Assembly: GCA_964415355.1 (NCBI GenBank)
Contig: CAYPYS010000001.1
Span: forward strand, 215,399-279,398
Reading direction: 5' to 3'
Source of the DNA: an uncultured Planctomycetia bacterium
GTDB taxonomy: Bacteria; Omnitrophota; Gorgyraeia; Gorgyraeales; Gorgyraeaceae
Length of the DNA stretch: 64,000 nucleotides
Positions 1 to 64,000 of this stretch are shown here, piece by piece. Made by a program: the position numbers and the translations under genes. The notes under the pieces are model-generated. The model searched no databases. It had not been told where the DNA came from and worked only from the letters and a program-made list of their open reading frames with translations. Each line of letters starts with the position of its first letter. Positions within the stretch are counted from its first letter, which is position 1.

Positions 1-819
1 TACTATCTCAAGCGCTGCATCAAGGTCAATGATGTTATTAAAAGAAAGTTCTTTGCCGTGCAATTGCCTTGCGTTGCTGATGCCGACCATATTCGCATTC
101 TTGTCCCTGTAAAAACTCGCCTTCTGGTGCGGATTCTCGCCGTAGCGCAAGCTCTGGACCTTGCCAAAGTTTAAACCTAATGTTTCCGGAAACTCCGCAT
201 CTTTAGCCTTTTGGCCTTTGCCGTTTGAATTTTGACTTTCTAGATACGCATGTATCGCAGCGTCATATTTTGAGGTCTTCTCAAAGACCTCAACGGCAAG
301 CTTAAAATGCAGTTTATTCGATATTGACCCATTATTTTTCTTAAGCTCTTCCAGTACCTCTTTGTAGCTATCAGGGTTACACACGATGACAATATCTTTG
401 AAATTCTTTGCTGCTGAACGCAACATGCTCGGCCCGCCTATATCTATATTTTCAATGGCCTCCTCGAATTTAACATCCTTTTTAGCCACTGTCTTCTCGA
501 AGGGATAAAGATTGACGACCACCATGTCAATCAGCTCAATGTCATGTTTATCAACCTGCTCCATATGACTCTTGTTTTCACGAAGAGACAAAAGAGCACC
601 GTGTATTTTTGGGTGCAATGTCTTGACCCTCCCATCCAGCATCTCTGGAAAACCAGTGTAGTCAGAGACAGACCTGACAGGTATGTTGAGACCTTTTATA
701 AGTTTTGCCGTTCCACCCGTCGACAATATCTCAACGCCAAGCTCGCTCAAACCTTTTGCGAATTCCTCCAGCCCACTCTTGTCTGATACGCTCACAAGCG
801 CCCTTCTTACCTTCCTCAT
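1..819 (-). CDS. purH: Bifunctional purine biosynthesis protein PurH (AICAR transformylase/IMP cyclohydrolase), N-terminal ~273 codons; 3' end outside window
   Basis: Minus-strand translation from ATG at 817-819 gives MRKVRRALVSVSDKSGLEEFAKGLSELGVEILSTGGTAKLIKGLNIPVRSVSDYTGFPEMLDGRVKTLHPKIHGALL..., the PurH MGS-like N-terminal domain. A GGGGGAG Shine-Dalgarno lies 5 nt upstream. The frame stays open to position 1. This ORF is not in the supplied track. Confidence 0.85.
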   Translation of the reverse strand, partial: MRKVRRALVSVSDKSGLEEFAKGLSELGVEILSTGGTAKLIKGLNIPVRSVSDYTGFPEMLDGRVKTLHPKIHGALLSLRENKSHMEQVDKHDIELIDMVVVNLYPFEKTVAKKDVKFEEAIENIDIGGPSMLRSAAKNFKDIVIVCNPDSYKEVLEELKKNNGSISNKLHFKLAVEVFEKTSKYDAAIHAYLESQNSNGKGQKAKDAEFPETLGLNFGKVQSLRYGENPHQKASFYRDKNANMVGISNARQLHGKELSFNNIIDLDAALEIV

Positions 820-836
820 TACTCCCCCCTTCTCTT

Positions 837-873
837 TAACTTTACATTTCAACAACGTTAAAGTGTAAAGTTA
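837..873. repeat. PIE copy 1 (37-bp imperfect palindrome TAACTTTACATTTCAACAACGTTAAAGTGTAAAGTTA)
   Basis: Read directly. It lies between the ychF-like stop (871-873, TAA = rc of the element's terminal TTA) and the purH start (819). The arms TAACTTTACA and TGTAAAGTTA are complementary. Confidence 0.9.
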
Positions 874-1872
874 GATGTTGAACCTGATGTTTATTATGTC
901 TCCGTCTTTTACTATATATTCCTTTCCTTCTACTTTCAGCAAGCCTGCTTCGCGGGCCTTGGGAACAGAGCCGCATTTAATAAAATCTTCGAAATTGAGC
1001 ACCTCTGCCCTTATAAAACCTCGCCTCATATCAGAGTGTACTTTACCTGCTGCCTCTATTGCCGATAATCCAGCTTTTAAATACCAGCCACGCGTTTCCT
1101 TTTCTCCGGTCGTGAAAAAGGTGACAAGATTTAATTTCTTTAAAATCAATTGCGAAAGCCGTTCTCTAAAATTATAGCCAGCGCCTAGTTCTTTTAAAAA
1201 TTTCTCTCTTTCTCCCGGAGCCAGCTCAAGAAGTTCTGATTCTGTCTTTCCAAAAAACCGAATAGACCTGATGTCTTTTAAGCTAGCGTGTTCCTCCAGC
1301 GCCTTTATTTTGGTTTCAGCCTCTTTATCCTCGTCTGAAACATTGATTGCCAAAATCAAGGGTTTTAAACTCAAAAATACCAGGCCGGAAAGCAGCTTTA
1401 TATCTTCGTTGCCTAGCCCGGCCTTTGATAAAAACTTTCCGTCCGAAGCGATCGCCTGACATTTCTCCAATATCTCTAGTTCACGTTCTGAGTCAGATTT
1501 CTTCCCCTCTTTTTCTATCCTCTTGATCCTATTTTGTATAAGGTCAAGGTCTGATATTATGATATCCGTAAGGCAATTTTCGAATTCCTTTTTAGGGTCC
1601 TGGCTAAAAAAAGCGCCTATAACACATATAAAAAGATCCACATCGTGCAGGTCAGACAGATCCTTTTTGCTAAAAGTCGAAGTGGATCCAATATCCACAA
1701 AGGTAAATTCAGGATATGTTGCTTTTTTCGACGAAAAAACTTCACGAATCTTATCTATGCGCGGATCCAATGCCCTAAAAACGCCGATGTTACCCGAGGC
1801 GTCTTTATTTAATAAGATTTTAAATAAAGTAGTCTTTCCGCTCTGAGGAGAGCCGATTATTCCTATCTTCAT
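871..1872 (-). CDS. YchF/Obg-family GTP-binding protein (divergent P-loop GSPQSGKTT; TGS-like C-terminus)
   Basis: 333 aa. MKIGIIGSPQSGKTTLF Walker A motif. C-terminal ...TRGWYLKAGLSAIEAAGKVHSDMRRGFIRAEV... resembles the YchF TGS domain. Its ATG at 1870-1872 nearly overlaps the upstream pseudopilin stop TAG (1874-1876), which suggests translational coupling. Confidence 0.7.
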   Translation of the reverse strand: MKIGIIGSPQSGKTTLFKILLNKDASGNIGVFRALDPRIDKIREVFSSKKATYPEFTFVDIGSTSTFSKKDLSDLHDVDLFICVIGAFFSQDPKKEFENCLTDIIISDLDLIQNRIKRIEKEGKKSDSERELEILEKCQAIASDGKFLSKAGLGNEDIKLLSGLVFLSLKPLILAINVSDEDKEAETKIKALEEHASLKDIRSIRFFGKTESELLELAPGEREKFLKELGAGYNFRERLSQLILKKLNLVTFFTTGEKETRGWYLKAGLSAIEAAGKVHSDMRRGFIRAEVLNFEDFIKCGSVPKAREAGLLKVEGKEYIVKDGDIINIRFNI

Positions 1873-1873
1873 T

Positions 1874-2491
1874 CTACGCAGTCTTAAGGTGGGTTACAAC
1901 CTCAAACATCTCGCTTTCTTTGCCTGCTTTATCTTCTATTTTTATCTTTATTCTGACAGCCTTTGGCAAAATACTTTCGTCTATTCCTTGCTCTTCTTCG
2001 ATCTCCTCTTCTGCATCTTCTTCGATTTCAATCATATTCCACGCCTCGCTCCACGTTGAGCCATTATAATATGAAAATTCCAATAGAGCTATATTTTCCG
2101 CTAAGATGTCACTATTGTCCTGCGTTGAAAAGTCAAAGTCAGGATCGATGTCCTCGTTGCGCATTATAAATCTTCCCTCTTTATCTAGCCAATATTCTAT
2201 CTCGACAAGCTCAAACACCCCTCCGGCGGTCGAGACAAAAGAAACAAAACCCACCTCTTCTTTATTTCCGATAAATTTACTAAGTTTATTTTCACTCACA
2301 ACTGCCTGAGAGATCTCCGCGCTCATCTTGCCAACAGCAACCCTCGCATTATGATAACGCTCGCTTCGCTTTTCGCCTTTTTGCCACGATTTGGAAGAAC
2401 TTCTGAAAATCACAAAGGTAGAAGTAACGATAACAGCAAGGATAGCCATCGCGATCAAGATCTCAACAAGTGTAAAGCCTTTTTCTCTCAT
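1874..2491 (-). CDS. Type II secretion / type IV pilus pseudopilin with prepilin-type N-terminal methylation motif (GspJ/K-like minor pseudopilin)
   Basis: The real start is probably ATG at 2489-2491 (MREKGFTLVEILIAMAILAVIV). The track start at 2521 (MLKCKVKVWS) lies inside a PIE copy. The class III signal shape is KG^FTLVE followed by a hydrophobic helix. A GGAG Shine-Dalgarno sits between the PIE and the ATG. Confidence 0.7.
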   Translation of the reverse strand: MREKGFTLVEILIAMAILAVIVTSTFVIFRSSSKSWQKGEKRSERYHNARVAVGKMSAEISQAVVSENKLSKFIGNKEEVGFVSFVSTAGGVFELVEIEYWLDKEGRFIMRNEDIDPDFDFSTQDNSDILAENIALLEFSYYNGSTWSEAWNMIEIEEDAEEEIEEEQGIDESILPKAVRIKIKIEDKAGKESEMFEVVTHLKTA

Positions 2492-2502
2492 ACTCCAAAC
2501 CT

Positions 2503-2539
2503 TAACTTTACATTTTAACATTGTTGAAATGTAAACTTA
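2503..2539. repeat. PIE copy 2 (TAACTTTACATTTTAACATTGTTGAAATGTAAACTTA)
   Basis: Read directly. The stop of pseudopilin 2537..2917 (TAA, rc of TTA 2537-2539) lies in its right end. The next gene's start (2491) is 12 nt beyond its left end. Confidence 0.9.
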
Positions 2540-2917
2540 GCGAATGACATGCGTCACAAAATCCTTTGACCTTGTCCTGTTACGCTCGACCCAAGACACC
2601 GTCGCCGTGATCTTTCTGATATCGTCTGTAGATTCTACGCCTTCCAGCTCAGCTTCGTCAATAAATATCTCCCACTCAAAATCTCCCTCTGTCCCTGAAA
2701 GCTCTATCTTGGGTGGAAGCTCTGTTATTACATCAAATCCTGCCATCTTCACTTCTTCTAATTTATTCTGCCCCAAAAATGCAGCTTTTGTCATCATGCC
2801 TGCGCGGTATGAAGCACGGAGACCAACAGGAAATATCTGCAGAACGCCCACGAGCCCAATAGCCAGCACCCCTATAGCTATAATCAGTTCTAAAAGCGAA
2901 AATCCTCTTTTATGCAT
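2537..2917 (-). CDS. Pseudopilin (GspG/H-like) with prepilin-type N-terminal cleavage/methylation motif
   Basis: 126 aa. MHKRGFSLLELIIAIGVLAIGLVGVLQIF is a canonical G^FSLLE prepilin signal followed by a hydrophobic helix. Confidence 0.75.
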   Translation of the reverse strand: MHKRGFSLLELIIAIGVLAIGLVGVLQIFPVGLRASYRAGMMTKAAFLGQNKLEEVKMAGFDVITELPPKIELSGTEGDFEWEIFIDEAELEGVESTDDIRKITATVSWVERNRTRSKDFVTHVIR

Positions 2918-2928
2918 ATGTTTTTACT

Positions 2929-2980
2929 ACTTATACACACTGTAGGGGAGCCTTAAGGCTCCCCTACAGTGTGTATAAGT
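2929..2980. repeat. 52-bp perfect palindrome ACTTATACACACTGTAGGGGAGCC-TTAA-GGCTCCCCTACAGTGTGTATAAGT (family D)
   Basis: Read directly. It lies between the pseudopilin start (2917) and the gspF stop (2987-2989). It shares the core GTAGGGGAGnCTTAAGnCTCCCCTAC with 28213-28264. Confidence 0.85.
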
Positions 2981-2986
2981 ATCAAG

Positions 2987-4063
2987 TCAACCGATGAGCT
3001 TAGCCAGCGAGAACAACGGCATGAACATCGATATGACAATAAAACCTACCACAAGGCCCATAAACACTATAAGTATTGGTTCCAATAGGGCGGTGAGCCC
3101 GGTTATCGCAACGTCCACTTCTTCCTCAAAATTATCAGCGATCTGAACAAGCATCTTATCCAGCTGTCCAGTCTCTTCGCCTATATTTATCATCTTTGTG
3201 ACAAGCTGAGGAAAGGCCTTGCTAGCCTCCATCGGCCCTGACACGCTCTCCCCCTCTTTTATGCTGTCACGCAACTGCATCACTGCGCGCCCCATAAATT
3301 CATTACCCACGATATCGCGTACAGTCTGCAGCGCGTTTAATATCGGCACGCCGCTCGAAAGCAATGTCCCGAGCGTCCTCGAAAACCTGGCGACTGCAAC
3401 CTGATGTATAAGATTTCCTATTACAGGAAGCTTTAGTTTAAATTTGTCAACAACTGCTTTCCTGTCGGGACTTCTCAGTAAAAGTTTATACAGCAAAATG
3501 AATGCAACCGGGACAAGCGGAAGCAGATACCAGAATTTCCTGATAATATTGCTTGTAGTTATAAGTATCTTTGTCGGGAGCGGCAACGCGCCACCCAACT
3601 CTGAAAACATATTGGTGAACGTCGGGATCACAAACACCATGAGCATTATAAGTATAAGGACAGCTACCGTGAGCACAAAGGCGGGATACATAAGAGCTGA
3701 CTTTATCTTGTCCTTTAGCTTCTGATTCTTATCCAGAAATTCAGAGAGCCTCCTGAGGATGCCCTCTAACATGCCGCCGACCTCTCCTGCTTTTATCATA
3801 TTTACATAAAATTCTGGAAATACACCTGGAAAATGAGAAAGCGCCTCTGAAAAATTTGTTCCGCTTTCTACTTCTCCGGCTAAATCACTGATTATATCCT
3901 TCAAGGTGCCGGTTTCCAATTGATCATGAAGTGTCCTAAGCGCTTTTACGAGAGGCAGGCCTGCTGCTATGAGAGTGGAAAGCTGTTTCGTGAATACAAC
4001 GAGAGATTTTGTGCTGACGCGTTTCTTAGGATTTAAGAATGAGAGGTATTTGGTGAGATCCAT
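2987..4063 (-). CDS. gspF: Type II secretion system / type IV pilus platform protein GspF/PilC family
   Basis: 358 aa polytopic protein. ...LVVFTKQLSTLIAAGLPLVKALRTL..., ...FSRTLGTLLSSGVPILNALQTV... and the C-terminal ...GLTALLEPILIVFMGLVVG... are the typical duplicated GspF domains. Confidence 0.8.
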   Translation of the reverse strand: MDLTKYLSFLNPKKRVSTKSLVVFTKQLSTLIAAGLPLVKALRTLHDQLETGTLKDIISDLAGEVESGTNFSEALSHFPGVFPEFYVNMIKAGEVGGMLEGILRRLSEFLDKNQKLKDKIKSALMYPAFVLTVAVLILIMLMVFVIPTFTNMFSELGGALPLPTKILITTSNIIRKFWYLLPLVPVAFILLYKLLLRSPDRKAVVDKFKLKLPVIGNLIHQVAVARFSRTLGTLLSSGVPILNALQTVRDIVGNEFMGRAVMQLRDSIKEGESVSGPMEASKAFPQLVTKMINIGEETGQLDKMLVQIADNFEEEVDVAITGLTALLEPILIVFMGLVVGFIVISMFMPLFSLAKLIG

Positions 4064-4071
4064 TACCTGTG

Positions 4072-5223
4072 CTACCGAGCTATTAAATCGTCAACTTCTA
4101 TTTTATAGCCATCCTTCATATGTTTTATATCGCAGGCAGAGATCCTATCTCGGACCTGAATCACTTCTATAGAGCCAACCGCAAGACCACCTTTATGGAC
4201 ATCGAAGTATGTGCCTACGTCAATGCCATCCCGCCTGCCCAGGTCTATAACAACAAAATCATGCTCCCTGTTTATCGTAATTATCCTCCCCTTTAAATAA
4301 GAGGAAGAATTGGTTATCTTCTCGAGAGGCGACGTGCGCGTTCTGGTCGTAGGCCGCGAAGAATATTTCCCTTCTACAAAAATAGGCGGCAGCTCGACTT
4401 CAGCAGGCGCCTGATAAGTCTCAGCCCGGATATCGTCTACGCCCATTTTAGTTTTATGACTAGCGAAAGCTACCTTAAGCCTCTCTATCTGATCCTCTTT
4501 TTCTGCGAGGAGTTTATCAAATTTGCCAATTGCTCCTTCGAATTCTTCCAGCTTTGCTCTTAAAAGGCGATTCTCAGCCTTCACTTCCTCAAACTCCTGT
4601 ATTCCTTCTTCGCCCCTGCTTTTCTCTTCTAATAAATCCATGCTCAATGCCTCTGCGACCTGACCCGAGTCAGCAATCTTCTGTTCTAATATAAAATTTT
4701 CTTTTTCAAGCTTTGAAAGTTTTATGCTAAAATCCATATTTTCTGCCTTTAGCTTCTCCATCTCGGAATTCTTTGGCTCGAGTAAACCCATCAGCCTTTT
4801 CAGTTCCACTTCCAGCGAAACCTTCTCTTTCAAAAGCTTAGCGACAAATCTATCCGATTCCATTTCCTTTAGCCTCTTCTCAACAAAAAACTTACCCTTC
4901 TTGACCCTCACGAGTTCCTTGTCCAGATCATCCTTTTCCTTCAGAAGCTCCTTGTATTCTGACTTAAGATCCTCGTTTCGAGACTCTAAAATACCGAGTT
5001 CCTTCTTTACTGCATCAAGTTTTGCCTCTAATTCAGCATTCTTTCTCCTGGAAACAGTAATCTCCCGATTCTGCCTCTCTAGAGTAGTCTTGAAAAGAGT
5101 CTCTAAATCCACAAAATCACCGTAAAGCTTTTCTTTGGACACGAAAAACCATCCGGCGCTGAAACTACTTAGTATAACAAGCGCCACTAATATCCAAAGT
5201 ATCGAACGCAAAGTTCTATCCAT
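4072..5223 (-). CDS. Membrane-anchored long coiled-coil protein with a C-terminal beta-rich domain (MreC-like/pilus-assembly-like); function unknown
   Basis: 383 aa. The N-terminal TM is ILWILVALVILSSFSAGWFFV. About 250 aa of E/K/L-rich heptad sequence follow. The C-terminus ...FVVIDLGRRDGIDVGTYFDVHKGGLAVGSIEVIQVRDRISACDI... ends the protein. The stop is 8 nt before the gspF start, which suggests the same operon. Confidence 0.45.
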   Translation of the reverse strand: MDRTLRSILWILVALVILSSFSAGWFFVSKEKLYGDFVDLETLFKTTLERQNREITVSRRKNAELEAKLDAVKKELGILESRNEDLKSEYKELLKEKDDLDKELVRVKKGKFFVEKRLKEMESDRFVAKLLKEKVSLEVELKRLMGLLEPKNSEMEKLKAENMDFSIKLSKLEKENFILEQKIADSGQVAEALSMDLLEEKSRGEEGIQEFEEVKAENRLLRAKLEEFEGAIGKFDKLLAEKEDQIERLKVAFASHKTKMGVDDIRAETYQAPAEVELPPIFVEGKYSSRPTTRTRTSPLEKITNSSSYLKGRIITINREHDFVVIDLGRRDGIDVGTYFDVHKGGLAVGSIEVIQVRDRISACDIKHMKDGYKIEVDDLIAR

Positions 5224-5248
5224 ACAGCCCTTTCGGTATAATAAGCAC

Positions 5249-5285
5249 TAACTTTACATTTTAACATTGTTGAAATGTAAAGTTA
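5249..5285. repeat. PIE copy 3 (TAACTTTACATTTTAACATTGTTGAAATGTAAAGTTA)
   Basis: Read directly. The RND gene stop (5283-5285) lies in its right end. The coiled-coil gene start (5223) is 25 nt beyond its left end. Confidence 0.9.
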
Positions 5286-8200
5286 GGCGGGATGGTTCCG
5301 GGATTTCACTTTTATTATACCATAAATCCTGTTTTGAACAAATAATATTAATTGCATTGGATTAAAGCTTCTTCTGAGATCATCGAAGATCAAATAAAGG
5401 CTGGGAATTAAAAATAATGTGAGGACGGTGGAAGAGATAAGCCCCCCTATGACAGTTATCGCCAAAGGAGACCATAGATTAGCTGACTCGCTCCTGTCAA
5501 ATGCCATTGGCAAAAGCCCCAGGATAGTCGTAGAGGTAGTCATTACTATAGGCCTGAAGCGGTCTTCTCCTGCCTCCAGCACTGACTTTAAAATAGTCCC
5601 TCGTTTCCTTTTTTCTCTCGTCTTAAGCCTTTCCATTCTAGGAAGATGGAAAAGCGGGCCCCTTTTCTTTCTCCCTCTTAAAAAATTAATCCTGTCCACC
5701 AGGACAATGGAATTATTCACGACGATACCGGCCAGCATAATCGCACCTATTATAACTCCGCGGCTGATGGGTTTTTTCGTGATCTCAAGCGCCAAAACCA
5801 CCCCGATCACTGCCAGCGGAACCGCGATCATTATAACAAAAGGCTGCACATATGACTCGAAGAGGGACGCCAGCACAAGGTATACCAAAAATATCGTTAT
5901 CCATAAAACACCTGTGGGAAAGGCCCATAATTCCTTCTCGCTCTCCTTCAATCTTTCATAATCTCCGCCTATCCTATAATAATAATCCCTTGGGAATGTC
6001 ATGTCGGATAGATTCGACTTTATCCTCTTCTCCGCATCCACAAGCGTGCCCTTTGTAACAAGAGCCGTAATGTGCACGACCCTCATCTTATTTTTTCTTA
6101 CTATCTCACTCGAGCCTATCTGAGGATTAAACTCTGCCACCTGCTCAAGTATCAGAGGATCTCTGTCTTTCGAAAAAAGTATTAATTTTCTTAGATCATC
6201 GAGGCGCTCCCTGTCTTCTTTTCTTAGACGCGAAATAGTCTCTATCTCTCTCGCTTCCGTATGATATAATGTCGCTCTCAAGCCCCTTATCTCAGTATGA
6301 AGCGTCGTCGCTATGTCTCTGGTCGTCAAACCGAGCATGGCTGCCCTTTCTTTGTCGACTACGACGCCCCATTCCGGCCTGCCGCTGATCCTGGACATCC
6401 TGATATCTTCAAAGCCCTGCATTGCGCCTAGCCGCGTCGCAATCGAGACTGAAAGCTCCCTCAATACGTCATAATCATACCCATAAAGATCTACTACCAT
6501 CTCTTTCAAACCCTTTTCCTCTATTTCAGAAAAATAGATAAAACCCCCTCTGTATTTTTCTTCGACTGAGTGGGCGACATTCCGGATATCCTCTATGATG
6601 ACCTTTGTAGAACGCTGCCTCTGCATAAGAGGCAGAAGTTTTATATATATCTTCCCTGACCACGGCTCCACGCGTGAGGTAAAAGTCTTTATTTCCGGGA
6701 GCTCATCCAGCAACACCTCTATCTCCTTCACCATCTGGTCAGTCACATCGAGCTTTGCGCCAGGCTCCAGCTCGACAAAAATAGTAAATCTTCCCTCCTC
6801 TGTACCTATCATAAATTCCCTGTCCAAGAAAAATCCGCGTAACAAGACCAGCGCGAACAAGAAGAATGCTATCCCTGTAGCTATATATCTAAACCTCAGC
6901 CCGTAACCAAGAAATCTCCGATAATAAATCTTCAATCTCGTGAGCGTGTATTTTTTAAACATTAGTTTTTCGGATTCTTTCAGTCGAGGCATTATCTTCA
7001 TGCGGTCCGACAGCATGGGCACGAGCGTCAATGCTACGAACAGCGAGCTTAGGAGCGAATATGTCACTGTCAATGACAGCCCGCTCCACAGCATTCGCGT
7101 GGCCTTGTTTACAAAGACAAAGGGCAGGAATACGATTATAGTTGTAACAGTAGATGCGAATATCGCGAGGCCCACCTCGGATGTCCCGCCAACAACTGCG
7201 CTGGTGTATTTAGCCTTCCAGTCTTTTTTAGAATAATCGATAGCGCTTTTTTTCTTTTGAATATTATCGAGCACGACTATAGAATTGTCGACTAGCATGC
7301 CTATACCGAGCGCAAGGCCGCTGAGTGTCATAACGTTTATAGTTATCTTGTAAAAATACATCAGCGCAAACGTGAGCATGACTGATATGGGTATAGAAAC
7401 GGCTATGATCGAAGTCACATAGGGATCTCTCAAGAAGAGAAACAGTATCACAATGGCCAGGATCGCGCCGTACAGAAGAGACGTCCTAACAGCGACTATC
7501 GCCTCTTTTATCGCCTCAGATTTATTCAAAGTCGACTTTATAAATATATCCTTGTCCAGCGTCCTTTTTAAGCGGTTAAGCTCTTTCTGTATGCTCGATA
7601 TGACCTGGATTGTATTAGCGGTCGACTCTTTTTGAATATATATAGAGACGACGGGCTCTATGTCTGTCCTCGCGTAACTCGTGGGTTCCAAAAAAGAATC
7701 CCTCACCTTTGCGATTTCTTTAAGCCTGACTATGGAGCCATGAGCAGTGGTGGCGATGCCCAGATTTTTTATATCCTCGACAGACTGGAATTCTCCTATT
7801 ATCCTTACCAGAAATTTATTCTTGCCGTGCTTAATATCTCCTGCGAGCAAATTCAGATTGTTTACGCCAAGAAGATTGACAACCTGCTCAATAGGGACAT
7901 TGTACTGATGCAGTTTGTTCTTATCTATCTCGACGAGAATCTTTCGCTCCCTGCCCCCGTATATATCCACATTCGCAACGCCTTCCACGCGCAGCACTCG
8001 TTCTTTCACCTGTTCGTCTACGACTTTTCGCAACATCTCCGGCGAATAATTCTTTCCGGTGACTGCCAGGACCAGAATAGGCATGTCGGATTCTTTATAC
8101 TGTGCTATTATCGGTTTCTCTATCTCCTGCGGGAGTTTTTCTCTTATCTTTGAAAATTTTTCTCTAACTTCGAGCGCGGCAAAATCCATATTAGTGCCTG

Positions 8201-8492
8201 GCTCAAATTCAAGCCAGATCCTGGACTCTCCTGATTTTGAAGTGGAATAGATATTTTCCAGATGACTTACAGAGCTGACCGCCTCCTCAATGGGCTTAGT
8301 TACCATGACCTCTACTTCCTGCGGAGGCATGCCGCCTCTTATCCCGACGATAATACTTATGTCGCCGTAGGCTATGTTCGGCTTTAGATCAACTGGAAGG
8401 TTTAATAGAGACACGAATCCCACCAGCAATATGCCAATAAAAAGCATAGCTATGGTAACCGGCCTCCTGACTGAAAAACCTGATAGGCTCAT
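5283..8492 (-). CDS. Efflux RND transporter permease subunit (AcrB/MdtC/CzcA superfamily), second of a tandem pair
   Basis: 1069 aa. It starts MSLSGFSVRRPVTIAMLFIGILLVGFVSLLNLPVDLKPNI. It shows the 12-TM RND architecture with two large periplasmic loops, and internal motifs such as ...VLDNIVVVENI-like VVLDNIQKKK and AVPLAVIGVVLALEITKKPIS. Confidence 0.85.
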   Translation of the reverse strand: MSLSGFSVRRPVTIAMLFIGILLVGFVSLLNLPVDLKPNIAYGDISIIVGIRGGMPPQEVEVMVTKPIEEAVSSVSHLENIYSTSKSGESRIWLEFEPGTNMDFAALEVREKFSKIREKLPQEIEKPIIAQYKESDMPILVLAVTGKNYSPEMLRKVVDEQVKERVLRVEGVANVDIYGGRERKILVEIDKNKLHQYNVPIEQVVNLLGVNNLNLLAGDIKHGKNKFLVRIIGEFQSVEDIKNLGIATTAHGSIVRLKEIAKVRDSFLEPTSYARTDIEPVVSIYIQKESTANTIQVISSIQKELNRLKRTLDKDIFIKSTLNKSEAIKEAIVAVRTSLLYGAILAIVILFLFLRDPYVTSIIAVSIPISVMLTFALMYFYKITINVMTLSGLALGIGMLVDNSIVVLDNIQKKKSAIDYSKKDWKAKYTSAVVGGTSEVGLAIFASTVTTIIVFLPFVFVNKATRMLWSGLSLTVTYSLLSSLFVALTLVPMLSDRMKIMPRLKESEKLMFKKYTLTRLKIYYRRFLGYGLRFRYIATGIAFFLFALVLLRGFFLDREFMIGTEEGRFTIFVELEPGAKLDVTDQMVKEIEVLLDELPEIKTFTSRVEPWSGKIYIKLLPLMQRQRSTKVIIEDIRNVAHSVEEKYRGGFIYFSEIEEKGLKEMVVDLYGYDYDVLRELSVSIATRLGAMQGFEDIRMSRISGRPEWGVVVDKERAAMLGLTTRDIATTLHTEIRGLRATLYHTEAREIETISRLRKEDRERLDDLRKLILFSKDRDPLILEQVAEFNPQIGSSEIVRKNKMRVVHITALVTKGTLVDAEKRIKSNLSDMTFPRDYYYRIGGDYERLKESEKELWAFPTGVLWITIFLVYLVLASLFESYVQPFVIMIAVPLAVIGVVLALEITKKPISRGVIIGAIMLAGIVVNNSIVLVDRINFLRGRKKRGPLFHLPRMERLKTREKRKRGTILKSVLEAGEDRFRPIVMTTSTTILGLLPMAFDRSESANLWSPLAITVIGGLISSTVLTLFLIPSLYLIFDDLRRSFNPMQLILFVQNRIYGIIKVKSRNHPA

Positions 8493-8504
8493 AGTAACTC
8501 TTTG

Positions 8505-8550
8505 TCATTCCCGCGAAGCTTGTCCCCGTGAAAACGGGGAGCGGGAATCC
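8505..8550. repeat. Nested hairpin GTCATTCCCGCGAAGCTTG-TCCCCGTGAAAACGGGGA-GCGGGAATCC (family B) in the 5' leader of RND gene 5283..8492
   Basis: Read directly. The outer stem is ATTCCCGC/GCGGGAAT. The inner stem is TCCCCG/CGGGGA with a TGAAAA loop. Confidence 0.8.
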
Positions 8551-8560
8551 ATATCTCGCG

Positions 8561-8597
8561 TAAGTATACATTTTAACGTTGTTGAAATGTATACTTA
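8561..8597. repeat. PIE copy 4a, GTATAC-stem variant (TAAGTATACATTTTAACGTTGTTGAAATGTATACTTA), first of a tandem pair
   Basis: Read directly. Both arms carry GTATAC in place of CTTTAC/GTAAAG, a compensatory double change. Confidence 0.9.
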
Positions 8598-8599
8598 CG

Positions 8600-8636
8600 T
8601 AACTTTACATTTTAACAATGTTAAAGTGTAAAGTTA
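8600..8636. repeat. PIE copy 4b (TAACTTTACATTTTAACAATGTTAAAGTGTAAAGTTA), second of a tandem pair
   Basis: Read directly. The stop of RND gene 8634..12437 (TAA) lies in its right end. Confidence 0.9.
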
Positions 8637-11600
8637 TTTTAATGCGTACCACCTGCCTGGGCCGAGAGGGCCGTGGGCTTCGAGCATACCGCGATCCACA
8701 AGCTCCTTCAGGTCCCTGGCTGCAGTAGGCACAGATATATTGAAACGCTCAGCGTATTCTTTGCGCGTGATTTTCTTTACTTCTTTTAAAAGCTCTAAAA
8801 GCTCTTCTTGTCTCTTTTTGAGAAGCGGCAGTTCTTCTGGCGCTTGAGGAGTGGGCTCAGGTTCTGGCTCGGGAGGCGCGGGTTCTGGCGGAGCAGGTTC
8901 TGACAGAGCAGGTTCAGGTGGTGCAGGTGGCGGCGGTGGAGGCAATTCTATTTTTGGCTCTTTTGGCGGCTTTGGCGTCTCTGGTTCCTTTGGCAACTCT
9001 TTCTTTTCTTGCTCTTGCGCTCTTATCTGAGGTTTGTATTCTTCTGCCTCTTTCAGTGATTCCGGCTCCTTTGGCTCTTCTTTTGGTTTCTCTTTCTTCT
9101 TAATACTAAAAGGTTTTACTTTGACCTTGAACTCCCTCGCCTCATCCGCCGATAATTTAATATCCCGATCCCTTTTAACTACTGGCTTTGCAATTTTTTT
9201 TGCTGCAGTCCTTGGCGGCTCAGCCTTTTTAACCGGCATAAGTTTAAAAACCGGCTTTGGCCCAAAAATACCGGCCACGACCAAATATATGCAAGGTATA
9301 ACAAAAAGTGTCAATATCGTTGAAACCAAAAGTCCGCCCATGACCGTTATCGCCATTGGACTCTGTATCTCCGCCCCTTCTGCAATGCCTGCTGCCAGCG
9401 GCAAAAGCCCCAGCACCGTGGTCATTGTCGTCATGAGAATCGGCCTGAGTCGCATCTTGCCTGACTCTATAACCGCTTCCACGAGCTCGACGCCTTTAGC
9501 GCGCAGCCTGTTTATTGAATCAATCAAAATAATACCGTTATTGACAACGATACCTCCAAGGATTATCACGCCGAGAATCACAACGACGCTGACAGGGGTA
9601 CCTGTAATAAATAACGCGAACAACGCTCCGATCGCAGAAAGCGGCAGCGTAAACATAATAATAAACGGCTGCCACAATGACTCGAATTGCGAAGCCATTA
9701 TCATGTAGACCAAGAGCATCGAGAGAAGCAGCGCAAACCTCAGCGACTTAAAAGATTCGCTCATCTGCTGACTTTCCCCCGAGAGATCAATGGTAAAAAG
9801 CTTCTCTGAGTCTCCCATCTTGTGCGACACCACGATCTTTTCCCGCTCAATATCCTCTATCATGGCCTCTATATCCATGATCACTTTATCCAGCGCCCTG
9901 TCAGCGATGTTGGCAGTCAGAAGAATAACCCTCTGTTGATCCAGCCTCTTTATCTCGCTAGGCCCTACGCCTTGACTGATATAGGCGACCTCTGACAGCG
10001 GCACCTCGATCCCGAGCGGAGAATGCACAAGCACGTTTCTGATTTGCGAGAGGCGCGACCGGCTTTCCTTCCTCAGTCTGACCCTCACATCTATCTCGTC
10101 TCCTTCTTCCTTAAACTTCGTCGCGACCACTCCTTTTATAGCAGTGTGCGCGGCCTGAGCTATGGTTCCCGTCGACAGATTGTAAAGCGATGCCTTGTCC
10201 TTAAGCACATTGACCTTTGTCTCTGGCGAAGGACTGATGAGACTCGTGCGGATACCGTATATACCTTTAACGCTAGCGAGTTTTGCTTTGACATACCTGG
10301 AAAGTTCTTCTATCTTATCAAGGTTTTTTCCTTTTATTTCAATGACAATAGGCGCGCTGCCCTGCAGGGCTGTCTTAAAAATACTCTCCTGTAGAATATA
10401 TTCTACCTGCGCTCCCTGCAGATCCAGTCTGTCTAATTCGCGTTTCAATTTTTCTATTGTCTTAGATGTCGGAGGCTGGCCTTTTCCTTTCTCCAGCGTC
10501 ACTATTATCTGAGATTGGTTGGACCCCAATGTTTCAACGCCTTGAGAATAGTCTTTTCTCGCGCTCGAGCCAATATTAACAGCCACGCCTTCAACGCCCC
10601 CTGTTCCAAAAAGTACTTTTTCTATCTTTGCCACAGCACTGTCCGTGGCCTCCAGCTTTGTGCCGCTAGGCATGTTGACTTTCATGATAAATTCGCGCTG
10701 GTCTATCTTTGGCATAAATTCCTTGTCCAGCAAGGCAAAAAGCCACACGCTCACGGCAAAAATTATAAAAATAAGGATCAGAAAAGCCACTCTGAATCTT
10801 AAAATCGTAGGTATGAGTCTTGAATAAACAGGCTTGAGGCCGAATGTAAATTCGCTCTTTTCTTCTCTGGATGCAGCGTTCGAATTCGAAATAGATCTCT
10901 GGGCGCGAAGACCGCCAACGCCGGTCAGCCGCGGGATCAAAGAAAGTGCCACAACTAAAGACGCGATCAGCGAAAACGTGACAGTAAAGGCGAGCTCTCT
11001 AAACAGCTGTCCCGCGACGCCAACGACAAATATCATCGGCAAAAATACTGCGACAGTAGTGAGCGTCGACGAGAAAATAGCTCCCGACATCTCGCTGGCC
11101 CCGGACTTACTCGCGTCTTTTATATTTACGTCTTTGCCTTTTTGGAGATGGGCGTAGATATTTTCAATTACAACTATTGCGTTGTCCACGAGCATGCCTA
11201 TACCGAGGGCCAGCCCGCCAAGAGAAAGCATGTTCAGCGAAATACCGTTGAAATACATGAGGCAGAACGCGACCATGATGGATATCGGCATTGAAAACGC
11301 GACTATTAAAGAAGCCCTGACCCTTCTTATAAAAATAAAAAGCACTAAAAATGCGAGAGCGCCTCCGATAATCGCAGCCTGCATGACCCCGCGTATTGAT
11401 TTTTTAATCAGGAGCGACTGGTCATATATTATGTCTATTTCCATTCCTTCCGGCAGATCTGCTTCTATTTCCTTCAGCCTCGCTCTTACTTTTTGGGCTA
11501 CAAGCAGGATGTTAACGCCCGCTTGTTTCTGCACAGCCACTGAAACGTTTTCCCTGCCATTGTAACGCGAGATGCTCGTGCGGTCTTTAAATGTGTCCTT

Positions 11601-12437
11601 GAGTTCCGCTATATCCTTAAGGTATATCAGTCTTTCTCTTTCCTTTATATCCTGAGCTTGTCGGGGAAGGATCGCGCGTAGCCCTGAGTCCTCGATCTCC
11701 CTGTCTACAACGGTCTCCTCTATATCCGAAAGCACCTGGAATTCCCCCATTGTCCTTATGAGGTATTCGTAAAAATGCTCCTCTATTGTGCCTGCTGGAT
11801 AATTTATATTAGACGACCGCAGAGCCTCAACGACCTTTGTGATGGAAATATTGGAAGCGCGCAGCCTTCCTTCGTCTATGGAGACAAGTATTTCGCGCTC
11901 CAGTCCGCCGGCAAGGTTACACGACGCCACGCCGTCGACCTTTTCAAGTTCGTCTTTGATAAATTTTCTCGAGAGCCGCAGGAGTTCTGAAGGAGACTTG
12001 TCGCCTCTGACGCTCAACGTAAGGACAGGCAGCTCAAACGGGTTGAATTTCATTACTATCGGGTCTGAAGAACCTATAGGAAGTCGTTCTTTTATGAGGT
12101 CTATTTTTTCGCTCACGCCGAGAGAGGCAAAATCCATGCTCGTGCCCCAGCCGAATTCACCGGTGACGATCGAAACGCCTTCCTTCGAGATAGAGCTTAT
12201 GCGTTTCAGATTACTGACTGTGCCGACCGCTTCTTCGATAATCTTCGTAATCAGTGTCTCGACTTCTTCTGGCGCTGCGTTTTCGTATGTGGTAACTACT
12301 GTGAGTTGCGGATAGGTGATAGAGGGGAAGAGTTCCCTAGGAAGGCGCGTAAGCGAGATCAACCCTAATATCAGCGCCCCCAAAAAGAACATGGAGATCG
12401 TAACAGGCCGATTTACTGAAAATTCTGGAAGTCGCAT
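8634..12437 (-). CDS. Efflux RND transporter permease subunit fused to a C-terminal ~230-aa extension (K/E-rich, then a Pro-rich low-complexity segment, then a winged-helix HTH)
   Basis: 1267 aa. The RND core runs to about aa 1035. Then comes a ...KEKPKEEPKEPESLKEAEEYKPQIRAQEQEKKELPKEPETPKPPKEPKIELPPPPPPAPPEPALSEPAPPEPAPPEPEPEPTPQAPEE linker. The C-terminus is ...ITRKEYAERFNISVPTAARDLKELVDRGMLEAHGPLGPGRWYALK, a DeoR/Fic-C-type wHTH. Confidence 0.8.
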   Translation of the reverse strand: MRLPEFSVNRPVTISMFFLGALILGLISLTRLPRELFPSITYPQLTVVTTYENAAPEEVETLITKIIEEAVGTVSNLKRISSISKEGVSIVTGEFGWGTSMDFASLGVSEKIDLIKERLPIGSSDPIVMKFNPFELPVLTLSVRGDKSPSELLRLSRKFIKDELEKVDGVASCNLAGGLEREILVSIDEGRLRASNISITKVVEALRSSNINYPAGTIEEHFYEYLIRTMGEFQVLSDIEETVVDREIEDSGLRAILPRQAQDIKERERLIYLKDIAELKDTFKDRTSISRYNGRENVSVAVQKQAGVNILLVAQKVRARLKEIEADLPEGMEIDIIYDQSLLIKKSIRGVMQAAIIGGALAFLVLFIFIRRVRASLIVAFSMPISIMVAFCLMYFNGISLNMLSLGGLALGIGMLVDNAIVVIENIYAHLQKGKDVNIKDASKSGASEMSGAIFSSTLTTVAVFLPMIFVVGVAGQLFRELAFTVTFSLIASLVVALSLIPRLTGVGGLRAQRSISNSNAASREEKSEFTFGLKPVYSRLIPTILRFRVAFLILIFIIFAVSVWLFALLDKEFMPKIDQREFIMKVNMPSGTKLEATDSAVAKIEKVLFGTGGVEGVAVNIGSSARKDYSQGVETLGSNQSQIIVTLEKGKGQPPTSKTIEKLKRELDRLDLQGAQVEYILQESIFKTALQGSAPIVIEIKGKNLDKIEELSRYVKAKLASVKGIYGIRTSLISPSPETKVNVLKDKASLYNLSTGTIAQAAHTAIKGVVATKFKEEGDEIDVRVRLRKESRSRLSQIRNVLVHSPLGIEVPLSEVAYISQGVGPSEIKRLDQQRVILLTANIADRALDKVIMDIEAMIEDIEREKIVVSHKMGDSEKLFTIDLSGESQQMSESFKSLRFALLLSMLLVYMIMASQFESLWQPFIIMFTLPLSAIGALFALFITGTPVSVVVILGVIILGGIVVNNGIILIDSINRLRAKGVELVEAVIESGKMRLRPILMTTMTTVLGLLPLAAGIAEGAEIQSPMAITVMGGLLVSTILTLFVIPCIYLVVAGIFGPKPVFKLMPVKKAEPPRTAAKKIAKPVVKRDRDIKLSADEAREFKVKVKPFSIKKKEKPKEEPKEPESLKEAEEYKPQIRAQEQEKKELPKEPETPKPPKEPKIELPPPPPPAPPEPALSEPAPPEPAPPEPEPEPTPQAPEELPLLKKRQEELLELLKEVKKITRKEYAERFNISVPTAARDLKELVDRGMLEAHGPLGPGRWYALK

Positions 12438-12459
12438 TATTCACTTTAAATTAATCTCC

Positions 12460-12496
12460 TAACTTTACATTTCAACAACGTTAAAATGTAAACTTA
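12460..12496. repeat. PIE copy 5 (TAACTTTACATTTCAACAACGTTAAAATGTAAACTTA)
   Basis: Read directly. It lies between the adaptor-gene stop (12504-12506, 8 nt away) and the RND start (12437). GGAG is 10 nt upstream of that ATG. Confidence 0.9.
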
Positions 12497-12503
12497 GGGA
12501 CAC

Positions 12504-13685
12504 TTATTCTTCTAGTATATTTTCCTGAACCTCTATTATATTAACGACCATACCATCTTTTAGTTCCTGGGAATAATCAACGACCACCAAATCGTCCTCG
12601 TATATTCCGAAGGAAATAACCGTATAGTCGCTTGTGATATAGTCCACGTCTACAGAGCGGGAAGAGACAACATTATCTTCGTCAACCGTAAATACACTAT
12701 AACCCTCGTCAGTCCTCTCGAGACTTAGACTCGGCACGACTATTGCATTATTAAATTCAGCGACGGTGATCATAGCCCTGCAAAACATTCCTGGCAAAAG
12801 CATGGCGCCCGGATTCTCTACCCTCACTCTAACAGTGAGCGTCCTGGACTTGCCCTCGATGACAGGAAATACATTGTCTATAACGCCCGTAAACGTTTCG
12901 CCCGGATACGCGTCGACCGTGACGGAAACGCCCTGTCCAAGCGCAATCTTATCAATATCTTTTTCAACTATCCCAAGCTCTATAAACACCTCTTTTATGC
13001 CATAGAGCGTAGCAATCTTGTCATGCGGCGTCACAAACTCCCCTACCTCGACATCGCGAGAACCTAGCACGCCGTCGCGCCACGCGTAGAGATCTGTCTT
13101 TACAAGTTCTGACTCTGCAGACTTTAGTTCGACCTTGGCTGACTCGACCTGAAGCGCCGCGCTCTTTGTCTCGAGTTCTACCTCTTCCAGCTTTGCCTTT
13201 ATAATGCCGCCTATATCGTAAAGATTTTTGTGTATATCCAGTTTCTTTTTTGCTGCCAATGCCTGAAGCTTTATAGACTCTAATTTGCTCTTGGCATAAT
13301 CCACTTTTAGCTGTGAGTCTTTTTTATCCAGGCTAGCTATCAAGTCTCCTTTGTAAATAATATCGCCTTCCCTGAAGCCTATAGTCTCTACCACGCCATT
13401 GATCTCGAATTTAAGCCCGATCTCCAGCGCGCCTTTTACTGTGCCCAGTACTGGCAGTTCATCCTTGAAATCCGTAGGCGCAGCCCTGTAACATCTGACA
13501 TGAGCAGCTTCAACAGCCTGAGCCTGCTGGCTGCTGTCAACGATCTCCATTTCCTGCCCTATGTCTTTTGTTTTCTGGATGCTATCTTTTGTTCTATGCC
13601 TTAACAATGAGAATCCCCACACTGCCAAAAAACCCACTACCCATAAAAGTATAAATCCTATGATTATCGTTTTCGACTTCTTCAT
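12504..13685 (-). CDS. Efflux RND transporter periplasmic adaptor subunit (membrane fusion protein, HlyD/AcrA family)
   Basis: 393 aa. It has an N-terminal TM anchor (IIIGFILLWVVGFLAVWGFSLL). Lipoyl/coiled-coil hairpin segments (...KLESIKLQALAAKKKLDIHKNLYD...) and a beta-barrel/MP domain follow. Confidence 0.8.
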   Translation of the reverse strand: MKKSKTIIIGFILLWVVGFLAVWGFSLLRHRTKDSIQKTKDIGQEMEIVDSSQQAQAVEAAHVRCYRAAPTDFKDELPVLGTVKGALEIGLKFEINGVVETIGFREGDIIYKGDLIASLDKKDSQLKVDYAKSKLESIKLQALAAKKKLDIHKNLYDIGGIIKAKLEEVELETKSAALQVESAKVELKSAESELVKTDLYAWRDGVLGSRDVEVGEFVTPHDKIATLYGIKEVFIELGIVEKDIDKIALGQGVSVTVDAYPGETFTGVIDNVFPVIEGKSRTLTVRVRVENPGAMLLPGMFCRAMITVAEFNNAIVVPSLSLERTDEGYSVFTVDEDNVVSSRSVDVDYITSDYTVISFGIYEDDLVVVDYSQELKDGMVVNIIEVQENILEE

Positions 13686-13698
13686 AACCTTTCCTTAT

Positions 13699-13721
13699 GT
13701 CATTCCCGCGCAAGCGGGAAC
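13699..13721. repeat. Hairpin GTCATTCCCGCG-CAAG-CGGGAAC (family B) in the 5' leader of the adaptor gene
   Basis: Read directly. Stem TCCCGC/GCGGGA with loop GCAA. Confidence 0.8.
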
Positions 13722-13723
13722 CC

Positions 13724-13760
13724 TAAGTATACATTTCAACAATGTTAAAATGTATACTTA
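13724..13760. repeat. PIE copy 6, GTATAC-stem variant (TAAGTATACATTTCAACAATGTTAAAATGTATACTTA)
   Basis: Read directly. The TolC-like gene stop (13758-13760) lies in its right end. Confidence 0.9.
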
Positions 13761-15593
13761 GGGCTTTGGGTGTGAGGCCAATCGGAAACTTCCGTCATCC
13801 AGAAACAAAGTATAGCCCGTAGCCCTGTTCAACTTTGCCAATGCCTGGTACAAGCTGCCGACCGCTTCTATATAAAATGACTTCTCGTCTGTAAGACTGA
13901 TGCGCGCCTGCATAAGCGCTGAATACGGTATTTCATTGAGCCCTGTTCGCGCTTTCGCGACCTTGAGTTCTTCTTCCCGATAATTCACCTTGTCCAGGTT
14001 TGCCCTTGCCTGTATCAAGCCTTTCTCGTATCCATAATAAGCATCTTTTATCTCTCTTATAATCGAGGCCTTTAGTTTCTTCAGCTCTTCCTTTGCCTTC
14101 TTAAATCCTATGCTGGCAGACTTTTTCTCAGAAAAACTCTGGAGGTTATCGAGGATCCCTATTTCAACAGACTGGCTCGCTGACTCTGTCCTGGTGCTTT
14201 CGCCGTGTTTCTCGCTCGTCTTGTCCTCTGTATAACCAGCGGATATTGTGTTGCCGCCAAGAGGCTTTGTCACTTTTAACCCAAGATACCAATCTTGATC
14301 CAATTCCAGCGTCTCTGTTTCAAACGCGCCGCCGGATTTTCCGTAAGAACCAGAGAGATCCACCTTAAACTGATCTTTGCTCTTCGCGATCTTCTGCCCA
14401 TAATCGTTAAAATCCACTATGTGCTTCTTTGCCTTGAAATCAGGCCTGTAACCAAACGCCAGATCCATGCACTGGTTCAATGTAACATCGACCTCTATCG
14501 CCTCAAGATAAGTAAGCTCTCCTAAGATCAAAACTTCACCCATATCGTCAGAGTCTTCGATGTTCATTGCCTGCGCGAGAGTCAATTTTGCCATGTCCAG
14601 CTCATTCTCGCTCGATGAGACCTGGTAGGCGATCTGCTTCATCTGTGAATGGACCTGCAAGAATTCTGTCTTTGTGCTCAAGCCCAGGTCAAACCTTTTC
14701 TTTGCCATCTCAAATATAGCCTCTGCGTCTTTTAATAGCTCACGCTGTTCCTTGAGGTTTATGCTCTTTACAATATATGAATAAAATGCTGTCTCTACGT
14801 CCATCCTCAAATCCTGCAATACCCTGTCATAATTTTCCTTTGAGGCCTTCATATTAGACATTGCCTGATCTACCGCATATTTAAGCCGCCAGCCATAATA
14901 CAGCGGGTGCTCGAACTTTATTTTGTACTCCTTGTCTGTGAAATCCTGGGTCGTGCCAGTAGTCTTACCTGTGGTCTCCATGTAATTCAAGCTCGCGGAC
15001 GGGTACAGCGCGCGGCGCGCCTCTCTGATCTTCAGCTCTGAGAGCTCTATTTCTTCCTTGGCTATGTCAGTGGATAAATTATTCTCAAGCGCGATATCTA
15101 TGGCCTGACCAATGTGCAGTTCCTCGGGCAGCGAGGCAGCAAACTCCGGCTCTGGTTCCCTGCTTTCAGTATAGTCCTCGCCAGGCTCTTTTTTAGGACT
15201 GGTCGCAAAGAATATCACAGGCACATCCAGCCATAGTTCTTCGGCGCCCAACTGGGCTGGAAAAGGCTTGAATCTATCTAATTTAAAAGTTGCCCTGAGA
15301 CAGATCTTGTCTAGATTTTTATTGCCTGAGGACTCAGAAACATAGATATCCCTTAGCTCACCCTTAGGAGAAAGAAGCATCTTAAGTTTCATTTCGCCCC
15401 TGGAATTAGACACAATATACCTCTCAGGCTTTCCTATGGCCTCATTTATATCCTTTGAAAGCCCAATTATATACTGTGTTATTGCTTCAATATTAGACGA
15501 AGATACTTGGTAGGCAAAAGATACAGTGCTGCATTGCGCTATAACTATAATAAATACAATAAGATACAATAATTTTCTATGCCTTGTAATCAT
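13758..15593 (-). CDS. Outer membrane efflux protein (TolC/OprM family) with an extra N-terminal ~130-aa domain
   Basis: 611 aa. It has a signal peptide (LLYLIVFIIVIAQCSTVSFA). Two TolC-like repeats with coiled-coil segments are present (...LYPSASLNYMETTGKT..., ...LTDEKSFYIEAVGSLYQALAKLNRATGY). It is the first gene of the tolC-MFP-RND-RND operon. Confidence 0.7.
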   Translation of the reverse strand: MITRHRKLLYLIVFIIVIAQCSTVSFAYQVSSSNIEAITQYIIGLSKDINEAIGKPERYIVSNSRGEMKLKMLLSPKGELRDIYVSESSGNKNLDKICLRATFKLDRFKPFPAQLGAEELWLDVPVIFFATSPKKEPGEDYTESREPEPEFAASLPEELHIGQAIDIALENNLSTDIAKEEIELSELKIREARRALYPSASLNYMETTGKTTGTTQDFTDKEYKIKFEHPLYYGWRLKYAVDQAMSNMKASKENYDRVLQDLRMDVETAFYSYIVKSINLKEQRELLKDAEAIFEMAKKRFDLGLSTKTEFLQVHSQMKQIAYQVSSSENELDMAKLTLAQAMNIEDSDDMGEVLILGELTYLEAIEVDVTLNQCMDLAFGYRPDFKAKKHIVDFNDYGQKIAKSKDQFKVDLSGSYGKSGGAFETETLELDQDWYLGLKVTKPLGGNTISAGYTEDKTSEKHGESTRTESASQSVEIGILDNLQSFSEKKSASIGFKKAKEELKKLKASIIREIKDAYYGYEKGLIQARANLDKVNYREEELKVAKARTGLNEIPYSALMQARISLTDEKSFYIEAVGSLYQALAKLNRATGYTLFLDDGSFRLASHPKP

Positions 15594-15897
15594 GTCTTAC
15601 CCTCGTGAAAAAGAAGTATACCATATGATTATATAATTGTCAATATTGGGGTTACAAAAATTTTGATACAGTTATGATACGGTTGGTTTGTTGGTGAGTC
15701 CCTTAGCATAATGAAGATATGCTAAGGCATGCTTAGGTCAGTCTTCGGAGGCCTCTTTATTTTTTGCGGACATGGTGCTTAACTTTACACTTTAACGTTG
15801 TTGAAATGTAAAGTTAAGCGAGCAAAAAATAAAAAGGAGAGAAAGCCGCTTCGCTGGGAGCGGCTGAGCGTCCTACGAAGACTGGCCTAAGCATGTC
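15594..15897. promoter_or_regulatory. Structured 304-bp intergenic region upstream of the efflux operon, with long inverted repeats bracketing a PIE copy
   Basis: Small hairpins: CTTAGCATAATGAAGATATGCTAAGG (~15700-15727), CTAAGGCATGCTTAGG (~15722-15738) and CCTAAGCATGTCTTAGG (~15885-15901). The left arm GGCATGCTTAGGTCAGTCTTCGGAGGCC (~15726-15753) is nearly the reverse complement of CGTCCTACGAAGACTGGCCTAAGCATG (~15869-15895). Inner inverted A/T runs are CTCTTTATTTTTTGCGG and GAGCAAAAAATAAAAAGGAG. A PIE sits at the centre. Confidence 0.6.
15780..15816. repeat. PIE copy 7 (TAACTTTACACTTTAACGTTGTTGAAATGTAAAGTTA; centre in flipped orientation)
   Basis: Read directly. The central 17-mer CTTTAACGTTGTTGAAA is the reverse complement of the copy-1 centre. 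Confidence 0.9.
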
Positions 15898-17139
15898 TTA
15901 GGCGTTTACGAAGACATGCCTTATTACAATACTGGCTGCACCAAGGGCAACTGAGTTCGTGCCGAGCTGGGCAGGTATTATCTTTACGATATTGGCTGGT
16001 TCCTCAAAAGCCCACTTCCTGACTGTCCTTCTCAAGGGCTCGAGAAAGAGGCTGCCAGACTTCTCTACGCCGCCTCCTATGATCACTATCTCTGGGTTAA
16101 ATAGGTTCACTAGATAGGCTACTCTAACGCCTAGATTAACAGCCGCGTCTTCCAAGAGGTCGATCGCAAGCGTGTCACCTGACTTTGCTGCCTCTATTAT
16201 ATTATCAATGCTCAACTTGTTCAAACTGCTGGCTGACTTGTCAGAAATAGTGGACTTTACACCCTTTTCTTCTATTAGCTTCCTGGCTTGGCTCACAAGA
16301 CCCAGGTCCAATCCCAACGGGAGCAAAAACGACAGATTCTTAGATAGTTTCAGGTAATCACCGTTTCTAGGATAATTTATGCGCAGCTCACCCGCGCTGC
16401 CGCTTGCTCCAGAGTATACGCCTCCTTTAATAATAATCCCACTCCCAACATCAGAATACATATAGATAACATCCTCTATATCTATCGGAAGCGCGTACAT
16501 CTTTTCTCCAAAAGCAGCGTAAGTAGCATCATTGCCAAGAAAACACGGCACGCCATACCTTTGTGAAATAAGGTCTTTTATTGTAATATAACTTGTGCGT
16601 ATGCCATGCTTGGTCGAGTCTCTTACAGTGCCCAGGGCATCGTCTATAACACCGCCTATTCCTATGCCGACTCCCTTGATCTTGTCTTTCTTAACATCCT
16701 TTTTGTTAATCAATGTCTCTATCAGATCCATGGACTTCTCTATAATCCTGTCCATGCTTTCTTTTTCCCTGTTAGTCTCGACCCTGGCTATTACCTTACC
16801 AGAAAGATCCGTGACAATGCCCGCCATGCTCGCGCCGCTTGCACCCATATGGCCGAGGTCAATGCCTATCGCATAACCGTTTCCGCTATTTAACTTTACC
16901 AGAGTCGGCTTCCTGCCGCCAGAAGAAGCCTCCATGCCGCTCTCTATAACAAGCCCATCCTTAATATGAGTATTTATGTAATTCGATACTGTCACTATAT
17001 TCAGGTCTGTTATCTTAGACACCTCTGCCCTGGTAATAGGCCCATTGCGACGGATCAGATCCAGTATGGAAAAATTTTTCTTCTCATGGTCCGACAATAA
17101 ATACGTTTCAAAAAGCCTGTTCTTATTAGCAGTTGGCAT
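15898..17139 (-). CDS. ROK-family transcriptional regulator (NagC/Mlc/XylR-like; N-terminal HTH plus sugar-kinase fold)
   Basis: 413 aa. HTH: ...FSILDLIRRNGPITRAEVSKITDLNIVTVSNYINTHIKDGLV. ROK/glucokinase motifs: ...GIGIGGVIDDALGTV..., ...GGVYSGASGSAGELRI... and a C-terminal ...IIGGGVEKSG. Confidence 0.75.
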   Translation of the reverse strand: MPTANKNRLFETYLLSDHEKKNFSILDLIRRNGPITRAEVSKITDLNIVTVSNYINTHIKDGLVIESGMEASSGGRKPTLVKLNSGNGYAIGIDLGHMGASGASMAGIVTDLSGKVIARVETNREKESMDRIIEKSMDLIETLINKKDVKKDKIKGVGIGIGGVIDDALGTVRDSTKHGIRTSYITIKDLISQRYGVPCFLGNDATYAAFGEKMYALPIDIEDVIYMYSDVGSGIIIKGGVYSGASGSAGELRINYPRNGDYLKLSKNLSFLLPLGLDLGLVSQARKLIEEKGVKSTISDKSASSLNKLSIDNIIEAAKSGDTLAIDLLEDAAVNLGVRVAYLVNLFNPEIVIIGGGVEKSGSLFLEPLRRTVRKWAFEEPANIVKIIPAQLGTNSVALGAASIVIRHVFVNA

Positions 17140-17168
17140 GGCTCCCTCCTTTTTTAATTGCGCCCTTC

Positions 17169-17205
17169 TAACTTTACACTTTAACGTTGTTGAAATGTAA
17201 AGTTA
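17169..17205. repeat. PIE copy 8 (TAACTTTACACTTTAACGTTGTTGAAATGTAAAGTTA)
   Basis: Read directly. The stop of ORF 17203.. (TAA) lies in its right end. Confidence 0.9.
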
Positions 17206-19974
17206 GAAGACACCGTGATAATAGATACGCAGTATATGCTGCGTATCCAGCGTTGGGTAAAAATCTCCAAAAGGACTCATAACTATACCTGGTATAGAAG
17301 TAGAATCGATGCTGCCCTCTCCAAACTGTATTACCAGCGCCCCATATTCGGTAACATTGTAATCCAGCTCCATAAATACATTGTGATGTTTCTCGTATTT
17401 CAAGTCTCCGCTTGTATTTAATCTATATAAGTTGTACGCCCTTGAAAAGGTATATTTCAGAAACCCTTTCAGCCTGGGATTAAATTTGTATTTAAAGGTC
17501 GTGCTAAATTGGTTCATGTTGTTATCCATGCTTTGCGCAAATTTAAAGTCGTTCTTGGTATAATCAAGATCTATGCCAAGATTTTCTAATGGCTTAAGCG
17601 AAACGCCGAGCCTGTAAATATTAAAACGCTCATATGGCGGAAGGTCAAAAAATCCCTGCGAATACAGAAAAGGTACTTCGCTTCTTATCTGCTGGCCATT
17701 TTCAGCCGCAGTGGAAAAACTGATATTATTCAAAAGCCACCTGGGATAATTATTTGTCGCGAATGTGGAATCATTTGTATTTTCGTATATGCCAAAAACG
17801 CTTATCCAGTCCCATTCCGACGGAGAATATTCTACGCCTAAAGAATATGTGGATACAGACGGGTCTTTCCCGTCCTCGATGGCGGCATTTGACTTGAATT
17901 CCCCTGTATCTGCGTCGTAGATGATAGGATCTATGCCTCCTTTGGTCTTTGGGAGGTCGTGATATATAAATAAAAACTTGGAAGTCCACTCAGGGTTGAT
18001 CTCAAGGGTATTTTCCTCTCTAAAAACGCCCTCGACATATTTATGATCAGAATCCCTCACGTATCTATAGTCGATTAAATTCTTCATCCTGCCATCCAGC
18101 GCATCTTCTTTCTCTAATCTGAAATTAACTGCATCCCTGCCCACATCCACTCCATCGCCTATTCTAAATGGCTCAATATCTTCATATCTTAAAGGATCAG
18201 AACCCCACCTGCTATATTCTATCGGTTCTTTAAAATGAATGTGCCTGCCCCAGTATTGATCGTTCCTTGTCTGCCTATAACTTGCCAGCCCCGGATCAAA
18301 ACCTTTATCCATATGCGTAAAGGCTAATCTCGCGTCGCCCCACGTCGTTCCTCTCTTAACTGCGAGATGGGCCGCGGTTCCGTTTCTCTCTGTCTCGTAA
18401 GTGCTGTCTGATCTATCATCTTCGCTCTTACTCACTGCGATCTCACCGACTATATTAGTGGTTGGATTTAAATCATAACTGGCATCTACGCCAAATACAT
18501 TATTATACGAATCAGCCTTATCGTCTTCGTAACCTATCCTGAACGTGTCTATAAAGCCTAACGTCAACCTATCATTTATAGGTGTCTTTATCCTTATCGC
18601 GCCAGGCACTGCGTTGACACTGTCATATTCCTGCCACAATCCTTTAGGCGTCGCAAAGGTCGTCTGCAGCTCGCTGCCCCCAGCAAACTCAGACGCAAAG
18701 GAAAAGCCTCTCAGGGCTGTAAGCCTTTTTAGTTCCTCGCTCTCTCTTGTAAAAGTTGACAGGTCGCTTGACCATTGTCCTCGAGTAAAAGAAGCTGCGC
18801 TTGAATTTAAATTTCCGGTCTTCCATTCATCAAGCCACGGACTCGGCTCCCAGTAGATGTGATGGTTCGAAAGCCCCAATGGGTCGTCTGAAGAAAGAGC
18901 CTGGTCTTCCAAGCCAAACAGAAACGCCCTGGCTTTATAACTATCGGTATTATAATCAAACCATAGCTCCCTCATTGGCTGAAAACTTGTATCTATATCC
19001 AGCTCGGGTATGCTAAAACTCTCTCCCCATGTATCATTGACCGAAGTAGAAACCACCCTTCCGTCAACAACCTTTAATTCAGGTATATCTATATCATCTC
19101 CATCACTCAATGTTGGTATGGTTTCGTTTATTGTGCTTCTGTTGCCTGACCAGTACTTTAACTCTATCTCGGTCGTGTCTCCAGCGCTGCCGGTTATTGT
19201 AGTCTTTTCTGTTTTTCCTACGAAACTCCAAGGGTCCACTGTGATGTCGGAATGGAAATTCAAACCTTCCTCACTTTTATTTGTATCAAACACGACCTTA
19301 AATCTGTCATACACTCTTTTATCGAATGTATTTGCCTTTGGAAATTGGTGGTCTATTACTCTGAAGTTGCGCTCGACATGGTCTGCATTTGTATCCTTCC
19401 AGATCAAATCATCGCCTGTAACGCCAAAGGCCATCTTGTATTCACCCTTTATCTCGCCGGGCGCGATATTGTCATTGAGCGCGTCGGCTATGGCTTTTAT
19501 TTTATCTTCAGAATAACCTGGCGGATACTGGTATCGCGGCTCTGTCTGTGGTTTTATCTGTGGCTGGTGGGAATATTCATATTCTTCTACAGGCTCATAT
19601 CTTTCCTCTATATGCACCGGTCTGTCAAATTCTGGATTATCGCTATACTCTCCTCTATATATAGGTTGCGGCAACGCCTCTGACTCCCTGCGCAGCTCAT
19701 CGCTTCTCTGGTAAGTATCCAGCATCCCGCGCGCGCGCAGCCTGAGCTCCGCGTTCACAAGATCCAGATACGTCTGCGCGTCAGCGTTCCGCGAGTCGAG
19801 CTCGATCGCGCGCTCGAGGATCACCTTGGCCTCGTGCAGCTTGCCGGCGCGATAGTAGTCCACGCCCCTGCTGGACAAGCCGAAGCTCACGGCAATATCC
19901 TGCTCTTGCGCAAAGCAGGGCGCTGCCGCCACTAATACCAACACTGTCACTATCGCCGCAAATTTCCTCATCAT
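17203..19974 (-). CDS. Large (~923 aa) secreted protein, putative outer-membrane beta-barrel / oligosaccharide channel; N-terminal TPR-like helix pair
   Basis: The likely start is MMRKFAAIVTVLVLVAAAPCFA (ATG 19972-19974). The track start (MLKCKLTRV) lies inside the PIE. It is beta-rich and Asp/Gly/Tyr-rich throughout. It ends in ...YYHGVF (aromatic C-terminal residue, typical of OMPs). It is adjacent to the glycoside-hydrolase genes. Confidence 0.5.
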   Translation of the reverse strand: MMRKFAAIVTVLVLVAAAPCFAQEQDIAVSFGLSSRGVDYYRAGKLHEAKVILERAIELDSRNADAQTYLDLVNAELRLRARGMLDTYQRSDELRRESEALPQPIYRGEYSDNPEFDRPVHIEERYEPVEEYEYSHQPQIKPQTEPRYQYPPGYSEDKIKAIADALNDNIAPGEIKGEYKMAFGVTGDDLIWKDTNADHVERNFRVIDHQFPKANTFDKRVYDRFKVVFDTNKSEEGLNFHSDITVDPWSFVGKTEKTTITGSAGDTTEIELKYWSGNRSTINETIPTLSDGDDIDIPELKVVDGRVVSTSVNDTWGESFSIPELDIDTSFQPMRELWFDYNTDSYKARAFLFGLEDQALSSDDPLGLSNHHIYWEPSPWLDEWKTGNLNSSAASFTRGQWSSDLSTFTRESEELKRLTALRGFSFASEFAGGSELQTTFATPKGLWQEYDSVNAVPGAIRIKTPINDRLTLGFIDTFRIGYEDDKADSYNNVFGVDASYDLNPTTNIVGEIAVSKSEDDRSDSTYETERNGTAAHLAVKRGTTWGDARLAFTHMDKGFDPGLASYRQTRNDQYWGRHIHFKEPIEYSRWGSDPLRYEDIEPFRIGDGVDVGRDAVNFRLEKEDALDGRMKNLIDYRYVRDSDHKYVEGVFREENTLEINPEWTSKFLFIYHDLPKTKGGIDPIIYDADTGEFKSNAAIEDGKDPSVSTYSLGVEYSPSEWDWISVFGIYENTNDSTFATNNYPRWLLNNISFSTAAENGQQIRSEVPFLYSQGFFDLPPYERFNIYRLGVSLKPLENLGIDLDYTKNDFKFAQSMDNNMNQFSTTFKYKFNPRLKGFLKYTFSRAYNLYRLNTSGDLKYEKHHNVFMELDYNVTEYGALVIQFGEGSIDSTSIPGIVMSPFGDFYPTLDTQHILRIYYHGVF

Positions 19975-19982
19975 CACCCTTG

Positions 19983-20019
19983 TAAGTTTACATTTCAACA
20001 TTGTTGAAATGTAAACTTA
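19983..20019. repeat. PIE copy 9 (TAAGTTTACATTTCAACATTGTTGAAATGTAAACTTA; G..C paired stem variant)
   Basis: Read directly. It is followed by a GC-rich segment CGTCGCCCGCCGCGCTACCTGCGCAGCCGCGCC (20021-20053). Confidence 0.9.
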
Positions 20020-20060
20020 GCGTCGCCCGCCGCGCTACCTGCGCAGCCGCGCCAAACCTT

Positions 20061-21269
20061 TTATCTCCATAATTCCTTAAGCTTAAAGAACGCCTTCGTG
20101 GGCCTGCGCTCGTCAAACCCTCTCTTACCGCCCCGTTTCACCGCGCACACGCCCCACCACTCTTCATTTATATTAAGATTCTGAGGCGCTTTTATGTCAA
20201 AATAATACGCGCCATTGGACCAGCTAGCAGAAGTATTATGCACGCCCCACATGGCATCGTCTTCTTCATTGAACTTCCACCACTCATCTGTCCATTCGAA
20301 CACAAAACCTCCGAGACAATTTCCAGCCCCGCCCCCGCCATACACATTCTTCTCTATCTCGTTCCACTCCGCCTCTATAAACTCTGCCTGGATCCCCTCG
20401 TCTTCTTCCCTTAAAAATGCGTTATATCTATCGCATCCAAATTCTGTTATGACCACCGGACGACCAAATTTCATTGCCGCCTCTCGGAAAAAATTACCAA
20501 ACGATTTACCTCTATATACAGAGCAACCGAGGATGTCAATGTCAGGAGTCACCTCGCCCGCCACATCTATATCGTTCAGCTCCGCGTTCGCCAGCACCAC
20601 AGGATGCAGGGGATCGATCTTGTGGATCTCAGCCGCCACTTCATTTACAAATGAATAATAGATGCGCGCCCGCGCCTGCCGCTTCAGATATGGATCTTCC
20701 AGGGCCTCTATCTCGTCCGTGGTCCAAAGATTCATTGTTTGCGGGCCATAGGAAAAAGAAAAATTGTTTTCATTCCCGAGGATCCACGCCAAGATACCGC
20801 TCTCATTCTTGTACGTCTCCACCATCGCGAGCGCATCCTTTTTAACCTTTTCCCGGAAGGCTGCATCCGCATAATTCGGGTCATCCCAAAAACCAAGCCA
20901 ATGCCCCATTACGACGCGTATGCCAAATTTATCATGTAGGGTTCTCAGGACCATTTTTGTGTTCTCGACATTCTTGCTAGGCTGATACACCCTGATAGTG
21001 TTCACGCCAATGGATTTCATCATCCTCGCATCGTGAATATACGGCTTTGTCGTATCGCTCCAGAAATCATACAAGTGATTCTCTCCTATCGGCACAGGAT
21101 TATACACCATACCTTTAATAACGTAGGGCCTGTTGCCAACCATCAACTGAAAGCGCTTTCCTTCCAAAGTTTTTACATATACCTTCTCTGGCCCAGTCCT
21201 ACTAAAGATAAAAAATCCCAAAACTGATACTAGAATCAGAAAACTAGCTATAATAATTATTTTTTTCAT
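20061..21269 (-). CDS. Glycoside hydrolase, clan GH-A TIM-barrel (GH5/GH2-like catalytic motifs), membrane-anchored or secreted
   Basis: The likely start is MKKIIIIASFLILVSVLGFFIFS (ATG 21267-21269). The track start at 21278 is a GTG. It carries an acid/base-like ILGNENNF and a nucleophile-like VVITEFGCD. These are paralogous to the motifs in 22171..24486. Confidence 0.6.
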   Translation of the reverse strand: MKKIIIIASFLILVSVLGFFIFSRTGPEKVYVKTLEGKRFQLMVGNRPYVIKGMVYNPVPIGENHLYDFWSDTTKPYIHDARMMKSIGVNTIRVYQPSKNVENTKMVLRTLHDKFGIRVVMGHWLGFWDDPNYADAAFREKVKKDALAMVETYKNESGILAWILGNENNFSFSYGPQTMNLWTTDEIEALEDPYLKRQARARIYYSFVNEVAAEIHKIDPLHPVVLANAELNDIDVAGEVTPDIDILGCSVYRGKSFGNFFREAAMKFGRPVVITEFGCDRYNAFLREEDEGIQAEFIEAEWNEIEKNVYGGGGAGNCLGGFVFEWTDEWWKFNEEDDAMWGVHNTSASWSNGAYYFDIKAPQNLNINEEWWGVCAVKRGGKRGFDERRPTKAFFKLKELWR

Positions 21270-21282
21270 CTCTCTCACCCCT

Positions 21283-21319
21283 TAACTTTACACTTCAACA
21301 TTGTTGAAATGTAAAGTTA
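21283..21319. repeat. PIE copy 10 (TAACTTTACACTTCAACATTGTTGAAATGTAAAGTTA), flanked by CCCC/GGG extending the palindrome
   Basis: Read directly. A second hairpin GGTCTGGG...TGCCGACAGGCA...CCCAGACC follows immediately (21321-21356). Confidence 0.9.
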
Positions 21320-21367
21320 AGGGTCTGGGTCTCTGCCGACAGGCAAAGGCCCAGACCAAAAAATATA

Positions 21368-22087
21368 TTACTCGTACCTTATATCATCCAGATAAAAGGT
21401 AACGCCGTTCGGATTAACATCCAAGTTCGTGGACCAAGCAAATCCTCCGCTTATATAGCTCAGGTCTTTGCCTCTTAAATCGATTTCATACTGCTTCCAT
21501 TCCTGCGTGAGCATCACAGGCCCAATGCCTGCAATATCAGAATCAGGGTAGAGTCCGGTCAGGCCTCCGACCTTAAACTCCTCTATCCTCTCGCCCCCAT
21601 TCTCGCCCCTTGCCCAGAATACAAGCTTCGTGGCGCCTGTGAGGTCATAGCCGCCTTCTCTATCTCCCCAATTGTTGGCTGGATTCTGCCAATACATGCC
21701 GACCCACCTTGCGCCCTGACTTGCCAGGTTGCTATAGACTATCTTGATACAAGTCGTGCCGCCATGCGGATCTTCAAAAGAAGACCGCTCAACAGCGATG
21801 TCAGAATGATCCCCCATATATCCTGATGGCACATAATGATTGTCAGGAGACCTGCCATCCGTATAAATAGGGAACGGTTTAAATACGCTCACAACCTCTT
21901 GAACATCTTCATAAACATCCTCATAAGCGTAATAATCATCTTCGTATTCATAAGGATTATCCACTGCTGACTCATAATCCTCTGTTGCAGTATCTGCATA
22001 CTCTCTTTCACTGGAACCACAGCTCGCCAAGCTAAAGAGCATAAGCCCTGCGATCACCAGCAATGTTAAAGTTAAACTTTTTTTCAT
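21368..22087 (-). CDS. Lipoprotein with acidic Tyr/Asp/Glu-rich linker and C-terminal beta domain (putative carbohydrate-binding)
   Basis: The likely start is MKKSLTLTLLVIAGLMLFSLASCGSS (lipobox LASC). A perfect Shine-Dalgarno GGAGGAG lies 5-11 nt upstream of ATG 22085-22087. The track start at 22120 is further upstream. Confidence 0.55.
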   Translation of the reverse strand: MKKSLTLTLLVIAGLMLFSLASCGSSEREYADTATEDYESAVDNPYEYEDDYYAYEDVYEDVQEVVSVFKPFPIYTDGRSPDNHYVPSGYMGDHSDIAVERSSFEDPHGGTTCIKIVYSNLASQGARWVGMYWQNPANNWGDREGGYDLTGATKLVFWARGENGGERIEEFKVGGLTGLYPDSDIAGIGPVMLTQEWKQYEIDLRGKDLSYISGGFAWSTNLDVNPNGVTFYLDDIRYE

Positions 22088-22170
22088 TTTCTCCTCCTTG
22101 TGCATTTTTAAATTTTGCATTTTTAAATGTTAATTTTGCAATGTTAACCTCTTTACTGCACCTCCTTCCT

Positions 22171-24486
22171 CTACTCCGTCCATAATTCTTGATACATAAA
22201 ATATGATTTTTTCAACTGCCTCAAGAACGGACTGTGACTGCCGTCCCCTTGTCCAGCTATGCCAAGCCACTCTTCATAATTCCATCCGTCTGGAAAAGGA
22301 CCTGCCCAGTTTTTGGTTGCATCGTGCAGTAAAGGCTCGTACGCCTTCCACCACTCATCCAACCATTCAAAGTGAATACCGCCTATAGAATTGCCTATGC
22401 CCCTATGCCCTCCTGAATTATACACTATATCCTTCCAGCTCTCCTTTAGATATTCAGCCTGTCTCTCTTCTGCAACCTCTTTTGACTTACCTGACATGTA
22501 ACTCGGGCACCCATATTCAGTAATAATAACGGGCTTATCGCACGCCTTTTTCGCGTTGTTCCAAAAACTCCTCCCGAAACCATAGCTTCCTCTATATGCA
22601 TTAGCCCCATAGATATCGATGTCCGGAGCAAGCTCGCTAAACTTGTCCAGAAACAATAAATCGCCGCTACAGATCGCAACAGGATGATCCCTGTCAATAG
22701 ACTTTATCATCCTTGCGACTTCATTTGCAAATTTATAATACGCCTCGGGTTTTTTCTTCGCATTGTTCGCGACACCATAATTATTTTCATTTCCAAGCAT
22801 CCAGAACAACACATACGGCTCGTCTTTAAATTGCTCTACCATTGATCTCACGCTCTCTATCATGTTCTTTTTATGTTCCGGGTTTTCATAATCCGTGCCT
22901 TCATACCAATCCGCGCCAGACCCGACAGTGTATGCGCCCAACAGATCTCCCATTATGACCATCATGCCATACCTGTTATACAAGTCTTCCAGGAGTTCCT
23001 TATCCGAAGCATGGTGATATAGCCGCATCGCATTACAGCCCATATCTGCCATCAATTGAAAATCCCCCACTGCTTCCTCGTCCGCGTCCTGCACATTATT
23101 AAAATTCTTATCCACCCAGCTGTCGTAAGGCCCGTCGCTCCTTCCGTTGCCATTGCTATCTGCCTGCATCCAATCCTCTAAAGTGCCTTCGTCCGGGCTC
23201 TGTCCGATTTTACCTGGAGAATAAGCAATGCCTTTTACGATAAATGGTTTTCCTTCCAGCCTTAAGTGCCAGTGCCCGTTATTGTATTGCACGAGATCCA
23301 CCCTGCCGTCGCCAAGCTGCCTCACGACCCTGCCTGTCCTGACCGGTCTATTCTTAAACAAAGCCTTCTTTATATTATCGAAAAAACCCAGCTTCACAAG
23401 GCGGCCGGGGTCTACAAAAAATATATCATTGGAAAGGTCATTGTCAAACCCATTTTCAACAAATATCTCTGCGTCGCGCAACTCCATCTTTAACTCCGGG
23501 TGTTTTTCCAATAAAAAGTCGATCTTGTCTATAGCTACCTGCGCAATATACCAGGGCGTATGAAAATATGTCCAGCCAACTGATTTCGGGAAGTGCACAG
23601 CTATTGCGTAATATGCCTTTATTGCGTGCTCTGTGAGACCTGAACGTTCAAGCGCCATAGCTGCGTAAAAAAGCCTGACTCCCATTGGCTCTGCTGCCTG
23701 CGTCCATTTGTAAAAATTGGACTCAAGATCATCAGTATTCACAAAATCCCAATGATTACCTTCTAACCTGCCTTCCTTGCTCAGCTCTCTATAGCGCGGG
23801 TCCCACACCACCCCGGATGTATTCGGATAAATACCTTCACCTGCGGCCAGCGCCAAGCCTTCCGGGTCCTTTGCCACATACCTATATTTATCAGTGCCTC
23901 TTCCTTTAAAATATCCATATTTATTGTAGTTAACGGGAAACTCTTTGCCTGCATCATAAAGCGTGATCTTTGTCGCAGGCCTGATTATTGCAGGCGGCTT
24001 TTCTGCTTCTTTCTCGTCGCCAGCCTCGGCCTCTGTCTCTATCTTCTCGAGACTCTCCTGGCTCTTTTCCTTTACACTCCAGAACCAGCCGCGCGGATCC
24101 CAGTTCTGCGCGTATCCATACTCTTCTATCGCTGCCACAAACGCCTCTTTCGCCTCCTCTGTCTTCCCCTGCGAGAGAAAGAGCTCGCCTTGAATAAAAT
24201 AACTCGTCCCCACTGCGTTGAGCACTGCGTATTTCTCTATAGCGCCTGTCATCGGCAAGCCAGTCAGGCTCGCCTGCTCTTCTCTTGCCTCACCCGCGTA
24301 GAGCTCGATACATCTACTCGTGTAGTGAAAGGTTTTTTCAAGATCCTTTGCGCCCCAGGCCTCCCACGCGCGCATAAGCAGCTCTTTTGCAGAAAGCGGT
24401 GCAGTCTCTACAACTTCTTCAGCAGCCTGCACTGGAACCGCCATCACCATCACCAAAAATATCACAACTAAATTTATTTTTCTCAT
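22171..24486 (-). CDS. Secreted glycoside hydrolase, clan GH-A catalytic domain with N-terminal TPR-like region
   Basis: The likely start is MRKINLVVIFLVMVMAVPVQA (ATG 24484-24486, abutting the PIE). The track start is TTG inside the PIE. It has GNENNYG and VIITEYGCPS motifs. The N-terminal ~330 aa is helical and TPR-like. Confidence 0.6.
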   Translation of the reverse strand: MRKINLVVIFLVMVMAVPVQAAEEVVETAPLSAKELLMRAWEAWGAKDLEKTFHYTSRCIELYAGEAREEQASLTGLPMTGAIEKYAVLNAVGTSYFIQGELFLSQGKTEEAKEAFVAAIEEYGYAQNWDPRGWFWSVKEKSQESLEKIETEAEAGDEKEAEKPPAIIRPATKITLYDAGKEFPVNYNKYGYFKGRGTDKYRYVAKDPEGLALAAGEGIYPNTSGVVWDPRYRELSKEGRLEGNHWDFVNTDDLESNFYKWTQAAEPMGVRLFYAAMALERSGLTEHAIKAYYAIAVHFPKSVGWTYFHTPWYIAQVAIDKIDFLLEKHPELKMELRDAEIFVENGFDNDLSNDIFFVDPGRLVKLGFFDNIKKALFKNRPVRTGRVVRQLGDGRVDLVQYNNGHWHLRLEGKPFIVKGIAYSPGKIGQSPDEGTLEDWMQADSNGNGRSDGPYDSWVDKNFNNVQDADEEAVGDFQLMADMGCNAMRLYHHASDKELLEDLYNRYGMMVIMGDLLGAYTVGSGADWYEGTDYENPEHKKNMIESVRSMVEQFKDEPYVLFWMLGNENNYGVANNAKKKPEAYYKFANEVARMIKSIDRDHPVAICSGDLLFLDKFSELAPDIDIYGANAYRGSYGFGRSFWNNAKKACDKPVIITEYGCPSYMSGKSKEVAEERQAEYLKESWKDIVYNSGGHRGIGNSIGGIHFEWLDEWWKAYEPLLHDATKNWAGPFPDGWNYEEWLGIAGQGDGSHSPFLRQLKKSYFMYQELWTE

Positions 24487-24522
24487 AACTTTACATTTCA
24501 ACAACGTTAAAGTGTAAACTTA
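24486..24522. repeat. PIE copy 11 (TAACTTTACATTTCAACAACGTTAAAGTGTAAACTTA)
   Basis: Read directly. It directly abuts the GH start codon. The ABC permease start (25375) is on the other side, so this is not a stop-overlapping copy. Confidence 0.9.
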
Positions 24523-24526
24523 GCAC

Positions 24527-25375
24527 CTATCCTACAATCGCCCTTGCAGTTATACCTTTAATAATATGCTTCTGCATAAAAAGATATACCAGGATTATCG
24601 GCAACACTGTTATTGTTATGCCTGCCATAAGCAGTGGATACTCTGTTATATGCGTGCCCTGGAATATCATAAGACCTCTCTGTAGCGGCATTAAAGACTT
24701 GGAAGAAAAAATCAATGTCGCTAATATATATTCATTCCACACATTCAGGGAATTAAATATCACTATGACTGCGATCGCTGGCCGCGCGAGAGGCAGCGCC
24801 ACGTTCCACCATATGCCAAGCTTTGAGCATCCGTCGATGCGCGCCGCATCTTCAAGCGCCGCAGGCATCCTATCGAAAAACGTCTTTAAAATATATATAC
24901 TAAAGGAAAGCCCTACATTTATCATGCACAGGATATAACCTATGCGCGTATTCACCAGGTGCAGTTTTGTCATCAACACATACAAAGGCACAAAACTCCC
25001 TGGAAGCGGTATCATCATTGCCCCAAGAAACATGTAAAACAAAACATTTTTCCCGGGAAACTGCAGCCGCGAAAACGCGAACGCGGCCAGCGAAGAAATA
25101 ATCACTATGCCGAAAACAACTGTCACCGTATAGATAACGCTGTTTAAAAAATACATGCCAAAGCCGCCCTTGGTCCATGCATAATAAAAATTACTCCACA
25201 CAGGATTGCGCGGAATTATACTCATGTCTGAAAATATCGACTGCTGAGTCTTGAGCGCAGACCCTACCATCCACAAAAGCGGAAATACGCAGGTCACTGC
25301 CACGCTGATAAGAAATATGTGTATTAGCAGCGTCTTAACGCCTCTCTGCATTTTATATCCCATTGCCTCAGTCAT
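24527..25375 (-). CDS. Carbohydrate ABC transporter permease (CUT1 family, MalG/UgpE-like)
   Basis: 282 aa with 6 TM segments and the EAA loop ...LEDAARIDGCSKLGIWWNVALPLARPAIAV.... Confidence 0.8.
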   Translation of the reverse strand: MTEAMGYKMQRGVKTLLIHIFLISVAVTCVFPLLWMVGSALKTQQSIFSDMSIIPRNPVWSNFYYAWTKGGFGMYFLNSVIYTVTVVFGIVIISSLAAFAFSRLQFPGKNVLFYMFLGAMMIPLPGSFVPLYVLMTKLHLVNTRIGYILCMINVGLSFSIYILKTFFDRMPAALEDAARIDGCSKLGIWWNVALPLARPAIAVIVIFNSLNVWNEYILATLIFSSKSLMPLQRGLMIFQGTHITEYPLLMAGITITVLPIILVYLFMQKHIIKGITARAIVG

Positions 25376-25384
25376 AAAGTTTTT

Positions 25385-25408
25385 GTCATTCCCGCGAAAG
25401 CGGGAATC
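25385..25408. repeat. Hairpin GTCATTCCCGCG-AAA-GCGGGAATCC (family B; 8-bp stem, GAAA loop) in the 5' leader of the permease gene
   Basis: Read directly. Confidence 0.8.
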
Positions 25409-25409
25409 C

Positions 25410-25446
25410 TAACTTTACATTTCAACAACGTTAAAGTGTAAACTTA
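25410..25446. repeat. PIE copy 12 (TAACTTTACATTTCAACAACGTTAAAGTGTAAACTTA; identical to copy 11)
   Basis: Read directly. The stop of permease 25444..26331 lies in its right end. Confidence 0.9.
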
Positions 25447-26331
25447 GGCCTTGTTCATATGCTTCGATATACGGATCTGGATAAATGACACTGCCAAAAG
25501 TATCGCGCCGAAGATAATGCCCTGGCTGCACGCATATCCAAATCTCGACGAACCCACCATCGAAGACAAAATCCTGGTCACAGGGACCTCTGTATGGTAC
25601 CCTGGCCCTCCTCCTGTCATTGAAAGTATCAATACAAAAACCTGCATCGTGCCGAGCACCGTAAGGATCGACACCAGGACAAACACAGGCACCATAAGAG
25701 GCGCAGTAACCTTTTTAAATATCTGCCATGAGTTTGCTCCGTCCACGCGCGCGGCCTCGTACAGCTGCCTCGGTATAGTCTGAAGTCCTGCCAAAAATAT
25801 AATAAAACCCCAGCCAAATCCTTTCCAGCAATGGATCATTGCCACGCACGTCAGCGCGGTCTTTGGATCCGAAAGCCAGTCCCGCACCAAATGCGACAAT
25901 CCCATCGCATGCAGCCAATGATTCAAAAGTCCGAAATTCCCGTCGTAAATCCAGCGCCACACAAGCCCGACGACCACCGCAGAAAGAACAGGTGGCAGAT
26001 AAAATATCACTCTGTAAACATTCCCGCCTTTTATGTCTCTGTCGCACGCCCACGCCAGCGTCAGCGCCAAGGCGTTCTGAAAAGTAAGCGCGATCAGGGT
26101 AATATACCCTGCCTGGCCCATGGCCTGCCACCAGATTTTATCGTAAAAGAAAAGCTCTTTAAAATTCCTGAAGCCTATGAAATTTTTCGCAAAATCAAAA
26201 CCCATTATCCCGTCCCACTCACAAAGAGAAAGCATGAAGACCTTGTAGAAAGGATAAATATAAAATACTGAGAACATCAATACTGCCGGCAACACAAAAA
26301 AGTAATTTTCAACTGTAGATTTTATCCGCAT
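25444..26331 (-). CDS. Carbohydrate ABC transporter permease (CUT1 family, MalF/UgpA-like)
   Basis: 295 aa with an EAA loop ...LYEAARVDGANSWQIFKKVTAPLMVPV.... Confidence 0.8.
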   Translation of the reverse strand: MRIKSTVENYFFVLPAVLMFSVFYIYPFYKVFMLSLCEWDGIMGFDFAKNFIGFRNFKELFFYDKIWWQAMGQAGYITLIALTFQNALALTLAWACDRDIKGGNVYRVIFYLPPVLSAVVVGLVWRWIYDGNFGLLNHWLHAMGLSHLVRDWLSDPKTALTCVAMIHCWKGFGWGFIIFLAGLQTIPRQLYEAARVDGANSWQIFKKVTAPLMVPVFVLVSILTVLGTMQVFVLILSMTGGGPGYHTEVPVTRILSSMVGSSRFGYACSQGIIFGAILLAVSFIQIRISKHMNKA

Positions 26332-26344
26332 AATTATATCCGCC

Positions 26345-26381
26345 TAAGTTTACACTTTAACGTTGTTGAAATGTAAACTTA
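26345..26381. repeat. PIE copy 13 (TAAGTTTACACTTTAACGTTGTTGAAATGTAAACTTA)
   Basis: Read directly. A family-C element follows immediately. Confidence 0.9.
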
Positions 26382-26383
26382 CG

Positions 26384-26420
26384 TGTCATTGCAAGGCACG
26401 AAGCGCCAAAGCAATCTCAC
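26384..26420. repeat. Family-C element GTCATTGCAAGGCACGAAGCGCCAAAGCAATCTCAC (only intergenic copy)
   Basis: Read directly. It shares the GTCATTGC.AG...GAAGCAATCTC layout with the in-ORF copies at 34697, 49777 and 62722. Confidence 0.7.
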
Positions 26421-27751
26421 TACGTTTTCAGAAGCTCGCGTTCTTTTATGGCCTGAACCTCGGCTCCCAGTTCTTCCGGTGTCTTCTCGCCGATGATAAT
26501 AGACTGTATACCCTTGTCAAACCTCTCTATGACCACTGGAAATTCTGCCACGCCCCACACGTTTGGATGCGTAACAACATCCATATCGTCCGCAAACTGC
26601 GCCAGAATCTCTGGTATATCGCTTAAACTGTATCCATTGGAAGGTAAATTCCTCGTTTCTCTCGCCAGGAAAACCTGCTGCTCTGTATCGGTAAGCCATT
26701 CTAAAAACTCAACTGCCTTCTCGATATGAGACGAATTATTGTTGACTATAAAACTCGAACCAGCCCCGCCCCAGATCTTCATTGGAAATCTATCGCCTGC
26801 GGCCGGCGGTAACATTACCCCATAATTTAGATCAGGATTCATACCCTCGTACACATTCACGCACCACGATCCATTAAAAGCAAAGGCTGCGCGACCATTC
26901 GCGAAAAGCTGCTCCGCAGTCTTATTTACCATCGTAACAATCCCGCTCGCCAGAAGTTCCTCGTCGCGCATCTGGCGGAACAGATCAAACACCTTTATCC
27001 AATCAGGATCTGTATAAGGCACCCTCCCGCGGATCGTATCTAAAACCTTATTCTCACCCATAATATTAAAAGCATAATTAGACGCGATGCAATCAATTAT
27101 CCATTTCTCGCCCCAGCCGCTCACAAGCCCTTGGATACCATTTGCTTTTAAAAGCCTGTTAACTTCTAAAAAATCATCCCATGTCGCAGGAGGATTAGAA
27201 GCATCCCAACCAACCTGCGCTAATAAATCTTTATTGTAGAGCATCTGGATATTTGTAACATCGAGAGGCACACCGTAAATCCCGGGCACCACGCTAAAGG
27301 CATTGCCTTTGCCAAACTCATTCACAGCGAGCGCTTTTTCAAAAAACCTTTTCCTCCACTCGCCATCATTCGCATTTATCGCTTCTGTAAGATTATAGAT
27401 ATGGCCGGCTTTGATAAAACTCGCAAAATCTCTTTTTTCTCCGAGGATTCCAAATATATCGGGCAGGGTATTTGTCTGTGCAGCTGCTCTTACCTTTTGA
27501 GTGTAGGCATCAGAAGGCGCATAAAGTTCGAAATTTATCTTTACGCCTGTTTTGATTTTATATTTCTCAGCCAGCTCGAGTAAGACCTCTTCTTTGTCGC
27601 TCATCCAATGCCATACTGTAATGGTTTCGACGCCTTGGCCTTGTGAAGCGCAGCTAGCTAAAAAAATACTTAAGAAAACTACAAAGGAAGAGTATATAAA
27701 AAAAAGATAAATCTTCCTGTAGAGACAATTCATCTTTCCCCCGATTTCCAT
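26420..27751 (-). CDS. ABC transporter extracellular solute-binding protein (CUT1 family), lipoprotein
   Basis: 443 aa. Signal with lipobox ...SIFLASCASQG. Typical SBP_bac_1 features include ...TVWHWMSDKEEV... and ...GSWCVNVYEG.... Confidence 0.75.
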   Translation of the reverse strand: MEIGGKMNCLYRKIYLFFIYSSFVVFLSIFLASCASQGQGVETITVWHWMSDKEEVLLELAEKYKIKTGVKINFELYAPSDAYTQKVRAAAQTNTLPDIFGILGEKRDFASFIKAGHIYNLTEAINANDGEWRKRFFEKALAVNEFGKGNAFSVVPGIYGVPLDVTNIQMLYNKDLLAQVGWDASNPPATWDDFLEVNRLLKANGIQGLVSGWGEKWIIDCIASNYAFNIMGENKVLDTIRGRVPYTDPDWIKVFDLFRQMRDEELLASGIVTMVNKTAEQLFANGRAAFAFNGSWCVNVYEGMNPDLNYGVMLPPAAGDRFPMKIWGGAGSSFIVNNNSSHIEKAVEFLEWLTDTEQQVFLARETRNLPSNGYSLSDIPEILAQFADDMDVVTHPNVWGVAEFPVVIERFDKGIQSIIIGEKTPEELGAEVQAIKERELLKT

Positions 27752-27770
27752 ATTTTAAATCACGACTCGA

Positions 27771-28112
27771 TCAATTGGCTGCAAAAAGCCTTGACATGCC
27801 TTCGCCAAACTTAAGGCCAACGCCATCCTTCTCAACCCTTACAACCTCAGCCTCTCCTGTGAGTCGTGAAAAAGGAAAATCTCTTCTGTCGTCCTTAGGC
27901 ACTGATAAGTATATATTGAGCTTATCCTGGGGCTTGATATTCTTAATATCTATATTTATTACATATGCACCATGATAACTTAGGTTCAGAGTAAGCCCCT
28001 CTTGTGCCTCTCGCTTCTTATCGGCTGCGCCACGGTTAACGTTTACGGGAAGAGATAAATCTATCCTTTTAGACTGCCTCTTCTCCATAAAATCTCCAGC
28101 CCTCATCAACAC
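27771..28112 (-). CDS. PilZ domain protein (c-di-GMP binding)
   Basis: 113 aa. RQSKRIDLSLPVNV is an RxxxR-like motif. The ...TLNLSYHGAYV... beta-barrel and a downstream D.SxxG-like ...ISEGGV region follow. It is only 19 nt upstream of the SBP gene with no PIE between them. Confidence 0.6.
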   Translation of the reverse strand: MLMRAGDFMEKRQSKRIDLSLPVNVNRGAADKKREAQEGLTLNLSYHGAYVINIDIKNIKPQDKLNIYLSVPKDDRRDFPFSRLTGEAEVVRVEKDGVGLKFGEGMSRLFAAN

Positions 28113-28212
28113 CTCCTTTTTGAAAACGCTTTCTTGCTATGACTATACCACAACCCTTAAGATTTTAAAAGCTTTTTTTTATTTTTTTTCACCTTAACCT
28201 CACATTTTGTCG

Positions 28213-28264
28213 TTTCCCTCTCTTCGTAGGGGAGACTTAAGTCTCCCCTACGAAGAGAGGGAAA
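28213..28264. repeat. 52-bp perfect palindrome TTTCCCTCTCTTCGTAGGGGAGAC-TTAA-GTCTCCCCTACGAAGAGAGGGAAA (family D)
   Basis: Read directly. It is preceded by a T-run (TTTTTTTTATTTTTTTT at 28172-28190) and lies just 3' of the giant ORF. Confidence 0.85.
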
Positions 28265-28266
28265 GC

Positions 28267-28305
28267 TTAAGCATACACTTCAACATTGTTGAAGTGTATA
28301 CTTAA
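28267..28305. repeat. PIE copy 14, GCATAC/GTATAC variant (TTAAGCATACACTTCAACATTGTTGAAGTGTATACTTAA)
   Basis: Read directly. The giant-ORF stop TAA (28302-28304) lies in its right end. Confidence 0.9.
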
Positions 28306-31300
28306 GGGCACCAAGAAGCAGCTACAGGTGCTACCTCAGGATCTTCTGGGGGATTGATATTATTTCGCTCAGATTTAAAGAATTTAATAGTATGAATACC
28401 AGCGTATATTAAGAGAGCGATCAGAAAAATGATTAAAAGGGCAGTAATTGCTTCTGTGCCTGACGTTAGCGACGGTGAATGATTCTCGACATAACGGTGT
28501 AAGATTTGGTGAATATCAAAAAACGACATAAAGAACATGCTAAATCCGGATAGATAATCAAGCGTTTCTCTCTGCCCCAGAGAGCAAATTTCTAAAAACT
28601 CCTGTACATCATGAGTAGTATATTCATAACCATTATTCCCTACAGCATCTATTATCTCATCAATCCTAGGCTTTCTATCTAGCGCGAACTCTAATCTTTC
28701 AATCTCGTATTCAATTACAAGGCACAAATCAGCTGTATCAAACATTGGATCAAAAGCCCCATCTCTTTTACTATTTAACAAAACAAGCCTATCTCCATCT
28801 TTCGGAAACGGGCCATACTCCTGCCTTAGAGCTATAGCCTCGACAATAAAATAACGAATAGAAGACTTTAAATATGCCCTGAAAGAAGCTACTCGCACCT
28901 GATCTTTGAGTAAAAAGTAGAATAAATTAAAGTGACGACTTGCAAATATCAATTTATCCTCAGCCACTAAGCGTCTCATATCAGACCTAAATTTATGCAC
29001 GAATGGAAGATGAGCTTTGATCAATTCCTTGCTGACCTTACTTCTAATTGAACGACTTAGAGACAACAGTAAAATGCCAGATTCCATGCAATTTTTTTCT
29101 GTCCATTCTATATATGATCTGTCGCCTATCTGCTCCAAGAAAGATTCCAATCTTTCTTCATCTTCTGTAATCCTATCTGAAATATGCCTCTGTAGAGTTT
29201 TTGCTTCAGGTCTATCAAGAAAGATCTCACTCAATGCATAAAGAGAATTTTTATTAAGGCCTCTTAAAATAAGTCGCAATTTAATATGCAACTTGTCAGC
29301 TTCTGTGAGTAGCTGTGATAAATCTAATATTGGCAACGCGGCACTGCCGGCTAGCATATTTTGAAAACCAACCGTCACTTCTTCAGGATTTATTATAACC
29401 TTAGCAATCCAAGAATCAGATATCTCAAAATCAAAATCACTATTTTTAAATATTTCTACAGCTTTTGCATAATGTACAATTTCTTTTTCAGGACGACCGC
29501 TTCTTATGATTTTGGCAAGACAACTATCTTCTTCAATTCCCCTATTTCTTAACATGTTAATTAGCCTTAGAATCTCGACTTCGGAACGGCTGCTTTTTAT
29601 GATTTGAGCAATATGCACAGACCCTGTAACTCCTTTGTTTCCTTTTAGCTGTTCAATTAACCTTAAAATCTTATCTTCGGCACGACTAGAACCTATTATA
29701 TAAGCAATATGCGCACACTCTGCGATTTCTTTTGCCCGTAATGCGGTAATCAATCTTAAAATCTCATCCTCGGAACGCTTAGTGCTTATAATTTTAGCAA
29801 TATGCGCACCTTCTATAATACCTTTGTCTTCTAACTTGTCAATTAGGCTTAAGATCTCAGTTTCGGAACGCCTGCTTCTCATGATTTGAGCAATATGGGT
29901 AGTCTCTGTAATTCCATTCTCTTTTAGTACATTAATTACAGTCCAAATCTCATCTTCAGAACGACTACTACATATAATTAAAGCAACATGCGCACTCTCT
30001 GTAATCTCTTCTACTTTTAACTTGTCAATTAGGTTTAAGATTTTATCTCGAGAACGTTCGGTGTTTATAATTTTAGCAATATGCGTAAGTCCTGTGATTT
30101 CCTTTGCCCTCAGTGCAACAATTAGACTTAAAATATCATTTTCAGAACGACCACTTCTTATAATTTGAGCAATATGAGTACCTTCTATAATACCTTTGTC
30201 TTCTAGCTTGTCAATTAGTCTTGATATCTCATCTTTTGAACGCCTACTAGCTATGATCTGAGCAATATAAGCATTGTTTACAATTCCTTTTCTCCGAAGC
30301 ATCTCTATTACATCCAAAATCTTCTCTTCAGAACGACTGCTTCTCGCAATCATGGCAATATGCGCTCCTTTTGCAACCTTTCTTTCTTGCAATACATCAA
30401 CCAGGCTTAAAACATCCTCTTTAGAGCGCTTGTTACTTATTATTGTAAAAATTTGATAACTATTAAATAGGTAGCTATGATGTTGCGTTTCTCTTTTTCT
30501 CATAGTAATTAAAGCTTGCAAAGTGTCGAGCTTTATTTCAAGTCTTTGAAACCGTGAAATGCGCATAGCCCTCTCATTGTCAAACAGAAGCTTCCCGTCT
30601 CTTTTAATTCTACTAATAAATACCTGAATCTGAGGATTTATTTCGTTTCTTTCTTTCTCTGAATCAAACAGGAGTCTAATATTATTTATATTTTCCTCTA
30701 TCTGTGCTATCTCTCGAGACATCACAGATGAATGCGCCCTCTTAGGCGTCCCTGCAAAGGATGTCGTTGTCATGACAAAAAATACAAATCCATACACACC
30801 TGACATCACGAACATCTTAGAGATCGCTTCGTCTACTTGTAATAAATTGATAATAGCTCCTAAGCCTAAATATATAAGTACAGCAACTCCCAGGGCAATG
30901 AGAAGGTATCGTCGTTGGCGGGTTTCTTTGGCTGATTCCTTAGAAAGAAAGTCTAGTATCTCTTTAATATCTGCTTTGACTCCCTCAGGAACATTTGGTC
31001 CCGTATGCCAGCTTTTAACGATCATACCGGCTATCTCTCTATTTCTTTCTGCTTGTTCTCTGTTCTCTTCGGCGTGATTACGTAAAGATTCTGCTTGTCT
31101 GCGTCTCAGATCTGCCATTGAATAATCATTTTTCCTATCATATTCAAAAGCTTGTCTCTCTAATCTCTCAACTTCCTCATCTTGTTCTTTTGCCCTTTCC
31201 TCTAATTCTGCGGCCTTAGCTAAAAACTTTTCTACTTTTATAGAATTTCTCATGCGATACGCCGCACCTAACTCTCTTATTGCATCTTCAGTAGGCATTC

Positions 31301-34300
31301 TACGAGACAACCACCAGCTACGCAAACTAAAAACTATAAGCCAAACAAAAATTATAACTGCAACAATGGCAGAGACCATCTGCAATATCGAAAGCCACTG
31401 AATTATATCCGAAACTTCATAGCTGGAGAAATCTACAAACGGGGCAAAGGGTATAACTAGAGGAATATACTTAGTAATGTTTTCTCTTAAAGCCTCTATA
31501 ACATGTTCTTTATATCTCTCATAAGCATATTTAGGGGATATAGCTAAGTGCACCATTCTAACGCTGATGCCTTTTTTATCAAGAACACTAAAAATATGAT
31601 CAATTTCTCTTGCGATATTCTTAGAAGACGGTTTCTTCTTTTCTCTCTTTTTCCTCTTGTCCCTTCTTCCTTTAGGCCATTTTCTATTCGTAAAATAATC
31701 AAGGCAAAATGTTAACACTACTTGTCTTCTAATATTAGGCAACTCATTGACACTAGAGAAAATGCCTTCGAAATCCCTAAGGCCGAGCAAGCCATAATCC
31801 ATAATATCTAATCTGCTCCAAGACGGTCTAACCCACCAGATATTACAACCCTTGCGCCTAGCCCATACCACCCAGTTGGATTCATCTACCCTTGAAACCA
31901 AATTATGATCCGGATCATCTGAGTCATAATCAAATGCAATAACTGAATCACCGCCCCATAATAAATCCAATACTTTATCATGCGTATAAGTAACTTTTAA
32001 GTATTTCTCTTTTATTAAATAGCCACGTTTTCTTTTAAATATTATCCAATATAAAACAACTACAACAATAATCCAAAACACAATAGACCGAATATTTGAT
32101 AAACTCCCTCCACCAGAAGGCGAGCCAAACTGCAAGATCTCTGCGCTACTAAAACCCAAACCAAGCGTCGTTGCGCAAACATATGTAGCATCCTTTGTCT
32201 TGCGCCTCAGCCACTTTGCTACGTTGACTAAAGCTGCGCTTCCTATGATAATCGCCAAGGGGCTAAATTTTACCCGCCACATCAATCTACGACCAGCTCT
32301 TCTTTGCTCCTCTTCAAAATCCTCTATACCTAATTCCTCTTTATACCTCTCACCCTCTTGCTTCAGCTCTTCCATATGCTCTAATGCATTATATGCAGTC
32401 ACTGCATAGCCAAGATCTTCAGCATCGCAAAATCCCAGCTCTTCCATAACAATCCTCATGAAAACTCTCTTCATCGCATCCATCTTCAAATCCTCGTGCG
32501 TAATATCTCCTTTGATCCGAACTACCCGAATGCCTTCTAGAAATCCCCTGGCCTCTTCGTTTTCCGGAAGTCTTTCGAAAGCATCCGGATTTACCATGCC
32601 GTCTCCGAGCCCCCCGCTTCTCCCGCAGCCCAGGATACGCAAATCTTCAAAATCCAGAAACGGGAAGTCCTTATTTAACCAGTTGAATATCGCTGAATTA
32701 GATGAAGCTGCACATATAAGTGTGATATGAGGCAGGCCAGGATTATCTCTCTTTGCCTTATACATCCCCTCCTGCACCTCTTTTAAGAATTCGCTATCAT
32801 CGAGCGACTGCAGTAAGATTGTAAGATCTTCTTCAGGCGCCTCGCCTTCAAACCAGAACCATTTCTTTGATAGGCCCATAAGCCTCCAGAAAAGCGCCTG
32901 GCCCAAACCCTTCATCCATGTCGTGCCTAAAGTCGAAAGCCCATTTAAGGCAGGCGCGCCAAGCATAACCTCTGAAATCCTCTCGGCTATATGAGGATAC
33001 TGAGGCAGATCCTTGTACAGCGACCCTACGACAAGGCTCCCTATGCTTATGCCGAAAAGGACTATATCTCTATTTAACAAAAACGGGAAATCTAAAATCT
33101 CTTCTAAAAGTGGTATGATTTTTTCAATTTGGTTTTGTCCATACGTATACCTGCCTGCGTCAATATATCTATCCTTGTAGCAACCTATTGTTATGACTAT
33201 TGTTTCTTCCGCAAGTTCTCTCGCCCCTGAATGCGGATGCCATAAAACAAAATCTCCTTTTAGAGAAGGGTCCATGATTTCTTTTACCTTGACATTGCCC
33301 CAGGCAAAAAATTCAAGCGCACCATAGCCCGGGATATGTATGATGACTTTTTTATTACTATGCCCGCCGTTCATTTGTCCGACCGGGCCTCCTATGTGGA
33401 CCTCAAAAGAGCCGACATCCAACTGAATGATCTCTTGCCTAAACACCTTATCTCCCCTCACTCGCTCACCACTGCCTTCTATGCCATGAAACGGCATCTT
33501 CCATATCGCCAATTCTTCTTTAATAGAACTAAGGAGTTTTTTATTTCTTCTTTGGAGTTTCTTCTTTAGCTCCTCCAGCGCTTCTGCAGATTCTTTTGTG
33601 TATATATCTCCAAGGGCCTTTACAGCATCCATACGCTCTTCTGATCCCAGATCTCCCCGCAACACAATCTCTTTTAATTCATCTATGCGAGACGGCTCCC
33701 TGGCTTTGTGTGCTTTGTGCGTAAAAAAGTCTCTAAAGGTTTTCCAAATAACCAATAAAACCAATAGAGTTAAAAGATGTCTTGTCTCGCCGGGATTTTT
33801 TACGCGTAGACACGTGCAAGCTTCTTCTGCCTTTACATCATTACCAGCCTTGCCAAAACCATCGCCAAAATGACAAGCCTCCTCGACAAATCCATCTTCT
33901 CCGACCCTAACATCTAAATACTGCGCCAATAACCTGATCCCAATTGCTTTATTGCCAATATCTACGAATACGTCATGACTGCTACTAAAGGCAACAAAAG
34001 GCAAGGCGTGTTTTTTTCTTGCAGAATGTTTATTGACCCGTTCTGTAACTTCCAAAGCTATATATTCCAACAATGAACCAGCAACGCGTCCTTTCGGCAC
34101 CATGCCAACCGCCAGTTCTTTTCGAATTATTGTTGCCCCTACGCTTAATCTCTTTACGCTTTCTTCCAGCGCCTCTTGAGCAATATCCAATATCCTGCGA
34201 ACACTTCTTTTATCCCATCGCGTCTTGCCGCTCGGGTCCCATTCTTCTTTCGGAATCTCTTCTATGCGCCCTTCTCTATCTATCCTATACAAATAATTGC

Positions 34301-37300
34301 ACTGGCCTCCCATGATGTAAAACTTACCTATATCTTTTCTCTCAGGATAGTCAGGGAACACTTTCATCATCATGTCAATGATCCCCTGGAATTTTTGTCT
34401 ATATTTATGTGGCTCGTCAGGATGACTCAGCGCAGTCACAACAGCCACATTTATGCGAAACATCAATAGTATAACTATTAATGCCGCTAATAGGCCCTTT
34501 TTCAAAACACTGCCGCCCTGTTTATATAATGTGCCATCGCCGTCAAGAGTAACTAATTTTGGTCCTCTGGCAACAATTTTTCTCAATAGGAATTTCACTG
34601 TTGCCGCAAGAGGAGGCGAATGGAACATGCGGGCCAGGTATTTTAATATGCCGGATTTGTAGATAAGGTATGCGATTAGTAATAAAACAACGACTGTCAT
34701 TGCGAGAAGCAACAACGGCGAAGCAATCTCTAACTTTACATTCCAACGTTGTTGAAGTGTGAAGTTAAAGAGTAAAAACATAGGCATGGACATGGAGCTG
34801 CCTGGCCCATGAGTGTCTCTTTTTGTTCTCTCAGAAACCTTAAGCCTTTCGATAATATTTTTGCGTACCGAGTCAATGTCAAAACCACTCCCCGGGCCTT
34901 CTCCTATGAATCTTTCCACAAAATCGCCGCCCATCTCTTCAGTAGAAGGAGATTTCTTACCAAAACCCCCAGCCAACTCTGGCCCTATATGCGCCAATGC
35001 CTTCTTTTGATATGATGCAGCTTCTATCTTATCTGCATCTGGTACCAGACCTTTCATTGTCACATTATCTCTAGAATAGAAATAGAAATTGAATCCACCA
35101 GCCCATGGAGCGAGATAATATAAAACAATAATCTCCACATCCTTAAGACCCTCTGATTCACTTGACAAGTCTGTTAATACACTAAGTATCATGTCTGTAA
35201 CTACATTATGAGTGGGATGACCGTCTTCTCTATGCGGCATTATTACTACAAACTGCCCTTCTTCTCTAATAGCATCTTGATAGGCTTTTATAAATTCCTG
35301 AAACCTAATCTTCAATTTTCCAGCTGCTTCTATAAGTTCCTCACGGGATGGCATTACATCTGGGCTAGGTATATCAGGAATAATATTAAGATTCTCGACT
35401 ATTACAGCGCCTTCTCTCTCGCCAGATAAAACCACGCCGGCATTTCGCGCCTCCTCCCCTCTTATCTTTATTTTAAGGCTCTTTTCATCTACATGAGGCC
35501 TTGCCCTGTCTACATCATTCAAGATTATCCCTGCTTCGCCAGCGCTGAATACCATATTAATCATTATCACCTCATTCTCTGCGCCTGCTATAGCCATGCC
35601 ACCAGCTGCAATTTCCATGTCATCAGGGTGAGGCGAAGTAAAGATAAGCGGTATTCTTCTGGTTATTCTTATAGGGATAAATCCTTCGGGGGCCTTCTCT
35701 CCTTCAAATACAATAGCATGAGGCTGTTGTGAATCTGCGAGCACGCGTTCCCCATTTTTTATCCTGCCCACAACAAATGAATGAGCATATTCATAATCCA
35801 CTGCATCTCTTTCAGGAATCAATCCGTATCTTTTACCTAGCGTAGCAGCATGCTTCATGACCCAGTGAGTAATTTTTACATATTCGGTTCGGCGCGTCTG
35901 GCTTTTATGCTTACCGACAGCCTTTTTAACTCTATCTGCGATTTTTTTGCCAAAAGTGAAAACTAGGTTTACATATGAAGGATACTCAAAAGATTCATAA
36001 TAAAAGGTATATACATCCGGATAAACCTCGGCTCTATACTCTGTGACAAGCTCTCTGTTTTCTGGCGAATATGGCATCATAATAAAATCTGGCCTATAGT
36101 CGCCTAAAATATCTCCCAAGGCCTTTGCACTGTTTAATCTATACACCCTTATTTCGTTTCCATTAAGCCTTAATGCCTCAACAACATTACCGGCAAATAC
36201 CATATAATCATTTTCTACGACTTCAAACACTGCTACTTTCTTTCGTGCAGGCAATGGACATTTATTTATAGCCTCTGGTAAGTCAGGTTTATCGCTAAGA
36301 ATCACATTGCCGGATAGAGGAGACCAGTTTGACTCAGTATACCGAAGACAATTTAGATTTGCATTAATGTCATCTCTAAGACTCCTGACTTTCAAGACAA
36401 GAGATTCATCCTCTATGTTCCTCGCCATTGCCCCTAGAGTATCAAGTAGCGTTTTCTCTAAAGCAGGGAGCTCAGCAGGAATCCTCCCTGCATGGATAAA
36501 CGCAAAGAGTCTCTGAACACTTGAGGAGGGATAGGTTTTATTACGTTTCCGCAGGTCTTCTTCTAGAGACTGCCAGATTTGTTCGCAGTCCTGTTCCTTA
36601 AATACTCCTATAGCTTTTCCAGTCTCAAAAGTCAGCTGAACCGCTTCAAGGGCTTTGGGGTATAATGGACTCTCGGGATCAAGTACCATCCCTACCCAAA
36701 GTTCTTCAATCCTACGCAACAAACCATCTTCTTTAAAAAGATTGGCAAGCGGCACGACATTGACTGCCATAGTAACCATGGCCTTCACCCACTCATGCCA
36801 AATTGAATCAGCATTCTTGCCTGCATCCTCTGGAATGATTGCAGGATAATCTCTTTCTTCAAGGATTTCTTTAACGCGCCTTCGCTGAGCAATGTTATTA
36901 ATGCCCAGTCCTGCTGCTGCCAGAATAACCTTACCCTTCTTGCCTGGTATATAGACCATTGTCGGAACACCGTCTATTTCTCGCTCTTCTCTCCTGCCAG
37001 ATTGTCCTACAATTCCCCGAATCACGCATCCAGCAATGGATGTTTTGGTCTCATCAGACAATGTCTTTAACTGCTTTGAAGCACAGATTCTTTTAAATAA
37101 AGTATCAATAAACTCCTTATAATAAATCCCATTGCTCAAAAGAATAAACTTTGGTACCAATAGTTGAACGTCACCTTCGATCGCAAAATATCCCTGCCCT
37201 GCCATCACTTCTAAGAGCTCTACTAGTTCGTCCATGAAGCTCGTTAGTATCTTATCTGTATGCGGCGCAACAAAGACAACATCAGGGAGATGTCTGCTGC

Positions 37301-40300
37301 TAGAGGCCTCAGTGAGAGAAATTGATGCTCTATCCACAGTAATTTTCTGAATTTCGCCATCAACTTCAAGATATAATCCGCGTACTGGCCCGTTTAGTTG
37401 CTCAGCGCTCCTGCTTCCCTCCTGAACAATGATTACATCTGCCTTAGCATGATAAAACATAGCTATGTTCAGAGCACCGATTGGGTAAACACCTATAATA
37501 GTCCCGGTGCTACTATTTCCGGCCTGCTGTTTCTGCTCAGTAAAATAACCGAACAACTCATTGCTACTAAGCATAACCCCAGTAATAAAGCCTTGGCCGA
37601 GCCCAAAGAAATCCCCACCAGCCACGGATGAGGTGATTCCCAGCGAAGCCCACCCGGGCCATATTGCTATTCTTAAAACCTGCATAAGTGCAAAAATTAC
37701 AAAAGCTATCCAAAGAATATGCTCAATGATCTTTAAAGCACTGTTAATCTTCTGAAGACGAATTATCCTTTGAGACCTCGGTAGAACTATAGCTCCTCCG
37801 TCTGGCATTTCAATCAATCTGGACTGCACTTCATTCCAAAATTCCTTATACACATAAGCCCCGAACCTGATTCTTGCAATGCTAAATACAAAGAAACACA
37901 ACCCCAACCCTTGTCCTAATTCGGATGAAAGACCAAAAAACCCTCCTGCTTCTCGCCCTAACAGCCTTAGAAAAACAAATTTTCCTATGATTATAAATAA
38001 GTCCGCTATATTCGTCCAACCTCCAAAACCAAAGGGGATATAGTCACGATTATATTTATATACAATTTCTTCCCAGAAATTTGAAAACCAACTGCCTAAC
38101 ATTAAACCAAATAAAGCTAGATAAAAATTTGAAAATAATCCAAAGATTTGACTCTGGATAGCAATTTTCCATATAAATACGCCTAAGGTTATAAATACTA
38201 GTGCTGCGCTTAAAAAAGTCCTTAAAGGATTTTCTAAACGTGGGGTTTTAATTCCCCAGTCTTTCTTATCTGCTATGTAGCCAGCTACCCTCGCTATCAG
38301 AAACCCGACCAAAACAGACATGCCAATAACAATAAGCGGTGGTGCAGTCTCCCATAAAAAGTAGTGTAACTTTTCAAGCATATCAAATCCTGTCCTTGAA
38401 GACAGGTTTAATCTTGAAATCAAGGACAGGTTGCCAGCTGAAATAGCAAATGGTACAAGCAACAAGGCGTTGTTTTTCTGTTTTAAACTAAAAAAGATAT
38501 AATAAAAAAGCGAGACTAACATACTGGTGGCCAAGATTAAACCCCATATCAGCAACGTAGAATCAGATTGTATGGCTACCCATGTAACAGCCCATCGATA
38601 ATATAACCAATACGTCACTAGCATAGGCCCGACTGTAAGTATTAGTGCTCGCGCCATAGTTTTGCCTCGATCAGGGAAGAAAGAATTCTCAGACCAAAAA
38701 GCTCGTCTAAGCGACTTCGCTGCTATGGCCGTAGGTATAAAAACTGCTATGATGAGCCAACCAGCCATGGGAAGAGACAATAAACCTCTATAAATTGCTA
38801 AGGTAAAAGCCGTCAAACTAAACACGACCAAGGTATGTTTCTTACGCTGCGTATTATTAAACCACGCTTCATCATGTTCGCACCATCCGCTATAAGCTTG
38901 AATTTTTTGTCCCGAAATTTGTAACCATCTCCATGAAATTGTCAACATAAGGACAATTATTGGCAAGACAAGGATAACTAGTAGGTCAAATTCTGACAAG
39001 CCATATACCGCGCCATACAAAATCGTACCGGTCCCGAGCATCAAGATAACCAGGATAAAGATCAATACAAAAGATCTCCAGCCTAAAGATATCCAGCGCG
39101 GGACCTTTGATGCGTATTGTTCGTAATCACTTCCAAACTTATCTTTTAAATAACTCTCTTCTTTTATCGACTCTTTTTTAACAGACGAGCTAGTTTGAAG
39201 CGCCACGAATAATCCTGATATTAACGCGATTATCCAGGTAAGGGTCTTAGCATCCATTGGATAGAATAGCGTTGCAATAATAGAGGTTATAAAGCTAGAG
39301 AAAATTATAACATAACTAATGTATATGGGATTTCTGGTCCATCTGTAAGGGCCTTTGGCAACAAGGGCATCGGGGTAAATTTCACAACGAGTAATGATAA
39401 GATGTGGATCTATATATAGGTGTGCGTAATTGAGGAAAATACAGCTGGCAACTAAAATGCTTGCCGGCCAAAGCAAGATAGGATCGATAAGACCTAGAAT
39501 AAAGGCAAAAATTACAGAAACAAGCAACTGTCTTTGTTCGCACTTAAGATACCGCCATAGACGTATAAGGGCATAAGCAGAAATACCTAAAATGACAGCA
39601 ATCAGTTTTATGTTCACCTCTGGCGGTGGCTGATTCTCGACAAAGTGCCGTAAATTTTCAAGGATATTGAGCTGACTAAATCTGTCATTGCGAGCAATGA
39701 CAGATGGAGACACCTTAGCAAACAAGGAAACGCCTAACATGAAGCTTGAATTATCCTGATCGGATATGAGGGTGATTGCCGCAAGATTTGCCAGAGGGTG
39801 AGAGGCAATAAGGCTATGCTGTATGCGCAATGGTTCAGGATCAGCTTTAATAAGTCCCAGCTTTATAGCTAGTTCTACAGTCTCAAGACGTTTTTGAAGT
39901 CTGATAGTAGGTTTCACAGCCCGTCCCAAATGAGATAGTCCTAGATGTTCTCTTGCATTACTAAAGGTTATGCTAACATTGGACTGCGGGATAGATATCC
40001 TCTTGGAAATCTCTTTATTTGTCAGCCCTTGAGCCATAAGGGTTAATATTTCTTTTTCCCTATCAGTAAGCTGAGACATCTTTACAAGCTTTTTAAGTGG
40101 CTCAGGATCAGCTTTAATAAGTCCCAGCTTTATAGCTTCTTCAACAGTCTCAAGACGTTTTTTAAGTCGTGCAAGCAAGTTTCCCCATCCCAAAGGAGAT
40201 AGCCCTAGATGTTCCCTAGCACTTCGATAGAGTGCATTAATATTTGGCACTGTAGTAGAAAGCTTCTCAGCGATCTCTTCAATTGTCAATCCTTGAGCCA

Positions 40301-43300
40301 TAAGAATCAATATCTCTTTTTCTCTATCAGTAAGCTGAGACATCTTTACAAGCTTTTTAAGTGGCTCTGGGTCAGCTTTAATAAGTCCCAGCTTTATAGC
40401 CCGATTAACAGTCTCAAGACGTTTTTTAAGTCGCGTAGCCAAACTCTTACCATGTCCCAAAAGAGGTAGTCCTAGATGTCCTCTGGCGCCTCGATAGCGT
40501 GCATTAATATTTGGCACTGTAGTAGAAAGTTTCTCAGCGATATCTTCGATTGTCAATCCTTGAGCCATAAGGATCAATACCTCTTTTTGCCTCTCACTTA
40601 GACGAGGTGTATTGATAAGCTCTCTAAGTGATTTAGGATCAGCTTCAATAAGTCCCAGTTTTATAGCCCGCTCTACAGTCTCAAGATATTTTCTAAGCTG
40701 CATAACCAAGGTCTTGCCACGTCCCAAAGGAGGCAATCCTAAATGTTTTCTGGCATTACTAAAGGTTATGCTAACATTGGACTGAGAAATAGAAAATTTC
40801 TCAGCGATCTCTTCGATTATCAGTCCTTGAGCCATAAGAATCAATATCTCTTTTTCTCTATCAGTAAGCTGAGACATCTTTGCAAGCTTTCTAAGTGGCT
40901 CAGGATCAGCTTTAATAAGTCCCAGCTTTATAGCCCGCTCCACAGTCTCAAGACGTTTTTTAAGCCTGATAACATGGCTCACGCTTTTTCCTAAATGAGA
41001 TAGCCCTAGATGTTCTCTGGCGCGTTGATAGTGTTCATGAATAGTGTCTATATTAATAGCGATTTCTTCAGCGATCCTTTTATTCGTCAGTCCTTGAGCC
41101 ATAAAAGTTAATACCTCTTTTTCCCTCTTACTTAGACGAGGTGTATTGATAAGCTCTCTAAGTGATTTAGGATCAGCTTCAATAAGTCCCAGTTTTATAG
41201 CCCGCTCTACAGTCTCAAGATATTTTCTAAGCTGCATAACCAAGGTCTTGCCACGTCCCAAAGGAGGCAATCCTAAATGTTTTCTGGCATTACTAAAGGT
41301 TATGCTAACATTGGACTGAGAAATAGAAAGTTTCTCAGCAATTTCTTTATTCCTCAGCCCTTGAGCCATAAGGGCTAATACCTCTTTTTCCCTGTCAGTA
41401 AGCTGAGACATCTTTACAAGCTTTCTAAGTGGTTCAGGGTCAGCTTTAATAAGTCCCAGCTTTATAGCTAGTTCTACAGTCTCAAGACGTTTTTTAAGCC
41501 TGGTAGCAGGTCTAACAGCTGGTCCCAAATGATCTAGCCCCAGATGTTTTCTGGCGTTTCCATAGATTACATGAATATTGGAAGAGGAAACAAGAGAGAA
41601 AGTCTTAGCAATCTCTTTATCTGTTAACCCTTGAGCCATAAGGATCAATACCTCTTTCTCTCTATCAGTAAGCTGAGACATCTTTACAAGCTTTCTAAGT
41701 GGTTCAGGGTCAGCTTCAATAAGTCCCAGCTTTATAGCCCGCTCTACAGTCTCAAGACGTTTTTTAAGTTGTACAAGCAAGTTCCCGCGTCCAAAATGAG
41801 TCCGCCCTAAAAGATGTTTGTGGGTATTCCGGAAGATTTGACCAACATTACCCTTGGTAATAGAAAGCTCTTTAGCGATCTCTTCATCCCTCAGCCCTTG
41901 AGCCATAAGGGTCAAGATCTCTTTTCTTCTTGGAGACAAGTAAGGTGGATTTATAATTTGCCTCAATAGCCTGACATCAGCATCAATCAATCCGCGCTCT
42001 ATGGCTTGGTTTAATCCATAATCAGTTGAATAGGCTCTGTCCAGGGCCTGCCTAAACGCGATATCTATATCCTGGGTATGTTCAAGGCCTGATCGCTGTA
42101 AGGCCTTTACCCATATGAGAAATGCGTACAAAAACTCTCCGCCTTTTAGTTCTTCAAATGCATCCGTAACATCCCCATAGCTTTGTCCTATAAGTCTGCC
42201 CTTCCACGCCTTCATCAAGTTAACTACATCTTCTTCCATCTCCTCTGTTTTTATTGAAAATATAATCGCATTCCTCAGCTTATTAATTAACTGATCACTC
42301 AATGCTTTCCAGCGCTGGCGCTTCATGTGCCAGAAATCATCCGAACAATCAAGAATCTCATCCCAGCCGTCAAACCTAACAAATGCCCTACAAAATAGCC
42401 TGAGAAGCGATTCTGTTTCAGTATCGGCGGAAAGAATTCCCTCAGGCACAGAACTTGAACTAACAACAAGATCCGCATATTGGTCGTGTCCGTCCATTGG
42501 CAGATCTTTAACTATCTGTTCCGGAAAGGCTACGGCCACCTTAAAGGCCTCCGGCATCTCTTCAAGAAGCCTGTCATAATATCCGCCTCCTCTTCCAAGG
42601 CGCTTCCCCTCCCTTGTGAACAGAAGCCCTGGGACAAGGATCAGGTCAGGGGCCCCACAAAACAACTCGCACGATTCTTTGGGCTGCAAAATGTCATACG
42701 GACCGGTCTCCAGATTTTCTCCAAGATTCTGTATTATACGAAATAGGAGAGCATGCGTTTCATCTTCTTTATCTACGCAGGGAAGGGCTACGGTTTTACC
42801 CTGTTCGAGAGCTTCTTCAATTAAGGGGACAATTTGTGGTTCAAGAGGCATAGGATAATACAGAAATACCACTTTTGTTTTCTCCCAGCGCTGCTGAAAC
42901 AACTGGTGTTCTTCCAAGGCTTTAAAAAGAGATTCGTTTCTTTGAATTGCTGCTCTTTTATCGAGCTTTCTTAAGCGCTTCTTCGCCATCGCCCTCAGCT
43001 GCTCTTTTTGCTCGTGAATATTAAGTTTCTTTCCTTTTTTAATAGCTATTACTACCGCTATGATTGCAAATGAAGAAACTGCCTGCGAGTGTAAGACGAA
43101 CTGCTTTAAAAAACGCAATGATATAAAGTCATAGAATTTCAGCAAAATAAATACAAAAATAATCCCCAATATTATACGAAAGATAAGATTCCTAATAGTA
43201 TTTCCTTGAGCAACCACTATATCGTCTTCCTGGTAACCTGCTTTCTTAAGATTTTCAACCGCTCGACCTTTTATCCTCTTCATTTCTCTTAAACCCAATG

Positions 43301-46300
43301 CGCTTTTGATGATAAGAGCCGCGCTCAAAATTAGAAATATTGAAAAAGCTATCGATATAAATAGAAATCTTCTATATATATCCTGAATAAAAACGGCCCG
43401 GGCAAGCCCAAAGAAATCCCCACCAGCCACGCCCCGTACGAAATCTCCGATTTGCGTACGGGGCACGGTTGAAGCGATCCCCAAAGTAGCCCACCCGGGC
43501 ACAAATACCTTTGTCATTGCGAGGCCAAAGAGCGCAGTGACTCTTGTAGAAGTTTTCTTATCCGCAATGAGGCCACCTTTAATATCTTTATAAGAGAAAG
43601 CAGCGGCAGCCGCCGCTACAACTCTATTTCCCACCTCAAGTTTCCTTAAAATAGATGACACATTATTCATGGCAGGCGCTCTTCCTTCTCCAATGCCTAA
43701 TACTTCTGTTATCTCCCTATTGCTTAGGCCTTTCATTACTAATTGCAAGACTTCTTTTTCTCTGCCGCTGAGTTCATCAAAACCTTTCTCGCGATAAAAA
43801 GCATCATCTAACCTTATCAGCCCTTTTCTAATGGCTATTACCACTGCTTCTATTTTATTTGCTGCTTGTAGTTTTTTAAGAATAGGCTTTCTGTGTTTTA
43901 ACCCAAATGACTTATATCCTAGAGCAAGCGCCATTTCCTTATCAGAAAGGCCTTGCGCAAGAAGCAAAAGAATTATTCCTTGAAACACTGTCAACCTTGT
44001 TTTAAAAATCTCTTCGGTCGCAATCGAAAGGTTCCCGACAGATATCGTCTCAGCTTGACTACTAGCTCTCCCATCTGAATCCACATGCCTGCTAACATCA
44101 GGGAGAAATAAAACCTCGGCTACGCTGCAAGAAATGCGGCATAAGAAACCAATGCCCAAAGGAGTCCTGATGTATTTCCATATATAAGAAAGAAGTTGCG
44201 TTAGTTCATCTATAGCCTCTTGACATGGATTTAAATAAAGCTCCTCAACCGAAATCGAACTGAGCCCATAGGCCTTTGTAGCGGCATTTTTAAACCGTTT
44301 TATGTTATCCAGAACTTTTTGCAATAATGAGCTTATGCACGCTAATTGCAGCGGCGACTCTTTTATCTCTGTTTCTATAAATAATAAACAATCTAATAAA
44401 CTATTTAAAAGTTCCTTTGTTTCCCATAGGGTTTTCTTTTTTAATGTCCTCCTTCCGCGCCCGGATCCATTCTCATCCACGAATTCAAATAAGGCATTGA
44501 TTTTTATTCTTGCGATTGAAAAAGCAGTAATGATCTTGGTAAAATGAGGCCCCGCGCTCCCAGGAATTCCCGAAATATCATATGCTTTTACCCAACCAGG
44601 CGCAGGAGACCTTAAAAACTCCTCTGTTGCGTCGATCCATTTTCTATAGTAATCAAAAGCAGCATCCTTCACCAGGTCTATAGAGCGTGACGATAGAGGA
44701 AAATCTTTTTCTGTCAATACATTGCCTCTTTTAAAGTATCTTATGCGGATCGCATCTTCGCCCCAATATAAATCAACCACCTTCTCCGAAGTAGGCAGCC
44801 AGACTAAGACAGCATATTTTGTCACCCCGCCTATAAATAAACGACGCAGAGCCAAACCTTCCCTTAAAATAACCTGGGCAGATCTGGCTTCTGAATCTTT
44901 CACCGTAGCCTTTGTGCTCAAGAAACGAATTTTAGCCCCATTAATCCATATGCTTCTATGTGTTTCGCCGATAAAAGTCTCTTCCAAAACTGCAGGATAT
45001 GCCCTATCTAAATCCATATCAAGAATCAGGCCAACAAGATAATCTTGCAGTTTCATGCTATATTTATACACAGGCACCTCTTCCTTAATACCAATAATGC
45101 CCATATCGCGGCCATCTACGATAACATGCCTTTTCCCATTTTTAAAAGGGAACTCTAGACTACAAACCAGCTCGCAAACATCTTCCTTATACGCAACAAT
45201 CTCAGCCGATACTAGCTGCTTTGCTCCTGCCTTTTTATATACAAGTTTCCAAATTACCTTAAACCTTTCCATTCCCGGAAGAGAAAGCATATTGGAAGGC
45301 GCGACCCTTAAACACAAGCCCTCTAAGCCCGCACGTCCTCTTGCATCAAGGTCAGCTTCCTGATAGCCGATTAACCCCTCTTCCAAAAGCGATGGCACGC
45401 TTGCGATAGCCGGAGCAAATGCCATTGAAGCCAAAAATGGAACTACATTTCCTCTTATAGCCTCCCAGAATACAATACACCCATAGACTAACAAAGACGT
45501 CATGAGTAAGAAAAGCACAAGAAATAGCCAGCCTCTATACTTAAGCTTGCTAATATAGGCCTTATAGGCCTTGCCTTCTGGTGTTTTATGCGCTCCTAAA
45601 AATAAAATAGCTATAAATTCCGGGTATAGCCTGCCCAATAACGACAATAAACCAAGCATGCTAAACCAGGCCACAGCTATTCCAGCTACCCCCCATGCTG
45701 CCTGAAGCGCCAGGGTATATGGTAAAATAAATATTGATATTAAAAACGTAAGGAAATAGCTTCCAACCCCCCAATATAAAACAGCAAATGCAAAATGTTC
45801 CAATCTCCCATGCCTAAACATACGAATTCCAAACGATATAATATAAAAAATTAAAATTGCAAGCAAAATCATAGTAAACCAAATTCCCGGTTTGTCAAAA
45901 AGCGCGATCAATTTATCTATATCCGGATCCGGCGGGCCGTTTTCCCATAGAGAATAACGCAGGATTTCCTGGATGCTGGAGAATGAAACCCACAATGCCG
46001 CCAGAGAAAAATTTAAATTCGAACCTGATGAGTCTTGCTTGCCAATGCGGTCGTCAACTGACGTAGTCAGTATTTCCAAACATTCATCTTTAAGCATAAG
46101 TTTGGTTAAAGATGGTATTATTTTCTCAAAATCGCTTATAATGCGATTTGCCGTATCTACCTGTTCATCTGTAGCTACTCTCTCTCCATCAAACTCCCAA
46201 TGCTCTACTCCCCATGACCAATATCTTAAGAATACCCAGAAGTATATAATGACAAAAATCGGCTGGATAGCAACACTGGGTTCATAGTCTGAAAATATAG

Positions 46301-49300
46301 GTATCCATATACCGTTAAAATGTGATTTCAATCTAAAATAATCTAAAGAACAAAAACTGCTTATTGTGCTGTGACTTCTGCTCCCACCCCTAACCCATTG
46401 CTCAAGAAGCCAATCAGCCCCGTCTTCCTGCGCTTCGACTGACAGATACACTCGTATTGGCTCATCCTTCCTATTTCTAAACTCTAACCCACATGCCATA
46501 TCTTTTTCTGCTTCTCTACTAAGATAGTTTTCGATTTGCTTTAAAGCTACATCGGAATCGCCAACAATACCAAGCTTTTCCTTTAGTGCGCGCATCAGAC
46601 CTCTTGCAACTATGGGTTCATATGAGTAAAAGAAAAGTTTTGCTACATGCGCCATGAACTCTGATTCTAAAGTTTCCTCAAAAATATCAAAAGGATAAAT
46701 TTGTAAACCTATCTCATCAAATACACGCGTCAATATGCCATTCTTGACTTCAGCAAAGCCTCTTTCGATCCTTATTTCTTTTCTACCCTGCCATAGTATT
46801 TGACCGGCTAAGAAAAAGCCACCATTTGGACCTGTTGCAGCATTCTCAATGACGCCGTCAGGATGTTCCTCTAATACTCGCCCGGGCATTACAAATGGAT
46901 ACGCTTTCACAAACCTGCCTTCTACGCGCCTTGCCAACCCATCCACTATCTCTATCTTCGCGCCTGACCATAAAGCATTCCTAGAATCAGGACCATTATG
47001 ATAAAGATGAGTGCCAACTGCGCCATATATATCGGTACACCTATAATCCTCGAATACTATAATGCCATTATTTACTTTTATATTATGGGCCCACGCCAGG
47101 GCGCCTACGCCCCCTCTTCCAGTTTTAACCTCATTATTCGAATCTGAAGAGATCCCTGTTATCACGCAATAGCCTTTTTTGCCATACCTATCGAGAAAAT
47201 CTCCTGGTACCATGCCTGGAAAGGCATTTATAAAAGTACCCTCTACCAGCTTCCCATCCTCTATTACCGCATCCACAAATAGCGCATTTTTTCCTTCTGG
47301 GCCAATATCGCGGATCAATTCTCCTGTTGCATTATAGACCTTTGTTACACGCCCTTCTTTATCATCTGAGTTTACCTTTTCTACTCGCAGCATTAGTCCT
47401 TCCTCATTCTCATGTCCTTTCCACTTATCCCACCATGGCTTTACTAAATAAAGGCCTCCTCTATTATTCAACTTTGCATCGAGCACCACACAATCAGGGT
47501 AACGTTCAAATAAATCTCCTGGCACACGAGGAGGAAACGTCCCTACAAAAGTACCTCCGACTAACTGACCGTCTACTATAGTGCCTCCATCATATATAGC
47601 ATTTATTCCTTCACCTCTGCGATAACTGCGGATATCTCCTTCGTCTCCTTCTAGCATTACCATCGATATAAACATTAAACAAAATTCCTGACTAGGCAAC
47701 AATCCTTGCGTCATTGTGAGTGCCGTAAAAATAATGCCCAAGAGCAAGGTGAGATTATTTTGGTCGAATTCAGGAGGTTTATTAAATAACGCCATGATTA
47801 CTATGGCGACAGAGGCTATTAGCAGAAATACATCTGCCAGGTTCGCCACATCAAAACCTAGAATAACTATCCAATTTACAACATAGCCTGTAGTTAATTT
47901 TTCTGTAATGTTACCCAAAGTGCCTCCTGCTAAGATACCGAGCATAGCTAGCATAAAAGGCCAGGCTTTTGTATTTTTCCAGTGCAAGAGAAACCATAGG
48001 ATAAGAGAGAACATTAGAGTAGTTAGAATAATAGTAAAAAATACATTCTCATTATCTTTTATAACTTGTATATGCGTAAGCTGAATAACTTGTCCAAATA
48101 ATGGTGTCTTAAGAAGGCTTTTAATGATATCTACATAAGAAAGCCCCTGCTCTGATAGCACATCAAGCTGTGCAGCCGTAAGTGCAACGGGAATATTCAA
48201 CTTAACCCACAGCTTAGTGCCAATATCTATCGCAAAGGCAAGGCATGCTGCAATAAACGCCATCAACCTGCGTCTATGCTGTTTAAGCCATGACCATAGA
48301 AATGGAAAGATAATAATAGGAGCTTGAGAAGCAAACCTTACGCTGGACCTGAACATCGCGATAGGGTTAAAATTTATACGTGAACTATGCAAGAAAACTA
48401 TTTCTCCTCCCACAGATTGATATAATATAAAACATCCTTTAAAGAATAAGGAAAACATGAGACTCAAAATCCCGCACCAAAAAATAAACTTCCATTGAAG
48501 CCCAGTATTTTCCATTCCTGATATATCCAAAGAATATGCCTGTCTGTCCAGTGCATCTGTAAACTGTGCCAGCATTCTAGAGCACTCTGAATATGACGCA
48601 GCCATACCAAACCAGCCCAATACAATTATGTAGATACCCTGCGCTGCCTGAATAGCTAAATTTTGCGGCAATATAAGGCTCGATACAAAATATACCGCTA
48701 AATAACTCAAAGCGCTTTCTAATAAAGTCACGATCAAGAATCGCCGGAGTGACCAGCCTTGCTTTGCCCCGCGAATCCCAGAGAATACAATATAAGTAAT
48801 TAAAGTTGCAAGTAAACCCATAGTAAACCAAACTTCTATGTTGTCAAAAAGTCTGAATTCATGCGCAACCGACAAACATTTTTCTAAGCTCCCACTTTGA
48901 CATTGTTGAAGCGCAAGCTTAATGTTATCAGATAAAAGCGCAACTGGTGCAAGAAATAGGCCATATAATGGAGCTTTCTCTTGTTTTCTTGCTGAAGCAC
49001 ACGAAAAAATTGGTCTGTCAAAGTATAATAAATACACCAGAAAAACAAAAAACCCTACTATTTCCCCGGATATCATGCCGATGAAATCCAAAGGATCTTT
49101 TACCCTGCCAGCTATCCCTCCTAGAAAGTCTTTTGACCTATAGAATTCTAACCATAAGAAAATAAAAATAAACACAACAAACAAACCTGCTAATTTTATA
49201 ACAAGCTGTAATAGCGGCCTGTTATTTTGTGAAGGCCTGTCAAAAAACAAATAACCCATTATAAAAACAATTCCAGTCAGGCCAATAGAAATCCCATAAT

Positions 49301-52300
49301 GACTCAGCCAGCCATATATTGGGTAATAATTAACGATCAATTTTAGCTCTTCTGAACCCTGGTGTCGGATAAAATTACCTATAAAGCCAATTGCCAACGA
49401 TATACAGAGGGCTATGGATAAATAAAATATGACACGCTTTTCTTCTGCATAGTTACTCTTTTGATAAAGCTTTCCGCGGATATAGATAACGAATCCTATG
49501 AACATTGCTAATCCTAACAACATCCAACCAACCGGAATCAACCCAGGATCACCGAATCTAGACTGCCAGAAGGCAAGACATGCAAAACCAGCTATAAGAA
49601 GCGCATCGACTATGCCGACTATGATCGTTACAATGCGGGATTTTTTTGAGAGGTGCAATAAGAGGAAACCAATGCCTACTACTGCGACTATTAAGAAGAA
49701 GAATCCAAGTAAAAGCGCCCAATCAGGCGGGCCATGTTGCCAGATAGAGTGATAGAAGATTTTGTGGATGCTGAATATGTCATTGCGAGTAAAGTGACGC
49801 AATCCCGTTGAGATTGCTTCGTCGCCCATAGCTCCTTGCAATGACATGCTTGTATCAACAATAGGTGCAGAGATAATAAGCAAGCCTTTGCCAGAAAAGC
49901 CACTAGGTTTGCCTGCATCCAAGGAATATACCGACATAATCCAGCACGCAAAGGCAACAAATACACCTCCGAGCATTGCTACTACATCCAATACATCATT
50001 ACTAAATACACCTTTTAGAAAAGGACCTACATCATATAGCTCATTAAGGGTGAATAAATAAATTACTCCCACAACACCTAAGCAACGCACTAACCACACA
50101 GCCCAATTATATAGTTTCAACTTCAACAAAAATCTACACAATACTTCAATAATTATAAAAAATAATATGGCGATAAAAATCGCTGAACCAAAATTAGGAA
50201 ACCAACCGTATATGGGTTTATAATGATCGATAATACCGATACAACCTAAGCCTTGAATCACGTCGCCTGCTAAGGTAATTATTAATCCTAGCATAATACC
50301 AAAAAGACTAAGCGTAATAGCATTGGCCATAATATATTTTTTATTTTTATACGAATCCTTGATAAACTCGTCGACGTAGACTATAAATTTAAACGATAAG
50401 GCCACACAAATTACGCCCATCGTTCCAACAAGAAAAAGTCCTGCATCAACTTTTATGCCTTGTACAAATATAAACGCGAACCCAATAACTAAAAGAGCTA
50501 CGTTTGTTATCCCGACTATCTTGGCCAAAGGGCTAAAGGTCTTCATAATAACGGGTAATTTTTCTTTGTCTCTTGATAGCACTTCATTAGAAATCCATAA
50601 TGCCGTCATAAAAAATAAAAGCATCAGGCCAAAATATATAAAAGTAGCTGTGTCCCTCTCCGCACAGCTAGAAACCAAAGCCACATTATCTGTATCCAAA
50701 TAAAACAAGCTTCCGGTGATCCATCCTGGCTGCGTCGCCATTGCAAACATCTTAAAGATTTCTGAAAATCCATATATCGAACCATACAAAAGCGTACCAG
50801 TCAGAATAGTCAAGCCAATAAAGATAGAGATCAATGCAAAAGACCGCCAGTGCAAAGATATCCAGGCTGGGACTTTAGAGTTATACTGGTCATAATCACT
50901 TCCAAATTCACCTTTTAAATAGTTTTCTTCTTTCGCTCCTTCTTTTTTAAATAACGAGCTTGCTTCAAGCATTCCGCATAACCCTGATATTAATGCTATT
51001 GTCCAGGCAAGAATCTTGTTAGCATCTATCAGATAGAATGCCCCTGCGGAAATAGATACTATATAGACAGAAAAGATTATAATGTAACTAATATATTTAG
51101 GATTTCTAGTCCATCTATAAGGACCTTTGGTGGCAAGTTTATTAGAGTAAATTTTATAATCAGTAAAGACAAAATGTTTATCTATATGCAGGCATGCCCA
51201 GTTGAGTAATATATAGCTAGTAATCAAAACGGCTGCTGGCAAAAGTAAAATAGGGTCAATAAAACCTACTGCAAAGGCAAAGGCTATGGAGATAATCAAC
51301 TGCCTCTGTTCGCACTTCAGATGCCGCCATAGCCGCATCAGTGCGTAAATAGAAAGAACTAAAAGTACAGCGATCAGTTTTGTGTTCGCCTCTGGCGGCG
51401 CCTGAGGCTGGACAAAGTTCCGCAAATTTTCAACGGATGGAGACACTTTGCCAAATAGACTCGTAATTGGTATAAGCATAAGCACATCGTCCCAGACATC
51501 ATCATCTGGATTCCGGCTATTATGTCCTCCGCTTGTCTCTAATTTTTTCAGGTACGCAAATGCGCTGCGCATCTGTTTTGGGGTAAATTTTATTGTGACA
51601 TCTAGATCTAATCCCCATACAGTCCGTCCCCTGCTCCAATCTTCTAAGTCGCGAAGTTCCCCATGAAGCTCTTTTCTTCGTAGTTCTGATATATATTTAA
51701 CAGCCTCTCTTATATCAGGAGAAAATATATTACGAAACATAGCAAGGCCCACAATAAAGAAAATAACGGGCCATAGATTTAAATTTGGCAGCCTTGTACC
51801 GTTTTGGAATCCGTGCGCAACCTGTCCCAAGCCCCCAACCGAAGCGAGCAAGGAAACGCCTAACATGAAGCCTGAATTATTCTGGCCGGATTTGTGATAT
51901 TGAATCAAAAGCCTGATCAAAGGAATGCTTAATAAAATAACGCTCAAAAGAAATATATCTGCCATATTTGTAGGATAAGGATCATTAATGATAGACCACA
52001 GCCACCAGTCTGTGACTGAGCCCTGAACGACAATTTCCGTTATATTGCCAAGAGCACCACCTATAGCTAATCCACCTATGATATGCCAAAACGCCTTATT
52101 TGTTATTTTTAAACTTATCCATATAGCTAAGATGCCGATCAACAAACCTCCGAATGCAGTAGAGATTTCTGAATTAGTTGCAACATGCAGATAATGCGTA
52201 ACTTGAATAGCGCCTTCAAGCAGTGATGTCTTTGGAAGGTTTTGTATAATATCTACCCTTGAAAGTCCGCTACTTACTAATTCATCTACCTGAATAGACG

Positions 52301-55300
52301 TCAATGCAACAGGAATATTCAGCTTCACCCACAGCTTAGTGCCTATATCTATTGCAAAGGCAAGGCATACTGAAATAAACATTATTAGCTTATGGTTTGG
52401 TTTTTTCAGTCGCGGCAATAGACGGACAAGGAGGAGTGCAAGAACTATCAAGGAAATAACAAAAAGAATAGTGACTGTCGTTATATGTAAGTCTAGAGGC
52501 GGTGCGTTAGGCTCGACAAATGCAATGACAGATGGAGATACCTTCAGGCCGGGTAAAGGCGCTCCATAATAAGGGGTCGTGGTCATTTTCAGGATACCCT
52601 CATAAGGCATAGATTCGTATTGTTCCATAAGGGAAAAAACTTCTTTTCTGAAGAGAGTGGAAAAATGATTCCTATAGAAACAAAAGCTCATGAAAGCGAT
52701 GCTTAAAACCATGATGAGTATATACTGCCACCCTGCCTTTTTAAGTTTCTGGGCAAAAAGCTTCAAAGAGGAAAATACCTTTCGTAGAGTGTTTTCACGG
52801 GAATAAAATGTCTCTGATTCCAATACTACGAGTAAATCTCTTTCTTTCATCCAATTAAAAATAGCATCGACCATTTCTTCGCCCTGACCGTACTCCCAAC
52901 TAATATTACATACTTCTATTATTGCTTTAAGAGTACGATAGAGCTTGCTCTCCGTAATATTGTTTAACTTACAACGTATATAAGCCCAACTAAACTCCTG
53001 GTCAAAATAAGATGATGCTATGATCTTCAATGTTTCTATCTCTATCGGCAGCAATCCCTCTAACAGCTCATGAGGGTAAAGTGATATCTCTAAATCCGGA
53101 TCCGAAATGTATGTACTAGCAGCCTTTAATATTATAAAACGTCTTTTTATCTCCTCTCTCTTCCCGCCGCCTTGATAAGCAGGTATCTCATGTCCCAGAT
53201 TTTTAAGGATATTCACGATCTCAGGAATATAATAAGTTCTTAACCCCGCCAACATTTTATCCACATCTTCGGTTACATCTTCCCCTCGTGATTTTCTCCA
53301 GTCGATAAAAACTTGCGCAACTTCTTTTCTGTCTATAAACTTTCCTAATTGCCGTAACAAGAATATCAGCTTCTCACTAAATACTTCCGGCAATACTTCC
53401 GGTAATACTTCCGGCTCCTCAGGCTCTCTAATCTCAGAATATGCTATGAAGCTTGCAGGATCCAATGATAAAGGAATTTTTTGCCCATTTTTTATTGTAA
53501 CTAAACCTCGCGCTATAATGACCAGTTGTTGATATTGCTCTCTGGGCCTGGGATATTCTTTTGCTTTTGAAAAATGAGGATTTCTAAGCAAACGCTCGAT
53601 TATCAGTTCTATTTTTCTATTCGAGATTTTTCCAATGCAAGTGCTGTTAGAGCCGTCCAGTGCATTTATAATCTGATGAAATTCAAGGATCCCACTCGCC
53701 ATGACTTTTAAAACATCCAATTGTTTAAAATCTATATTATGTTCCATCATTATTCTTAACTGAGGCGATATCTCCAGATATGGCATATAAAGCATTCTGA
53801 CGATCTCCAATATAGCAAGGCGCATATCAAGGCCGCGGCGGCTATCTCTAAGTCTGAAGATCTCGCCTTCCATCTGTCCTGATTCCTTTAGTTGTTCTAG
53901 CAAAGATCCTTTTAATTGGCTAATAGAATTTCTAATGGCACTTATTGTGCTAATAATTAAGAGGCGATCGATTTCTTCTGGTTTTTGTACTCTTATGCCA
54001 TCTGACCTCTGCTGCCATCGAATATATGAAATTGCAATTTCTGCTAAATTCTTTTGTTCTGCAAATTCTCTAATTAGAAATATCAGGCTATCTGAAAAAG
54101 GAATGCTTTCGCGCTCTAGCAGCATAGCAGAGTCTACGCCTTCTATCTTTCCGGCTTCTATAGCTGCTAGAACAGTTTCTTTGTGCACTCTACGAACTTC
54201 TGATGCCTCTAACGACCGCGGAGGAGGCACTTCCATCTTACGCCTTGCAGAATTATAGCAAACACGTACATTATTTTCACTTGTGCCCAATTTATGGGCA
54301 ATCTCCTTAGGCGACAATGCTTTAGCCAAAAGCTCTAATACTTCTTTTTCCCTAGGAGTCAGCCAATGAGTTTCTTTGCTTCTAGTATACTTAAAGAAAA
54401 AACCAAAACCTGATTTAAAAACGCGAATTCCAAATAATATAATAGAAAAAATTAAAATTGCAAGCAAACCCATAGTAAACCAAACTTCCGCGTTGTCAAA
54501 AAGTGCGAATTTAAAACTGCCTGATAATGCTGCAACCGGCGTAAGGACTAAACCATTTATATAACCTCTTCCATTATTGCTTCGTCTTGAGCTTCTGCTC
54601 TTCTCTTTTTCTGAAAGAGCCGAAAAGCCTTCTTTTTTCAGACGTGGCAAATATGCCAGAATATCAAAGAGAGCTATCATCTGTCCACACACCATGCCAA
54701 TAAAATCTAACGGATCCCTGATTGTTCCGAAAAACTGTGTCAGAAAATCCTCTGGCCTAAGAAATTCTACCCAGTAGAAAAACGCCATAAACCCAAAGAA
54801 TAAAGTGATGAATCCTAAGGAAGCTAACCATGGCAAACGCCAGCGTAGCGAAAGGCTACGTAAAACTAAATATCCTATCAAAAAAGAAGGACCAGTCCTG
54901 GCAATAGCAAGTCCATAGTGATTCAGCCAACCATATATTGGATAATAATGGATGATCGACCTTTCTTTACCCAAAACTTGTATAAAATCACCAAGATGGC
55001 CGATTGCAAATCCTAGAAAAAGGCATATAAACGAATAATATAAAACAGACATATTGTTGCTGAATTTATTCACTGTGTATCTAGCTGTCTTTGCGTATAT
55101 ATAAGTAGTAAATCCAGCACCTGATGCTGTGCCTGCCAATATCCATGCAATCTGTTCTAATCCTGGGTTGCCGAGTTGTACCTGCCAAAAAGCAAGGCCA
55201 GCAAAACCAGCTATAAGAAGCGCATCGACTATGCCGACTATGATCGTTACAAGGCGGGATTTCTTTGAGAGGTGTAACAAAAGAAGGCCAAGGCCTACTA

Positions 55301-58300
55301 CTGCGGCTATTAAGAAGAAGAATCCGAGTAATATGACTATATCCGGCGGGCCATGCTGCCATAGAGAATAACGCAATATCTTCTGGATGCTGGATATGTC
55401 ATTGCGAGCAATGACAGGCTGGGATAAGAAACCTGTAGCTGGAGCAAGAAAGAGAGGCGCGACATTGGAAAACATATTCTTATTTCTTTCTTTTTTAAAT
55501 CTCCTTCTATCTCGACGCAGAGATATTTCTAAAAATATTCTGTAACCGATGATTACAGGTATGAACAAAAACAATATGTCGAATATGTTAAAGAAAAAAT
55601 ACGGCGTGCCGCCGTTGTTCATGTATACAAAATAAACAAATTGTGCAAATATCTGGCCGGAGGGCAAAAATACCATAACCTGACTATAGATAATGCCTAT
55701 TGCGAACGGCAGTGCTATTTTATAGAGCATGAATAGTCTATTTATCCTTCGATCTCTTTCGATTGTATCTTTATATATATGCATTTTAGTGACTTTTACT
55801 ATAATATATAATGCGATGCAAAATTTTAATGGCATAAAATCATTTTTGTTATAGAAATGAACTAAATGCAGGCCTTTTATATTTAACGGAAACGGAATAG
55901 ATCCACTCATAAAATACCGGTCTATGCCTATAAGAACAAGCGTCATAATAACGATCTTTGCAAGGGTCAGCATAGATGATCTATTGGTTATATAATCCTT
56001 TATTTTTTCCCAAGATGTGGATCTACTAAATGCACTTTCAGCTTCAGCAAGGATTGAAGGATCAAGGCGCCTGGTCCCGGGCACAGGCCATTCGTATTTC
56101 TGATGATAGATCAACCTGTCATTTCCATCGCGTCTCTCTATCACTAAACATCCTGGCTCGCCACGCACGTCGATTCTATTTCCTCTCGCAGTTACTAAAG
56201 TAACTCCATCGACTATGCTGCCTATTACTCTCTTTTCTGCTACTTCCAGGCCTTCGGCATTTATTGTCTGGTTTGCGCCTATGAATAGATCCTTTTCCAT
56301 GCTAACAATTTCTTCTTTCGGGAGAATTTCTATAAATAAATCGTAAAAACGCGGCCTTAATAAAAATCCTTCTCTTGAGCGCTCAGTAGCGATATCAAAG
56401 ATCTTTATGCGGCTATTCTTGCCTTCGGGTATATAGATCGGGGCTTCGCAAGTCTCAAACCTTGCTCTATTATCATATTTCATCCTGTATTGAGCTGTCA
56501 TTTGTAATTCCTCTGCTTCAGCATGATTTTTCATTCTGCTATAACGATCGAGTCGCACGATCAAAAACTCTTGTTTTTCTGACTCAAAAACTACTGTACC
56601 GAATCCCTCCGGTAAAACGCAATAACCTAACGGAATATTCCCTGAATTATTCGGTAACCTGGGTTTCCATCCAGGCATAATAAGCTTTAAGATCCTCCGC
56701 GCCTCTAAAGCGGCCTGAAAAGTTTCCTCTCTCGTAAGTGCAGCTTTAAGCCTATTCCTTACTTCATCAATTGCCTCCCGGTCATTACCTAGCCATTTGC
56801 TTGCTGCATAAAGGATATCCCGGTCAAGCGCGCCTATTAATTTAAATGAAACATTGCTATCAAAAGTATACGCTATTAGATCTTGAAGAGCCGGGCTGTC
56901 TAACAATAGCTCCACTGCTGAGATTTCTCCTGGCTCATTTGCTGGATGCCACTCGTCGCCTATATAATAACCATCTGGCTTGCCCTCAATAACCAGGCTT
57001 TGTCCGTTGGAATAAAGCGTAACGTTAATAATGCCGCGGCCTATACGCACTCGCTCGCCTATCGCAAAAGGAAGCCCATTGCGCGCCAATCTCCATCCAT
57101 TACCAAAAGATAAGCTCTTAGGAGTCTCATATAAATGTACCTCTTTATCAGCAAAGAATTCACTAAGAACAGGGAAATCACCTGAGCAGGCCATTTTGAA
57201 CAAAGGAATGCATCTGGTCCCGGCGTTAGGATGCAATATCCCATCTGTCATGTGGGCAAAACCTTGCTCTGTAAAAGTCAATTCATAAGACTGCTGCGTA
57301 TCTGTACGGTAAAAGATTAAATCCCTGCCTGTCCAGCTTTTGAATATGCGTATATGATACCTATGGTAACTGCCTAAATAAATATCTGCATCTTTTAAGG
57401 TAATTTCCCCTGAAGAATGGTAACTTTGCTCGATCCACCAATCAGCCAAAGGAGTATCTACCGCCCAAGAAACCGGCTTTAACCTGTCCTCTGATTCATA
57501 TCCTGACAAATTATAGCCAACCGAAAAAACGCCTGCCTCTATTGACCAGCGGTTTATCATTAATATATCAACATTCTTCCTGCCACTGTTAATTATAATA
57601 ATATCCAGCATATTAGGCGTAACTGCTATATTTACATTTGTTATGTCACTAGGTGTCCTTAGGCTTACAGATCTACCGCCCAAAGAGGTATCCAAGTTAA
57701 TATCTTTCCCTCTTTCTAACCTTAAGATATAAGGACCTTTGTTTCCTCTCAAGTTTTTATCCGTAACCTCCAGTTCATTTAAAATCGATTGGCTCATTAC
57801 ATCTTCATCGAAACAACCATCTTCGATTATCAGAGAGGCAATCCCGCCCGTGTCTCTATCAAGGATGATTATAAGTTCTTTGTTATTCTGCCTTCCTCTA
57901 AGAATCTGAAGATTACGGCCCTCTAAGCATATTTTTCTGTCAGGTTGCTCCCAGATAATCTCTTCACCTAAAAGCTGATGGGCTAATATGGGATATTCCG
58001 CCTCCACACTAGTTGCTAGACATGCATTCGAGGCCATCAGGAGCTCAGGCGTCTCTTCAATGGCGCGACTAAAATCTATAGCAAACGGGATATACTGAGA
58101 ATAAGCAAGGCTTGCTTCTAATAAACGCTCTATGATTTCCTCGCTCGCATATGTAGCTGTCATATCCATAGCGATATGATCCGTCCAGCCAGCCATCATC
58201 AAAAGTTTCATGCGTCTGGCCAAAGCATATACTATTTCTTTTAATCGATCCTCACTTACTACAAGCCCTCGAAGCGCATTAGGTAGGCATCTTGAAACAG

Positions 58301-61300
58301 CCATATGCAACCGATCATCTTCTATCAAATCCCTGCCATCGCCGTTCCAGAATGCAAGCACCAGCTGGAATTTATCGCGCACTGCTTTTATCTCTTCTAA
58401 AGATATTTTGTCTCTATTTCTAGCGTGTATTCTTCTATCTATTGCTTCTACATCGCTTCTTCTATGATCCTCACCTAACATATAAATAAATATTCTCATT
58501 TCATGTGGAGTCAAAAGCTCTTCGAGACATTGTACGAATAGTTCGCCATCTTGTTTAGCAATAAGAATTTCTTCTGTGGGTCGATGACGAGGCGCGCCAA
58601 GCCATTCATGCGAATCTCCATCGCTCTCGTATACAGAAGGCGCATCAAGAGAAAAATACTGCCCCAGACTTATCACAGCTAGGGCCTGTTTCCAATCTTC
58701 TGCCTGCAACGTAAGGCTTTCCAGTTCTTGTAGTATTTCTTCATAAGCAGCATCAGGGCCTAATCTAAAAATAGCGTCTCTTAATATACCTAATACATGT
58801 CTGCCTCTTTCCCTGAAAGGGCAACGTTGAGGCTCGATAAACATACCTTCTCGGAACAAAACATAACCCACGATCGGCAATAAGCCGCCTTCTCTCCCTG
58901 CCAATATCTGCACGCCTCTTATCCCCCCGGAAAATTCTATAGGTTCTATTATTACTTCGTTACCAGCCAATTCAGTACTCACATGAACTTTTATAGCTCT
59001 GCCGTTTATCTTATATAGGTATATCGTTCCATCCGCGCCAACCCTTTTGGTTTTTCTGGTAGGGGCTTTATCGCCATTGATCTGAAACAGCACAAATTCA
59101 GACTGCCATTTGCTTTTTACCTGGATATTAAGGCCTTTATGTTCAATATAAGTTACGAAAGGTGTATTTCTATGCTCTTCTCTTTCATAAATACGAACGC
59201 TTTGTCTTATCTTATTTGCATCTATTTCCTCATTCATCAGAGTATCTTTATCATAAAAGCAAAAATCCTTGAGAGGAAAAACTGGCTCATCATGCTCATC
59301 TACTACCCAGTAACGCAAGAAATGCTGCATTTTACCTCCGACTCGCAGGACAAATGGCTCTTCATATGCCCTTTCAAGCCCATTATGTACGTGGAGATTA
59401 AGACGTCTGCCTTTAAAACCAGGCAACTCTCTTTCACCTGCAATTAAATCTACAGGCTGACTTTTCGGCATGGCCTTTCCTGTTAAGAACCAATATATCA
59501 ATTGATAATCTCTCATTGCCAATGGCCCTTTGAGCCCATCAGCCACAAATGGAATCTTTTCATTCCTCATATTAAATCGCCTGCGGCTCGCTCTCGCTTC
59601 TCCAGCAGTTAAAAACCTATCATTAGAATAAAGGACATAGCTGACAAAAGGAAATTCAGTCTCTGTGCCTTCTTCTCTGACCCAGTATATTACCCCTCGC
59701 TCGCCGTTTCCAAAGTCTGCTGCCTGACGATATGTATCTGGTAAAGACGGGTGGATAGGACACTGCACGCGAGTTCCGCTTAAAGTATATAAATACTCTT
59801 CACCGTCTCTATAAAATTTGGTTACTTCCTGTTTTCCAATAGGCCTATCTTCTCCTGTTTCAACAAAATATGATAATTCTGCTATATCCTTTCGGCTGCT
59901 ACTAAACCGCGGCCTTGCCTCAGCAACTGATTCTCCGGTCCCATCCATCACGATGCATGCGAACCAGGCTGCCTGCAAGGCAAACTGGCTCAAAAAACGC
60001 AATGATACATAGTTATAAACTTTCAGTAAAATAATCACAAAAATAATACCTAATATTATACGAATGACGAGATCTCTGGTGGTATTTGCGTGGGCTATCA
60101 GTATATCTTCTGCTTCGTAACCTGCTTTTTTAAGTTTATCTGCCGCTCTATCTTTTATCTGCTTCATCTCTATTAAGCCAGATATGCTTTTGACTATAAG
60201 ACGCACAGCTAAAATTAGAAATATTGCAGAAGCTATAGATATAAGCAGGAAGAATCCGAGCAAGACTACTATATCCGGCGGGCCATTCTGCCAGATAGAG
60301 TGATGGAGGAAGTCCTGGATATTAAGCTGAGCAAAGATGTCATTGCGAACAAGCGCATCCTTTGTCATTGCGAAACCAAAAGCAGAAGCAATACCAGCTC
60401 TCATCACAGTGCTCTTTGGAAATTCCAAAGCCTGCCTGAGTTCACTAAACTTATCACCTATAGCAACAACTATATGGTCACCTGCTTTGATATGATTCAG
60501 ACGCCTCTTTAAGCATGCTCTTACTCCGGTCTCTCTTATAAAACCCCAATCTCGTGCTAACTCTTCTAGGGTTCTATCTCTTTTCTGCGCGGCATGCGCT
60601 TCTTCTATTGCCCAGTCTAATATTGCCAGTGGCACAGCATGCATCCACTCATCCAAAAGGCCGCAGACTCCTTCAGGAAGTTCGTCAGAATCCTCAAGCG
60701 CTTCTCTTTCTTTTATGAATTCTTCTCTTATAAGTTCATACCAGTCCAGCCATTCACAAAATAATACTGTGTCTTCTTTGATTTCAGAAAGCATTTGAAC
60801 TTTATAGGGATCTTCCATTTGGTCAACCACTCTAAATAAAACCCGCAATATAAGACGCGTTCTTGTATCAACTTCTATGAGTCCCCATTCTACGGCTCGA
60901 TTCACAGTCCTGAGGCGTTCTACGAGAGCTTTAATGCGATCCAAGCGCTTGGTTATACGAGATAGACCTAAAGCTTCTCTAATATCGTTGTATGCTTGGC
61001 TAACAAATTTATGAGAAGAATAAGAAAGCCCCTCAGCTATTTCGTTATTCGTCAATCCTAGAATTATAAAAGTCAATATCTTATCTTGTGCACAAGTAAT
61101 ACGCGGAGTCTCTATAAGTTCTACAAGCGGCGTAGTGTCAACTTTTGGAATACGTTTTAGCTTTATAGCTATATTCACGGCCTTAAGGCGTTCTTCTAGA
61201 TCGGTAATGTAATCTGGGCGTTCTGTTATACGAGACAGACCTAATCGCTCTCTGGCATCGTTGTAGAATTCACTGACAGTTTTTTCAGAAATACCAAATC

Positions 61301-64000: not shown

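Follow-up and report, generated by a model that had tools for sequence, protein, structure and literature searches.

A Probable REP-Type Palindrome, Associated with a RAYT Tyrosine Transposase, at Gene Junctions of an Uncultured Omnitrophota Bacterium

Introduction

In a 64-kb stretch of bacterial DNA (the window), one near-perfect palindrome recurs between positions 837 and 28305 at gene junction after gene junction, including those inside operons, which raises the question of whether it punctuates cistrons for the host or is a mobile repeat lodged where genes end. Repeats of the second kind are known: REP and BIME sequences, together with RAYT transposases (REPtrons), have been described in Escherichia coli, Pseudomonas, and Stenotrophomonas (PMC2817692, PMC3733652, PMC5581495), and RAYTs occur as single copies that are inherited vertically (PMC5581495). 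Most REPs are found downstream of ORFs, some within them; their termini often provide stop codons, and the superfamilies described are marked by a GTAG or CGTC tag (PMC3733652). Documented REPs cluster at most 15 nt from stop codons and between cistrons (PMC3733652, PMC12306157).

Copies and Sequence of the Palindrome

A pattern search tolerating up to three mismatches found 12 copies in 837–28305 and one more at 34731, with a chance expectation of 0 in the 100 dinucleotide-preserving shuffles that served as the control. A position-weight scan of the 64-kb window added three variants, at 8561, 13724, and 28268, in which TATACA/TGTATA replaces TTTACA/TGTAAA in both arms, and a degenerate copy at 48885. 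The copy at 28268 has one G·T wobble in one arm and reads GCATACA/TGTATAC on the + strand. Both the count of 15 copies within 837–28305 and the single tandem pair (8561–8597 and 8600–8636, spaced by 2 nt), as reported by a first-pass annotation, are confirmed by these scans. The total is 17 copies in the window, two of them decayed and located beyond 28305 within an 11,871-aa ORF, plus two more in the next 7 kb; local density is one copy per 1.9 kb over 28 kb. The distribution is genome-wide, with at least 109 copies in 326 kb of loci of a related MAG (CAYULJ01) and 31 in 50 kb of JACKQG01 contigs. The host of the element is an uncultured Omnitrophota bacterium.

The palindrome is 37–41 bp long, often extending 2–4 nt beyond 37 bp as C-Y-TAAS...STTA-R-G. 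In the MAG it spans 41 bp (CTTAAG...CTTAAG), with T at position 0 in 77/90 copies and A at position 38 in 82/90. The palindrome ends carry neither a GTAG nor a CGTC tag; they read TAAC or TAAG (CTTAAG in the MAG).

Placement at Gene Junctions and Stop Codons

All genes in 837–28305 lie on the − strand. They number 20, giving 19 junctions, of which 14 (74%) carry the element; the occupied number given earlier (14 of 17) therefore stands, whereas the total does not. Five junctions are empty (PilZ/SBP, GH-TPR/hyp250, hyp383/gspF, gspF/pilin, and pilin/ychF) rather than the three tight ones previously listed, and two of these are spaced rather than tight: the gspF/pilin spacer measures 69 nt and contains a 54-bp palindrome of another kind, and GH-TPR/hyp250 has an element-free spacer of 50 nt.

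In 8 of the 15 copies, the first TAA of the element is itself the stop codon of the upstream gene, the ORFs concerned ending at 871, 2537, 5283, 8634, 13758, 17203, 25444, and 28302. These copies are 837–873 at the ychF→purH junction (TTTACA type; TAA 871–873, − strand, terminates ychF), 2503–2539 between two pseudopilin genes (stop codon of the pseudopilin 2537–2917), 5249–5285 (RND permease 2, 5283–8492), 8600–8636 (RND permease 1, 8634–12437; first unit of the tandem pair), the TATACA variant 13724–13760 (outer-membrane efflux protein, OEP, 13758–15593), 17169–17205 (porin-like gene, 17203–20001), 25410–25446 between two ABC permeases (stop codon of 25444–26331), and the wobble-bearing TATACA variant 28268–28304, which terminates the 11,871-aa ORF. 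The TATACA variant 8561–8597 is the second unit of the tandem pair. At the remaining junctions, 12460–12496 (MFP→RND1) lies 7 nt past the MFP stop codon, 19983–20019 (GH72-like→porin-like) 41 nt past a stop codon, and 24486–24522 4 nt past that of permease 2, its final base being the A of the next ATG. Copy 15780–15816, in the ROK→OEP spacer, forms the centre of a composite repeat of about 120 bp upstream of the conserved efflux-operon promoter; 21283–21319 (hyp250→GH72-like) makes a perfect 45-nt hairpin with its flanks, and 26345–26381 occupies the SBP→permease junction.

Among 129 non-redundant copies, 91 lie at co-directional junctions, 11 at convergent and one at divergent junctions, and two inside ORFs. 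About 36% of the 129 supply a stop codon, and most others lie 3–50 nt past one. Occupancy by junction type is 0/9 for divergent junctions versus 22–43% for the other types. In the MAG, only about 20–40% of co-directional junctions are occupied, a figure taken on loci chosen for containing a copy. The two copies within the giant ORF, a decayed one at 34731–34767 and a degenerate one at 48885–48921, share the phase xxT-AAS, and their in-phase stops were lost by TGA→TGG and TAA→CAA, respectively.

A stop codon within the site, genes that all point one way, and outer bases resembling core sites (YYYTAAC/GTTARRR) are also what integron attC-like recombination sites delimiting gene cassettes would offer. 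This reading is highly improbable, given that what the sites would delimit as cassettes are housekeeping genes and operon members (ychF, gspF, MFP/RND/RND/OEP) with an order conserved in seven relatives, that the inner and outer AAC boxes run in the same direction instead of being inverted, that extrahelical bases are lacking, that 37–41 bp is shorter than known attC sizes, and that the element is distributed genome-wide. The spacing of about one copy per 2–3 kb after genes, with type IV pilus/T2SS-like genes nearby, likewise recalls inverted pairs of DNA uptake sequences, like the DUS/USS pairs found past genes in Neisseria and Haemophilus. Uptake sequences are mostly singletons, and many lie inside genes; here the 64 kb contain no isolated half-sites and the element sequence differs between close relatives, so that such an origin is extremely unlikely.

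Hairpin Structure and RNA Signals

As a near-perfect palindrome, the element forms a hairpin when single-stranded, whether as DNA or as RNA. Double changes are found at 6 of the 17 stem pairs (1/37 UA/CG, 4/34 GC/CG, 6/32 UA/AU, 7/31 UA/CG/GC, 11/27, and 14/24), paired cells reach 95.1% versus 89.4% in shuffles (0/500), and the covariation score is 0.198 versus 0.100, although self-copying subfamilies inflate the covariation counts. The stem changes are compensatory, and the hairpin is maintained.

When transcribed, the element gives a hairpin of −11 to −29 kcal/mol at or just past the stop codon, with stability z-scores of −4 to −12. An intrinsic (Rho-independent) terminator does not fit the element: the stem is AT-rich, no U-tract or T-run follows the element, and terminator-like sites in general are not enriched (22 versus 17 ± 4.7), none of them coinciding with a copy. 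Rfam contains no family matching the element.

Such stable hairpins, placed strictly at gene 3′ ends so that stop codon and hairpin are followed by the next ribosome-binding site, could be expected of a host cis-regulatory RNA or DNA element selected at each junction and read by a conserved host factor, for instance a terminator or attenuator lacking a U-tract, a processing site for RNase III or another enzyme, a 3′ stabiliser, or a translational uncoupler. The very high local junction occupancy is in keeping with this, as is a strand preference in the MAG, where G·U exceeds C·A at pair 14/24 on the sense strand (37 versus 16) and T predominates at the centre (T57:A33); moreover, E. coli REPs at most 15 nt from the stop codon affect translation and mRNA decay, according to a study cited in PMC12306157. 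However, G·U is in no significant overall excess over A·C (MAG, p = 0.13; window, p = 0.84), orientation relative to transcription in the window is random (8:8), neither U-tract nor Rfam match is present, and copies decay inside an ORF. Together with the comparison of relatives below, these results make selection at each junction an unlikely account of the family.

Syntenic Relatives and Turnover

The gene order porin-ROK-OEP-MFP-RND-RND-hyp-(gspF-pilins)-ychF-purH-folC-mnmE-folE is kept in seven Omnitrophota relatives (loci L058, L059, L060, L061, L184, L185, and L186; 54–75% amino-acid identity in RND2). Motif scans of all seven found no copy of the 37-bp family, the position-weight maximum being below 0 in L058–L061, and the element was therefore gained in the window lineage, outside the ancestral operon design. 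These relatives run the same operons with junctions that are often tight or ATGA overlaps (MFP/RND1 in three, including the junction that holds copy 12460–12496 in the window; OEP/MFP in two; RND1/RND2 in one). The C-termini encoded in the window are unchanged (ychF ..RFN[V/I]*, porin ..F*, OEP ..KP*). Two of the seven, L061 (four copies) and L184 (two copies), carry sister families with the same STTTACA arms and another apex, partly at the same junctions.

A search for the motif in related genomes, proposed at the outset, thus has a divided outcome: the element is present in MAG CAYULJ01 and in JACKQG01, but absent from the seven syntenic relatives, two of which have sister families instead. 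A systematic per-cistron role, such as RNA processing or a universal promoter/operator, which the first-pass annotation drew from the regularity of the copies, is not supported, because these relatives lack the family and have ATGA overlaps at several of the junctions (in one to three of them), orientation is random, no U-tract is present, and occupancy in the MAG is partial.

Presence or absence differs even between close relatives. Nucleotide identity between the JACKQG01 organism and MAG CAYULJ01 is 81–87%; the element occupies three orthologous junctions in both and a further one in just one genome, and at yet another a 56-bp composite takes the place of the standard element. Copies at the shared junctions carry the diagnostic pair of their own genome (C4:G34 in 29/31 copies of JACKQG01 versus G4:C34 in 79/90 of the MAG). 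To judge from these pairs, copies within each genome evolve in concert, with turnover. Such differences in occupancy and variant at orthologous junctions indirectly support mobility. Among six metagenomic strains of the window organism (99.94–100% identical), no insertion polymorphism was seen, and the comparisons yielded no clean pair of filled and empty sites with identical flanks.

An alternative is a minimal MITE, consisting of two terminal inverted repeats, for which a DDE transposase (e.g., IS630/Tc1-like or IS5-like) would insert at TA or TTAA with target duplication, the stop codon TAA being the commonest permissible target. The termini do read TA/TTAA (CTTAAG...CTTAAG in the MAG), the filled ychF site of the window (atcTAAC...GTTAaagag) fits insertion into the TA/TTAA of gttTAAgg, as seen in L058, and composite and nested forms of the element exist. 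On the other hand, 341 kb of MAG loci contain neither a transposase with matching termini nor a multi-copy transposase ORF, and the flanks are indistinguishable from an extension of the palindrome, so that a target-site duplication cannot be told apart from it. DDE mobilisation is improbable on this evidence, and also because it would not lead one to expect the lineage-covarying link to a Y1 transposase gene described next.

A Probable Cognate RAYT Transposase Gene in Related Genomes

In locus L040 of the MAG, positions 1560–2351 encode a 263-aa Y1/HUH protein with a C-terminal HTH. Against Pfam Y1_Tnp it reaches 35.6 bits (cut-off 23). The only NCBIfam match is REP_Tyr_transpos (64 bits, E 1e-17), short of the curated cut-off of 80. 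When aligned with E. coli RayT, the protein shares the HUH motif and the catalytic Tyr, H76, H78, and Y135 being invariant; a phmmer search against solved structures gave no match for this RAYT-like protein.

Copies of the element flank the gene in L040 on both sides (1501–1541 and 2336–2376), and the corresponding genes of other lineages have similar surroundings. In L187 there is a TATACA-type copy on each side, and in L188/L189 the copy upstream of the gene has the same sequence as window copy 8561. The L190 gene has two upstream and two downstream copies of the variant AACAACTT[T/G]ACA...TGT[C/A]AAGTTGTT; the outer of the downstream copies is an exact inversion of the upstream pair, and these four are the only copies in 21 kb. 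The L192 gene has three copies upstream and one, inverted, downstream. The flanking variant thus changes with the lineage, and the flanks are in inverted orientation. A RAYT gene between inverted palindromes is the architecture of a REPtron.

The gene order PilZ-hom-thrC-RAYT-HTH_3-Tricorn_N is kept across lineages with about 50% protein identity; the RAYT gene directly follows thrC in five lineages, and the MAG loci contain no paralogues. Retention of this position at such divergence is in keeping with vertical inheritance. The adjacency of element and thrC-RAYT in the MAG, L187, and L188 may be a single inherited event, and independent support for the association of RAYT and element comes from L190 and L192. 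The window organism's own genome probably encodes a RAYT as well; the strongest candidate, P0241/L188, derives from the same series of samples as the window and carries the upstream copy identical to 8561–8597.

On this evidence, the palindrome of this Omnitrophota bacterium is likely to be a REP-type repeat tied to a RAYT tyrosine transposase, and not a universal gene-punctuation signal, with an unusually high local density and a placement flush with stop codons. Of the roles first suggested for it, a very active stop-codon-targeting MITE comes close, but the likely mobiliser is a Y1 enzyme of the RAYT type rather than a classical MITE transposase.

Comparison with Known Repeats

Like REPs, the element is a short, high-copy extragenic palindrome located past gene 3′ ends and also between cistrons, with stem-preserving compensatory changes, termini that can supply stop codons, subfamilies, and mosaic clusters (here the tandem pair plus other hairpins, 8508–8636), and, in relatives, a syntenic Y1/HUH transposase gene between inverted copies. 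It differs in that its ends read TAAS (CTTAAG in relatives) and lack GTAG/CGTC, that its stem is AT-rich and almost perfect (17–21 bp, apex 1–3 nt) whereas REPs are GC-rich and imperfect, and that most copies stand alone instead of forming REPIN doublets. The Omnitrophota RAYT, with its C-terminal HTH and its score below the NCBIfam cut-off, the host phylum itself, and an unusually high local junction occupancy of 74% also set the system apart. The closest precedent for the use of a repeat end as the stop codon of a flanking ORF is that of the GTAG-tagged REPs, some copies of which also lie inside ORFs (Di Nocera et al., 2013; PMC3733652). Their stop is TAG, whereas here TAA stands at both ends of a symmetric element, so that either orientation works, and the use as a stop extends to about 36% of all copies and 8/15 in the window. 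The initial statement that the arrangement is far beyond known REP/BIME elements was thus overstated, since stop-supplying and stop-clustered REPs are documented (PMC3733652, PMC12306157), although the local density is indeed high.

IS200/IS605 elements and their PATE derivatives are mobilised by a Y1 HUH transposase acting on single-stranded DNA hairpins, and insert beside a short specific target without duplication; here, no transposase lies within the repeated unit, and the enzyme gene, syntenic and with no paralogues in the MAG loci, resembles a domesticated RAYT. The Correia elements (CREE) of Neisseria are small inverted repeats at TA targets that are co-transcribed and whose hairpins affect mRNA processing, but they are 100–155 bp long, with distinct terminal inverted repeats, an IHF site, and promoter elements, and are not known to be associated with a RAYT. 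Rickettsia palindromic elements (RPE) are palindromic repeats readable in frame within ORFs, as are the two relics in the giant ORF; however, RPEs are 100–150 bp long and often inside genes, whereas only 2/129 copies of the present element are in ORFs, both decayed.

Possible Mechanism and Consequences

By analogy with E. coli RayT and IS200/IS605, the RAYT would recognise and cleave the hairpin in single-stranded DNA and thereby seed new copies. In a compact genome, the only survivors would be copies landing in the few neutral nucleotides past gene 3′ ends. Since TAA is read at either end of the element (CTTAAG in relatives), a copy could land precisely on a stop codon and restore it, and such seating may reflect either a TAA- or TTAA-containing target or selection only. 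Continued turnover would keep the copies within a genome alike, i.e., in concerted evolution.

Once in place, a hairpin at the stop codon could, by analogy with E. coli REPs, protect the mRNA upstream against 3′ exonucleases, hold up ribosomes at termination, or uncouple adjacent cistrons; these would be side-effects and not the reason the element exists. Junction occupancy of 74% over 28 kb may nevertheless need a strong target preference or a benefit to the host. It is possible, but rather unlikely, that this lineage has adopted the RAYT/REP system as a cistron-boundary device across the genome, the hairpin at the stop codon fixing mRNA 3′ ends or uncoupling translation in most genes; in that case the decayed copies in the giant ORF would mark former junctions, the giant gene having grown by fusing neighbours across REP-occupied spacers.

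Other Palindromes in the Window

Hairpins of a second family, TTCCCGC-loop-GCGGGAA, stand directly 3′ of three copies. The hairpin at 8508–8547, TTCCCGC...GCGGGAA(TGACA) with a nested hairpin inside, adjoins the tandem pair in a BIME-like mosaic; that at 13703–13720 adjoins copy 13724; and that at 25389–25406 adjoins copy 25410, the composite being 92% identical to positions 3296–3358 of MAG locus L009.

A separate family of GTAG-type palindromes is also present in the same genome. It comprises a perfect 54-bp palindrome at the gspF→pilin junction (2928–2981), with the core GTAGGGGAG-CTTAAG-CTCCCCTAC, and a perfect palindrome of 52 bp (28213–28264) that shares this GTAG-type core and adjoins copy 28268.

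Copies of the Element and Gene Junctions

Between positions 837 and 28305 of the window, 15 copies of the element, a REP-type palindrome of 37–41 bp located on or after stop codons, were identified by pattern and weight-matrix scans, which bears out the total given in the first-pass annotation. A search with the consensus (up to three mismatches) found 12 matches in this region and one more at 34731, and no match was obtained in 100 dinucleotide-preserving shuffles searched in the same way. The weight-matrix scan added three copies (8561, 13724, and 28268) that carry TATACA/TGTATA instead of TTTACA/TGTAAA in both arms, the last with one G·T wobble, and a degenerate copy at 48885. Isolated half-sites of the element were absent from the 64-kb window, and the interpretation of the copies as DNA uptake sequences is therefore excluded.

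All genes of the region are encoded on the − strand: ychF, two pseudopilins, gspF, a hypothetical gene, two RND permeases, MFP, OEP, a ROK regulator, a porin-like protein, glycosidase-like proteins, two ABC permeases, SBP, and PilZ. The next ORF after these spans 11,871 aa (28302..63917, − strand). The scans confirmed that the palindrome occupies gene junctions; upon recounting, the 15 copies are held by 14 of 19 junctions rather than 14 of 17, and five junctions are empty (PilZ/SBP, GH-TPR/hyp250, hyp383/gspF, gspF/pilin, and pilin/ychF) instead of the three listed previously. Eight of the 15 copies terminate the upstream gene, whose stop codon is the first TAA of the element on the coding strand; for the other seven, the stop codon is located 4–81 nt upstream of the element. 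The ribosome-binding site and start codon of the downstream gene usually lie no more than 6–45 nt after the element.

Several junctions have individual features. At the ATG of the GH/TPR gene (window 24484–24522), the A is the last base of the palindrome, leaving no space for a separate ribosome-binding site, and the ORF lister took a TTG inside the element as the start instead; it also took as a start the ATG at 2519–2521, within the copy at 2503–2539. The GH-TPR/hyp250 spacer (window 22121–22170) contains no full copy and has GTTAACATTG...TTAACATTT, a stretch similar to the element's apex that may be a decayed remnant. The copy at 15780, around which the spacer from ROK to OEP forms a longer inverted repeat, sits within a composite of ~120 bp (window 15751–15872) that is itself repeated and is 88.5% identical to positions 131–251 of L213, a contig of another organism.

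Structure and Placement of the Hairpin

The core of the element is a 17-bp stem with a 3-nt centre, and flanking bases often lengthen the stem to 19–22 bp. The extended form is C-Y-TAAS...STTA-R-G in the window and a 41-bp CTTAAG...CTTAAG in CAYULJ01, a related Omnitrophota genome (hereafter, the MAG). Folded as RNA, the copies reach −11 to −29 kcal/mol (z-scores −4 to −12). No T-run is present 3′ of the copies, canonical terminator-like sites are not enriched, and a search of Rfam with the element matched no family. Among 53 distinct variants from several genomes, compensatory double changes are found at 6 of the 17 stem pairs, and paired cells amount to 95.1%, compared with 89.4% in shuffles (0/500); mismatches are frequent at the near-apex pairs 11/27 and 14/24.

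With respect to transcription, the window copies are randomly oriented (8:8) and those of the MAG show a weak bias (centre base T57:A33; pair 14/24 U·G 37 versus C·A 16); the overall excess of G·U over A·C is not significant. The 129 non-redundant copies include 91 at co-directional, 11 at convergent, and 1 at divergent junctions and 2 inside ORFs, and ~36% of the 129 supply the stop codon. The same distribution has been described for REPs (PMC3733652, PMC12306157).

Comparison with Syntenic Relatives

The gene order of the window is kept in seven Omnitrophota relatives (L058, L059, L060, L061, L184, L185, and L186), in which RND2 has 54–75% amino-acid identity, and this conserved synteny excludes the possibility that the copies are integron attC sites. 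None of the seven (0/7) carries a copy of the 37-bp family, which contradicts the earlier proposal of systematic punctuation built into operons. The element may have a secondary regulatory role, but regulation as its reason to exist is contradicted by the relatives without the family and by the random orientation. The interpretations first offered are borne out in part, through the option of a stop-codon-targeting mobile element; a systematic per-cistron role is not supported.

In the relatives, 4-nt ATGA overlaps are found at MFP/RND1 in three genomes, OEP/MFP in two, and RND1/RND2 in one, and some other junctions have spacers of 9–20 nt. Where C-termini can be aligned (ychF, porin-like protein, and OEP), the window proteins terminate at the position where their orthologues do, and the element therefore starts exactly at the native stop position. 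Because TAA is present at both ends, a copy in either orientation can sit on and regenerate a stop codon, which lets the repeat lie flush on native stops even in operons that were once translationally coupled. Sister families with STTTACA arms and a different apex occur in two relatives, L061 with four copies of TAAGTTTACA-CTTCRAGCAATACTCGTTT-TGTAAACTTA and L184 with two copies of STTTACAYWTYTGTCATTGACTAAARTGTAAAS; some of these copies share their junctions with copies of the window organism (ychF/purH, purH/folC, and mnmE/folE).

RAYT-Like Gene and Its Flanking Palindromes

A search with the Y1_Tnp protein of the Omnitrophota contig L186 identified in the MAG an ORF (locus L040, 1560..2351, 263 aa) similar to RAYT, the REP-associated Y1/HUH tyrosine transposase; a tblastn search of the Omnitrophota DNA analysed here with E. 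coli RayT gave no match. The ORF matches Pfam Y1_Tnp with 35.6 bits (cut-off 23), and its sole NCBIfam match is REP_Tyr_transpos (64 bits, E 1e-17, under the cut-off of 80). The protein has a C-terminal HTH, and in an alignment with E. coli RayT the HUH histidines and the catalytic tyrosine of the two proteins coincide; a PDB sequence search found no significant match. One copy of the element is located 19 nt upstream of the RAYT ATG, and the ORF enters a second copy and ends at the internal TAA of that copy. Omnitrophota homologues number 1,220 matches, many of them on contigs of ~950 bp, as would be predicted from repeats flanking the gene, since such repeats break short-read assemblies.

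The RAYT gene follows thrC in five lineages, two of which have the wider context PilZ-hom-thrC-RAYT-HTH_3-Tricorn_N, and the palindromes that flank it vary by lineage. The TATACA type is present on both sides of RAYT in L187. In L188/L189, from the same sample series as the strains of the window, the upstream copy matches window copy 8561 exactly. L190 has two upstream and two downstream copies of a AACAACTT[T/G]ACA...GTTGTT form, the outer downstream copy being the exact inverse of the upstream pair, and the 21 kb contain no further copies. L192 has a more asymmetric form, with three copies upstream and one inverted copy downstream. The RAYT-like protein takes its last 4–5 residues (K-F/Y-T-L/F) from the downstream palindrome (L040 2336–2351; L187 1115–1130; and P0241, the L188 protein, a probable match to the window organism), and a switch between F and Y in these residues tracks the TTTACA/TATACA type of the element. 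RAYTs were first defined by a transposase gene between inverted copies of the abundant palindrome of the genome (PMC2817692), and their other hallmark is a single copy with vertical inheritance (PMC5581495). The conserved thrC-RAYT locus with its lineage-specific palindromes is a tractable system for RAYT–REP co-evolution and would let the effect of a stop-codon hairpin on operon expression be examined.

The best reading is that the element is a REP-type repeat, the copies of which were seeded by a RAYT-like enzyme whose gene was read in related genomes. Such an enzyme would act on the single-stranded hairpin to seed copies, and selection would then confine these to the few neutral nucleotides past stop codons in a compact genome. 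Catalysis by the RAYT-like protein is putative, as are the target preference of the element and any effect that it may have on mRNA. A DDE-type MITE with TA or TTAA duplication is a possible alternative with which the flanks of the element are compatible, but neither a partner IS nor a demonstrable duplication turned up in the available DNA, and an all-against-all search of the MAG loci revealed no multi-copy transposase ORFs. As a REP-type repeat, the element differs from the described REP superfamilies, which have a GTAG/CGTC tag; because it has no such tag and RAYT was read in relatives only, it is filed with the REP kind and not with those superfamilies. It is a known kind of repeat (REP/RAYT) in a lineage-specific form that is undescribed so far, unusually dense, and flush with stop codons.

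Omnitrophota are ultra-small, uncultured, probably host-dependent bacteria. A literature search for palindromic or intergenic repeats in this phylum found no report, and REP/RAYT biology now reaches it. The finding provides a clear natural example of a palindromic repeat colonising a compact genome.

Distribution among Genomes and Turnover

Copies of the window DNA with 99.94–100% identity are present in JGI and ENA metagenomes, and the best protein relatives are annotated as Candidatus Omnitrophota. In a one-genome-per-species scan, the element was found, among the matches listed, on almost every sampled contig of the MAG and as single copies in two other genomes. Two more copies are located in the 7 kb beyond the start of the window, and when metagenomes were scanned with one subfamily 29-mer, 27 further contigs matched, every one of them from a third organism (assembly JACKQG01). 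The copies in the MAG, on the window side, and in JACKQG01 indicate that the element is genome-wide in at least three organisms. Only ~20–40% of co-directional junctions are occupied in the MAG loci, even though these were picked for having a copy, and the first 28 kb of the window are therefore the dense end of the range. A scan of viral contigs with a loose arm pattern gave chance matches only (loci L062–L181, left out). A very large distance between the MAG and the window organism, suggested by a gspF identity of 45%, was not upheld: the gspF contexts differ, the two gspF genes are probably paralogues, and the RAYTs are ~78% identical.

The JACKQG01 organism is closely related to the MAG (orthologous DNA 81–87% identical). 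Five orthologous junctions were compared between them. Three are occupied in both, each copy having the compensated pair diagnostic of its own genome (C4:G34 in 29/31 copies versus G4:C34 in 79/90); one has the element in the JACKQG01 organism only; and at the fifth the JACKQG01 organism has a standard copy where the MAG has a 56-bp composite. The comparison indicates concerted evolution or repeated re-insertion, plus gain and loss over a short time. Such turnover is a behaviour reported for REP populations. Insertion polymorphism was not seen at the locus among six metagenomic strains, which are 99.94–100% identical and have no indels.

Copies inside the Giant ORF

Two decayed copies (34731–34767 and 48885–48921) lie within the 11,871-aa ORF in the same reading phase (xxT-AAS), and in each a single substitution abolishes the in-phase stop (TGA to TGG and TAA to CAA, respectively). 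Past the copy at 34731 are a decayed hairpin of the second, TTCCCGC-type family and then a hydrophobic MTVVVLLLIAYLI segment. These internal copies may be in-frame insertions, which are known for REPs and RPEs, or what is left of gene junctions that were fused into the giant gene; a search for homologues of the ORF segment across the 34731 relic gave no matches. Gene callers are misled by the element, with starts called within it and one ORF that may be fused across it.

Other Repeats and Minor Observations

Hairpins of the second family (ggaTTCCCGC-loop-GCGGGAAtgaca) are always directly 3′ of a 37-bp copy (window 8508–8547, 13703–13720, and 25389–25406), and the composite at 25384–25446 is 92% identical to positions 3296–3358 of MAG locus L009. 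Perfect palindromes at window 2928–2981 (54 bp) and 28213–28264 (52 bp) have the common core GTAGGGGAG-CTTAAG-CTCCCCTAC and make up a GTAG-type REP-like family; the MAG loci contain six similar palindromes, the syntenic relatives none. The 56-bp composite, which has TACCACTTCGTGGCACAGGCTTYCYC in place of one inner arm, is present in six copies (MAG loci L004, L010, L016, L026, L029, and L049), and in other MAG loci unrelated repeats are nested between the two half-sites of the element. In L186, another hairpin, the GTAG-containing CCACTTCGTAGGTGG, lies on either side (640–720 and 1430–1460) of a more distant Omnitrophota Y1_Tnp gene, and the similar CCACTTCGTGG is the insert of the 56-bp composite variant of the MAG.

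The first RND permease (8634–12437, − strand) has a C-terminal extension of ~200 aa that ends in a DeoR-type HTH (residues 1209–1253), and this fusion appears real because the same Pfam hit is found in the L058, L059, and L061 orthologues. Upstream of OEP (window 15600–15700, − strand), a direct repeat, CCGTATCAnnAC(C/T)GTATCA, is followed by a TTGACA-17-TATACT promoter. Both are conserved in L058–L061, the relatives compared there, and they probably serve the efflux operon as its operator and promoter, with the adjacent ROK regulator in control.

Follow-up and report, generated by a model that had tools for sequence, protein, structure and literature searches.

REPs are extragenic palindromes of 20–40 bp that occur in high copy number, mostly 3' of ORFs and at co-directional or convergent junctions (PMC3733652, PMC3116915). 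They are transcribed as RNA hairpins, are occasionally intragenic and belong to families that are restricted to particular lineages (PMC3733652, PMC3116915). The palindromic element of some Omnitrophota genomes described here shares every one of these traits, with transcription presumed in its case. The REP superfamilies also have an unpaired GTAG or CGTC tag at one end and are associated with a RAYT (Y1 transposase) gene flanked by repeats (PMC3733652). However, neither tag is present at either end of the Omnitrophota element in an alignment of 127 copies from several Omnitrophota genomes. The element is also a near-perfect, A/T-rich palindrome, whereas typical REPs are G+C-rich with a bulge. 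Furthermore, its copies are mostly single and not arranged as inverted doublets. The sole tandem pair in the window (the whole 64,000-nt stretch of DNA that was analysed) is at 8565/8604.

Correia elements are Neisseria MITEs that have promoter-like hexamers at their ends and serve as RNase III substrates; both promoter activity and RNase III cleavage have been demonstrated for them (PMC2649163, PMC10969869). The Omnitrophota element resembles them in being intergenic and in having inverted repeats that would fold in the mRNA (its transcription is again presumed), as well as in its presence or absence between related genomes. Correia elements target TA, and the Omnitrophota element may do the same. 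However, they are 100–155 bp long, with 26-bp terminal repeats around a core that contains an IHF site, whereas the Omnitrophota unit, at 41 nt, has no parts other than its two arms and a 3-nt loop. No sequence similarity between the two is claimed.

Two other groups of repeats are worth considering. The pneumococcal BOX, RUP and SPRITE repeats are small intergenic hairpins found in clusters and inserted within each other (PMC10969869, PMC3049150). Other palindromes are likewise nested inside the Omnitrophota element, but the pneumococcal repeats are unlike it in size and sequence. In addition, SPRITE resembles a rho-independent terminator whereas the Omnitrophota element has no U-tract. The Rickettsia palindromic elements (RPEs) can sit in-frame inside ORFs, and one Omnitrophota copy (34735) is similarly read through within a giant ORF. 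However, RPEs are about 100–150 bp and frequently intragenic, whereas only 2 of about 129 copies of the Omnitrophota element are inside a called ORF.

A 41-nt Palindrome and its Copies

Window positions 2507–2535 read TTTACATTTTAACATTGTTGAAATGTAAA, which is TTTACA, a 17-nt spacer and TGTAAA. TTTACA-N15-19-TGTAAA occurs 12 times in the window compared to 0.04 expected from shuffles, and when up to 3 mismatches are allowed there are 14 sites in window 1–27 kb compared to 0 expected. Two further, diverged copies are at 28272 and 34735, giving 16 in the window; 15 of these are intergenic and are spread over about 28 kb of sequence with multiple genes. In full, the unit runs to about 41 nt and comprises (C)TAAs, the 29-nt core TTTACAYTTYAACRNYGTTRAARTGTAAA and sTTA(G). 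This amounts to two 19-nt inverted arms around a 3-nt loop, or a 19-bp stem, and so provides the terminal inverted repeats expected of a MITE. The copies in the window are as follows, with no strand assigned to the palindromes themselves.

835–875, unstranded, copy 3' of a YchF-like gene (871–1872, minus strand); flank TAA is the gene's stop
2501–2541, unstranded, the copy studied (core 2507–2535 plus flanks), between two pseudopilin genes (2537–2917 and 1874–2491, minus strand); flank TAA at 2537–2539 is the stop of the upstream pseudopilin gene, next ATG at 2491
5247–5287, unstranded, copy after an AcrB-like gene (5283–8492); flank TAA is the gene's stop
8559–8638, unstranded, two adjoining copies (cores 8565–8593 and 8604–8632) after an AcrB-like gene (8634–12437); one has compensatory arms TATACA/TGTATA
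12458–12498, unstranded, copy between a membrane-fusion-protein gene (12504–13685) and an AcrB-like gene
13722–13762, unstranded, TATACA/TGTATA variant after the OEP gene (13758–15593); stop is the flank TAA; fold energy –29.4 kcal/mol
15778–15818, unstranded, copy (core 15784) between a classical terminator and a canonical promoter, in the spacer between transcription units
17167–17207, unstranded, copy after a 932-aa gene; stop at the same codon position in element-free relatives L052 and L053
19981–20021, unstranded, copy separating a 405-aa gene from the 932-aa gene; the corresponding genes of relatives are 1 nt apart or overlap
21281–21321, unstranded, copy after a pre-existing hairpin 3' of a 250-aa gene
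24484–24524, unstranded, copy between ABC permease 2 and a GH2-like gene, which overlap in L052, L054 and L057–L059
25408–25448, unstranded, copy separating ABC permeases 1 and 2; stop is a TAA from the copy, where relatives have TGA/TAG at the same codon
26343–26383, unstranded, copy between a sugar-binding-protein gene and permease 1
28266–28306, unstranded, diverged copy (CATACA...TGTATA on the plus strand); flank TAA is the stop of an 11,871-aa ORF
34729–34769, unstranded, in-frame copy within a giant ORF, read through owing to a TGG in place of the in-frame TGA of the consensus

The element extends to at least several Omnitrophota genomes among the matches listed. The MAG CAYULJ01 has about 110 copies in some 330 kb and the locus L062 has 7 in 20 kb, and the density is about one copy per 2–3 kb. 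As a 37–41-nt, high-copy extragenic palindrome it has the size and location of a REP. It is also a discrete unit. Among the 110 MAG copies, Watson-Crick pairing between left and right is 96–100% up to 20 nt from the centre and falls to chance beyond that (0.28 observed, 0.29 expected). The ends, (C)TTAAG or CTAAs, are fully paired. Copies such as 17173, 21287 and 13728 had suggested that the stem is generally extended into unique flanks by compensatory change, but this idea was dropped after permutation tests. The MAG subtype has no such extension (p = 0.9). The window copies have a weak pairing excess 1–4 nt past the unit (p = 0.009), which is not used as evidence here.

It is clear that the two arms change together. 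In the 127-copy alignment 96.5% of cells pair, and 80 cells have a double change compared to 30.8 ± 4.8 after shuffling, with 0 of 500 shuffles reaching 80. The compensatory changes include U-A to C-G (17 copies), G-C to C-G (21), C-G to U-A (15) and also U-A to A-U, producing arm variants such as TTCACA/TGTGAA (17 copies) and TATACA/TGTATA. Fourteen core positions are invariant, and the supposed spacer is conserved to the same degree as the hexamers. Read in the mRNA sense, the asymmetric position 10/20 has U.G in 37 copies compared to C.A in 15 (p = 0.003), whereas a loop-only orientation marker is balanced at 17:16. The predicted hairpins have fold energies of –9.5 to –30.2 kcal/mol (z-scores –3.2 to –11.3), and the copy at 2501–2541 is at the weak end of this range in its mRNA sense (–9.5 kcal/mol). 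The stem is A/T-rich and no U-tract is found 3' of the unit (mean of 2.4 T per 10 nt; 3.8% of copies with at least 6 T), unlike an intrinsic terminator. Therefore, the hairpin probably does not terminate transcription.

No Rfam family matches the element; the sole hits in that scan were sub-threshold miRNA hairpins on other palindromes. An IMG/VR scan for the element gave no match, and a literature search for it in Omnitrophota found nothing relevant. The palindromic family is new, whereas the kind of repeat to which it belongs, REP/MITE-like, is already known.

Position Relative to Genes and Occurrence in Relatives

With genes called by longest-ORF heuristics and not by a gene finder, the upstream ORF stops at the TAA in the element's flank, the copy starting 1 nt after the stop, at 36 of 106 co-directional junctions. 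The stops in the element's other two frames are used by the upstream ORF 5 times each (chi-square p = 8e-10). The distance to the next start is broad (10–50 nt), with no single value exceeding 8%. In other words, the position of the element is anchored to the upstream stop codon and not to the next start. The preliminary description had placed it upstream of each start codon. The distances it quoted from core to ATG are right (15 nt for 2491, 26 nt for 12437 and 17 nt for 21269), but the picture was incomplete given the 36 of 106 copies that abut an upstream stop, and some window copies are about 70–190 nt from the next start (15784, 28272, 8565). Occupancy does not differ significantly between co-directional (103 of 249), convergent (5 of 16) and divergent (3 of 13) junctions (Fisher p = 0.25 and 0.60). 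Pfam confirms the genes flanking convergent copies (GuaA> <LpxB and AlaDH> <nitroreductase) and two divergent pairs.

Comparison with related genomes provides presence and absence at orthologous sites, another hallmark of MITEs. Six relatives that are syntenic at this locus are without the element at places where the window has nine copies: loci L052–L055 and L057–L061, with a permease that is 81–90% identical, have 0 copies compared to 9 in the window, and their genes overlap or are 1–17 nt apart. In the closest relative, the junctions occupied in the window carry variant copies. At the site equivalent to 21281–21321, L056 has one arm plus a nested palindrome, and at the junction of 25408–25448 it has a 64-nt variant. 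Of the 6 junctions shared by L028 and L062, 5 are occupied in one and empty in the other, forming clean filled/empty pairs with 34–46 extra nt, and L001 and L041 have copies at different junctions. Within the P0122 lineage all copies are fixed across eight population samples, with no ongoing mobility seen in them. Two lineages have a copy at the RpiB>GlyA junction, each of its own genome's subtype. Neither of the models offered for the element at the outset, a promoter or an RNA hairpin, predicted this patchy, lineage-specific and insertion-like distribution, which points first to a mobile or dispersed repeat.

Promoter-Like Hexamers

The -35/-10 look of the element was what brought it to notice. 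One reading is that each copy is a portable sigma-70 promoter firing outward in one or both directions, giving every cistron a constitutive promoter of its own. Sigma-70-like hexamer geometry is indeed present at 2507–2535, with TTTACA matching TTGACA at 5 of 6 positions and a 17-nt spacer to TGTAAA; the common variants TTCACA and TATACA match at 5 and 4 of 6. The geometry also recurs on the reverse complement, but this contributes no extra information, because the hexamers are mutually reverse complementary as parts of a single palindrome of 29–41 nt. Most co-directional copies end 10–40 nt before a Shine-Dalgarno and start codon, and two are at divergent junctions where a bidirectional promoter would make sense. 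There is also precedent, since sigma-70-like promoters have been described from Correia and other MITEs (PMC2649163, PMC10969869).

The -10 half of the proposal does not hold up. TGTAAA at the 17-nt spacing has G at -11 and A at -7, so that the essential A at -11 and T at -7 are missing from what had been called an extended-minus-10-like TGTAAA/TGTATA. Reading TG plus TAAAsT as the extended -10 does not help: TAAAsT has both of these bases, but it is 19 nt from TTTACA, and the TG abuts it without an intervening base, which is out of register. A sigma-70 scan that required A-11 and T-7 never lists the element's TTTACA as a -35 hexamer. The few hits inside copies use the inner TTGAAA/TTAACA as the -35 and take the -10 from flanking or neighbouring sequence. 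An inner TTGAAA/TTGAAG might be an outward -35 with a flanking -10 (three 9/12 sites in the scan).

Other features of the element also argue against the portable promoter. There is no promoter reason for the supposed -35 and -10 to vary jointly and stay complementary, or for 9 of the invariant core positions to be inside what should be a free spacer. Copies are present at convergent junctions, and placement is fixed by the stop codon rather than the start codon. Furthermore, separate canonical TTGACA-17-TATAAT sites are found downstream of several copies. Those of OEP, PilZ and SurA are conserved in element-free relatives. In orthologous operons of relatives the genes overlap or are so tightly spaced that internal promoters would not fit between them. 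The ROK>OEP junction is a good illustration, running in the order stop, terminator, element, promoter, gene. Two features outside the element provide the contrast here.

15615–15643, minus strand, canonical promoter TTGACA-17-TATACT with an upstream TG (11/12), 3' of the copy at 15784 and 5' of the OEP gene; kept in L052 and L053, both without the element
15824–15864, minus strand, classical intrinsic terminator, GCCGCT...AGCGGC plus a T-run, 3' of the ROK gene and 5' of the copy at 15784

The sigma-70 model is disfavoured, with the real promoters located elsewhere, and it is very improbable that the copies act as portable promoters. The -35/-10 look would be a by-product of two A/T-rich complementary arms that happen to be 17 nt apart.

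A Probable Dispersed Insertion Family and Competing Explanations

The motif is probably one copy of a lineage-specific, non-autonomous family of dispersed palindromic insertions, REP/MITE-like in kind, that colonised intergenic junctions in some Omnitrophota lineages. The anatomy, arm covariation, positional statistics and presence or absence between relatives are direct observations. How the copies arise is a matter of interpretation, with insertion as the proposed route. Insertion would most plausibly be into a TA, in many cases the one within a TAA or TAG stop. The terminal A of the element would then rebuild an in-frame TAA and leave the upstream protein unchanged. The filled/empty pairs, from genomes that are too diverged in intergenic DNA, show no unambiguous target-site duplication. 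The TAA...TTA flanks are inverted and not direct, so a duplication could only be TA (or TTAA for the MAG subtype). Elsewhere 80% of genes end in TAA or TAG and short element-free gaps average 0.94 TA. A TA-target model predicts that about 45% of insertions should be at a stop, which fits the observed 34–43% in magnitude. As for a mobiliser, no repeated protein-coding segment was found among the loci examined, and a tblastn search of 523 kb from mostly unsampled genomes, with an approximate E. coli RayT query, gave no hit to a transposase or RAYT gene with the ends of the element.

After insertion, a copy would presumably be co-transcribed in the surrounding mRNA and fold into a hairpin of 19–22 bp with a 3-nt loop. 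This hairpin might impede 3' exonucleases or serve as an RNase III substrate. Such a processing or stabilising effect is plausible and compatible with the predicted fold energies and the U.G bias. What if this is the reason the copies are there? In that scenario the element is a host-selected RNA structure, acting as a 3'-exonuclease barrier, an RNase III site between cistrons or a stop-proximal modulator of termination and re-initiation, and mobility was merely the route of arrival. The stable stems with strong compensatory change are consistent with this, as is fixation in eight samples of one lineage. The double occupancy of RpiB>GlyA together with the excess of U.G over C.A is a hint that the RNA hairpin is under selection by the host rather than purely neutral. 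One copy separates the binding-protein gene from the permease gene in an ABC operon, the same arrangement as the E. coli malE-malF REP, which stabilises upstream mRNA. Precedent for processing comes from Correia hairpins in Neisseria mRNAs, which are cut by RNase III (PMC2649163, PMC10969869). However, close relatives have these operons too, with genes that overlap and no hairpin between them. Copies are also found at divergent junctions, in the SurA 5' leader (L062) and, in one case, in a spacer bounded by a terminator and a promoter, which should be little transcribed. Covariation would be equally expected if a single-stranded DNA hairpin were the transposition substrate, and replication direction could account for the strand bias, since almost all the genes point the same way. 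On balance, host selection for an RNA function seems unlikely. Less likely again is a combination in which a minimal mobile hairpin of about 35–41 nt is targeted to stop codons, rebuilds the stop, is moved by a putative Omnitrophota enzyme and has been adopted as an inter-cistronic module that acts at the terminating ribosome to set mRNA processing or termination/re-initiation gene by gene.

A role at the DNA level is extremely unlikely, whether as the operator of a dimeric global regulator, as a topoisomerase or nucleoid site, or as an uptake signal in inverted pairs. The perfect dyad symmetry with half-sites of 13–19 bp, the density, a core sequence common to diverged lineages and the type IV pilus/T2SS-like genes in the window could all be accommodated by a protein-binding site. 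But symmetric double substitutions are unexpected for the half-sites of a dimer, close relatives with the same operons have no copy, and copies whose centres have been interrupted by other palindromes have not been removed. Isolated half-sites are also essentially absent, unlike uptake sequences: the 17 arms that seem to stand alone in the MAG belong to copies that are variant or interrupted. A DNA uptake sequence (DUS/USS-like) was rejected for this reason. Integron attC sites, brought to mind by the AAC...GTT ends, were rejected on orientation and gene content. Asymmetric variants of the element occur in both orientations relative to co-oriented genes, whereas attC sites, with their R''/R' core sites and extrahelical bases on one strand, have a uniform orientation in an array, and the DNA between copies carries housekeeping genes (0.4–3.8 kb) in conserved synteny rather than short cassettes.

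The preferred reading, a dispersed insertion family, has practical consequences for annotation. The palindromes should not be labelled promoters, the element supplies the stop codon of about one third of adjacent genes, and it can fuse or split ORF calls, as at 34735. An alignment of the giant protein around that copy with the giant proteins of relatives, made for insertion boundaries, gave no detectable similarity. The copies mark remodelled junctions, and the natural filled/empty pairs are material for learning how operons tolerate such insertions. If stop-codon targeting is true, a selfish element would be choosing the one intragenic dinucleotide where insertion is harmless.

Variants and Nested Repeats

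A rich, nested population of small hairpin repeats is documented in an uncultured phylum with compact genomes. One variant of the element is 64 nt long and has an identical 19-nt internal insert but retains both element ends. There are 9 copies of it in the MAG, in both orientations, and one in L056. Other palindromes are nested within copies in L013, L033, L049, L056, L004 and L006. The idea that there might be longer MITEs with the same ends was rejected, since the 195-nt composite in L013 that suggested it is a separate 160-nt repeat nested in the centre of a copy. The 160-nt repeat is also present in L020, there without the arms. A separate family of palindromes, containing GTAG, coexists in the same genomes.

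Anatomy of the Element

The core at 2507-2535 is flanked by two pseudopilin genes belonging to a GspF-type operon, in a window whose large ORFs are all on the minus strand. A single nucleotide separates the core from the TAA stop of its upstream gene (2537-2539), and 15 nt separate it from the following ATG (2491).

2507-2535: element core, read from the window as TTTACATTTTAACATTGTTGAAATGTAAA

The preliminary description read this copy as a possible sigma-70 promoter, with TTTACA and TGTAAA 17 nt apart. The motif is real and far above chance. Exact TTTACA-N15-19-TGTAAA occurs at 12 sites in the window (0.04 expected), and allowing up to three mismatches gives 14 sites in window 1-27 kb, where none is expected. 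Positions 28272 and 34735 hold two further, diverged copies; there are no copies farther along because 28302-63917 is a single ORF of 11,871 aa. However, the promoter-like geometry is a side effect of palindromic structure: TTTACA and TGTAAA are the outer portions of a single palindrome, and flanks lengthen it to (C)TAAs...sTTA(G). The consensus of 110 copies from MAG CAYULJ01 (labelled 'uncultured Planctomycetia') is CTTAAG-TTTACACTTTAACATTGTTRAAGTGTAAA-CTTAAG. In these copies the left and right halves are 96-100% complementary over the first 20 nt either side of the centre and at chance level beyond, so the element is a discrete 41-nt unit with a 19-bp stem and a 3-nt loop. RNA folds of the copies range from -9.5 to -30 kcal/mol, the weakest being that of the 2507-2535 copy, which contains two mismatches when read as mRNA.

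In an alignment of 127 copies, standard pairs fill 96.5% of cells, and in 7 of the 19 pairs both partners have changed. Double-change cells number 80 against 30.8 +/- 4.8 after shuffling, a value reached in 0 of 500 shuffles, and sliding the pairing partners by one column lowers pairing to 37-51%. The supposed -35 and -10 change jointly (TTCACA/TGTGAA, TATACA/TGTATA, TTAACA/TGTTAA), and the supposed spacer contains 9 of the 14 invariant core positions. Thus, the conserved property is pairing rather than the hexamers.

A variant of 64 nt, whose internal 19-nt insert is identical among copies, is represented by nine MAG CAYULJ01 copies, in both orientations, and by one in the comparison locus L056. 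In MAG CAYULJ01, the window-type subtype (CTAAC...GTTAG flanks and a TTTACATTTCAACAACG core) is found on a few contigs, the others having the CTTAAG subtype. Either the bin is mixed or one genome harbours both subfamilies.

Window-type subtype in MAG CAYULJ01
L050: 5005, 5247, 6655
L004: 3360
L020: 154

Position Relative to Genes

Longest-ORF gene calls in the window and 51 loci revealed no significant difference in occupancy among junction types.

Junctions with a copy
Co-directional: 103/249
Convergent: 5/16
Divergent: 3/13

For two of the convergent and two of the divergent junctions the flanking-gene assignments were confirmed with Pfam, and L062 adds one of each. The flank TAA is the stop of the upstream ORF in 36 of 106 co-directional cases, whereas element stops in the other two frames end it in only 5 and 5 (p = 8e-10). 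The element had been placed 10-40 nt upstream of each start codon. This holds at 2491 (15 nt), but across co-directional copies the next start is 10-50 nt away with a broad spread and no sharp mode. No T-run follows the unit. Copy-bearing junctions have a median gap of 66 nt, equal to the element plus about 25 nt; copy-free junctions are for the most part overlaps or gaps of <15 nt.

Is the Element a Promoter?

In sigma-70 promoters the spacer is free in sequence, and the -10 cannot do without A-11 and T-7. With TGTAAA as the -10, these positions are G and A. The TAAAsT register has the required bases but stands 19 nt from TTTACA, and a sigma-70 scan demanding A-11 and T-7 never listed the element in the TTTACA-17-TGTAAA register. 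Textbook TTGACA-17-TATAAT sites do lie downstream of many copies (L046 5497, L050 5005, L005 1638, L036 2316, L002 3165), and the top-scoring promoter within the window's first 20 kb is likewise separate from the element.

15643-15615: promoter, 11/12 + TG, 140 nt downstream of copy 15784

The order at this junction is ROK gene, classical terminator, copy 15784, promoter and OEP gene. This promoter, that of the PilZ gene and the SurA promoter of L028/L062 are all kept in relatives without the element. In L062, a copy in the SurA 5' leader sits between the conserved -10 and the Shine-Dalgarno sequence, and at both MAG CAYULJ01 divergent junctions examined, canonical promoters separate the element from a gene. 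The proposal that each cistron could carry its own promoter in the element is therefore unsupported, given co-varying hexamers, a spacer invariant at 9 positions and the missing A-11/T-7, together with the convergent-junction copies and the separate promoters retained in element-free relatives. That the element is a promoter is very improbable, and a protein-binding site is slightly more so.

Direct repeats CCGTATCAnAACYGTATCAA (window ~15655-15700, minus) immediately precede the conserved TTGACA-17-TATACT promoter of the OEP-MFP-AcrB operon. They are kept in the ROK>OEP junctions of L052/L053 and adjoin a ROK-family regulator gene, which makes them a candidate operator. The AcrB-type ORF (8634-12437, minus; 1,267 aa) has a DeoR-type HTH at residues 1209-1253, its transporter domain ending at ~1054. 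It may be an ORF fusion or an unusual architecture.

A Probable Dispersed Insertion Family

In syntenic loci retrieved via the ABC permease (L052-L055 and L057-L061, 81-90% identity), stretches of 4-20 kb are free of copies, against nine in the corresponding part of the window. Their genes overlap or stand 1-17 nt apart, and protein C-termini of relatives and window align to the same stop position. The stop of a 932-aa gene is TAA at the same position in L052, L053 and the window; that of permease 1 is TGA or TAG in relatives and the element's TAA in the window and L056. This closest relative (92%) has the 64-nt variant at the permease 1/2 junction, and one arm plus a nested palindrome at the 250-aa/405-aa junction. 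A second lineage, reached via RpiB (L062-L069, eight samples), carries seven copies within 20 kb, and every one is fixed in all the samples. Of the six junctions that this lineage shares with L028 of MAG CAYULJ01, five differ in occupancy and show clean length differences of 34-46 nt, and at the sole junction filled in both each genome has its own subtype. L001 and L041 are syntenic, yet their copies are at different junctions.

What is the target? The TAA...TTA flanks belong to the palindrome because they are inverted, and only TA (TTAA in the MAG CAYULJ01 subtype) could be a duplication. Insertion at the TA of a TAA/TAG stop would rebuild an in-frame TAA. With TAA or TAG as the stop of 80% of other genes, and on average about 0.94 TA per short empty gap, a model with TA as target predicts ~45% of insertions at the stop; 34-43% is observed. 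We infer that the target is TA, the filled/empty pairs being too diverged to show a duplication.

The fallback reading was an mRNA processing or stabilising hairpin. At the asymmetric position 10/20, the mRNA sense has U.G in 37 copies against C.A in 15 (p = 0.003), while a loop-only orientation marker splits 17:16; this mildly favours selection on the transcript. However, replication-strand effects could also cause this because the genes are co-oriented, and the covariation would be equally expected if single-stranded DNA were the transposition substrate. A hairpin with a primary host function is unlikely. The best explanation is probably a REP/MITE-like dispersed palindromic insertion family that is transcribed as a hairpin. 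The tag of GTAG/CGTC REPs is missing, so the element is filed as a new family of this general kind, outside the named ones.

A core scan of one genome per species sets a lower bound on spread. Among the matches listed, MAG CAYULJ01 has the same core throughout, and the fetched stretches of Omnitrophota UBA10183 and DRR093005_bin.42 have at least one copy each. The protein relatives found for the window genes all bear the name Candidatus Omnitrophota. The element was absent from IMG/VR, matched no Rfam family, and a literature search found no paper describing it.

Nested and Neighbouring Repeats

Other palindromic repeats are nested within element copies. A second family consists of 52-54-nt perfect palindromes around GTAGGGGAs-NTTAAN-sTCCCCTAC, sharing GTAG/CTAC with tagged REPs. 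They fill junctions without the 41-nt element and are sometimes nested inside it. A third, small hairpin repeat, TTCCCGC-n-GCGGGAATGAC(A), adjoins element copies. It is present at the permease 1/2 junction in the window and missing from L056, and is therefore itself an insertion.

Locations of the second and third families
52-54-nt palindromes, window: 2928-2981, 28213-28264
52-54-nt palindromes, other loci: L033 ~590-650; L049 ~760-830; L056 ~955-1000, ~4270-4317; L005 ~4930
TTCCCGC hairpin, window: 25386-25406, 13700-13720, 8505-8547
TTCCCGC hairpin, other loci: L039 2778; L041 4761

A ~160-nt repeat of several hairpins occurs at L013 6966-7122 and L020 4183-4341 (87% identical). In L013 it is exactly central in a 41-nt element, splitting it into two arms, and in L020 it has no arms.

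The copy at 34735-34763 is read through in the giant ORF (28302-63917, minus), the in-frame consensus TGA being TGG. A hydrophobic N-terminus-like stretch, IASPLLLLAMTVVVLLLIAYLIY, follows directly, and a single-base change or a sequencing error may have joined two genes into this ORF. At this position, relatives carry giant ORFs of 15,237-21,048 aa; blastp of the last 2,400 aa of the giant proteins against relatives detected no similarity.

G-rich, telomere-like GGGTTAC / GGTTACA heptamer runs occupy junctions of relatives without the element (L053 SBP>perm1 and perm2>GH2; L054 SBP>perm1). The same junctions seem to be filled by different small repeats in different lineages. Element-free junctions of the window (22121-22170) and of L053 (perm1>perm2, GH2>250aa) share a short A/T-rich tandem motif, ATGCAAAATT / AAATTAAAA-like.

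Follow-up and report, generated by a model that had tools for sequence, protein, structure and literature searches.

Introduction

Bacterial MITEs typically carry terminal inverted repeats (TIRs) and 5′-TA-3′ termini, are rich in A+T and show target duplications (PMC2229807). Elements of the IS630 family insert into a TA dinucleotide with duplication of the TA (PMC2170065), and a passage of the same article that refers to Tenzen and Ohtsubo 1991 gives TA within CTAG as the target preferred by IS630. MITEs derived from IS630/Tc1-mariner elements, such as RUP of Streptococcus pneumoniae, which is mobilised by IS630-Spn1, and the Correia/NEMIS elements of Neisseria are the repeats with which a short repeat from Candidatus Omnitrophota is compared here. 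The repeat shares with them the presence of TIRs, 5′-TA-3′ termini, A+T richness and an apparent TA duplication (PMC2229807, PMC2170065), as well as an intergenic location near genes, transcripts that form hairpins, and stop codons in all frames, the latter being a property of RUP and of the 155-bp Correia element. The target sites reconstructed for it, TTAA and CTAG, are of the N-TA-N type, similar to the CTAG used by IS630. It differs from RUP and Correia in being shorter (33 bp plus TA, as against ca. 100–155 bp), with only a 3-nt centre inside, in lacking sequence similarity to them and in residing in a different phylum, Omnitrophota. About 40–55% of its copies, and locally 100%, lie exactly on stop codons; to our knowledge, such a stop-sited fraction has not been described for RUP/Correia-type families.

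Other small repeats resemble it in part. What defines the REP superfamilies, which are G+C-rich, is a tag, GTAG or CGTC, that each carries at one of its ends (PMC3733652). REP and BIME sequences of Enterobacteria and Pseudomonas are, like the Omnitrophota repeat, imperfect palindromes of 20–40 nt, present in high copy number, extragenic at 3′ ends within operons, transcribed as stable hairpins and occasionally arranged as doublets; unlike it, they are G+C-rich and tagged with GTAG/CGTC (PMC3733652), have no TA flanks and do not usually overlap stop codons. Intrinsic terminators also place a hairpin directly downstream of a gene, but the stem of the repeat is A+U-rich and has no U-tract, and the majority of copies are found within operons, with the next RBS only a few bases away. 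MIRUs of Mycobacterium tuberculosis lie between cistrons and overlap, at their ends, the stop codon of one neighbouring gene and the start codon of the other; they are direct tandem repeats of 46–101 bp with small ORFs, without palindrome or TA duplication. The repeat is similar to MIRUs in lying within operons, in supplying or overlapping the upstream stop and, sometimes, in contributing to the next start, as in the ATG at copy 24486 described below. A literature search found no paper on the sequence itself or on palindromic repeats in Omnitrophota.

Anatomy and genomic setting of the element

The window, that is, the whole stretch of 64,000 nt that was analysed, was assigned to Candidatus Omnitrophota by homologues of its YchF and permease proteins. 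All of its genes are on the minus strand. Pfam searches identified a YchF-like GTPase, type II secretion pseudopilins, GspF, two RND pumps (one with a C-terminal HTH), a membrane-fusion protein, a TolC-like protein, a ROK regulator, a porin-like protein, glycoside hydrolases, a sugar ABC operon, a PilZ protein and the 3′ part of an ORF of 11,871 aa.

The element is a 37-nt palindrome of the form TAA(C/G)TTTACA...TGTAAA(G/C)TTA. The window contains 16 copies with TAA...TTA ends, 15 between positions 837 and 28304 and one at 34731, plus a degenerate one at 48885; the copy at 5249–5285 reads TAACTTTACATTTTAACATTGTTGAAATGTAAAGTTA. Each is made of an A+T-rich 17-bp stem with ends TAA(C/G)...(G/C)TTA and a 3-nt centre, and the 17-nt arms, which constitute the TIRs, are near-perfectly complementary in 16/16 window copies and in 104/104 copies of a pooled set combining the window with MAG loci. 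Variation among the window copies concerns mainly positions 4/34 (C/G) and 6/32 (T/A) and four transition sites. Stem pairing is preserved by double changes, TAAGTATACA occurring together with TGTATACTTA, and the same holds for positions 4/34. Stop codons are present in all three frames of both strands in 93/104 pooled copies. Both orientations relative to the gene occur with similar frequency, and no strand or orientation bias was observed.

In eight cases the terminal triplet of a copy is the stop codon of the upstream gene. The minus-strand ychF-like gene (871..1872) has its TAA stop in the triplet 871–873 of the copy at 837..873, and purH starts 17 nt past the far end of this copy. The triplet 2537–2539 of copy 2503..2539 is the stop of a pseudopilin gene (2537..2917), and 5283–5285 of copy 5249..5285 that of a minus-strand RND transporter gene (5283..8492). 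A tandem pair follows, its members separated by 2 nt: the first, at 8600..8636, supplies through 8634–8636 the stop of the RND+HTH gene (8634..12437), and the second, a TAAGTATACA variant at 8561..8597, supplies none. The TolC-like gene (13758..15593) stops on the triplet 13758–13760 of copy 13724..13760, whose palindrome is lengthened by the flanks CCC...GGG and which is followed by a TTCCCGC hairpin at 13703–13720. In copy 17169..17205, lengthened in turn by the flanks CTTC...GAAG, the triplet 17203–17205 directly follows the codon for the last residue, Phe, of the porin-like gene (17203..20001) and is its stop. Permease 1 (25444..26331) stops on 25444–25446 of copy 25410..25446, at a junction that is empty in relatives, and the 11,871-aa ORF (28302..63917) on 28302–28304 of copy 28268..28304. 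Two copies lie within this giant ORF. The diverged one at 34731..34767 is in frame (..F NFTLQQRWNVKL E..), with its in-frame stop changed to TGG, and the degenerate one at 48885..48921, with 7 mismatches, is in the same frame and holds no stop.

Coincidence of element ends with stop codons

A previous, sequence-only reading of the window had counted 10 of the 14 genes upstream of a copy as being stopped by its terminal TTA. The phenomenon is real, although the true count is 8/14, corresponding to genes 871, 2537, 5283, 8634, 13758, 17203, 25444 and 28302. Two genes included in the earlier figure have stops of their own: the GH gene at 20061..21278 ends in a TAA located 41 nt from the element end at 20019 (copy 19983..20019), and the SBP gene at 26420..27751 in a TAG located 38 nt from the element end at 26381 (copy 26345..26381). 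For the other four upstream genes the copy lies downstream of the stop, at 4 nt from the TAG that ends permease 2 (24527..25375; copy 24486..24522), 7 nt from the TAA that ends the MFP gene (12504..13685; copy 12460..12496), 48 nt from where gene 21368..22120 stops (copy 21283..21319) and 81 nt from the ROK stop at 15898 (copy 15780..15816). The accompanying observation that both ends of the palindrome read TAA outward was borne out in 102/104 pooled copies.

In the pooled set, which comprised 104 distinct copies and in which genes of at least 90 aa were defined by a greedy ORF call, 43 element ends, belonging to 42 copies, coincided with a gene stop, one copy ending two convergent genes. The frame of the stop within the element was frame 0 in 43 cases, and the other two frames accounted for 5 and 7. 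Genes not stopping in the element had stops scattered up to several hundred bases upstream. In L152 and L153, from two further relatives, for which the database's own gene calls were used, 7/7 copies fell exactly on the stops of argF, argH, lysA and dapA; these seven copies belong to a single arg/lys operon. No strict copies were found deep within called genes. Occupancy of intergenic regions was 13/27 for convergent, 71/235 for co-directional and 1/9 for divergent gene pairs. TAA was the commonest stop, ending 208/323 called ORFs.

Expected numbers were derived for 78 evaluable copies from the window and a second genome, of which 40 lie on a stop-codon TA. If any intergenic position were equally available, 9.1 such copies would be expected, whereas a uniform choice among intergenic TAs, that of the stop included, gives 30.6 (sd 2.8; z = 3.4). 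After removal of the element, intergenic regions have a median length of 31.5 nt and contain ca. 3 TA dinucleotides. Since the TA-based expectation already accounts for 30.6 of the 40 matches, stop-siting mostly follows from TA specificity and genome compaction, and the excess over it is modest.

Comparison with orthologous genes and empty sites

Two origins had been suggested for the coincidence: insertion of the element at a pre-existing TA or TAA, or trimming of genes so that they end within it. Comparison with orthologous genes, the check put forward in that earlier reading, favours the former; trimming applies to a minority of genes and is not the general case. The Pfam model of the YchF C-terminal domain is matched over its full length (1–84/84), the protein ends in ...IRFNI, and 83 homologues end in ...RFN(I/V). 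Permease 1 ends in ...HMNKA, at a position shared with the ends of dozens of homologues, which read ...K(Q/K)A/G. LysA, PNPase and RecJ of MAG CAYULJ01 reach the ends of the corresponding NCBIfam models. A syntenic relative (L154–L157), whose YchF is 73% identical to that of the window, contains zero copies in ca. 39 kb. YchF, permease 1 and the porin (...YHGVF in the window, ...YRGVF in the relative, with Phe as terminal residue) have the same last residue in both genomes; RND2 and the TolC-like protein, which have variable tails, end within 1 aa of their counterparts, and the RND+HTH protein 8634 is 2 aa shorter in the window.

Several orthologous junctions are empty. Those between ychF and purH in L065, L068 and L114 consist of NNN TAA followed by an RBS and ATG: GTT TAA GAAAGGGGGAGTG ATG in L065 and ATC TAA AGGAGGTAAGG ATG in L068, with similar arrangements in L114 and L085. 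The junctions between permease 1 and permease 2 are likewise empty in L145, L146 and L149, with GCA TAA AGGCGTTATG and similar sequences (GCA TAA AGGCGTT ATG in L145, GCG TAA ATT ATG in L146 and GGA TAA TTCT ATG in L149). Deletion in silico of the element together with one TA recreates junctions of this kind in the window: ATC TAA AGAGAAGGGGGGAGTA ATG for ychF, TTC TAG AAGGG for the porin and GCC TAG GATT for the permease. The restored stops are those actually used by the element-free relative (TAA for YchF, TAG for the porin and TAG for the permease) in 3/3 exact comparisons. The same operation yielded TAA or TAG in 7/8 window cases and in 40/43 pooled ones (TAA 35, TAG 5), a rate that is partly due to the CTTAAG context.

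When all 37 nt are removed, YchF, the porin and the permease are left without a stop, whereas removal of 35 nt brings the orthologous TAA or TAG back. Direct duplication of 3 bp (TAA) or of 4–6 bp (TTAA, CTTAAG) was considered and rejected as incompatible with window copies flanked as C-TAAC...GTTA-G. Because the 37-nt deletion loses the stops and only TA is both direct and symmetric, these data support insertion onto a pre-existing stop, which would have been converted from TAG to TAA where applicable. Duplication of the TA is in turn suggested by this symmetry and by the empty orthologous sites, which are found in fairly distant relatives: the genomes compared belong to other species, with 57–86% protein identity, and are not isogenic strains.

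Some genes do end inside the element. In CAYULJ01 there are 12 such genes, with element-encoded tails LKFTL* or LSLHFNNVKV*, and for most of them the reconstructed native frame would end 2–21 codons later. In the window the sole exception to stop restoration is copy 8600, where removal of the element and one TA leaves AAA TAC GTA..., with no stop. Heavy truncation of the corresponding RND+HTH gene 8634 had been suspected because Pfam HTH_DeoR was matched only over 1–45/57, and was rejected: in a representative search the C-terminal HTH domain of this type was found to end at the protein end in many proteins, so the tail of 8634 is otherwise complete. Derivation of this tail from a 267-nt repeat of the giant ORF was also rejected, as blastp gave no match.

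Spread among Omnitrophota and signs of mobility

In a scan of one genome per species, at least four MAGs of Omnitrophota contained the core pattern, most of the matches listed being from CAYULJ01. At the DNA level the element is all that the window and CAYULJ01 share. This, together with its absence from ca. 39 kb of the syntenic relative, indicates that it is dispensable and is gained or lost as a unit. Relatives were retrieved from metagenomes with an alignment query, a single YchF query having found none. Among ten contigs of the same species (L055–L064), which are 99.9–100% identical, no filled/empty polymorphism, and hence no sign of recent mobility, was found. Between species the state of a site varies: it may hold a copy, a different or a flipped one, a mere remnant, or nothing. 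L053 carries a different variant 5 nt past the ychF stop and a 14-nt remnant (TAAGTTCACACTTA) at the pseudopilin stop, and the TAACT + TAAG arrangement behind its ychF could reflect a footprint with a later re-insertion; in L054 another small hairpin is nested within a copy, and in more distant Omnitrophota related palindromes (TAAGTTGACACTCTGACAATGTCAGAGTGTCAACTTA) lie 1 nt past the ychF stop.

A search through solo half-sites in the fetched loci (ca. 0.4 Mb) revealed no full-length parent IS or transposase with matching ends; all solo half-sites were copies interrupted by other small hairpins. The sole match in a scan of viral contigs, L158, has nothing but the central palindrome TACATTTTAACATAGTTAAAATGTA in common with the element, the TAA(C/G) ends being absent, and was judged unrelated.

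Origin of the association with stop codons

We consider it probable, at roughly 0.6, that the element represents a new MITE-like family that behaves as an IS630/Tc1 passenger, IS630/Tc1 being the candidate transposase class that we infer. Its core would comprise 33 bp, A(C/G)TTTACA...TGTAAA(G/C)T, essentially two TIRs of 15–17 bp, within a duplicated target TA. As the core begins with A and ends with T, each junction reads outward as TA plus A, hence TAA, on either strand. A non-autonomous repeat of this kind would insert at TA in a short palindromic context, namely TTAA, CTAA/TTAG or CTAG, and CTTAAG in one genome. Where the target is the TA of a gene's TAA or TAG stop, TAA would be regenerated at the same codon with the protein unchanged, and the displaced third base of the stop (A or G) would land past the far end of the element. 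Insertions inside genes would be purged, with purifying selection presumably acting as the filter, and, since intergenic space in Omnitrophota genomes is very short and holds few TAs, the stop-codon TA would be among the few targets tolerated. TTAA and CTAG, each of which holds a stop triplet on both strands, would add to stop-siting. The finding is real, if over-counted at first, and on this account it is for the most part unremarkable: the element targets TA, and in a very compact genome hardly any insertion is tolerated except at TAs in stop codons or between genes.

The reconstructed targets of the 104 copies are TTAA in 72, CTAA/TTAG in 14 and CTAG in 7, with CTTAAG in 65. Just outside the TAs, the first two bases of the flanks pair with each other more often than do those of shuffled flanks; the effect is absent from the third base, and it reaches codon positions 2 and 3. 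In CAYULJ01, genes ending in xCT TAA make up 25/34 of the element-stopped ones versus 10/251 of the others. Orthologues of the stop-overlapped genes of CAYULJ01 were sought among the fetched loci, and lysA alone was found. A terminal Ala in LysA is confined to the element-bearing clade, most homologues ending in I, L or V. The orthologous lysA copy has covarying flanks in three genomes (GCT...A versus GCC...G) with positions 4/34 swapped, and its core is flipped between two close relatives; covariation of the flanks, T..A versus C..G, occurs at the orthologous copies of both lysA and argH. Simple insertion at TA does not wholly account for these flank data or for the G.U surplus given below; they fit a strongly palindromic 6-bp target with hot-spot turnover, outward extension by template switching, or selection on the hairpin.

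That the palindrome is a selected, REP-like functional hairpin at cistron ends, with the stop embedded in its stem and mobility being only its means of spread, is in our view unlikely, even though several observations are in its favour. Such a hairpin could stabilise the upstream mRNA, serve as an RNase processing site, or modulate termination or translational coupling; E. coli REPs lying within ca. 15 nt of a stop reportedly reduce expression of the upstream gene. The RNA hairpins of the element are stable (−13 to −29 kcal/mol, with z from −3.6 to −11), their pairing is kept by double changes and extends by complementarity two bases into the flanks, and the flanks covary at orthologous lysA and argH copies. 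The same junctions are filled in several species, occupancy is 13/27, 71/235 and 1/9 at convergent, co-directional and divergent junctions, respectively, and stop matches number 40 against the 30.6 of the TA-based expectation. In the mRNA sense, G.U pairs outnumber A.C mismatches 33 to 17 (p = 0.03), in a count that does not represent independent events because the copies are related by descent. The excess over the TA-based expectation and the G.U surplus hint at something beyond neutral insertion.

Against selection on the hairpin, the syntenic relative runs these operons without a single copy, so the element can be dispensed with; the two orientations are similarly frequent and orthologous copies can flip; and about half of the copies are off stops, at distances of 4 to 81 nt in the window. 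By its features the element is not an intrinsic terminator, as it has no U-tract and its 3′ flanks are RBS-like or contain other hairpins. None of the 22 terminator-like calls in positions 1–20000 fell on a copy, and Rfam gave 0 matches at gathering score over the whole window. Moreover, in quasipalindromes, template-switch mutation can produce compensatory changes and perfect the palindrome outward without selection (PMC7202029, PMC3820800). A more elaborate version, in which a structure-maintained stop-codon hairpin with a stem starting in the last sense codon punctuates Omnitrophota operons and is occasionally exapted as coding sequence, appears decidedly unlikely to us. Were it true, the TAA would lie within the stem, compensatory change would preserve the pairing even at codon positions 2–3 of the last residue, the hairpin would influence termination, coupling or mRNA processing between cistrons, and exaptation would take the form of C-terminal tails or of the stop-less in-frame copies in the 11,871-aa ORF.

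A different route of mobility is that of REP/REPIN sequences, moved as single-stranded hairpin DNA by a RAYT or an IS200/IS605-like Y1 transposase without target duplication, in which case TAA would be a cleavage or target motif instead of a duplicated TA. The size of 37–41 nt, the near-perfect palindromy, the high copy number, the extragenic location and the tandem doublet 8561/8600 would suit this route, and hairpin-dependent mobilisation would explain the kept pairing. Hairpins tagged with GTAG, GTAGGGGAG-n8-CTCCCCTAC, are present in the window at 2942–2967 and 28226–28251, which means that a REP-mobilising system may exist in this genome. The element itself is A+T-rich and has TAA(C/G) at both ends, in contrast to the GTAG or CGTC tag on a G+C-rich palindrome that distinguishes REPs. 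Without duplication, YchF, the porin and the permease would lose their stop on removal of the 37 nt, whereas removal of 35 nt restores it. No strand or orientation bias was seen, and no Y1 transposase or RAYT was found among the window genes scanned with Pfam. A REP/REPIN-type origin is therefore judged very unlikely, and insertion as a TA-targeted MITE-like element is preferred to it.

The weakest account, an artefact of mechanical ORF calling or chance, given that TAA is the commonest stop (208/323) in an A+T-rich genome and that stops in all frames of 93/104 copies would end any spurious ORF, is practically untenable, as the eight window genes are long, Pfam-supported and have ends matching those of their orthologues, frame 0 is used 43 times versus 5 and 7, independent database gene calls give 7/7, 40 matches are observed versus the 9.1 expected for any position, and the orthologue comparisons already refute it.

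Consequences for annotation

A large share of the stop codons in these Omnitrophota genomes is physically part of a mobile repeat, which affects stop-codon usage statistics, operon boundary prediction and C-terminal annotation. Under TA-targeted insertion, native TAG stops would have been turned into TAA, and some proteins have acquired element-encoded tails (LKFTL, LSLHFNNVKV). With 33 bp plus TA, the element would rank among the smallest MITE-like elements, and it would offer a clean natural case in which specificity for TA in TTAA or CTAG and genome compaction funnel insertions onto stops. A structural role in addition would be compatible with the covarying flanks, the copies flipped at orthologous sites and the G.U bias. 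The contribution of the element to coding sequence extends in one case to a start codon: copy 24486 lies on the TA of TATG, and consequently the ATG of the downstream GH gene begins with the last A of the element. In relatives, the same junction is an ATGA overlap.

Gene junctions with and without the palindrome

Loci L154–L157 (JGI 3300009127, 3300009311 and 3300009320) come from a relative sampled within the same series. Between the giant ORF and folE, a stretch of about 39 kb, its gene order is that of the window, and zero copies of the 37-nt palindrome were found there. Gene junctions in this relative are much tighter than those of the window, with several overlaps of 4–14 nt. An additional MFS gene is present, and a GIY-YIG gene sits between both permeases.

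In the window, the palindrome also contributes to a start codon. The glycoside hydrolase gene downstream of the copy at 24486–24522 has an ATG (24484–24486) that takes its A from the last A of the copy, and translation from this codon gives a protein starting MRKINLVV; the mechanical ORF list places the start at a TTG within the element (24504) rather than at this ATG. At the equivalent junction of element-free relatives, a stop/start overlap, GGATGA, is found.

The ychF-purH junction was compared with those of relatives showing 88–89% identity (L053 3822–3870 and L054 2551–2625). L054 carries the same copy on the ychF stop codon, its left arm containing an inserted 34-nt CCCGC...GCGGG hairpin. 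In L053, TAA-CT is followed by a different variant of the palindrome (TAAGTATACA...); speculatively, the resulting TA-ACT-TA would resemble a Tc1-type excision footprint with later re-insertion. In more distant Omnitrophota (L086, L087, L089, L090/L091/L095 and L075/L077/L081/L082), palindromes related to the element yet distinct from it occupy this junction 1 nt past the ychF stop, within about 1–40 nt of it, with the forms TAAG(T/G)T(G/T)ACACTCTGACAATGTCAGAGTGT(C/A)A(A/C)CTTA and CAACTTGACA...TGTCAAG. These distant palindromes suggest that the element belongs to a superfamily and that the ychF junction is a repeatedly used site.

Palindromes within the giant ORF

The giant ORF occupies 28302–63917 on the minus strand as one continuous frame; it comprises 11,871 codons and extends past the window edge. 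Two decayed copies of the palindrome lie inside it, at 34731–34767 and 48885–48921, both read in the same frame and encoding ..NFTLQQRWNVKL.. and ..KLALQQCQSGSL.., respectively; their in-frame stop codons are replaced by TGG and CAA. They represent either tolerated, repaired in-frame insertions or the remains of a fusion of adjacent ORFs through loss of an element-borne stop. The counterpart of the giant ORF in L156 has 8,588 amino acids and a different C-terminus. The giant ORF further contains seven to eight tandem repeats of 267 nt (89 aa) at 39831–41950, diverged copies of which recur near 54291 and at 61029–61669, and seven repeats of 93 nt (31 aa) at 29475–30383.

Other modules and hairpins

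The RND transporter gene at 8634–12437 ends in a DeoR-like HTH module comprising its last 213 aa (8634–9275). In a library of 1.8 billion proteins this module gave 59 matches at E ≤ 1e-10; its other carriers include many otherwise unrelated proteins of 60–2,900 aa, in which it is nearly always at the extreme C-terminus.

A second family of small hairpins, TCATTCCCGC-nnnn-GCGGGAA(T/C)CC, directly adjoins the palindrome at several sites. Its members are found in the window at 13703–13720, 25389–25406 and 8508–8547, the last with another hairpin nested within, as well as in L010 (about 3296–3361) and after ychF in L053. The composite of palindrome and TCATTCCCGC hairpin is 86–92% identical over 63–66 nt between the window and CAYULJ01, a second palindrome-rich Omnitrophota MAG.

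GTAG-tagged, REP-like hairpins, GTAGGGGAG-(C/A)CTTAAG(G/T)-CTCCCCTAC, are located downstream of gspF (2942–2967) and of the giant ORF (28226–28251). The CTTAAG of their loop is also the most frequent reconstructed target of the palindrome (the sequence left after deletion of the element and one TA) in CAYULJ01.

Follow-up and report, generated by a model that had tools for sequence, protein, structure and literature searches.

Several systems of short dispersed repeats in bacterial genomes are close enough to the palindromic element described here (PIE) to serve as references. REP/REPIN sequences (RAYT; Pseudomonas and E. coli) are short extragenic palindromes that reach a high copy number, form lineage-specific families, are predicted to fold into hairpins in single-stranded DNA or mRNA and leave asymmetric deletion remnants. 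A REP carries a 5′ GTAG/GTGG tetranucleotide, and a REPIN is an inverted doublet of two REPs. The Correia/NEMIS elements of Neisseria are MITEs with a TA duplication, have a length of ~100–155 bp and lie near gene ends; the terminal inverted-repeat hairpins in their transcripts are known RNase III substrates. The small dispersed repeats (SDR) of cyanobacteria are tens of nucleotides long, behave as insertions when orthologous loci are compared and nest within other repeats; we know of no transposase for them. Mycobacterial MIRU are found between the genes of operons, overlap the flanking stop and start codons and are direct, non-palindromic and oriented. The RPE of Rickettsia (100–150 bp, mostly intragenic) are tolerated in frame inside ORFs.

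PIE was studied in the window, by which we mean the whole 64,000-nucleotide stretch of DNA that was analysed, and in further Omnitrophota sequences. With REP/REPIN it shares the extragenic position of a short palindrome, the high copy number, the lineage-specific families, the predicted hairpin and the asymmetric deletion remnants. The REP tetranucleotide is missing from its consensus (CTTAAS-TTTACA-...), it is a single near-perfect palindrome of 41 bp with a 3-nt loop rather than a doublet, and in contrast to REP/REPIN it is AT-rich and overlaps stop codons. Terminal inverted repeats, an invariant TA at both ends, insertion near gene ends and the presence of subfamilies are held in common with Correia/NEMIS, but PIE has only 41 bp and no internal segment, so that its two ends abut. 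Measured against TA-duplicating MITEs of the IS630/Tc1-mariner-like kind, it has the terminal inverted repeats and lacks both the internal segment and the length of ~50–500 bp; to our knowledge, there is no parent IS with the same ends. Like SDR, PIE is very small, insertion-like in ortholog comparisons and nested in other repeats, whereas it belongs to another phylum, has another sequence, is longer and perfectly palindromic, and is tied to stop codons. MIRU resemble it in their position between operon genes and in their codon overlap, and are set apart by their direct, oriented, non-palindromic sequence. The in-frame tolerance of RPE, which are longer and mostly intragenic, is matched by two degenerate PIE copies in a giant ORF. 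PIE works like REP/REPIN, small MITEs and SDR, yet lacks defining features of each.

In our assessment the PIE copies are probably non-autonomous mobile repeats of the REP, MITE or SDR kind, 41-bp near-perfect palindromes that have multiplied in a few Omnitrophota lineages. The co-change of the two arms reflects the amplification of a few subfamilies of what looks like a selfish element, and does not mark a conserved functional RNA. A very small and very dense palindromic repeat family is thereby added to a phylum known almost only from metagenomes. The literature on palindromic or intergenic repeats of Omnitrophota was searched and nothing relevant was found.

The element, its copies and their gene setting

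Positions 8561–8597 of the window are the 37-bp core of PIE copy 4a (TAAGTATACA-TTTTAACGTTGTTGAAA-TGTATACTTA). The full element is a palindrome of 41 bp, with complementarity down to background at positions 0/42, and its consensus is C-TTAA-S-TTTACA / YTTYAAC-NNN-GTTRAAR / TGTAAA-S-TTAA-G. The arms comprise positions 1–19 and 23–41, enclose a 3-nt loop and are complementary in 92% of cells. The palindrome is single, its halves are not themselves palindromic, and just one direct tandem pair (4a/4b) is present. The alignment contains 16 invariant columns, and the TA at positions 3–4 and 38–39 is nearly invariant. The stem is AT-rich, and single copies are predicted to fold as RNA with −13 to −27 kcal/mol (z −3 to −8) and as DNA, on either strand, with −12 to −15 kcal/mol. 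For copy 4a, the RNA fold of the tandem pair that it forms with 4b was calculated as −30.4 kcal/mol (z −7.3), and DNA folding gave −15 and −13.5 kcal/mol.

The central 17-mer TTTCAACAACGTTAAAG was searched for in the window with up to three mismatches and gave 16 matches; shuffling gave an expectation of 0.25, and none of 100 shuffles reached 16. The 15 intergenic copies are all found in gene junctions within the first 28 kb (Table 1), where about three quarters of the junctions are occupied. When every copy was read with its flanks, the arm pairs listed in the earlier note were recovered in the same copies: CTTTAC/GTAAAG in copies 1, 3, 4b, 7, 8 and 10, GTTTAC/GTAAAC in copies 9 and 13, GTATAC/GTATAC in copies 4a and 6, and GCATAC/GTATAC in the 3′ copy 14. 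Its four asymmetric copies (2, 5, 11 and 12) do carry one C-C mismatch (TAAC...CTTA), and the central 17-mer is present in both orientations in the copies that it named. The centre is one conserved asymmetric unit that occurs in both orientations, as is expected for insertion in either orientation; against the single direction of transcription in the window, the two orientations stand at roughly 6:9.

Table 1. Positions of PIE copies and of other features named in the text. Positions are those of the window unless preceded by a locus label (L).
Feature	Position	Strand	Remarks
PIE copy 1	835..875		A-type arms AAC-TTTACA / TGTAAA-GTT; minus-strand TAA at positions 3–5 is the YchF stop codon
PIE copy 2	2501..2541		6–36 mismatch; separates two pseudopilin genes
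PIE copy 3	5247..5287		CTTTAC/GTAAAG; supplies or overlaps stop codon of AcrB-like gene 5283..8492
PIE copy 4a	8559..8599		B-type arms AAG-TATACA / TGTATA-CTT; tandem with 4b, 2 nt in common
PIE copy 4b	8598..8638		A-type; TAA is stop codon of AcrB-HTH gene 8634..12437
PIE copy 5	12458..12498		6–36 mismatch
PIE copy 6	13722..13762		B-type; gives OEP gene stop codon; then GC-rich hairpin repeat
PIE copy 7	15778..15818		A-type; inside 122-bp composite repeat
PIE copy 8	17167..17207		A-type; gives stop codon of gene 17203..20001
PIE copy 9	19981..20021		C-type arms AAG-TTTACA / TGTAAA-CTT
PIE copy 10	21281..21321		A-type
PIE copy 11	24484..24524		6–36 mismatch
PIE copy 12	25408..25448		6–36 mismatch; gives ABC permease stop codon; GC hairpin repeat adjoins
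PIE copy 13	26343..26383		C-type
PIE copy 14	28266..28306		B-type, C at position 7 gives G.U on minus-strand transcript; gives giant ORF stop codon
Degenerate PIE copy	34729..34769	-	Read through in frame by giant ORF; A27G removes frame-1 stop
Degenerate PIE copy	48883..48923	-	Read through in frame by giant ORF; T25C removes frame-1 stop
Giant ORF	28302-63917	-	11,871 codons
AcrB-type RND transporter	8634-12437	-	
Sigma-70 promoter-like site	15615-15643	-	TTGACA-17-TATACT with TG
Composite unit	15751-15872		122 bp; around PIE copy 7
GTAGGGGAG-CTTAAG-CTCCCCTAC palindrome	2928-2981		
GTAGGGGAG-CTTAAG-CTCCCCTAC palindrome	28213-28264		
GTAGGGGAG-type palindrome	L018		
GTAGGGGAG-type palindrome	L034		
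GTAGGGGAG-type palindrome	L074:3259-3287		
GTAGGGGAG-type palindrome	L125:5568-5596		
GC-rich hairpin TCATTCCCGCGAAAGCGGGAATCC	8506-8550		Nested
GC-rich hairpin TCATTCCCGCGAAAGCGGGAATCC	13703-13720		
GC-rich hairpin TCATTCCCGCGAAAGCGGGAATCC	25389-25406		
GC-rich hairpin TCATTCCCGCGAAAGCGGGAATCC	L042		
GC-rich hairpin TCATTCCCGCGAAAGCGGGAATCC	L058		
GC-rich hairpin TCATTCCCGCGAAAGCGGGAATCC	L110		
GC-rich hairpin TCATTCCCGCGAAAGCGGGAATCC	L111		
GC-rich hairpin TCATTCCCGCGAAAGCGGGAATCC	L137:3870-3930		
Nested palindrome TGTTCAAGGCTTAGCCTTGAACA...	L143:8888-8961		Permease–permease junction
Long PIE variant	L004:2625		
Long PIE variant	L011:141		
Long PIE variant	L017:453		
Long PIE variant	L023		
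Long PIE variant	L027:1233		
Long PIE variant	L030:2856		
Long PIE variant	L046:4795		
Long PIE variant	L141:2274		

Every long ORF in the window is encoded by the minus strand. The genes specify YchF, type II secretion pseudopilins, GspF, two AcrB-type RND pumps, HlyD and an outer-membrane factor, as well as a ROK regulator, glycosidases, a sugar ABC transporter, PilZ and an ORF of 11,871 codons. The organism is placed in the Omnitrophota by YchF homologues that carry this name in their source records, and by the occurrence of PIE in Omnitrophota MAGs. The spacers that PIE copies occupy are very short. Where both flanks of a PIE copy were called, the neighbours were co-directional in 96 of 104 cases, convergent in five and divergent in three. 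Counted by junction at the MAG loci, PIE occupies 83 of 188 between co-directional genes, 5 of 13 between convergent genes and 2 of 13 between divergent ones. When copies were oriented by their genes, the TAA of element positions 3–5 closed the upstream ORF in 42 of 108 copies, and a further 11 used a different stop inside the element; among the metagenome copies, the upstream stop is at position 3 in 19 of 52 and elsewhere in the element in 9 of 52 (28 of 52 in total). The invariant TAA at positions 3–5 is the native stop codon of the upstream gene in ~40% of copies, and in MAG CAYULJ01 positions 1–2 are CT even where this TAA is the stop codon. The downstream start codon lies at a median of ~18 nt past the element, with a purine-rich stretch and no T-run. 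Stop codons are present in all three frames of both strands in 14 of the 15 intergenic window copies. PIE copies supply stop codons, confuse the calling of start codons and fragment assemblies.

Such a setting invites the reading that PIE is a host-functional RNA hairpin, an intercistronic signal of long polycistronic mRNAs (an RNase III-type processing site, a 3′-end stabilizer or a factor-dependent terminator) whose stem is under purifying selection and gains compensatory changes as a result. Its position in transcribed gaps between co-directional genes, the stable predicted RNA folds, the stem of ~19 bp, which is the length of an RNase III substrate, and the occupancy of 13 of 17 co-directional window junctions (by a crude gene count) are all consistent with this reading. 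Against it, PIE also occupies convergent and divergent junctions, no U-tract follows it, and hairpins that serve RNase III or stabilization do not need strict sequence conservation. We regard a host RNA hairpin as possible but unlikely, and return to it below with the covariation data and the relatives.

Other assignments were examined and set aside. An intrinsic terminator was rejected on the AT-rich stem, the lack of T enrichment at positions 42–66 and a terminator scan that flags no PIE. Reading TTTACA-N17-TGTAAA as a sigma-70 promoter leaves the arm covariation unexplained; the promoter scan flags no PIE, and a canonical TTGACA-17-TATACT is located elsewhere. For a DNA uptake sequence or a parS-type site, PIE is too long, too patchy among relatives and different in consensus. 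A search of the window against Rfam 15 gave no matches at the gathering score and none at E ≤ 1; the sub-threshold matches were to miRNA hairpins only, with 25 bits against a gathering score of 83–100. A near-consensus sigma-70 promoter-like site with this motif occupies the only long intergenic gap, where it is upstream of the gene for the outer-membrane factor.

Imperfect palindromes placed after each gene in a one-directional array, with AAC...GTT motifs, also recall the attC sites that flank integron gene cassettes, and both PIE and attC would be recognized as folded single strands. PIE differs in flanking housekeeping operons (YchF, purH, RND pump, ABC transporter, T2SS) that are syntenic in PIE-free relatives, in having no extrahelical bases and in being spread genome-wide. 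The genes concerned reach 35 kb, far beyond cassette size, and no integrase domain was found in the window ORFs that were scanned. Gene content and synteny rule out an attC array, the probability of which we take to be negligible.

Covariation between the arms

Copies were collected with a degenerate pattern, which gave 52 stretches in genome contigs of Omnitrophota MAGs (nearly all in MAG CAYULJ01), and with a second pattern, which gave 74 stretches in metagenome contigs (mostly JACKQG01). A fuzzy rescan of those loci together with 10 kb more of the window's own genome yielded 211 copies (window genome, MAG CAYULJ01, JACKQG01 metagenome and others), nearly all of them intergenic. The covariation reported below is no artefact of this search, since the patterns left pairs 6–36, 8–34 and 9–33 free and the fuzzy search penalizes double changes.

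Pair 6–36 is C-G in 89 of the 211 copies, G-C in 112 and of another kind in 10; pair 8–34 is T-A in 188, A-T in 18 and other in five; pair 9–33 is T-A in 188, C-G in 18, A-T in one and other in four. These three outer-arm pairs covary very strongly in the 211 copies (Fisher p 1e-12 to 1e-20), and Fisher tests gave p values from 5e-5 to 9e-20 in two independent data sets. Variants that were uncorrelated between the arms in a larger copy set had been named in the earlier note as the result that would overturn its proposal of compensatory change; in the 211 copies the arms are correlated. The 190 oriented copies comprise 132 distinct sequences, and in these the paired cells make up 92.3%, versus 88.3% in shuffles. 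The covariation score of the 132 sequences is 0.172 versus 0.111 when shuffled, none of 500 shuffles scored as high, and the score collapses when the partner is slid by 1–3 columns.

The compensatory double changes are therefore real, but they go back to few founding events. Four haplotypes of 85, 76, 18 and 14 copies account for 193 of the 211 copies, and in the outer pairs 3–12 there are 132 compensated and 36 uncompensated cells, with only two compensated cells private to a copy. The four haplotypes and the two private cells together indicate a small number of founding double changes that were then amplified. The ratio of 36 uncompensated to two private compensated cells further indicates that pairing decides which copies spread and is not kept up in place; resident copies drift without compensation. 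The A, B, C and D arm types coexist in one genome. Chimeric copies that join an A-type left to a B-type right arm also exist, and are the product to be expected if tandem copies such as 4b/4a recombine. The family is a clean example of how arm covariation in a repeat can pass for the mark of a conserved structural RNA: this covariation is genuine, yet it reflects which copies could multiply.

Of the selection for hairpin structure that was originally proposed, a pairing constraint is supported for the outer arms, which are constrained to stay complementary, but not for the inner stem. There, pairs 13–29 and 16–26 are anti-correlated, and C.A and T.G together outnumber the Watson–Crick pairs. 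In the window and metagenome copies, pair 16–26 is C-G in 11, C.A in 33, T.G in 41 and T-A in 15 (odds ratio 0.12, p 2e-6), and in the MAG the odds ratio is 0.25 (p 0.008). On the sense strand, the ratio of T.G to C.A is 77:45 at 16–26, 25:34 at 13–29 and 102:79 for both pairs. An RNA hairpin would be favoured by the excess of T.G at 16–26 and by the G.U of copy 14, which is formed on the sense strand only. It is disfavoured by the anti-correlation of the inner-stem pairs and by C.A mismatches that are overall as common as G.U (79 versus 102). The ratio is no clear RNA signature and is mainly the 1.7:1 orientation bias of the centre. The functional RNA that the earlier note had put forward is not singled out by these counts, and DNA hairpins are equally predicted.

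Matching arms could also arise with no selection at all, by neutral concerted evolution in which one arm is rewritten to match the other through template switching or mismatch correction within the palindrome. For template switching it is documented that a single step can generate perfect hairpin stems, and keep them so, with substitutions that look compensatory (PMC8794818), and many PIE copies are indeed perfect palindromes with arms of 18–21 nt. Such copying should, however, erase the C.A and T.G combinations at 13–29 and 16–26, yet most copies keep them. The 36 uncompensated against two private compensated cells in the outer arms of resident copies show in-place symmetrization to be rare and the compensated states to be inherited subfamily markers, and we judge neutral concerted evolution to be distinctly improbable.

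A dimeric-protein site had been offered as a further reason for paired changes. A duplex-DNA site for a dimeric host protein (of an operator, nucleoid or partition type) would have the twofold symmetry and the strong conservation of sequence and structure seen in the 16 invariant columns. The coexistence of four arm types in one genome is not expected of it, as a fixed protein would not regain its binding through a further change in the opposite half-site; 41 bp is long for a dimer site, copies recur at a density of one per 2–3 kb, and relatives with the same operons have no element. An ordinary protein site of this kind is highly improbable.

Relatives and the spread of the element

YchF and the ABC permease served as anchors for retrieving syntenic loci from relatives. 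The population of the window recurs in ten other assemblies at 99.9–100% identity, and no insertion polymorphism was seen among these ten contigs. No PIE was found in 19–21 kb of syntenic sequence from L138 (YchF 73% identical) and L140 (69%), or in the syntenic operons of L142–L144 (permease 84–86% identical). Protein C-termini in the relatives end at the same residues as in the window, and from this conservation across genomes it follows that PIE abuts the native stop codon. As judged by comparison with relatives at 69–86% protein identity, the empty junctions may represent loss rather than gain at single junctions.

Closer relatives retain altered copies. At the YchF–purH junction, the window has an A-type copy with positions 3–5 forming the native TAA, and L137 (88%) has a B-type copy 2 nt past the same TAA, with two GC hairpins beside it. 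This junction is consistent with ATC-TA-[33 bp]-TA-AAGAG, in which a duplication is not separable from the element as TA/TTAA is itself part of the palindrome. At the pseudopilin junction (the site of copy 2), L137 has a remnant consisting of positions 1–13 and 37–41, with positions 14–36 (23 nt) deleted. In L141 (95%), the ortholog of copy 13 is split after position 12 by a 38-nt insert, and the junction of copy 12 has a disrupted copy in which a different palindrome takes over after position 13. Searching for solo arms added ~40 copies that are truncated or rearranged, and a long variant that recurs and carries an insert of 19–38 nt (TACC..hairpin..GGCACAGG) precisely where arm position 12 meets centre position 13. 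The L137 and L141 copies are broken at this same boundary. Three independent rearrangements break after position 12 or 13, where the long-variant insert also sits. The insert may be a second mini-element that targets PIE, or the boundary may be a cleavage hot spot.

GspF is 95% identical to that of the window in L137, 83% in L140 and 45% in CAYULJ01. The family is patchy, being present in the distant CAYULJ01 and absent from the sampled syntenic regions of the closer L140. The element sequence itself is ~90% identical between distant genomes, which together with the 1.7:1 orientation bias at 16–26 could alternatively be read as a host function. PIE was not found in phage, plasmid and viral collections.

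The relatives weigh against the host RNA hairpin. Their same operons work without PIE, with genes that overlap or are separated by 4–50 nt, and in close relatives the copies are deleted, interrupted or replaced, which is not the behaviour of a conserved functional RNA. With relatives that do without the element, copies that decay and promoter-like and terminator-like sites nearby, a host RNA role is not needed.

For PIE as a mobile palindrome, the following course is envisaged. A new copy would land on TA (a putative YTAR-like site) that lies within a TAA/TAG stop codon or directly behind it, and the first A of the element would regenerate the TAA at insertion. With TAA or TGA in every frame of both strands, insertion would probably be harmless. 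Mobilization would require the arms to match, whether they form a hairpin or cruciform in single-stranded DNA or serve a single enzyme as a pair of identical ends, and consequently only variants changed on both sides would found subfamilies. Resident copies would afterwards drift, recombine and decay. Compensatory changes across the hairpin are common in REPINs (PMC3116915), and the amplified PIE copies with symmetric arms show the same pattern. In a polycistronic mRNA, PIE would fold as a 19-bp hairpin and may affect processing or stability, as the predicted folds suggest; the evidence does not suggest that it is required.

Mobilizing functions were looked for in 776 kb. A phmmer search of the six-frame ORFs for IS200/IS605-type TnpA, a weak test with an approximate IS608 TnpA query, gave nothing below E 0.5, so that neither a transposase nor a RAYT was found at this depth of search. 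No longer element with PIE ends was seen in the same 776 kb, the long variant adding just 19–38 nt. If a mobilizing enzyme were found, its substrate would be among the shortest mobile DNAs known. Several bolder readings are, taken together, rather improbable: that an enzyme recognizes the 41-nt hairpin and cuts at the boundary of arm and centre; that copies were co-opted as punctuation hairpins which process or stabilize the very long one-directional transcripts of Omnitrophota; or that stop loss in degenerate copies fuses neighbouring genes and so adds to the giant ORFs of the phylum.

Other repeats and the giant ORF

A second family consists of perfect palindromes of 52–54 bp built on GTAGGGGAG-CTTAAG-CTCCCCTAC, with two members in the window and others elsewhere (Table 1). 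It carries the GTAG hallmark of classical REPs, which suggests a RAYT-type system in these genomes, and it resembles classical REPs more than PIE does. A palindrome of the GTAGGGGAG type is absent from the same junction in L137. The third repeat is a GC-rich hairpin, TCATTCCCGCGAAAGCGGGAATCC, that is often directly downstream of PIE on the sense strand. The PIE-free relative L143 has an unrelated nested palindrome (TGTTCAAGGCTTAGCCTTGAACA...) at a permease–permease junction. The gene junctions of the clade seem to be colonized by different palindrome families in different lineages.

The 122-bp composite unit around PIE copy 7 is 81–88% identical to metagenome contigs L081, L090 and L115. Within it, the copy has a complementary T-run and A-run on its flanks, and a GC hairpin with a T-run, resembling a canonical terminator, comes before it on the minus strand.

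The giant ORF reads through both of its degenerate PIE copies, and the element frame is the same in the two (..FNFTLQQRWNVKL.. and ..IKLALQQCQSGSL..). In each of them the frame-1 stop is lost at an invariant or nearly invariant position. The ORF may be a fusion of three ORFs, or may tolerate in-frame insertions, and degenerate in-frame copies bear on the calling and interpretation of giant Omnitrophota genes. As a test of whether the giant ORF is split in a relative, it was compared with a large gene that L143 has upstream of PilZ; the two are not homologous.

The AcrB-type RND transporter encoded next to copy 4b has a C-terminal DeoR-like helix-turn-helix domain (residues 1209–1253), and its C-terminal motif GPLGPGRWY.LK is kept in the relatives L138 and L140.

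Follow-up and report, generated by a model that had tools for sequence, protein, structure and literature searches.

Bacteria of Candidatus Omnitrophota carry a gene in which an RND permease is fused, through a proline-rich linker, to a C-terminal winged HTH (wHTH) domain. This fusion, hereafter RNDw, is genuine, conserved across the phylum, and under selection. For its function we propose, with a rough probability of 0.45, a membrane-tethered autoregulator, in which the wHTH of the pump would bind half-sites at the promoter of its own operon and feed back on its transcription. The window, that is, the whole stretch of 64,000 nucleotides analyzed here, contains RNDw together with its operon, and Table 1 summarizes the features discussed below.

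Table 1. Features of the RNDw locus, with positions counted from the first letter of the window
Feature	Coordinates	Strand	Evidence or description
RNDw gene (RND permease-linker-wHTH fusion)	8634..12437	-	single ORF, 1267 aa including stop codon
RND transporter core (AcrB/AcrD/AcrF-type), aa 5-1054	9276..12425	-	PF00873 ACR_tran, E 9.2e-239
Linker, aa 1057-1199 (143 aa), cytoplasmic	8841..9269	-	25% Pro, 18% Lys, 17% Glu
C-terminal wHTH, aa 1200-1267 (68 aa)	8637..8840 (HTH_DeoR match 8679..8813)	-	PF08220
RND2, second RND permease, 1069 aa, without wHTH	5283..8492	-	PF00873, E 1.4e-225
Membrane-fusion (periplasmic adaptor) protein, 393 aa	12504..13685	-	PF16576 and PF13437
Outer-membrane factor, 611 aa, N-terminal TonB_C domain, first gene of the operon	13758..15593	-	PF02321, E 1.1e-46
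Best sigma-70-like operon promoter	15615..15643	-	TTGACA, 17 nt, TG-TATACT; top scan match
Candidate operator, tandem direct repeat AACCGTATCA-T-AACTGTATCA	15664..15684	-	20 nt upstream of the -35 box
ROK-family protein, 413 aa, N-terminal HTH_24	15898..17139	-	PF00480, E 1.4e-38; PF13412

Conservation of the fusion gene

The RNDw ORF is free of stop codons from the RND core through the Pro-rich stretch into the 'KEYAERFNISVPTAARDLKELVDRGMLEAH' sequence. A sequence-only reading of this DNA had described an RND permease with a Pro-rich linker and a C-terminal DeoR-like wHTH, and the single ORF together with the Pfam matches confirmed this architecture. The span considered in that reading, 8637..9330, encodes residues 1037-1267 of RNDw, which run from the last TM helix through the linker to the end of the wHTH. 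In the HMM search, the HTH_DeoR model (PF08220, aa 1209-1253), which has a gathering score of 21, gave 29.9 bits with the whole protein and 35.7 bits with the tail alone.

The search for the same fusion in relatives resulted in 113 of the 120 best RNDw homologs with the same C-terminal wHTH. The fusion family comprises more than 110 homologs, with 49-87% identity and the same three-part architecture. Additionally, we considered as informative those species genomes whose locus provided enough 5' sequence (n=76), and the wHTH was in frame with the RND core in all 76 species-representative loci. All informatively named genomes with the fusion belong to Candidatus Omnitrophota. The architecture had been regarded as non-standard; this holds for RND pumps generally, but not within Omnitrophota, where the fusion is the rule (76/76).

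The DNA of the window was assembled from a metagenome, and an error of assembly or annotation, either a frameshift or a missed stop, might have joined a small wHTH gene to the permease. This explanation is effectively refuted, and we consider its probability to be close to nil. A protein identical to RNDw was called on an independent public assembly (ENA ERZ23499040, scaffold L001), which, along with the 113 homologs and the 76 loci, makes a frameshift or a missed stop implausible. The in-frame fusion recurs in more than 110 clusters of independent studies, and the linker sequences are wholly different among homologs, yet the fusion is in frame throughout. Furthermore, a separate wHTH gene inside RNDw was searched for, and no in-frame start codon with a Shine-Dalgarno sequence was found.

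Domain architecture of RNDw

The match of the RNDw core to PF00873 spans model positions 3-1020 of 1021, and the core aligns end to end with the solved chains of CmeB, MdtB, and AcrB. With the NCBIfam model RND_permease_2, RNDw scored 638 bits, which is under the subfamily cutoff of 1250. The proton-relay residues were compared with D407, D408, K940, and R971 of the HAE1 pump AcrB. The equivalents of D408 and K940 are Asn in RNDw and likewise in RND2; TM4 of RNDw reads VDN where CmeB has VDD, TM10 reads VVNN where AdeB has SAKN, and the RLRPI motif is kept. In the established RND topology, the C-terminus after TM12 is cytoplasmic.

The linker is a long disordered cytoplasmic tether for the wHTH. 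It is hypervariable among the 113 homologs, with 11% identity to the query (10.9%) and 64% gaps, and its length among homologs ranges from 26 to 301 aa (median 68). The wHTH and the RND core are equally conserved, with 62.5% and 62.8% identity to the query, respectively.

The wHTH appears competent for DNA binding, as judged from four features taken together. Its HTH_DeoR match is above the threshold. The AlphaFold2 model is confident (pLDDT 90) and predicts helices H1-H2-H3 plus a beta-hairpin wing. The structures that match it best are those of wHTH proteins bound to DNA, namely AspA-DNA, AdcR/MarR, and a ROK repressor on its operator. Finally, the invariant residues R10, R26, S36, T39, A40, A41, R42, D43, G57, P58, G62, R63, and Y65 (numbered within the 68-aa domain) fall in the recognition helix (S-x-x-T-A-A-R-D) and the wing (G-P-x-G-P-G-R-W/Y-Y).

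Relatives of the wHTH

In the sequence-only reading, the wHTH had been called DeoR/Fic-C-like. By sequence, its nearest solved relative in the PDB is a Fic family protein, matched at the C-terminus (8cil, E 0.002). This structure is the sole basis of the Fic link, since Pfam gave no Fic domain in P0210, P0211, and P0219, and the profile matches of about 350 aa were rejected as Fic proteins. AlbA_2 and HATPase_c_4 proteins whose C-terminus is a wHTH are among the profile matches with E-values from 1e-11 to 1e-13, and DIP2311 (3lmm) is among the fold matches. The RND-linked wHTHs group tightly in a clade of their own, which is marked by the motif PTAARDLK...GPLGPGRWY.

A close relative of the wHTH (78-79 bits) is also present in P0188 and P0189, where it is attached to a hydrophobic segment at the N-terminus; a long repeat-rich stretch (probably coiled-coil) comes next. 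This membrane-anchored architecture suggests that membrane tethering is intrinsic to the wHTH clade. As further fusion partners of the clade, only a few short or probably chimeric ORFs were retrieved besides these two proteins. P0121 (2918 aa), which ranked first among the matches, resembles a read-through chimera with an AlbA_2-type protein inside.

Operon and genomic neighborhood

The genes of the operon are ordered as outer-membrane factor, adaptor, RNDw, and RND2. The TonB_C match of the outer-membrane factor (PF03544) scored 27.2 bits against a cutoff of 24.6, and its synteny is conserved, as is the arrangement of the adaptor gene beside RNDw. RND2, immediately downstream, is a paralog of RNDw with 36% identity; among loci that continue beyond RNDw, nearly all have RND2 next, either directly or with one or two small ORFs in between. 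In Candidatus Omnitrophota, this core tripartite RND pump has two inner-membrane subunits, the paralogs RNDw and RND2. The conserved housekeeping neighborhood suggests that the role of the pump is a core envelope function rather than drug resistance. The ROK gene adjoins the operon in some clades and is displaced or absent elsewhere. The Rfam scan of the window returned no families.

Half-sites at the operon promoter

The predicted operon promoter has 11 of 12 consensus matches and an extended -10 element, and it lies 22 nt upstream of the ATG of the outer-membrane-factor gene. The same hexamers are found in orthologous loci. The candidate operator of the window is a 21-bp sequence, AACCGTATCATAACTGTATCA. 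AACYGTATCA has just two matches in the 64 kb of the window, against an expectation of 0.16, and both are in this sequence.

The 10-bp half-site AACCGTATCA was found in two to eight strong copies near the start of the first gene in 11 of 11 independent loci with a readable promoter. These loci are the window (L001), L082, L084, L086, L088, L090, L091, L213, L214, L215, and L216, and the RNDw identity across them is 50-100%. The distance of the clusters from the first-gene start is at most ~300 bp in nine loci and at most ~500 bp in the other two, L090 and L216. In ten loci (~233 kb), 33 of the 38 strong half-sites sit near the start of the first operon gene, and the eleventh locus, L216, contributes seven more perfect copies. 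The scores of tandem sites were greater than 31, whereas the best site in loci without a tandem scored 19 or less.

The 10-mer itself is invariant across clades, as are S36, T39, R42, and D43 of the recognition helix. The spacing of the half-sites (10, 11, or 12 bp and irregular), their orientation (direct or inverted), and their position relative to the promoter all vary among clades. Even the clade with a divergent wing (GPAAIGRYY, P0108/L216) has the same AACCGTATCA half-site. A search for covariation between wHTH variants and half-sites was negative; the two are jointly invariant. The tandem site of the window's clade lies upstream of the -35 box, unlike the spacer and -10 placements of other clades. 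In clades whose half-sites occupy the spacer, cover the -10 box, or lie further downstream, their position suggests that binding would repress transcription.

Judged by its placement in the sequenced loci, the half-site cluster tracks the pump operon and not the neighboring ROK regulator. In L091 and L213, the ROK gene is found 2.5 kb downstream, and in L215 it comes after other genes; L090 and L214 have no ROK gene within 10 kb. In each of these loci, the cluster is still at the outer-membrane-factor promoter, and none was found beside the displaced ROK genes of L091, L213, and L215. A different gene order, RNDw-RND2-adaptor, characterizes a clade that keeps the wHTH and has no motif nearby. 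In L092, which has this RNDw-first order, no half-site motif was found within 10 kb, and ~20 L092-like loci had none in the examined 2 kb upstream or 6 kb downstream. The promoters of this clade were searched for, and none was located.

The flanking 35-bp palindromes, one of which overlaps the RNDw stop codon, were considered as an operator and rejected. They have 17 copies in the window, at nearly every intergenic site of its first 35 kb, and they are absent from 80 orthologous loci of other species. These palindromes are a lineage-specific REP-like repeat.

Occurrence of the motif elsewhere

The motif was expected to be specific to the RND operon, and a metagenome scan contradicted this expectation. 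Among the matches listed, 12 of the 71 low-GC matches to the tandem motif fall in Omnitrophota parA-parB loci, for the most part a short distance ahead of parA, and another 34 were unclassified. The same 20-mer also occurs on high-GC contigs in unrelated contexts, for instance, next to AbiEi_2 genes. Other occurrences are coding coincidences or 12-bp minisatellites beside AlbA_2/HATPase_c_4/wHTH genes. Besides RNDw, no member of the wHTH clade was found in the window or in 120 motif-bearing metagenome stretches.

Proposed mechanism and alternatives

We infer that the wHTH, as a putative sequence-specific DNA-binding domain on a long disordered cytoplasmic tether, would bind the half-site motif and regulate its own operon while still attached to the membrane. 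The tethered wHTHs of the assembled pump would bind the 10-bp half-sites as independent monomers, and the half-sites bound would be those clustered at the operon's own promoter. Operon transcription would thereby receive feedback from the quantity of pump in the membrane and possibly from how far the pump is assembled. Monomeric domains on flexible tethers are favored over a rigid dimer because the spacing and orientation of the half-sites vary and the 10-mer is invariant. The idea that the fusion couples the pump to transcription, raised in the sequence-only reading, gains circumstantial support from the promoter clusters in 11 of 11 loci. For CadC, a membrane-integrated regulator able to find its chromosomal targets, the target search and DNA-dependent clustering have been shown (PMC6320335, PMC7888679).

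The tandem motif is not exclusive to the pump operon, and a soluble global regulator is therefore a serious alternative, although we consider it rather unlikely. A separate soluble protein (the ROK protein, an OmpR/PhoB-type response regulator, or a global factor) would then bind AACCGTATCA, and the wHTH would act on DNA in another way, at other sites or with low specificity, holding the nucleoid or the transcribing locus at the membrane. The parA-parB and unclassified low-GC sites among the matches listed are in line with this, as are the HTH-bearing ROK gene within 10 kb in 9 of 11 loci and the RNDw-first clade, where the wHTH has no motif nearby. Tandem direct repeats with 11-bp spacing that abut the -35 box are typical sites of OmpR/PhoB-type response regulators, and the 11-bp-spaced direct repeats at the -35 box would fit such a protein. 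However, the motif remains with the operon, and not beside ROK, where the ROK gene is displaced or absent, and the variable spacing and orientation of the half-sites would be unusual for dimeric ROK or tandem OmpR-type binding. The wHTH is also the sole DNA-binding domain encoded within the operon in 11 of 11 loci, and the lack of another wHTH-clade member in the window and the 120 metagenome stretches argues in the same direction. Alternatively, the wHTH might no longer bind nucleic acids and might serve as a protein-protein interaction or assembly module, for instance, for the recruitment of a cytoplasmic partner or for pump clusters; an interaction module had also been proposed in the sequence-only reading. 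Some winged-helix domains make protein contacts, the ESCRT-II winged helices are among the fold matches, and the net charge of the wHTH is only +2. Nevertheless, we find this quite improbable, as the invariant residues are those expected to be conserved in a DNA-reading wHTH (S-x-x-TAARD in the recognition helix and the Arg at the tip of the wing), the DeoR HTH model matches the domain above its cutoff, and the promoter of the operon has a conserved cis-element. Another scenario, in which the tail is cut within the disordered linker to release a free wHTH and the pump is a membrane store or sensor, seems very unlikely. A long exposed linker rich in Pro, Lys, and Glu would be an easy protease substrate, and CadC, for which activation by proteolytic cleavage has been described, offers a precedent (PMC11484849). 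The linker, however, has no conserved cleavage motif and is hypervariable in sequence and length, and a freed 68-aa monomeric wHTH without a dimerization element would probably be a weak DNA binder.

The AACCGTATCA clusters at both the pump operon and the parA-parB promoter also raise the doubtful prospect, which we rate as improbable, that the wHTH binds at both and, beyond local autoregulation, is a membrane anchor for specific chromosomal sites. The parA-parB genes are usually near the replication origin. If this were true, defined chromosome loci would be physically tied to envelope-spanning pumps, and the envelope machinery would be linked with chromosome organization or segregation in these ultra-small cells. 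A transporter would then do the same job as Noc- and RacA-like DNA-membrane tethers.

Comparison with known systems

RND pumps are among the best-studied bacterial transporters, and to our knowledge, their regulation has always been described via separate soluble or two-component regulators. In the literature searched, nothing relevant was found on RND-HTH fusions or on efflux in Omnitrophota. If the proposed autoregulation is true, it would represent a new feedback wiring, in which a membrane-inserted product reads and controls its own promoter, and a polytopic transporter would join the few membrane-integrated transcription factors, namely ToxR, CadC, and relatives. Uncultivated phyla seldom yield a prediction this precise, which names a domain of 68 aa, a half-site of 10 bp, and defined promoters; checking it in vitro or in E. 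coli requires no cultivation of Omnitrophota.

In ToxR and CadC, as in RNDw, a winged-helix DNA-binding domain is covalently joined to an inner-membrane protein via a disordered cytoplasmic linker. RNDw holds the DNA-binding domain and the membrane-spanning segments in one polypeptide, with the wHTH after TM12, and by analogy, it may be expected to act on promoter DNA while anchored to the membrane. However, the wHTH of ToxR and CadC is N-terminal and of the OmpR type, and it is combined with one TM helix and a periplasmic sensor, whereas RNDw has a C-terminal DeoR-like wHTH and a 12-TM transporter. The DNA-binding domains share no homology beyond the general fold, and the Pfam search of RNDw listed no OmpR-type (Trans_reg_C) match. 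RNDw further differs from ToxR and CadC in being itself a product of its putative target operon.

In the MdtABC and MuxABC systems, too, the operon encodes one adaptor and a pair of neighboring RND permease paralogs, and MdtB is among the best solved-structure matches of RNDw. MdtB and MdtC originated by duplication (PMC7015380). The two pairs are not orthologous, as RNDw scored 390.9 bits against 1584 for the NCBIfam MdtB(/MuxB) model and 361.5 against 1774 for MdtC; in addition, the Omnitrophota pair has Asn at the AcrB D408/K940 positions, and one of its subunits carries a wHTH. We know of no described MdtB, MdtC, or other characterized RND pump with a wHTH.

The wHTHs of the DeoR, Fic-C, and AlbA_2/HATPase_c_4 (DIP2311-like) proteins have in common with that of RNDw an S-x-x-T-x-x-R-D-L helix 3 and a G-x-G-R-x-x-Y wing. 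In DeoR regulators, an N-terminal HTH is followed by a sugar-phosphate-binding effector domain, whereas the HTH of RNDw forms its last 68 residues. The DeoR C-terminal effector/oligomerization domain was not detected in RNDw by Pfam or NCBIfam; with the DeoR-like DNA-binding domain only, RNDw is therefore not a member of the DeoR regulator family. The partner of its wHTH is a transporter rather than an enzyme or a sensor.

If the autoregulation model is right, RNDw would have the same function as AcrR (TetR-type) and MexR, which is the feedback on an RND operon from promoter sites. AcrR and MexR are separate soluble proteins that sense pump substrates, whereas the regulator in Omnitrophota would be a part of the pump polypeptide, and the copy number of the pump itself would be the signal.

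Architecture and conservation of the fusion gene

The sequence-only reading had proposed that an RND permease, a Pro-rich linker and a C-terminal winged helix-turn-helix (wHTH) lie in one ORF, here called RNDw, and this was borne out. Pfam places a complete RND permease (PF00873) at aa 5-1054 with an E value of 9.2e-239, and a DeoR-like helix-turn-helix (PF08220) at aa 1209-1253, the extreme C-terminus; both parts are also supported by NCBIfam. The region first flagged spans the last TM helix, the linker and the helix-turn-helix. PF08220 scored 29.9 bits in the whole protein, and the HMM search of the isolated 71-aa tail, suggested as a check, gave 35.7 bits against a gathering score of 21. 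The linker has 143 aa (25% Pro, 18% Lys, 17% Glu). No in-frame start codon with a ribosome-binding site for a separate wHTH protein was found in the RNDw gene, and an identical protein was called on the independent public assembly ENA ERZ23499040.

The same fusion was also sought in relatives. The best 120 homologues from a whole-protein search share 49-87% identity with RNDw, nearly all are 1140-1280 aa long, and most carry a precomputed PF08220 match. Reading their C-termini recovered the domain in 113 of the 120, the exceptions being truncated sequences, with the consensus LNxRQxxLLExLKxxxKITRKEYAxxFxISVPTAARDLKELxDKGxLxAxGPLGPGRWYELK. In the full-length alignment, identity to the query was 62.5% for the wHTH and 62.8% for the RND core, so that the wHTH is, as judged from the alignment, as well conserved as the transporter core. 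The linker is hypervariable (10.9% identity, 64% gaps; 26-301 aa among homologues).

Additionally, one genome per species was scanned with the most conserved peptide; 90 relatives were found and 80 loci kept. The wHTH was in frame with the RND core in all 76 loci with enough upstream sequence, and the remaining four run off the contig end. An assembly or annotation artefact is ruled out by this conservation across homologues and species; the fusion is almost certainly genuine, and it is conserved and under purifying selection. All named members of the best 120 homologues come from Candidatus Omnitrophota, which is also named in all informative record titles among the species loci; two named genera among the relatives were checked and belong to it. 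A few MAGs are labeled Planctomycetia or Patescibacteria, which we take to be placeholders. In public records these proteins appear under the name 'efflux RND transporter permease subunit'; one is entered as 'DeoR family transcriptional regulator'. In one species-representative contig (L071), RNDw, a wHTH whose wing is truncated and RND2 share one open frame, 2352 aa from contig start to the next stop, owing perhaps to a frameshift or to secondary fusion of the two permeases. To our knowledge, the RND-wHTH fusion has not been described before, and no description was found in the searchable literature.

Coordinates of the features in the window and in orthologous or metagenome loci (L-numbers)
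Feature	Locus	Position	Strand	Remark
RNDw ORF	window	8634..12437	minus	1267 aa, one uninterrupted frame
RND2	window	5283-8492
Outer-membrane factor, TolC-like	window	13758-15593	minus	N-terminal TonB_C, aa 60-128, 27.2 bits vs cut-off 24.6
383-aa protein	window	4072-5223	minus
PilC/T2SSF	window	2987-4063	minus
GC-rich hairpin	window	8507-8548
Candidate operator (tandem repeat)	window	15664..15684		20 nt from -35 box
Nested inverted repeat	window	15722-15901		180-bp insertion
Palindrome sites 1-8	window	838-872, 2509-2532, 5250-5284, 8561-8598, 8601-8635, 12467-12490, 13731-13754, 15781-15815
Palindrome sites 9-16	window	17170-17204, 19989-20013, 21284-21318, 24493-24516, 25417-25440, 26351-26374, 28274-28297, 34737-34760
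RNDw-RND2 frame	L071	1-7056
82-85-aa protein gene	L088; L090; L166	4985-5233; 5971-6228; 910-1155
82-85-aa protein gene, metagenome	L097, L098, L109, L112, L115, L125, L158, L159, L168
parA-parB motif loci	L094, L120, L130, L132, L141, L142, L161, L183, L184, L191, L202, L210			tandem AACCGTATCA
12-bp unit arrays	L181; L192; L208; L114; L175	6298-6470; 760-970; 1776-1985;;
High-GC 20-mer and box	L106, L113, L134, L139, L147; also L117, L152

Operon and neighborhood

The conserved operon order is outer-membrane factor, adaptor, RNDw and RND2, a 36%-identical paralogue of RNDw without the wHTH. RND2 comes after RNDw in nearly all loci reaching past RNDw, directly or with two small ORFs between as in L090, and one clade is ordered RNDw-RND2-adaptor. 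The TonB_C domain of the outer-membrane factor is replaced by an AMIN domain in other clades (L090, L215); either is an unusual N-terminal addition to an outer-membrane efflux protein. The operon is surrounded by housekeeping genes (PilC, YchF, PurH, FolC, MnmE) in conserved synteny, which points to a core function rather than accessory resistance. In both permeases, Asn occupies the positions of AcrB D408 in TM4 (VDN for VDD) and K940 in TM10 (VVNN for SAKN), with the D407 and R971 equivalents retained; thus, the canonical HAE1 proton-relay salt bridge is altered in both subunits.

Several further features were observed. RND2 harbors a highly basic cytoplasmic insertion of ~22 aa (GRKKRGPLFHLPRMERLKTREKRKR) between TM10 and TM11 (~aa 935-960), absent in RNDw. 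RND2 is directly followed downstream by the gene of a 383-aa protein, which lacks a significant Pfam domain and seems to be coiled-coil for the greater part of its length, and then by PilC/T2SSF; most loci in the clade of the window share this arrangement. In the distant loci L088, L090 and L092, a trio of FIST protein, histidine kinase and GGDEF response regulator adjoins the RND operon, on either side. The 141-bp gap between the RNDw gene and RND2 contains a GC-rich hairpin (ATTCCCGC ... CCCCGTGAAAACGGGG ... GCGGGAAT) that had no Rfam match, may serve as a terminator, attenuator or processing site, and adjoins two REP-like palindromes.

These palindromes belong to a dispersed repeat of ~35 bp, AACTTTACA-N17-TGTAAAGTT with core ACATTTCAACAACGTTAAARTGTA, which gave 17 matches at 16 sites in the window (none expected; one palindromic site matches both strands). 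They lie at nearly every gene boundary of the first 35 kb, one copy overlapping the stop codon of the fusion gene. None of 80 orthologous loci from other species has the repeat, which therefore resembles a REP-like element specific to the lineage, and the copies flanking RNDw were dismissed as an operator. A larger nested inverted repeat encloses the copy between the ROK-family gene and the outer-membrane factor; its 35-nt arms are 86% complementary and separated by 110 nt, and there are further arms of 16 nt. This insertion is missing from the close relative L082; it may represent a MITE-like element or form a large hairpin.

The wHTH domain

The AlphaFold2 model, built from a 40-sequence alignment, is of high confidence (pLDDT 90) and has three helices followed by a beta-hairpin wing. 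Foldseek against PDB returned generic DNA-binding winged helices, among them AspA bound to centromere DNA, AdcR/MarR and an operator-bound ROK repressor. As for the earlier label 'DeoR/Fic-C-like', PF08220 makes the domain DeoR-like, and the nearest solved chain by sequence is the C-terminus of the Fic family protein 8cil (E 0.002). When 1.84 billion representatives were searched exhaustively with a profile, 183 matches at E 1e-10 or better resulted; those of ~350 aa gave no confirmation of a Fic domain. The close clade comprises RND C-termini and their fragments, plus two proteins (P0188, P0189) with an N-terminal hydrophobic segment, a long repeat-rich stretch, probably coiled-coil, and the wHTH; no second member is encoded in the 64-kb window. 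Remoter matches included small stand-alone proteins as well as AlbA_2/HATPase_c_4 proteins in which the wHTH is C-terminal. The invariant residues (R10, R26, S36, T39, A40, A41, R42, D43, G57, P58, G62, R63, Y65, numbered within the domain) map to the recognition helix and wing, and would be the positions expected of a DNA-reading wHTH.

A candidate operator at the operon promoter

The region from ROK to the outer-membrane factor was compared across orthologous loci. As a result, a tandem direct repeat, AACCGTATCA-N-AACYGTATCA, was found just upstream of a strong TTGACA-17-TATACT promoter. The window has only two matches to the 10-bp half-site, both in this repeat (0.16 expected). With a position weight matrix, true tandem sites scored >31, against ≤19 for the top site of each remaining locus.

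The survey was extended to more distant loci with 10-kb flanks, giving 11 independent loci with a readable first-gene promoter. All 11 have 2-8 strong half-sites near the start of the first operon gene, within ~300 bp or less in nine and ~500 bp or less in L090 and L216. In ten of them (~233 kb), 33 of 38 strong half-sites lie there and two at the 3' end of RND2; the eleventh, L216, whose clade has a divergent wing, contributes seven perfect copies. Clusters also occur just 3' of RND2 in four further loci. Spacing (10, 11 or 12 bp, irregular) and orientation (direct or inverted) vary between clades. Position varies as well: the window's clade has its half-sites upstream of the -35 box, whereas those of L213, L214, L215 and L216 occupy the spacer, overlap the -10 box or lie downstream of that box. 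The RNDw-first clade keeps the wHTH, and no motif was found nearby, a point against binding of the motif by the wHTH.

Which protein binds the motif

As the most likely function, with a probability of about 0.45, we propose that the tethered wHTH binds DNA sequence-specifically at the membrane and so feeds back on its own pump operon; that it binds DNA of some kind is rather probable. Monomeric wHTH domains on flexible tethers, presented by the oligomeric pump, would engage the half-sites, which fits the joint invariance of half-site and recognition helix and the loose site geometry. In all 11 loci, the wHTH is the sole DNA-binding domain encoded inside the operon. The obvious rival is the ROK protein, which carries an HTH and neighbors the operon. 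However, ROK is separated from the operon in L091, L213 and L215 and was not found within 10 kb in L090 and L214; in all five, the motif cluster remains with the operon promoter, and no cluster adjoins ROK.

Since the tandem motif also occurs outside the RND operon, its binder may be a more global factor, or the wHTH may have several chromosomal targets. A metagenome scan gave at least 120 stretches, with 71 low-GC and 49 high-GC among the matches listed. Of these 71, 25 lie in the RND-locus neighborhood (some upstream of the gene for a conserved 82-aa membrane protein), 12 at parA-parB loci, mostly just upstream of parA, and 34 are unclassified. At the 12 listed parA-parB loci, the motif is 3-260 bp upstream of parA in eight, between parA and parB in two, just after parB in one and 1.3 kb away in one; every named homologue of the neighboring ParA comes from Omnitrophota. 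The 49 high-GC stretches listed have unrelated contexts (AbiEi_2 neighbors, coding repeats, minisatellites).

The gene for this membrane protein (82-85 aa, two predicted TM segments, no Pfam match) is located upstream of the RND locus and in some cases immediately follows a tRNA gene; the tandem motif precedes it by ~50 bp in many contigs, and the gene was not seen adjoining the operon in the window's own clade. Arrays of ~20 tandem 12-bp units (CAACCGTATCAT) directly beside genes for AlbA_2/HATPase_c_4 proteins with a C-terminal wHTH happen to match the Omnitrophota half-site; translated, these arrays give NRII-type 4-aa repeats, and they are probably coding repeats that have decayed. At high-GC loci, an identical tandem 20-mer and, after it, a conserved GAGCGAAAGCAGACTCCCCA box adjoin the genes of a ~340-aa protein family; the one member tested has an AbiEi_2 antitoxin domain (Pfam), and this is a separate system in other bacteria.

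The RND-wHTH fusion offers a clear experimental handle. The two permease genes recall MdtBC-type pumps, which have two different permeases (PMC7015380), although RNDw and RND2 fall far under the NCBIfam equivalog thresholds for MdtB and MdtC. As work on CadC shows, chromosomal targets are accessible to membrane-integrated regulators (PMC6320335, PMC7888679). The fusion would combine two known kinds, RND pumps and membrane-integrated regulators.
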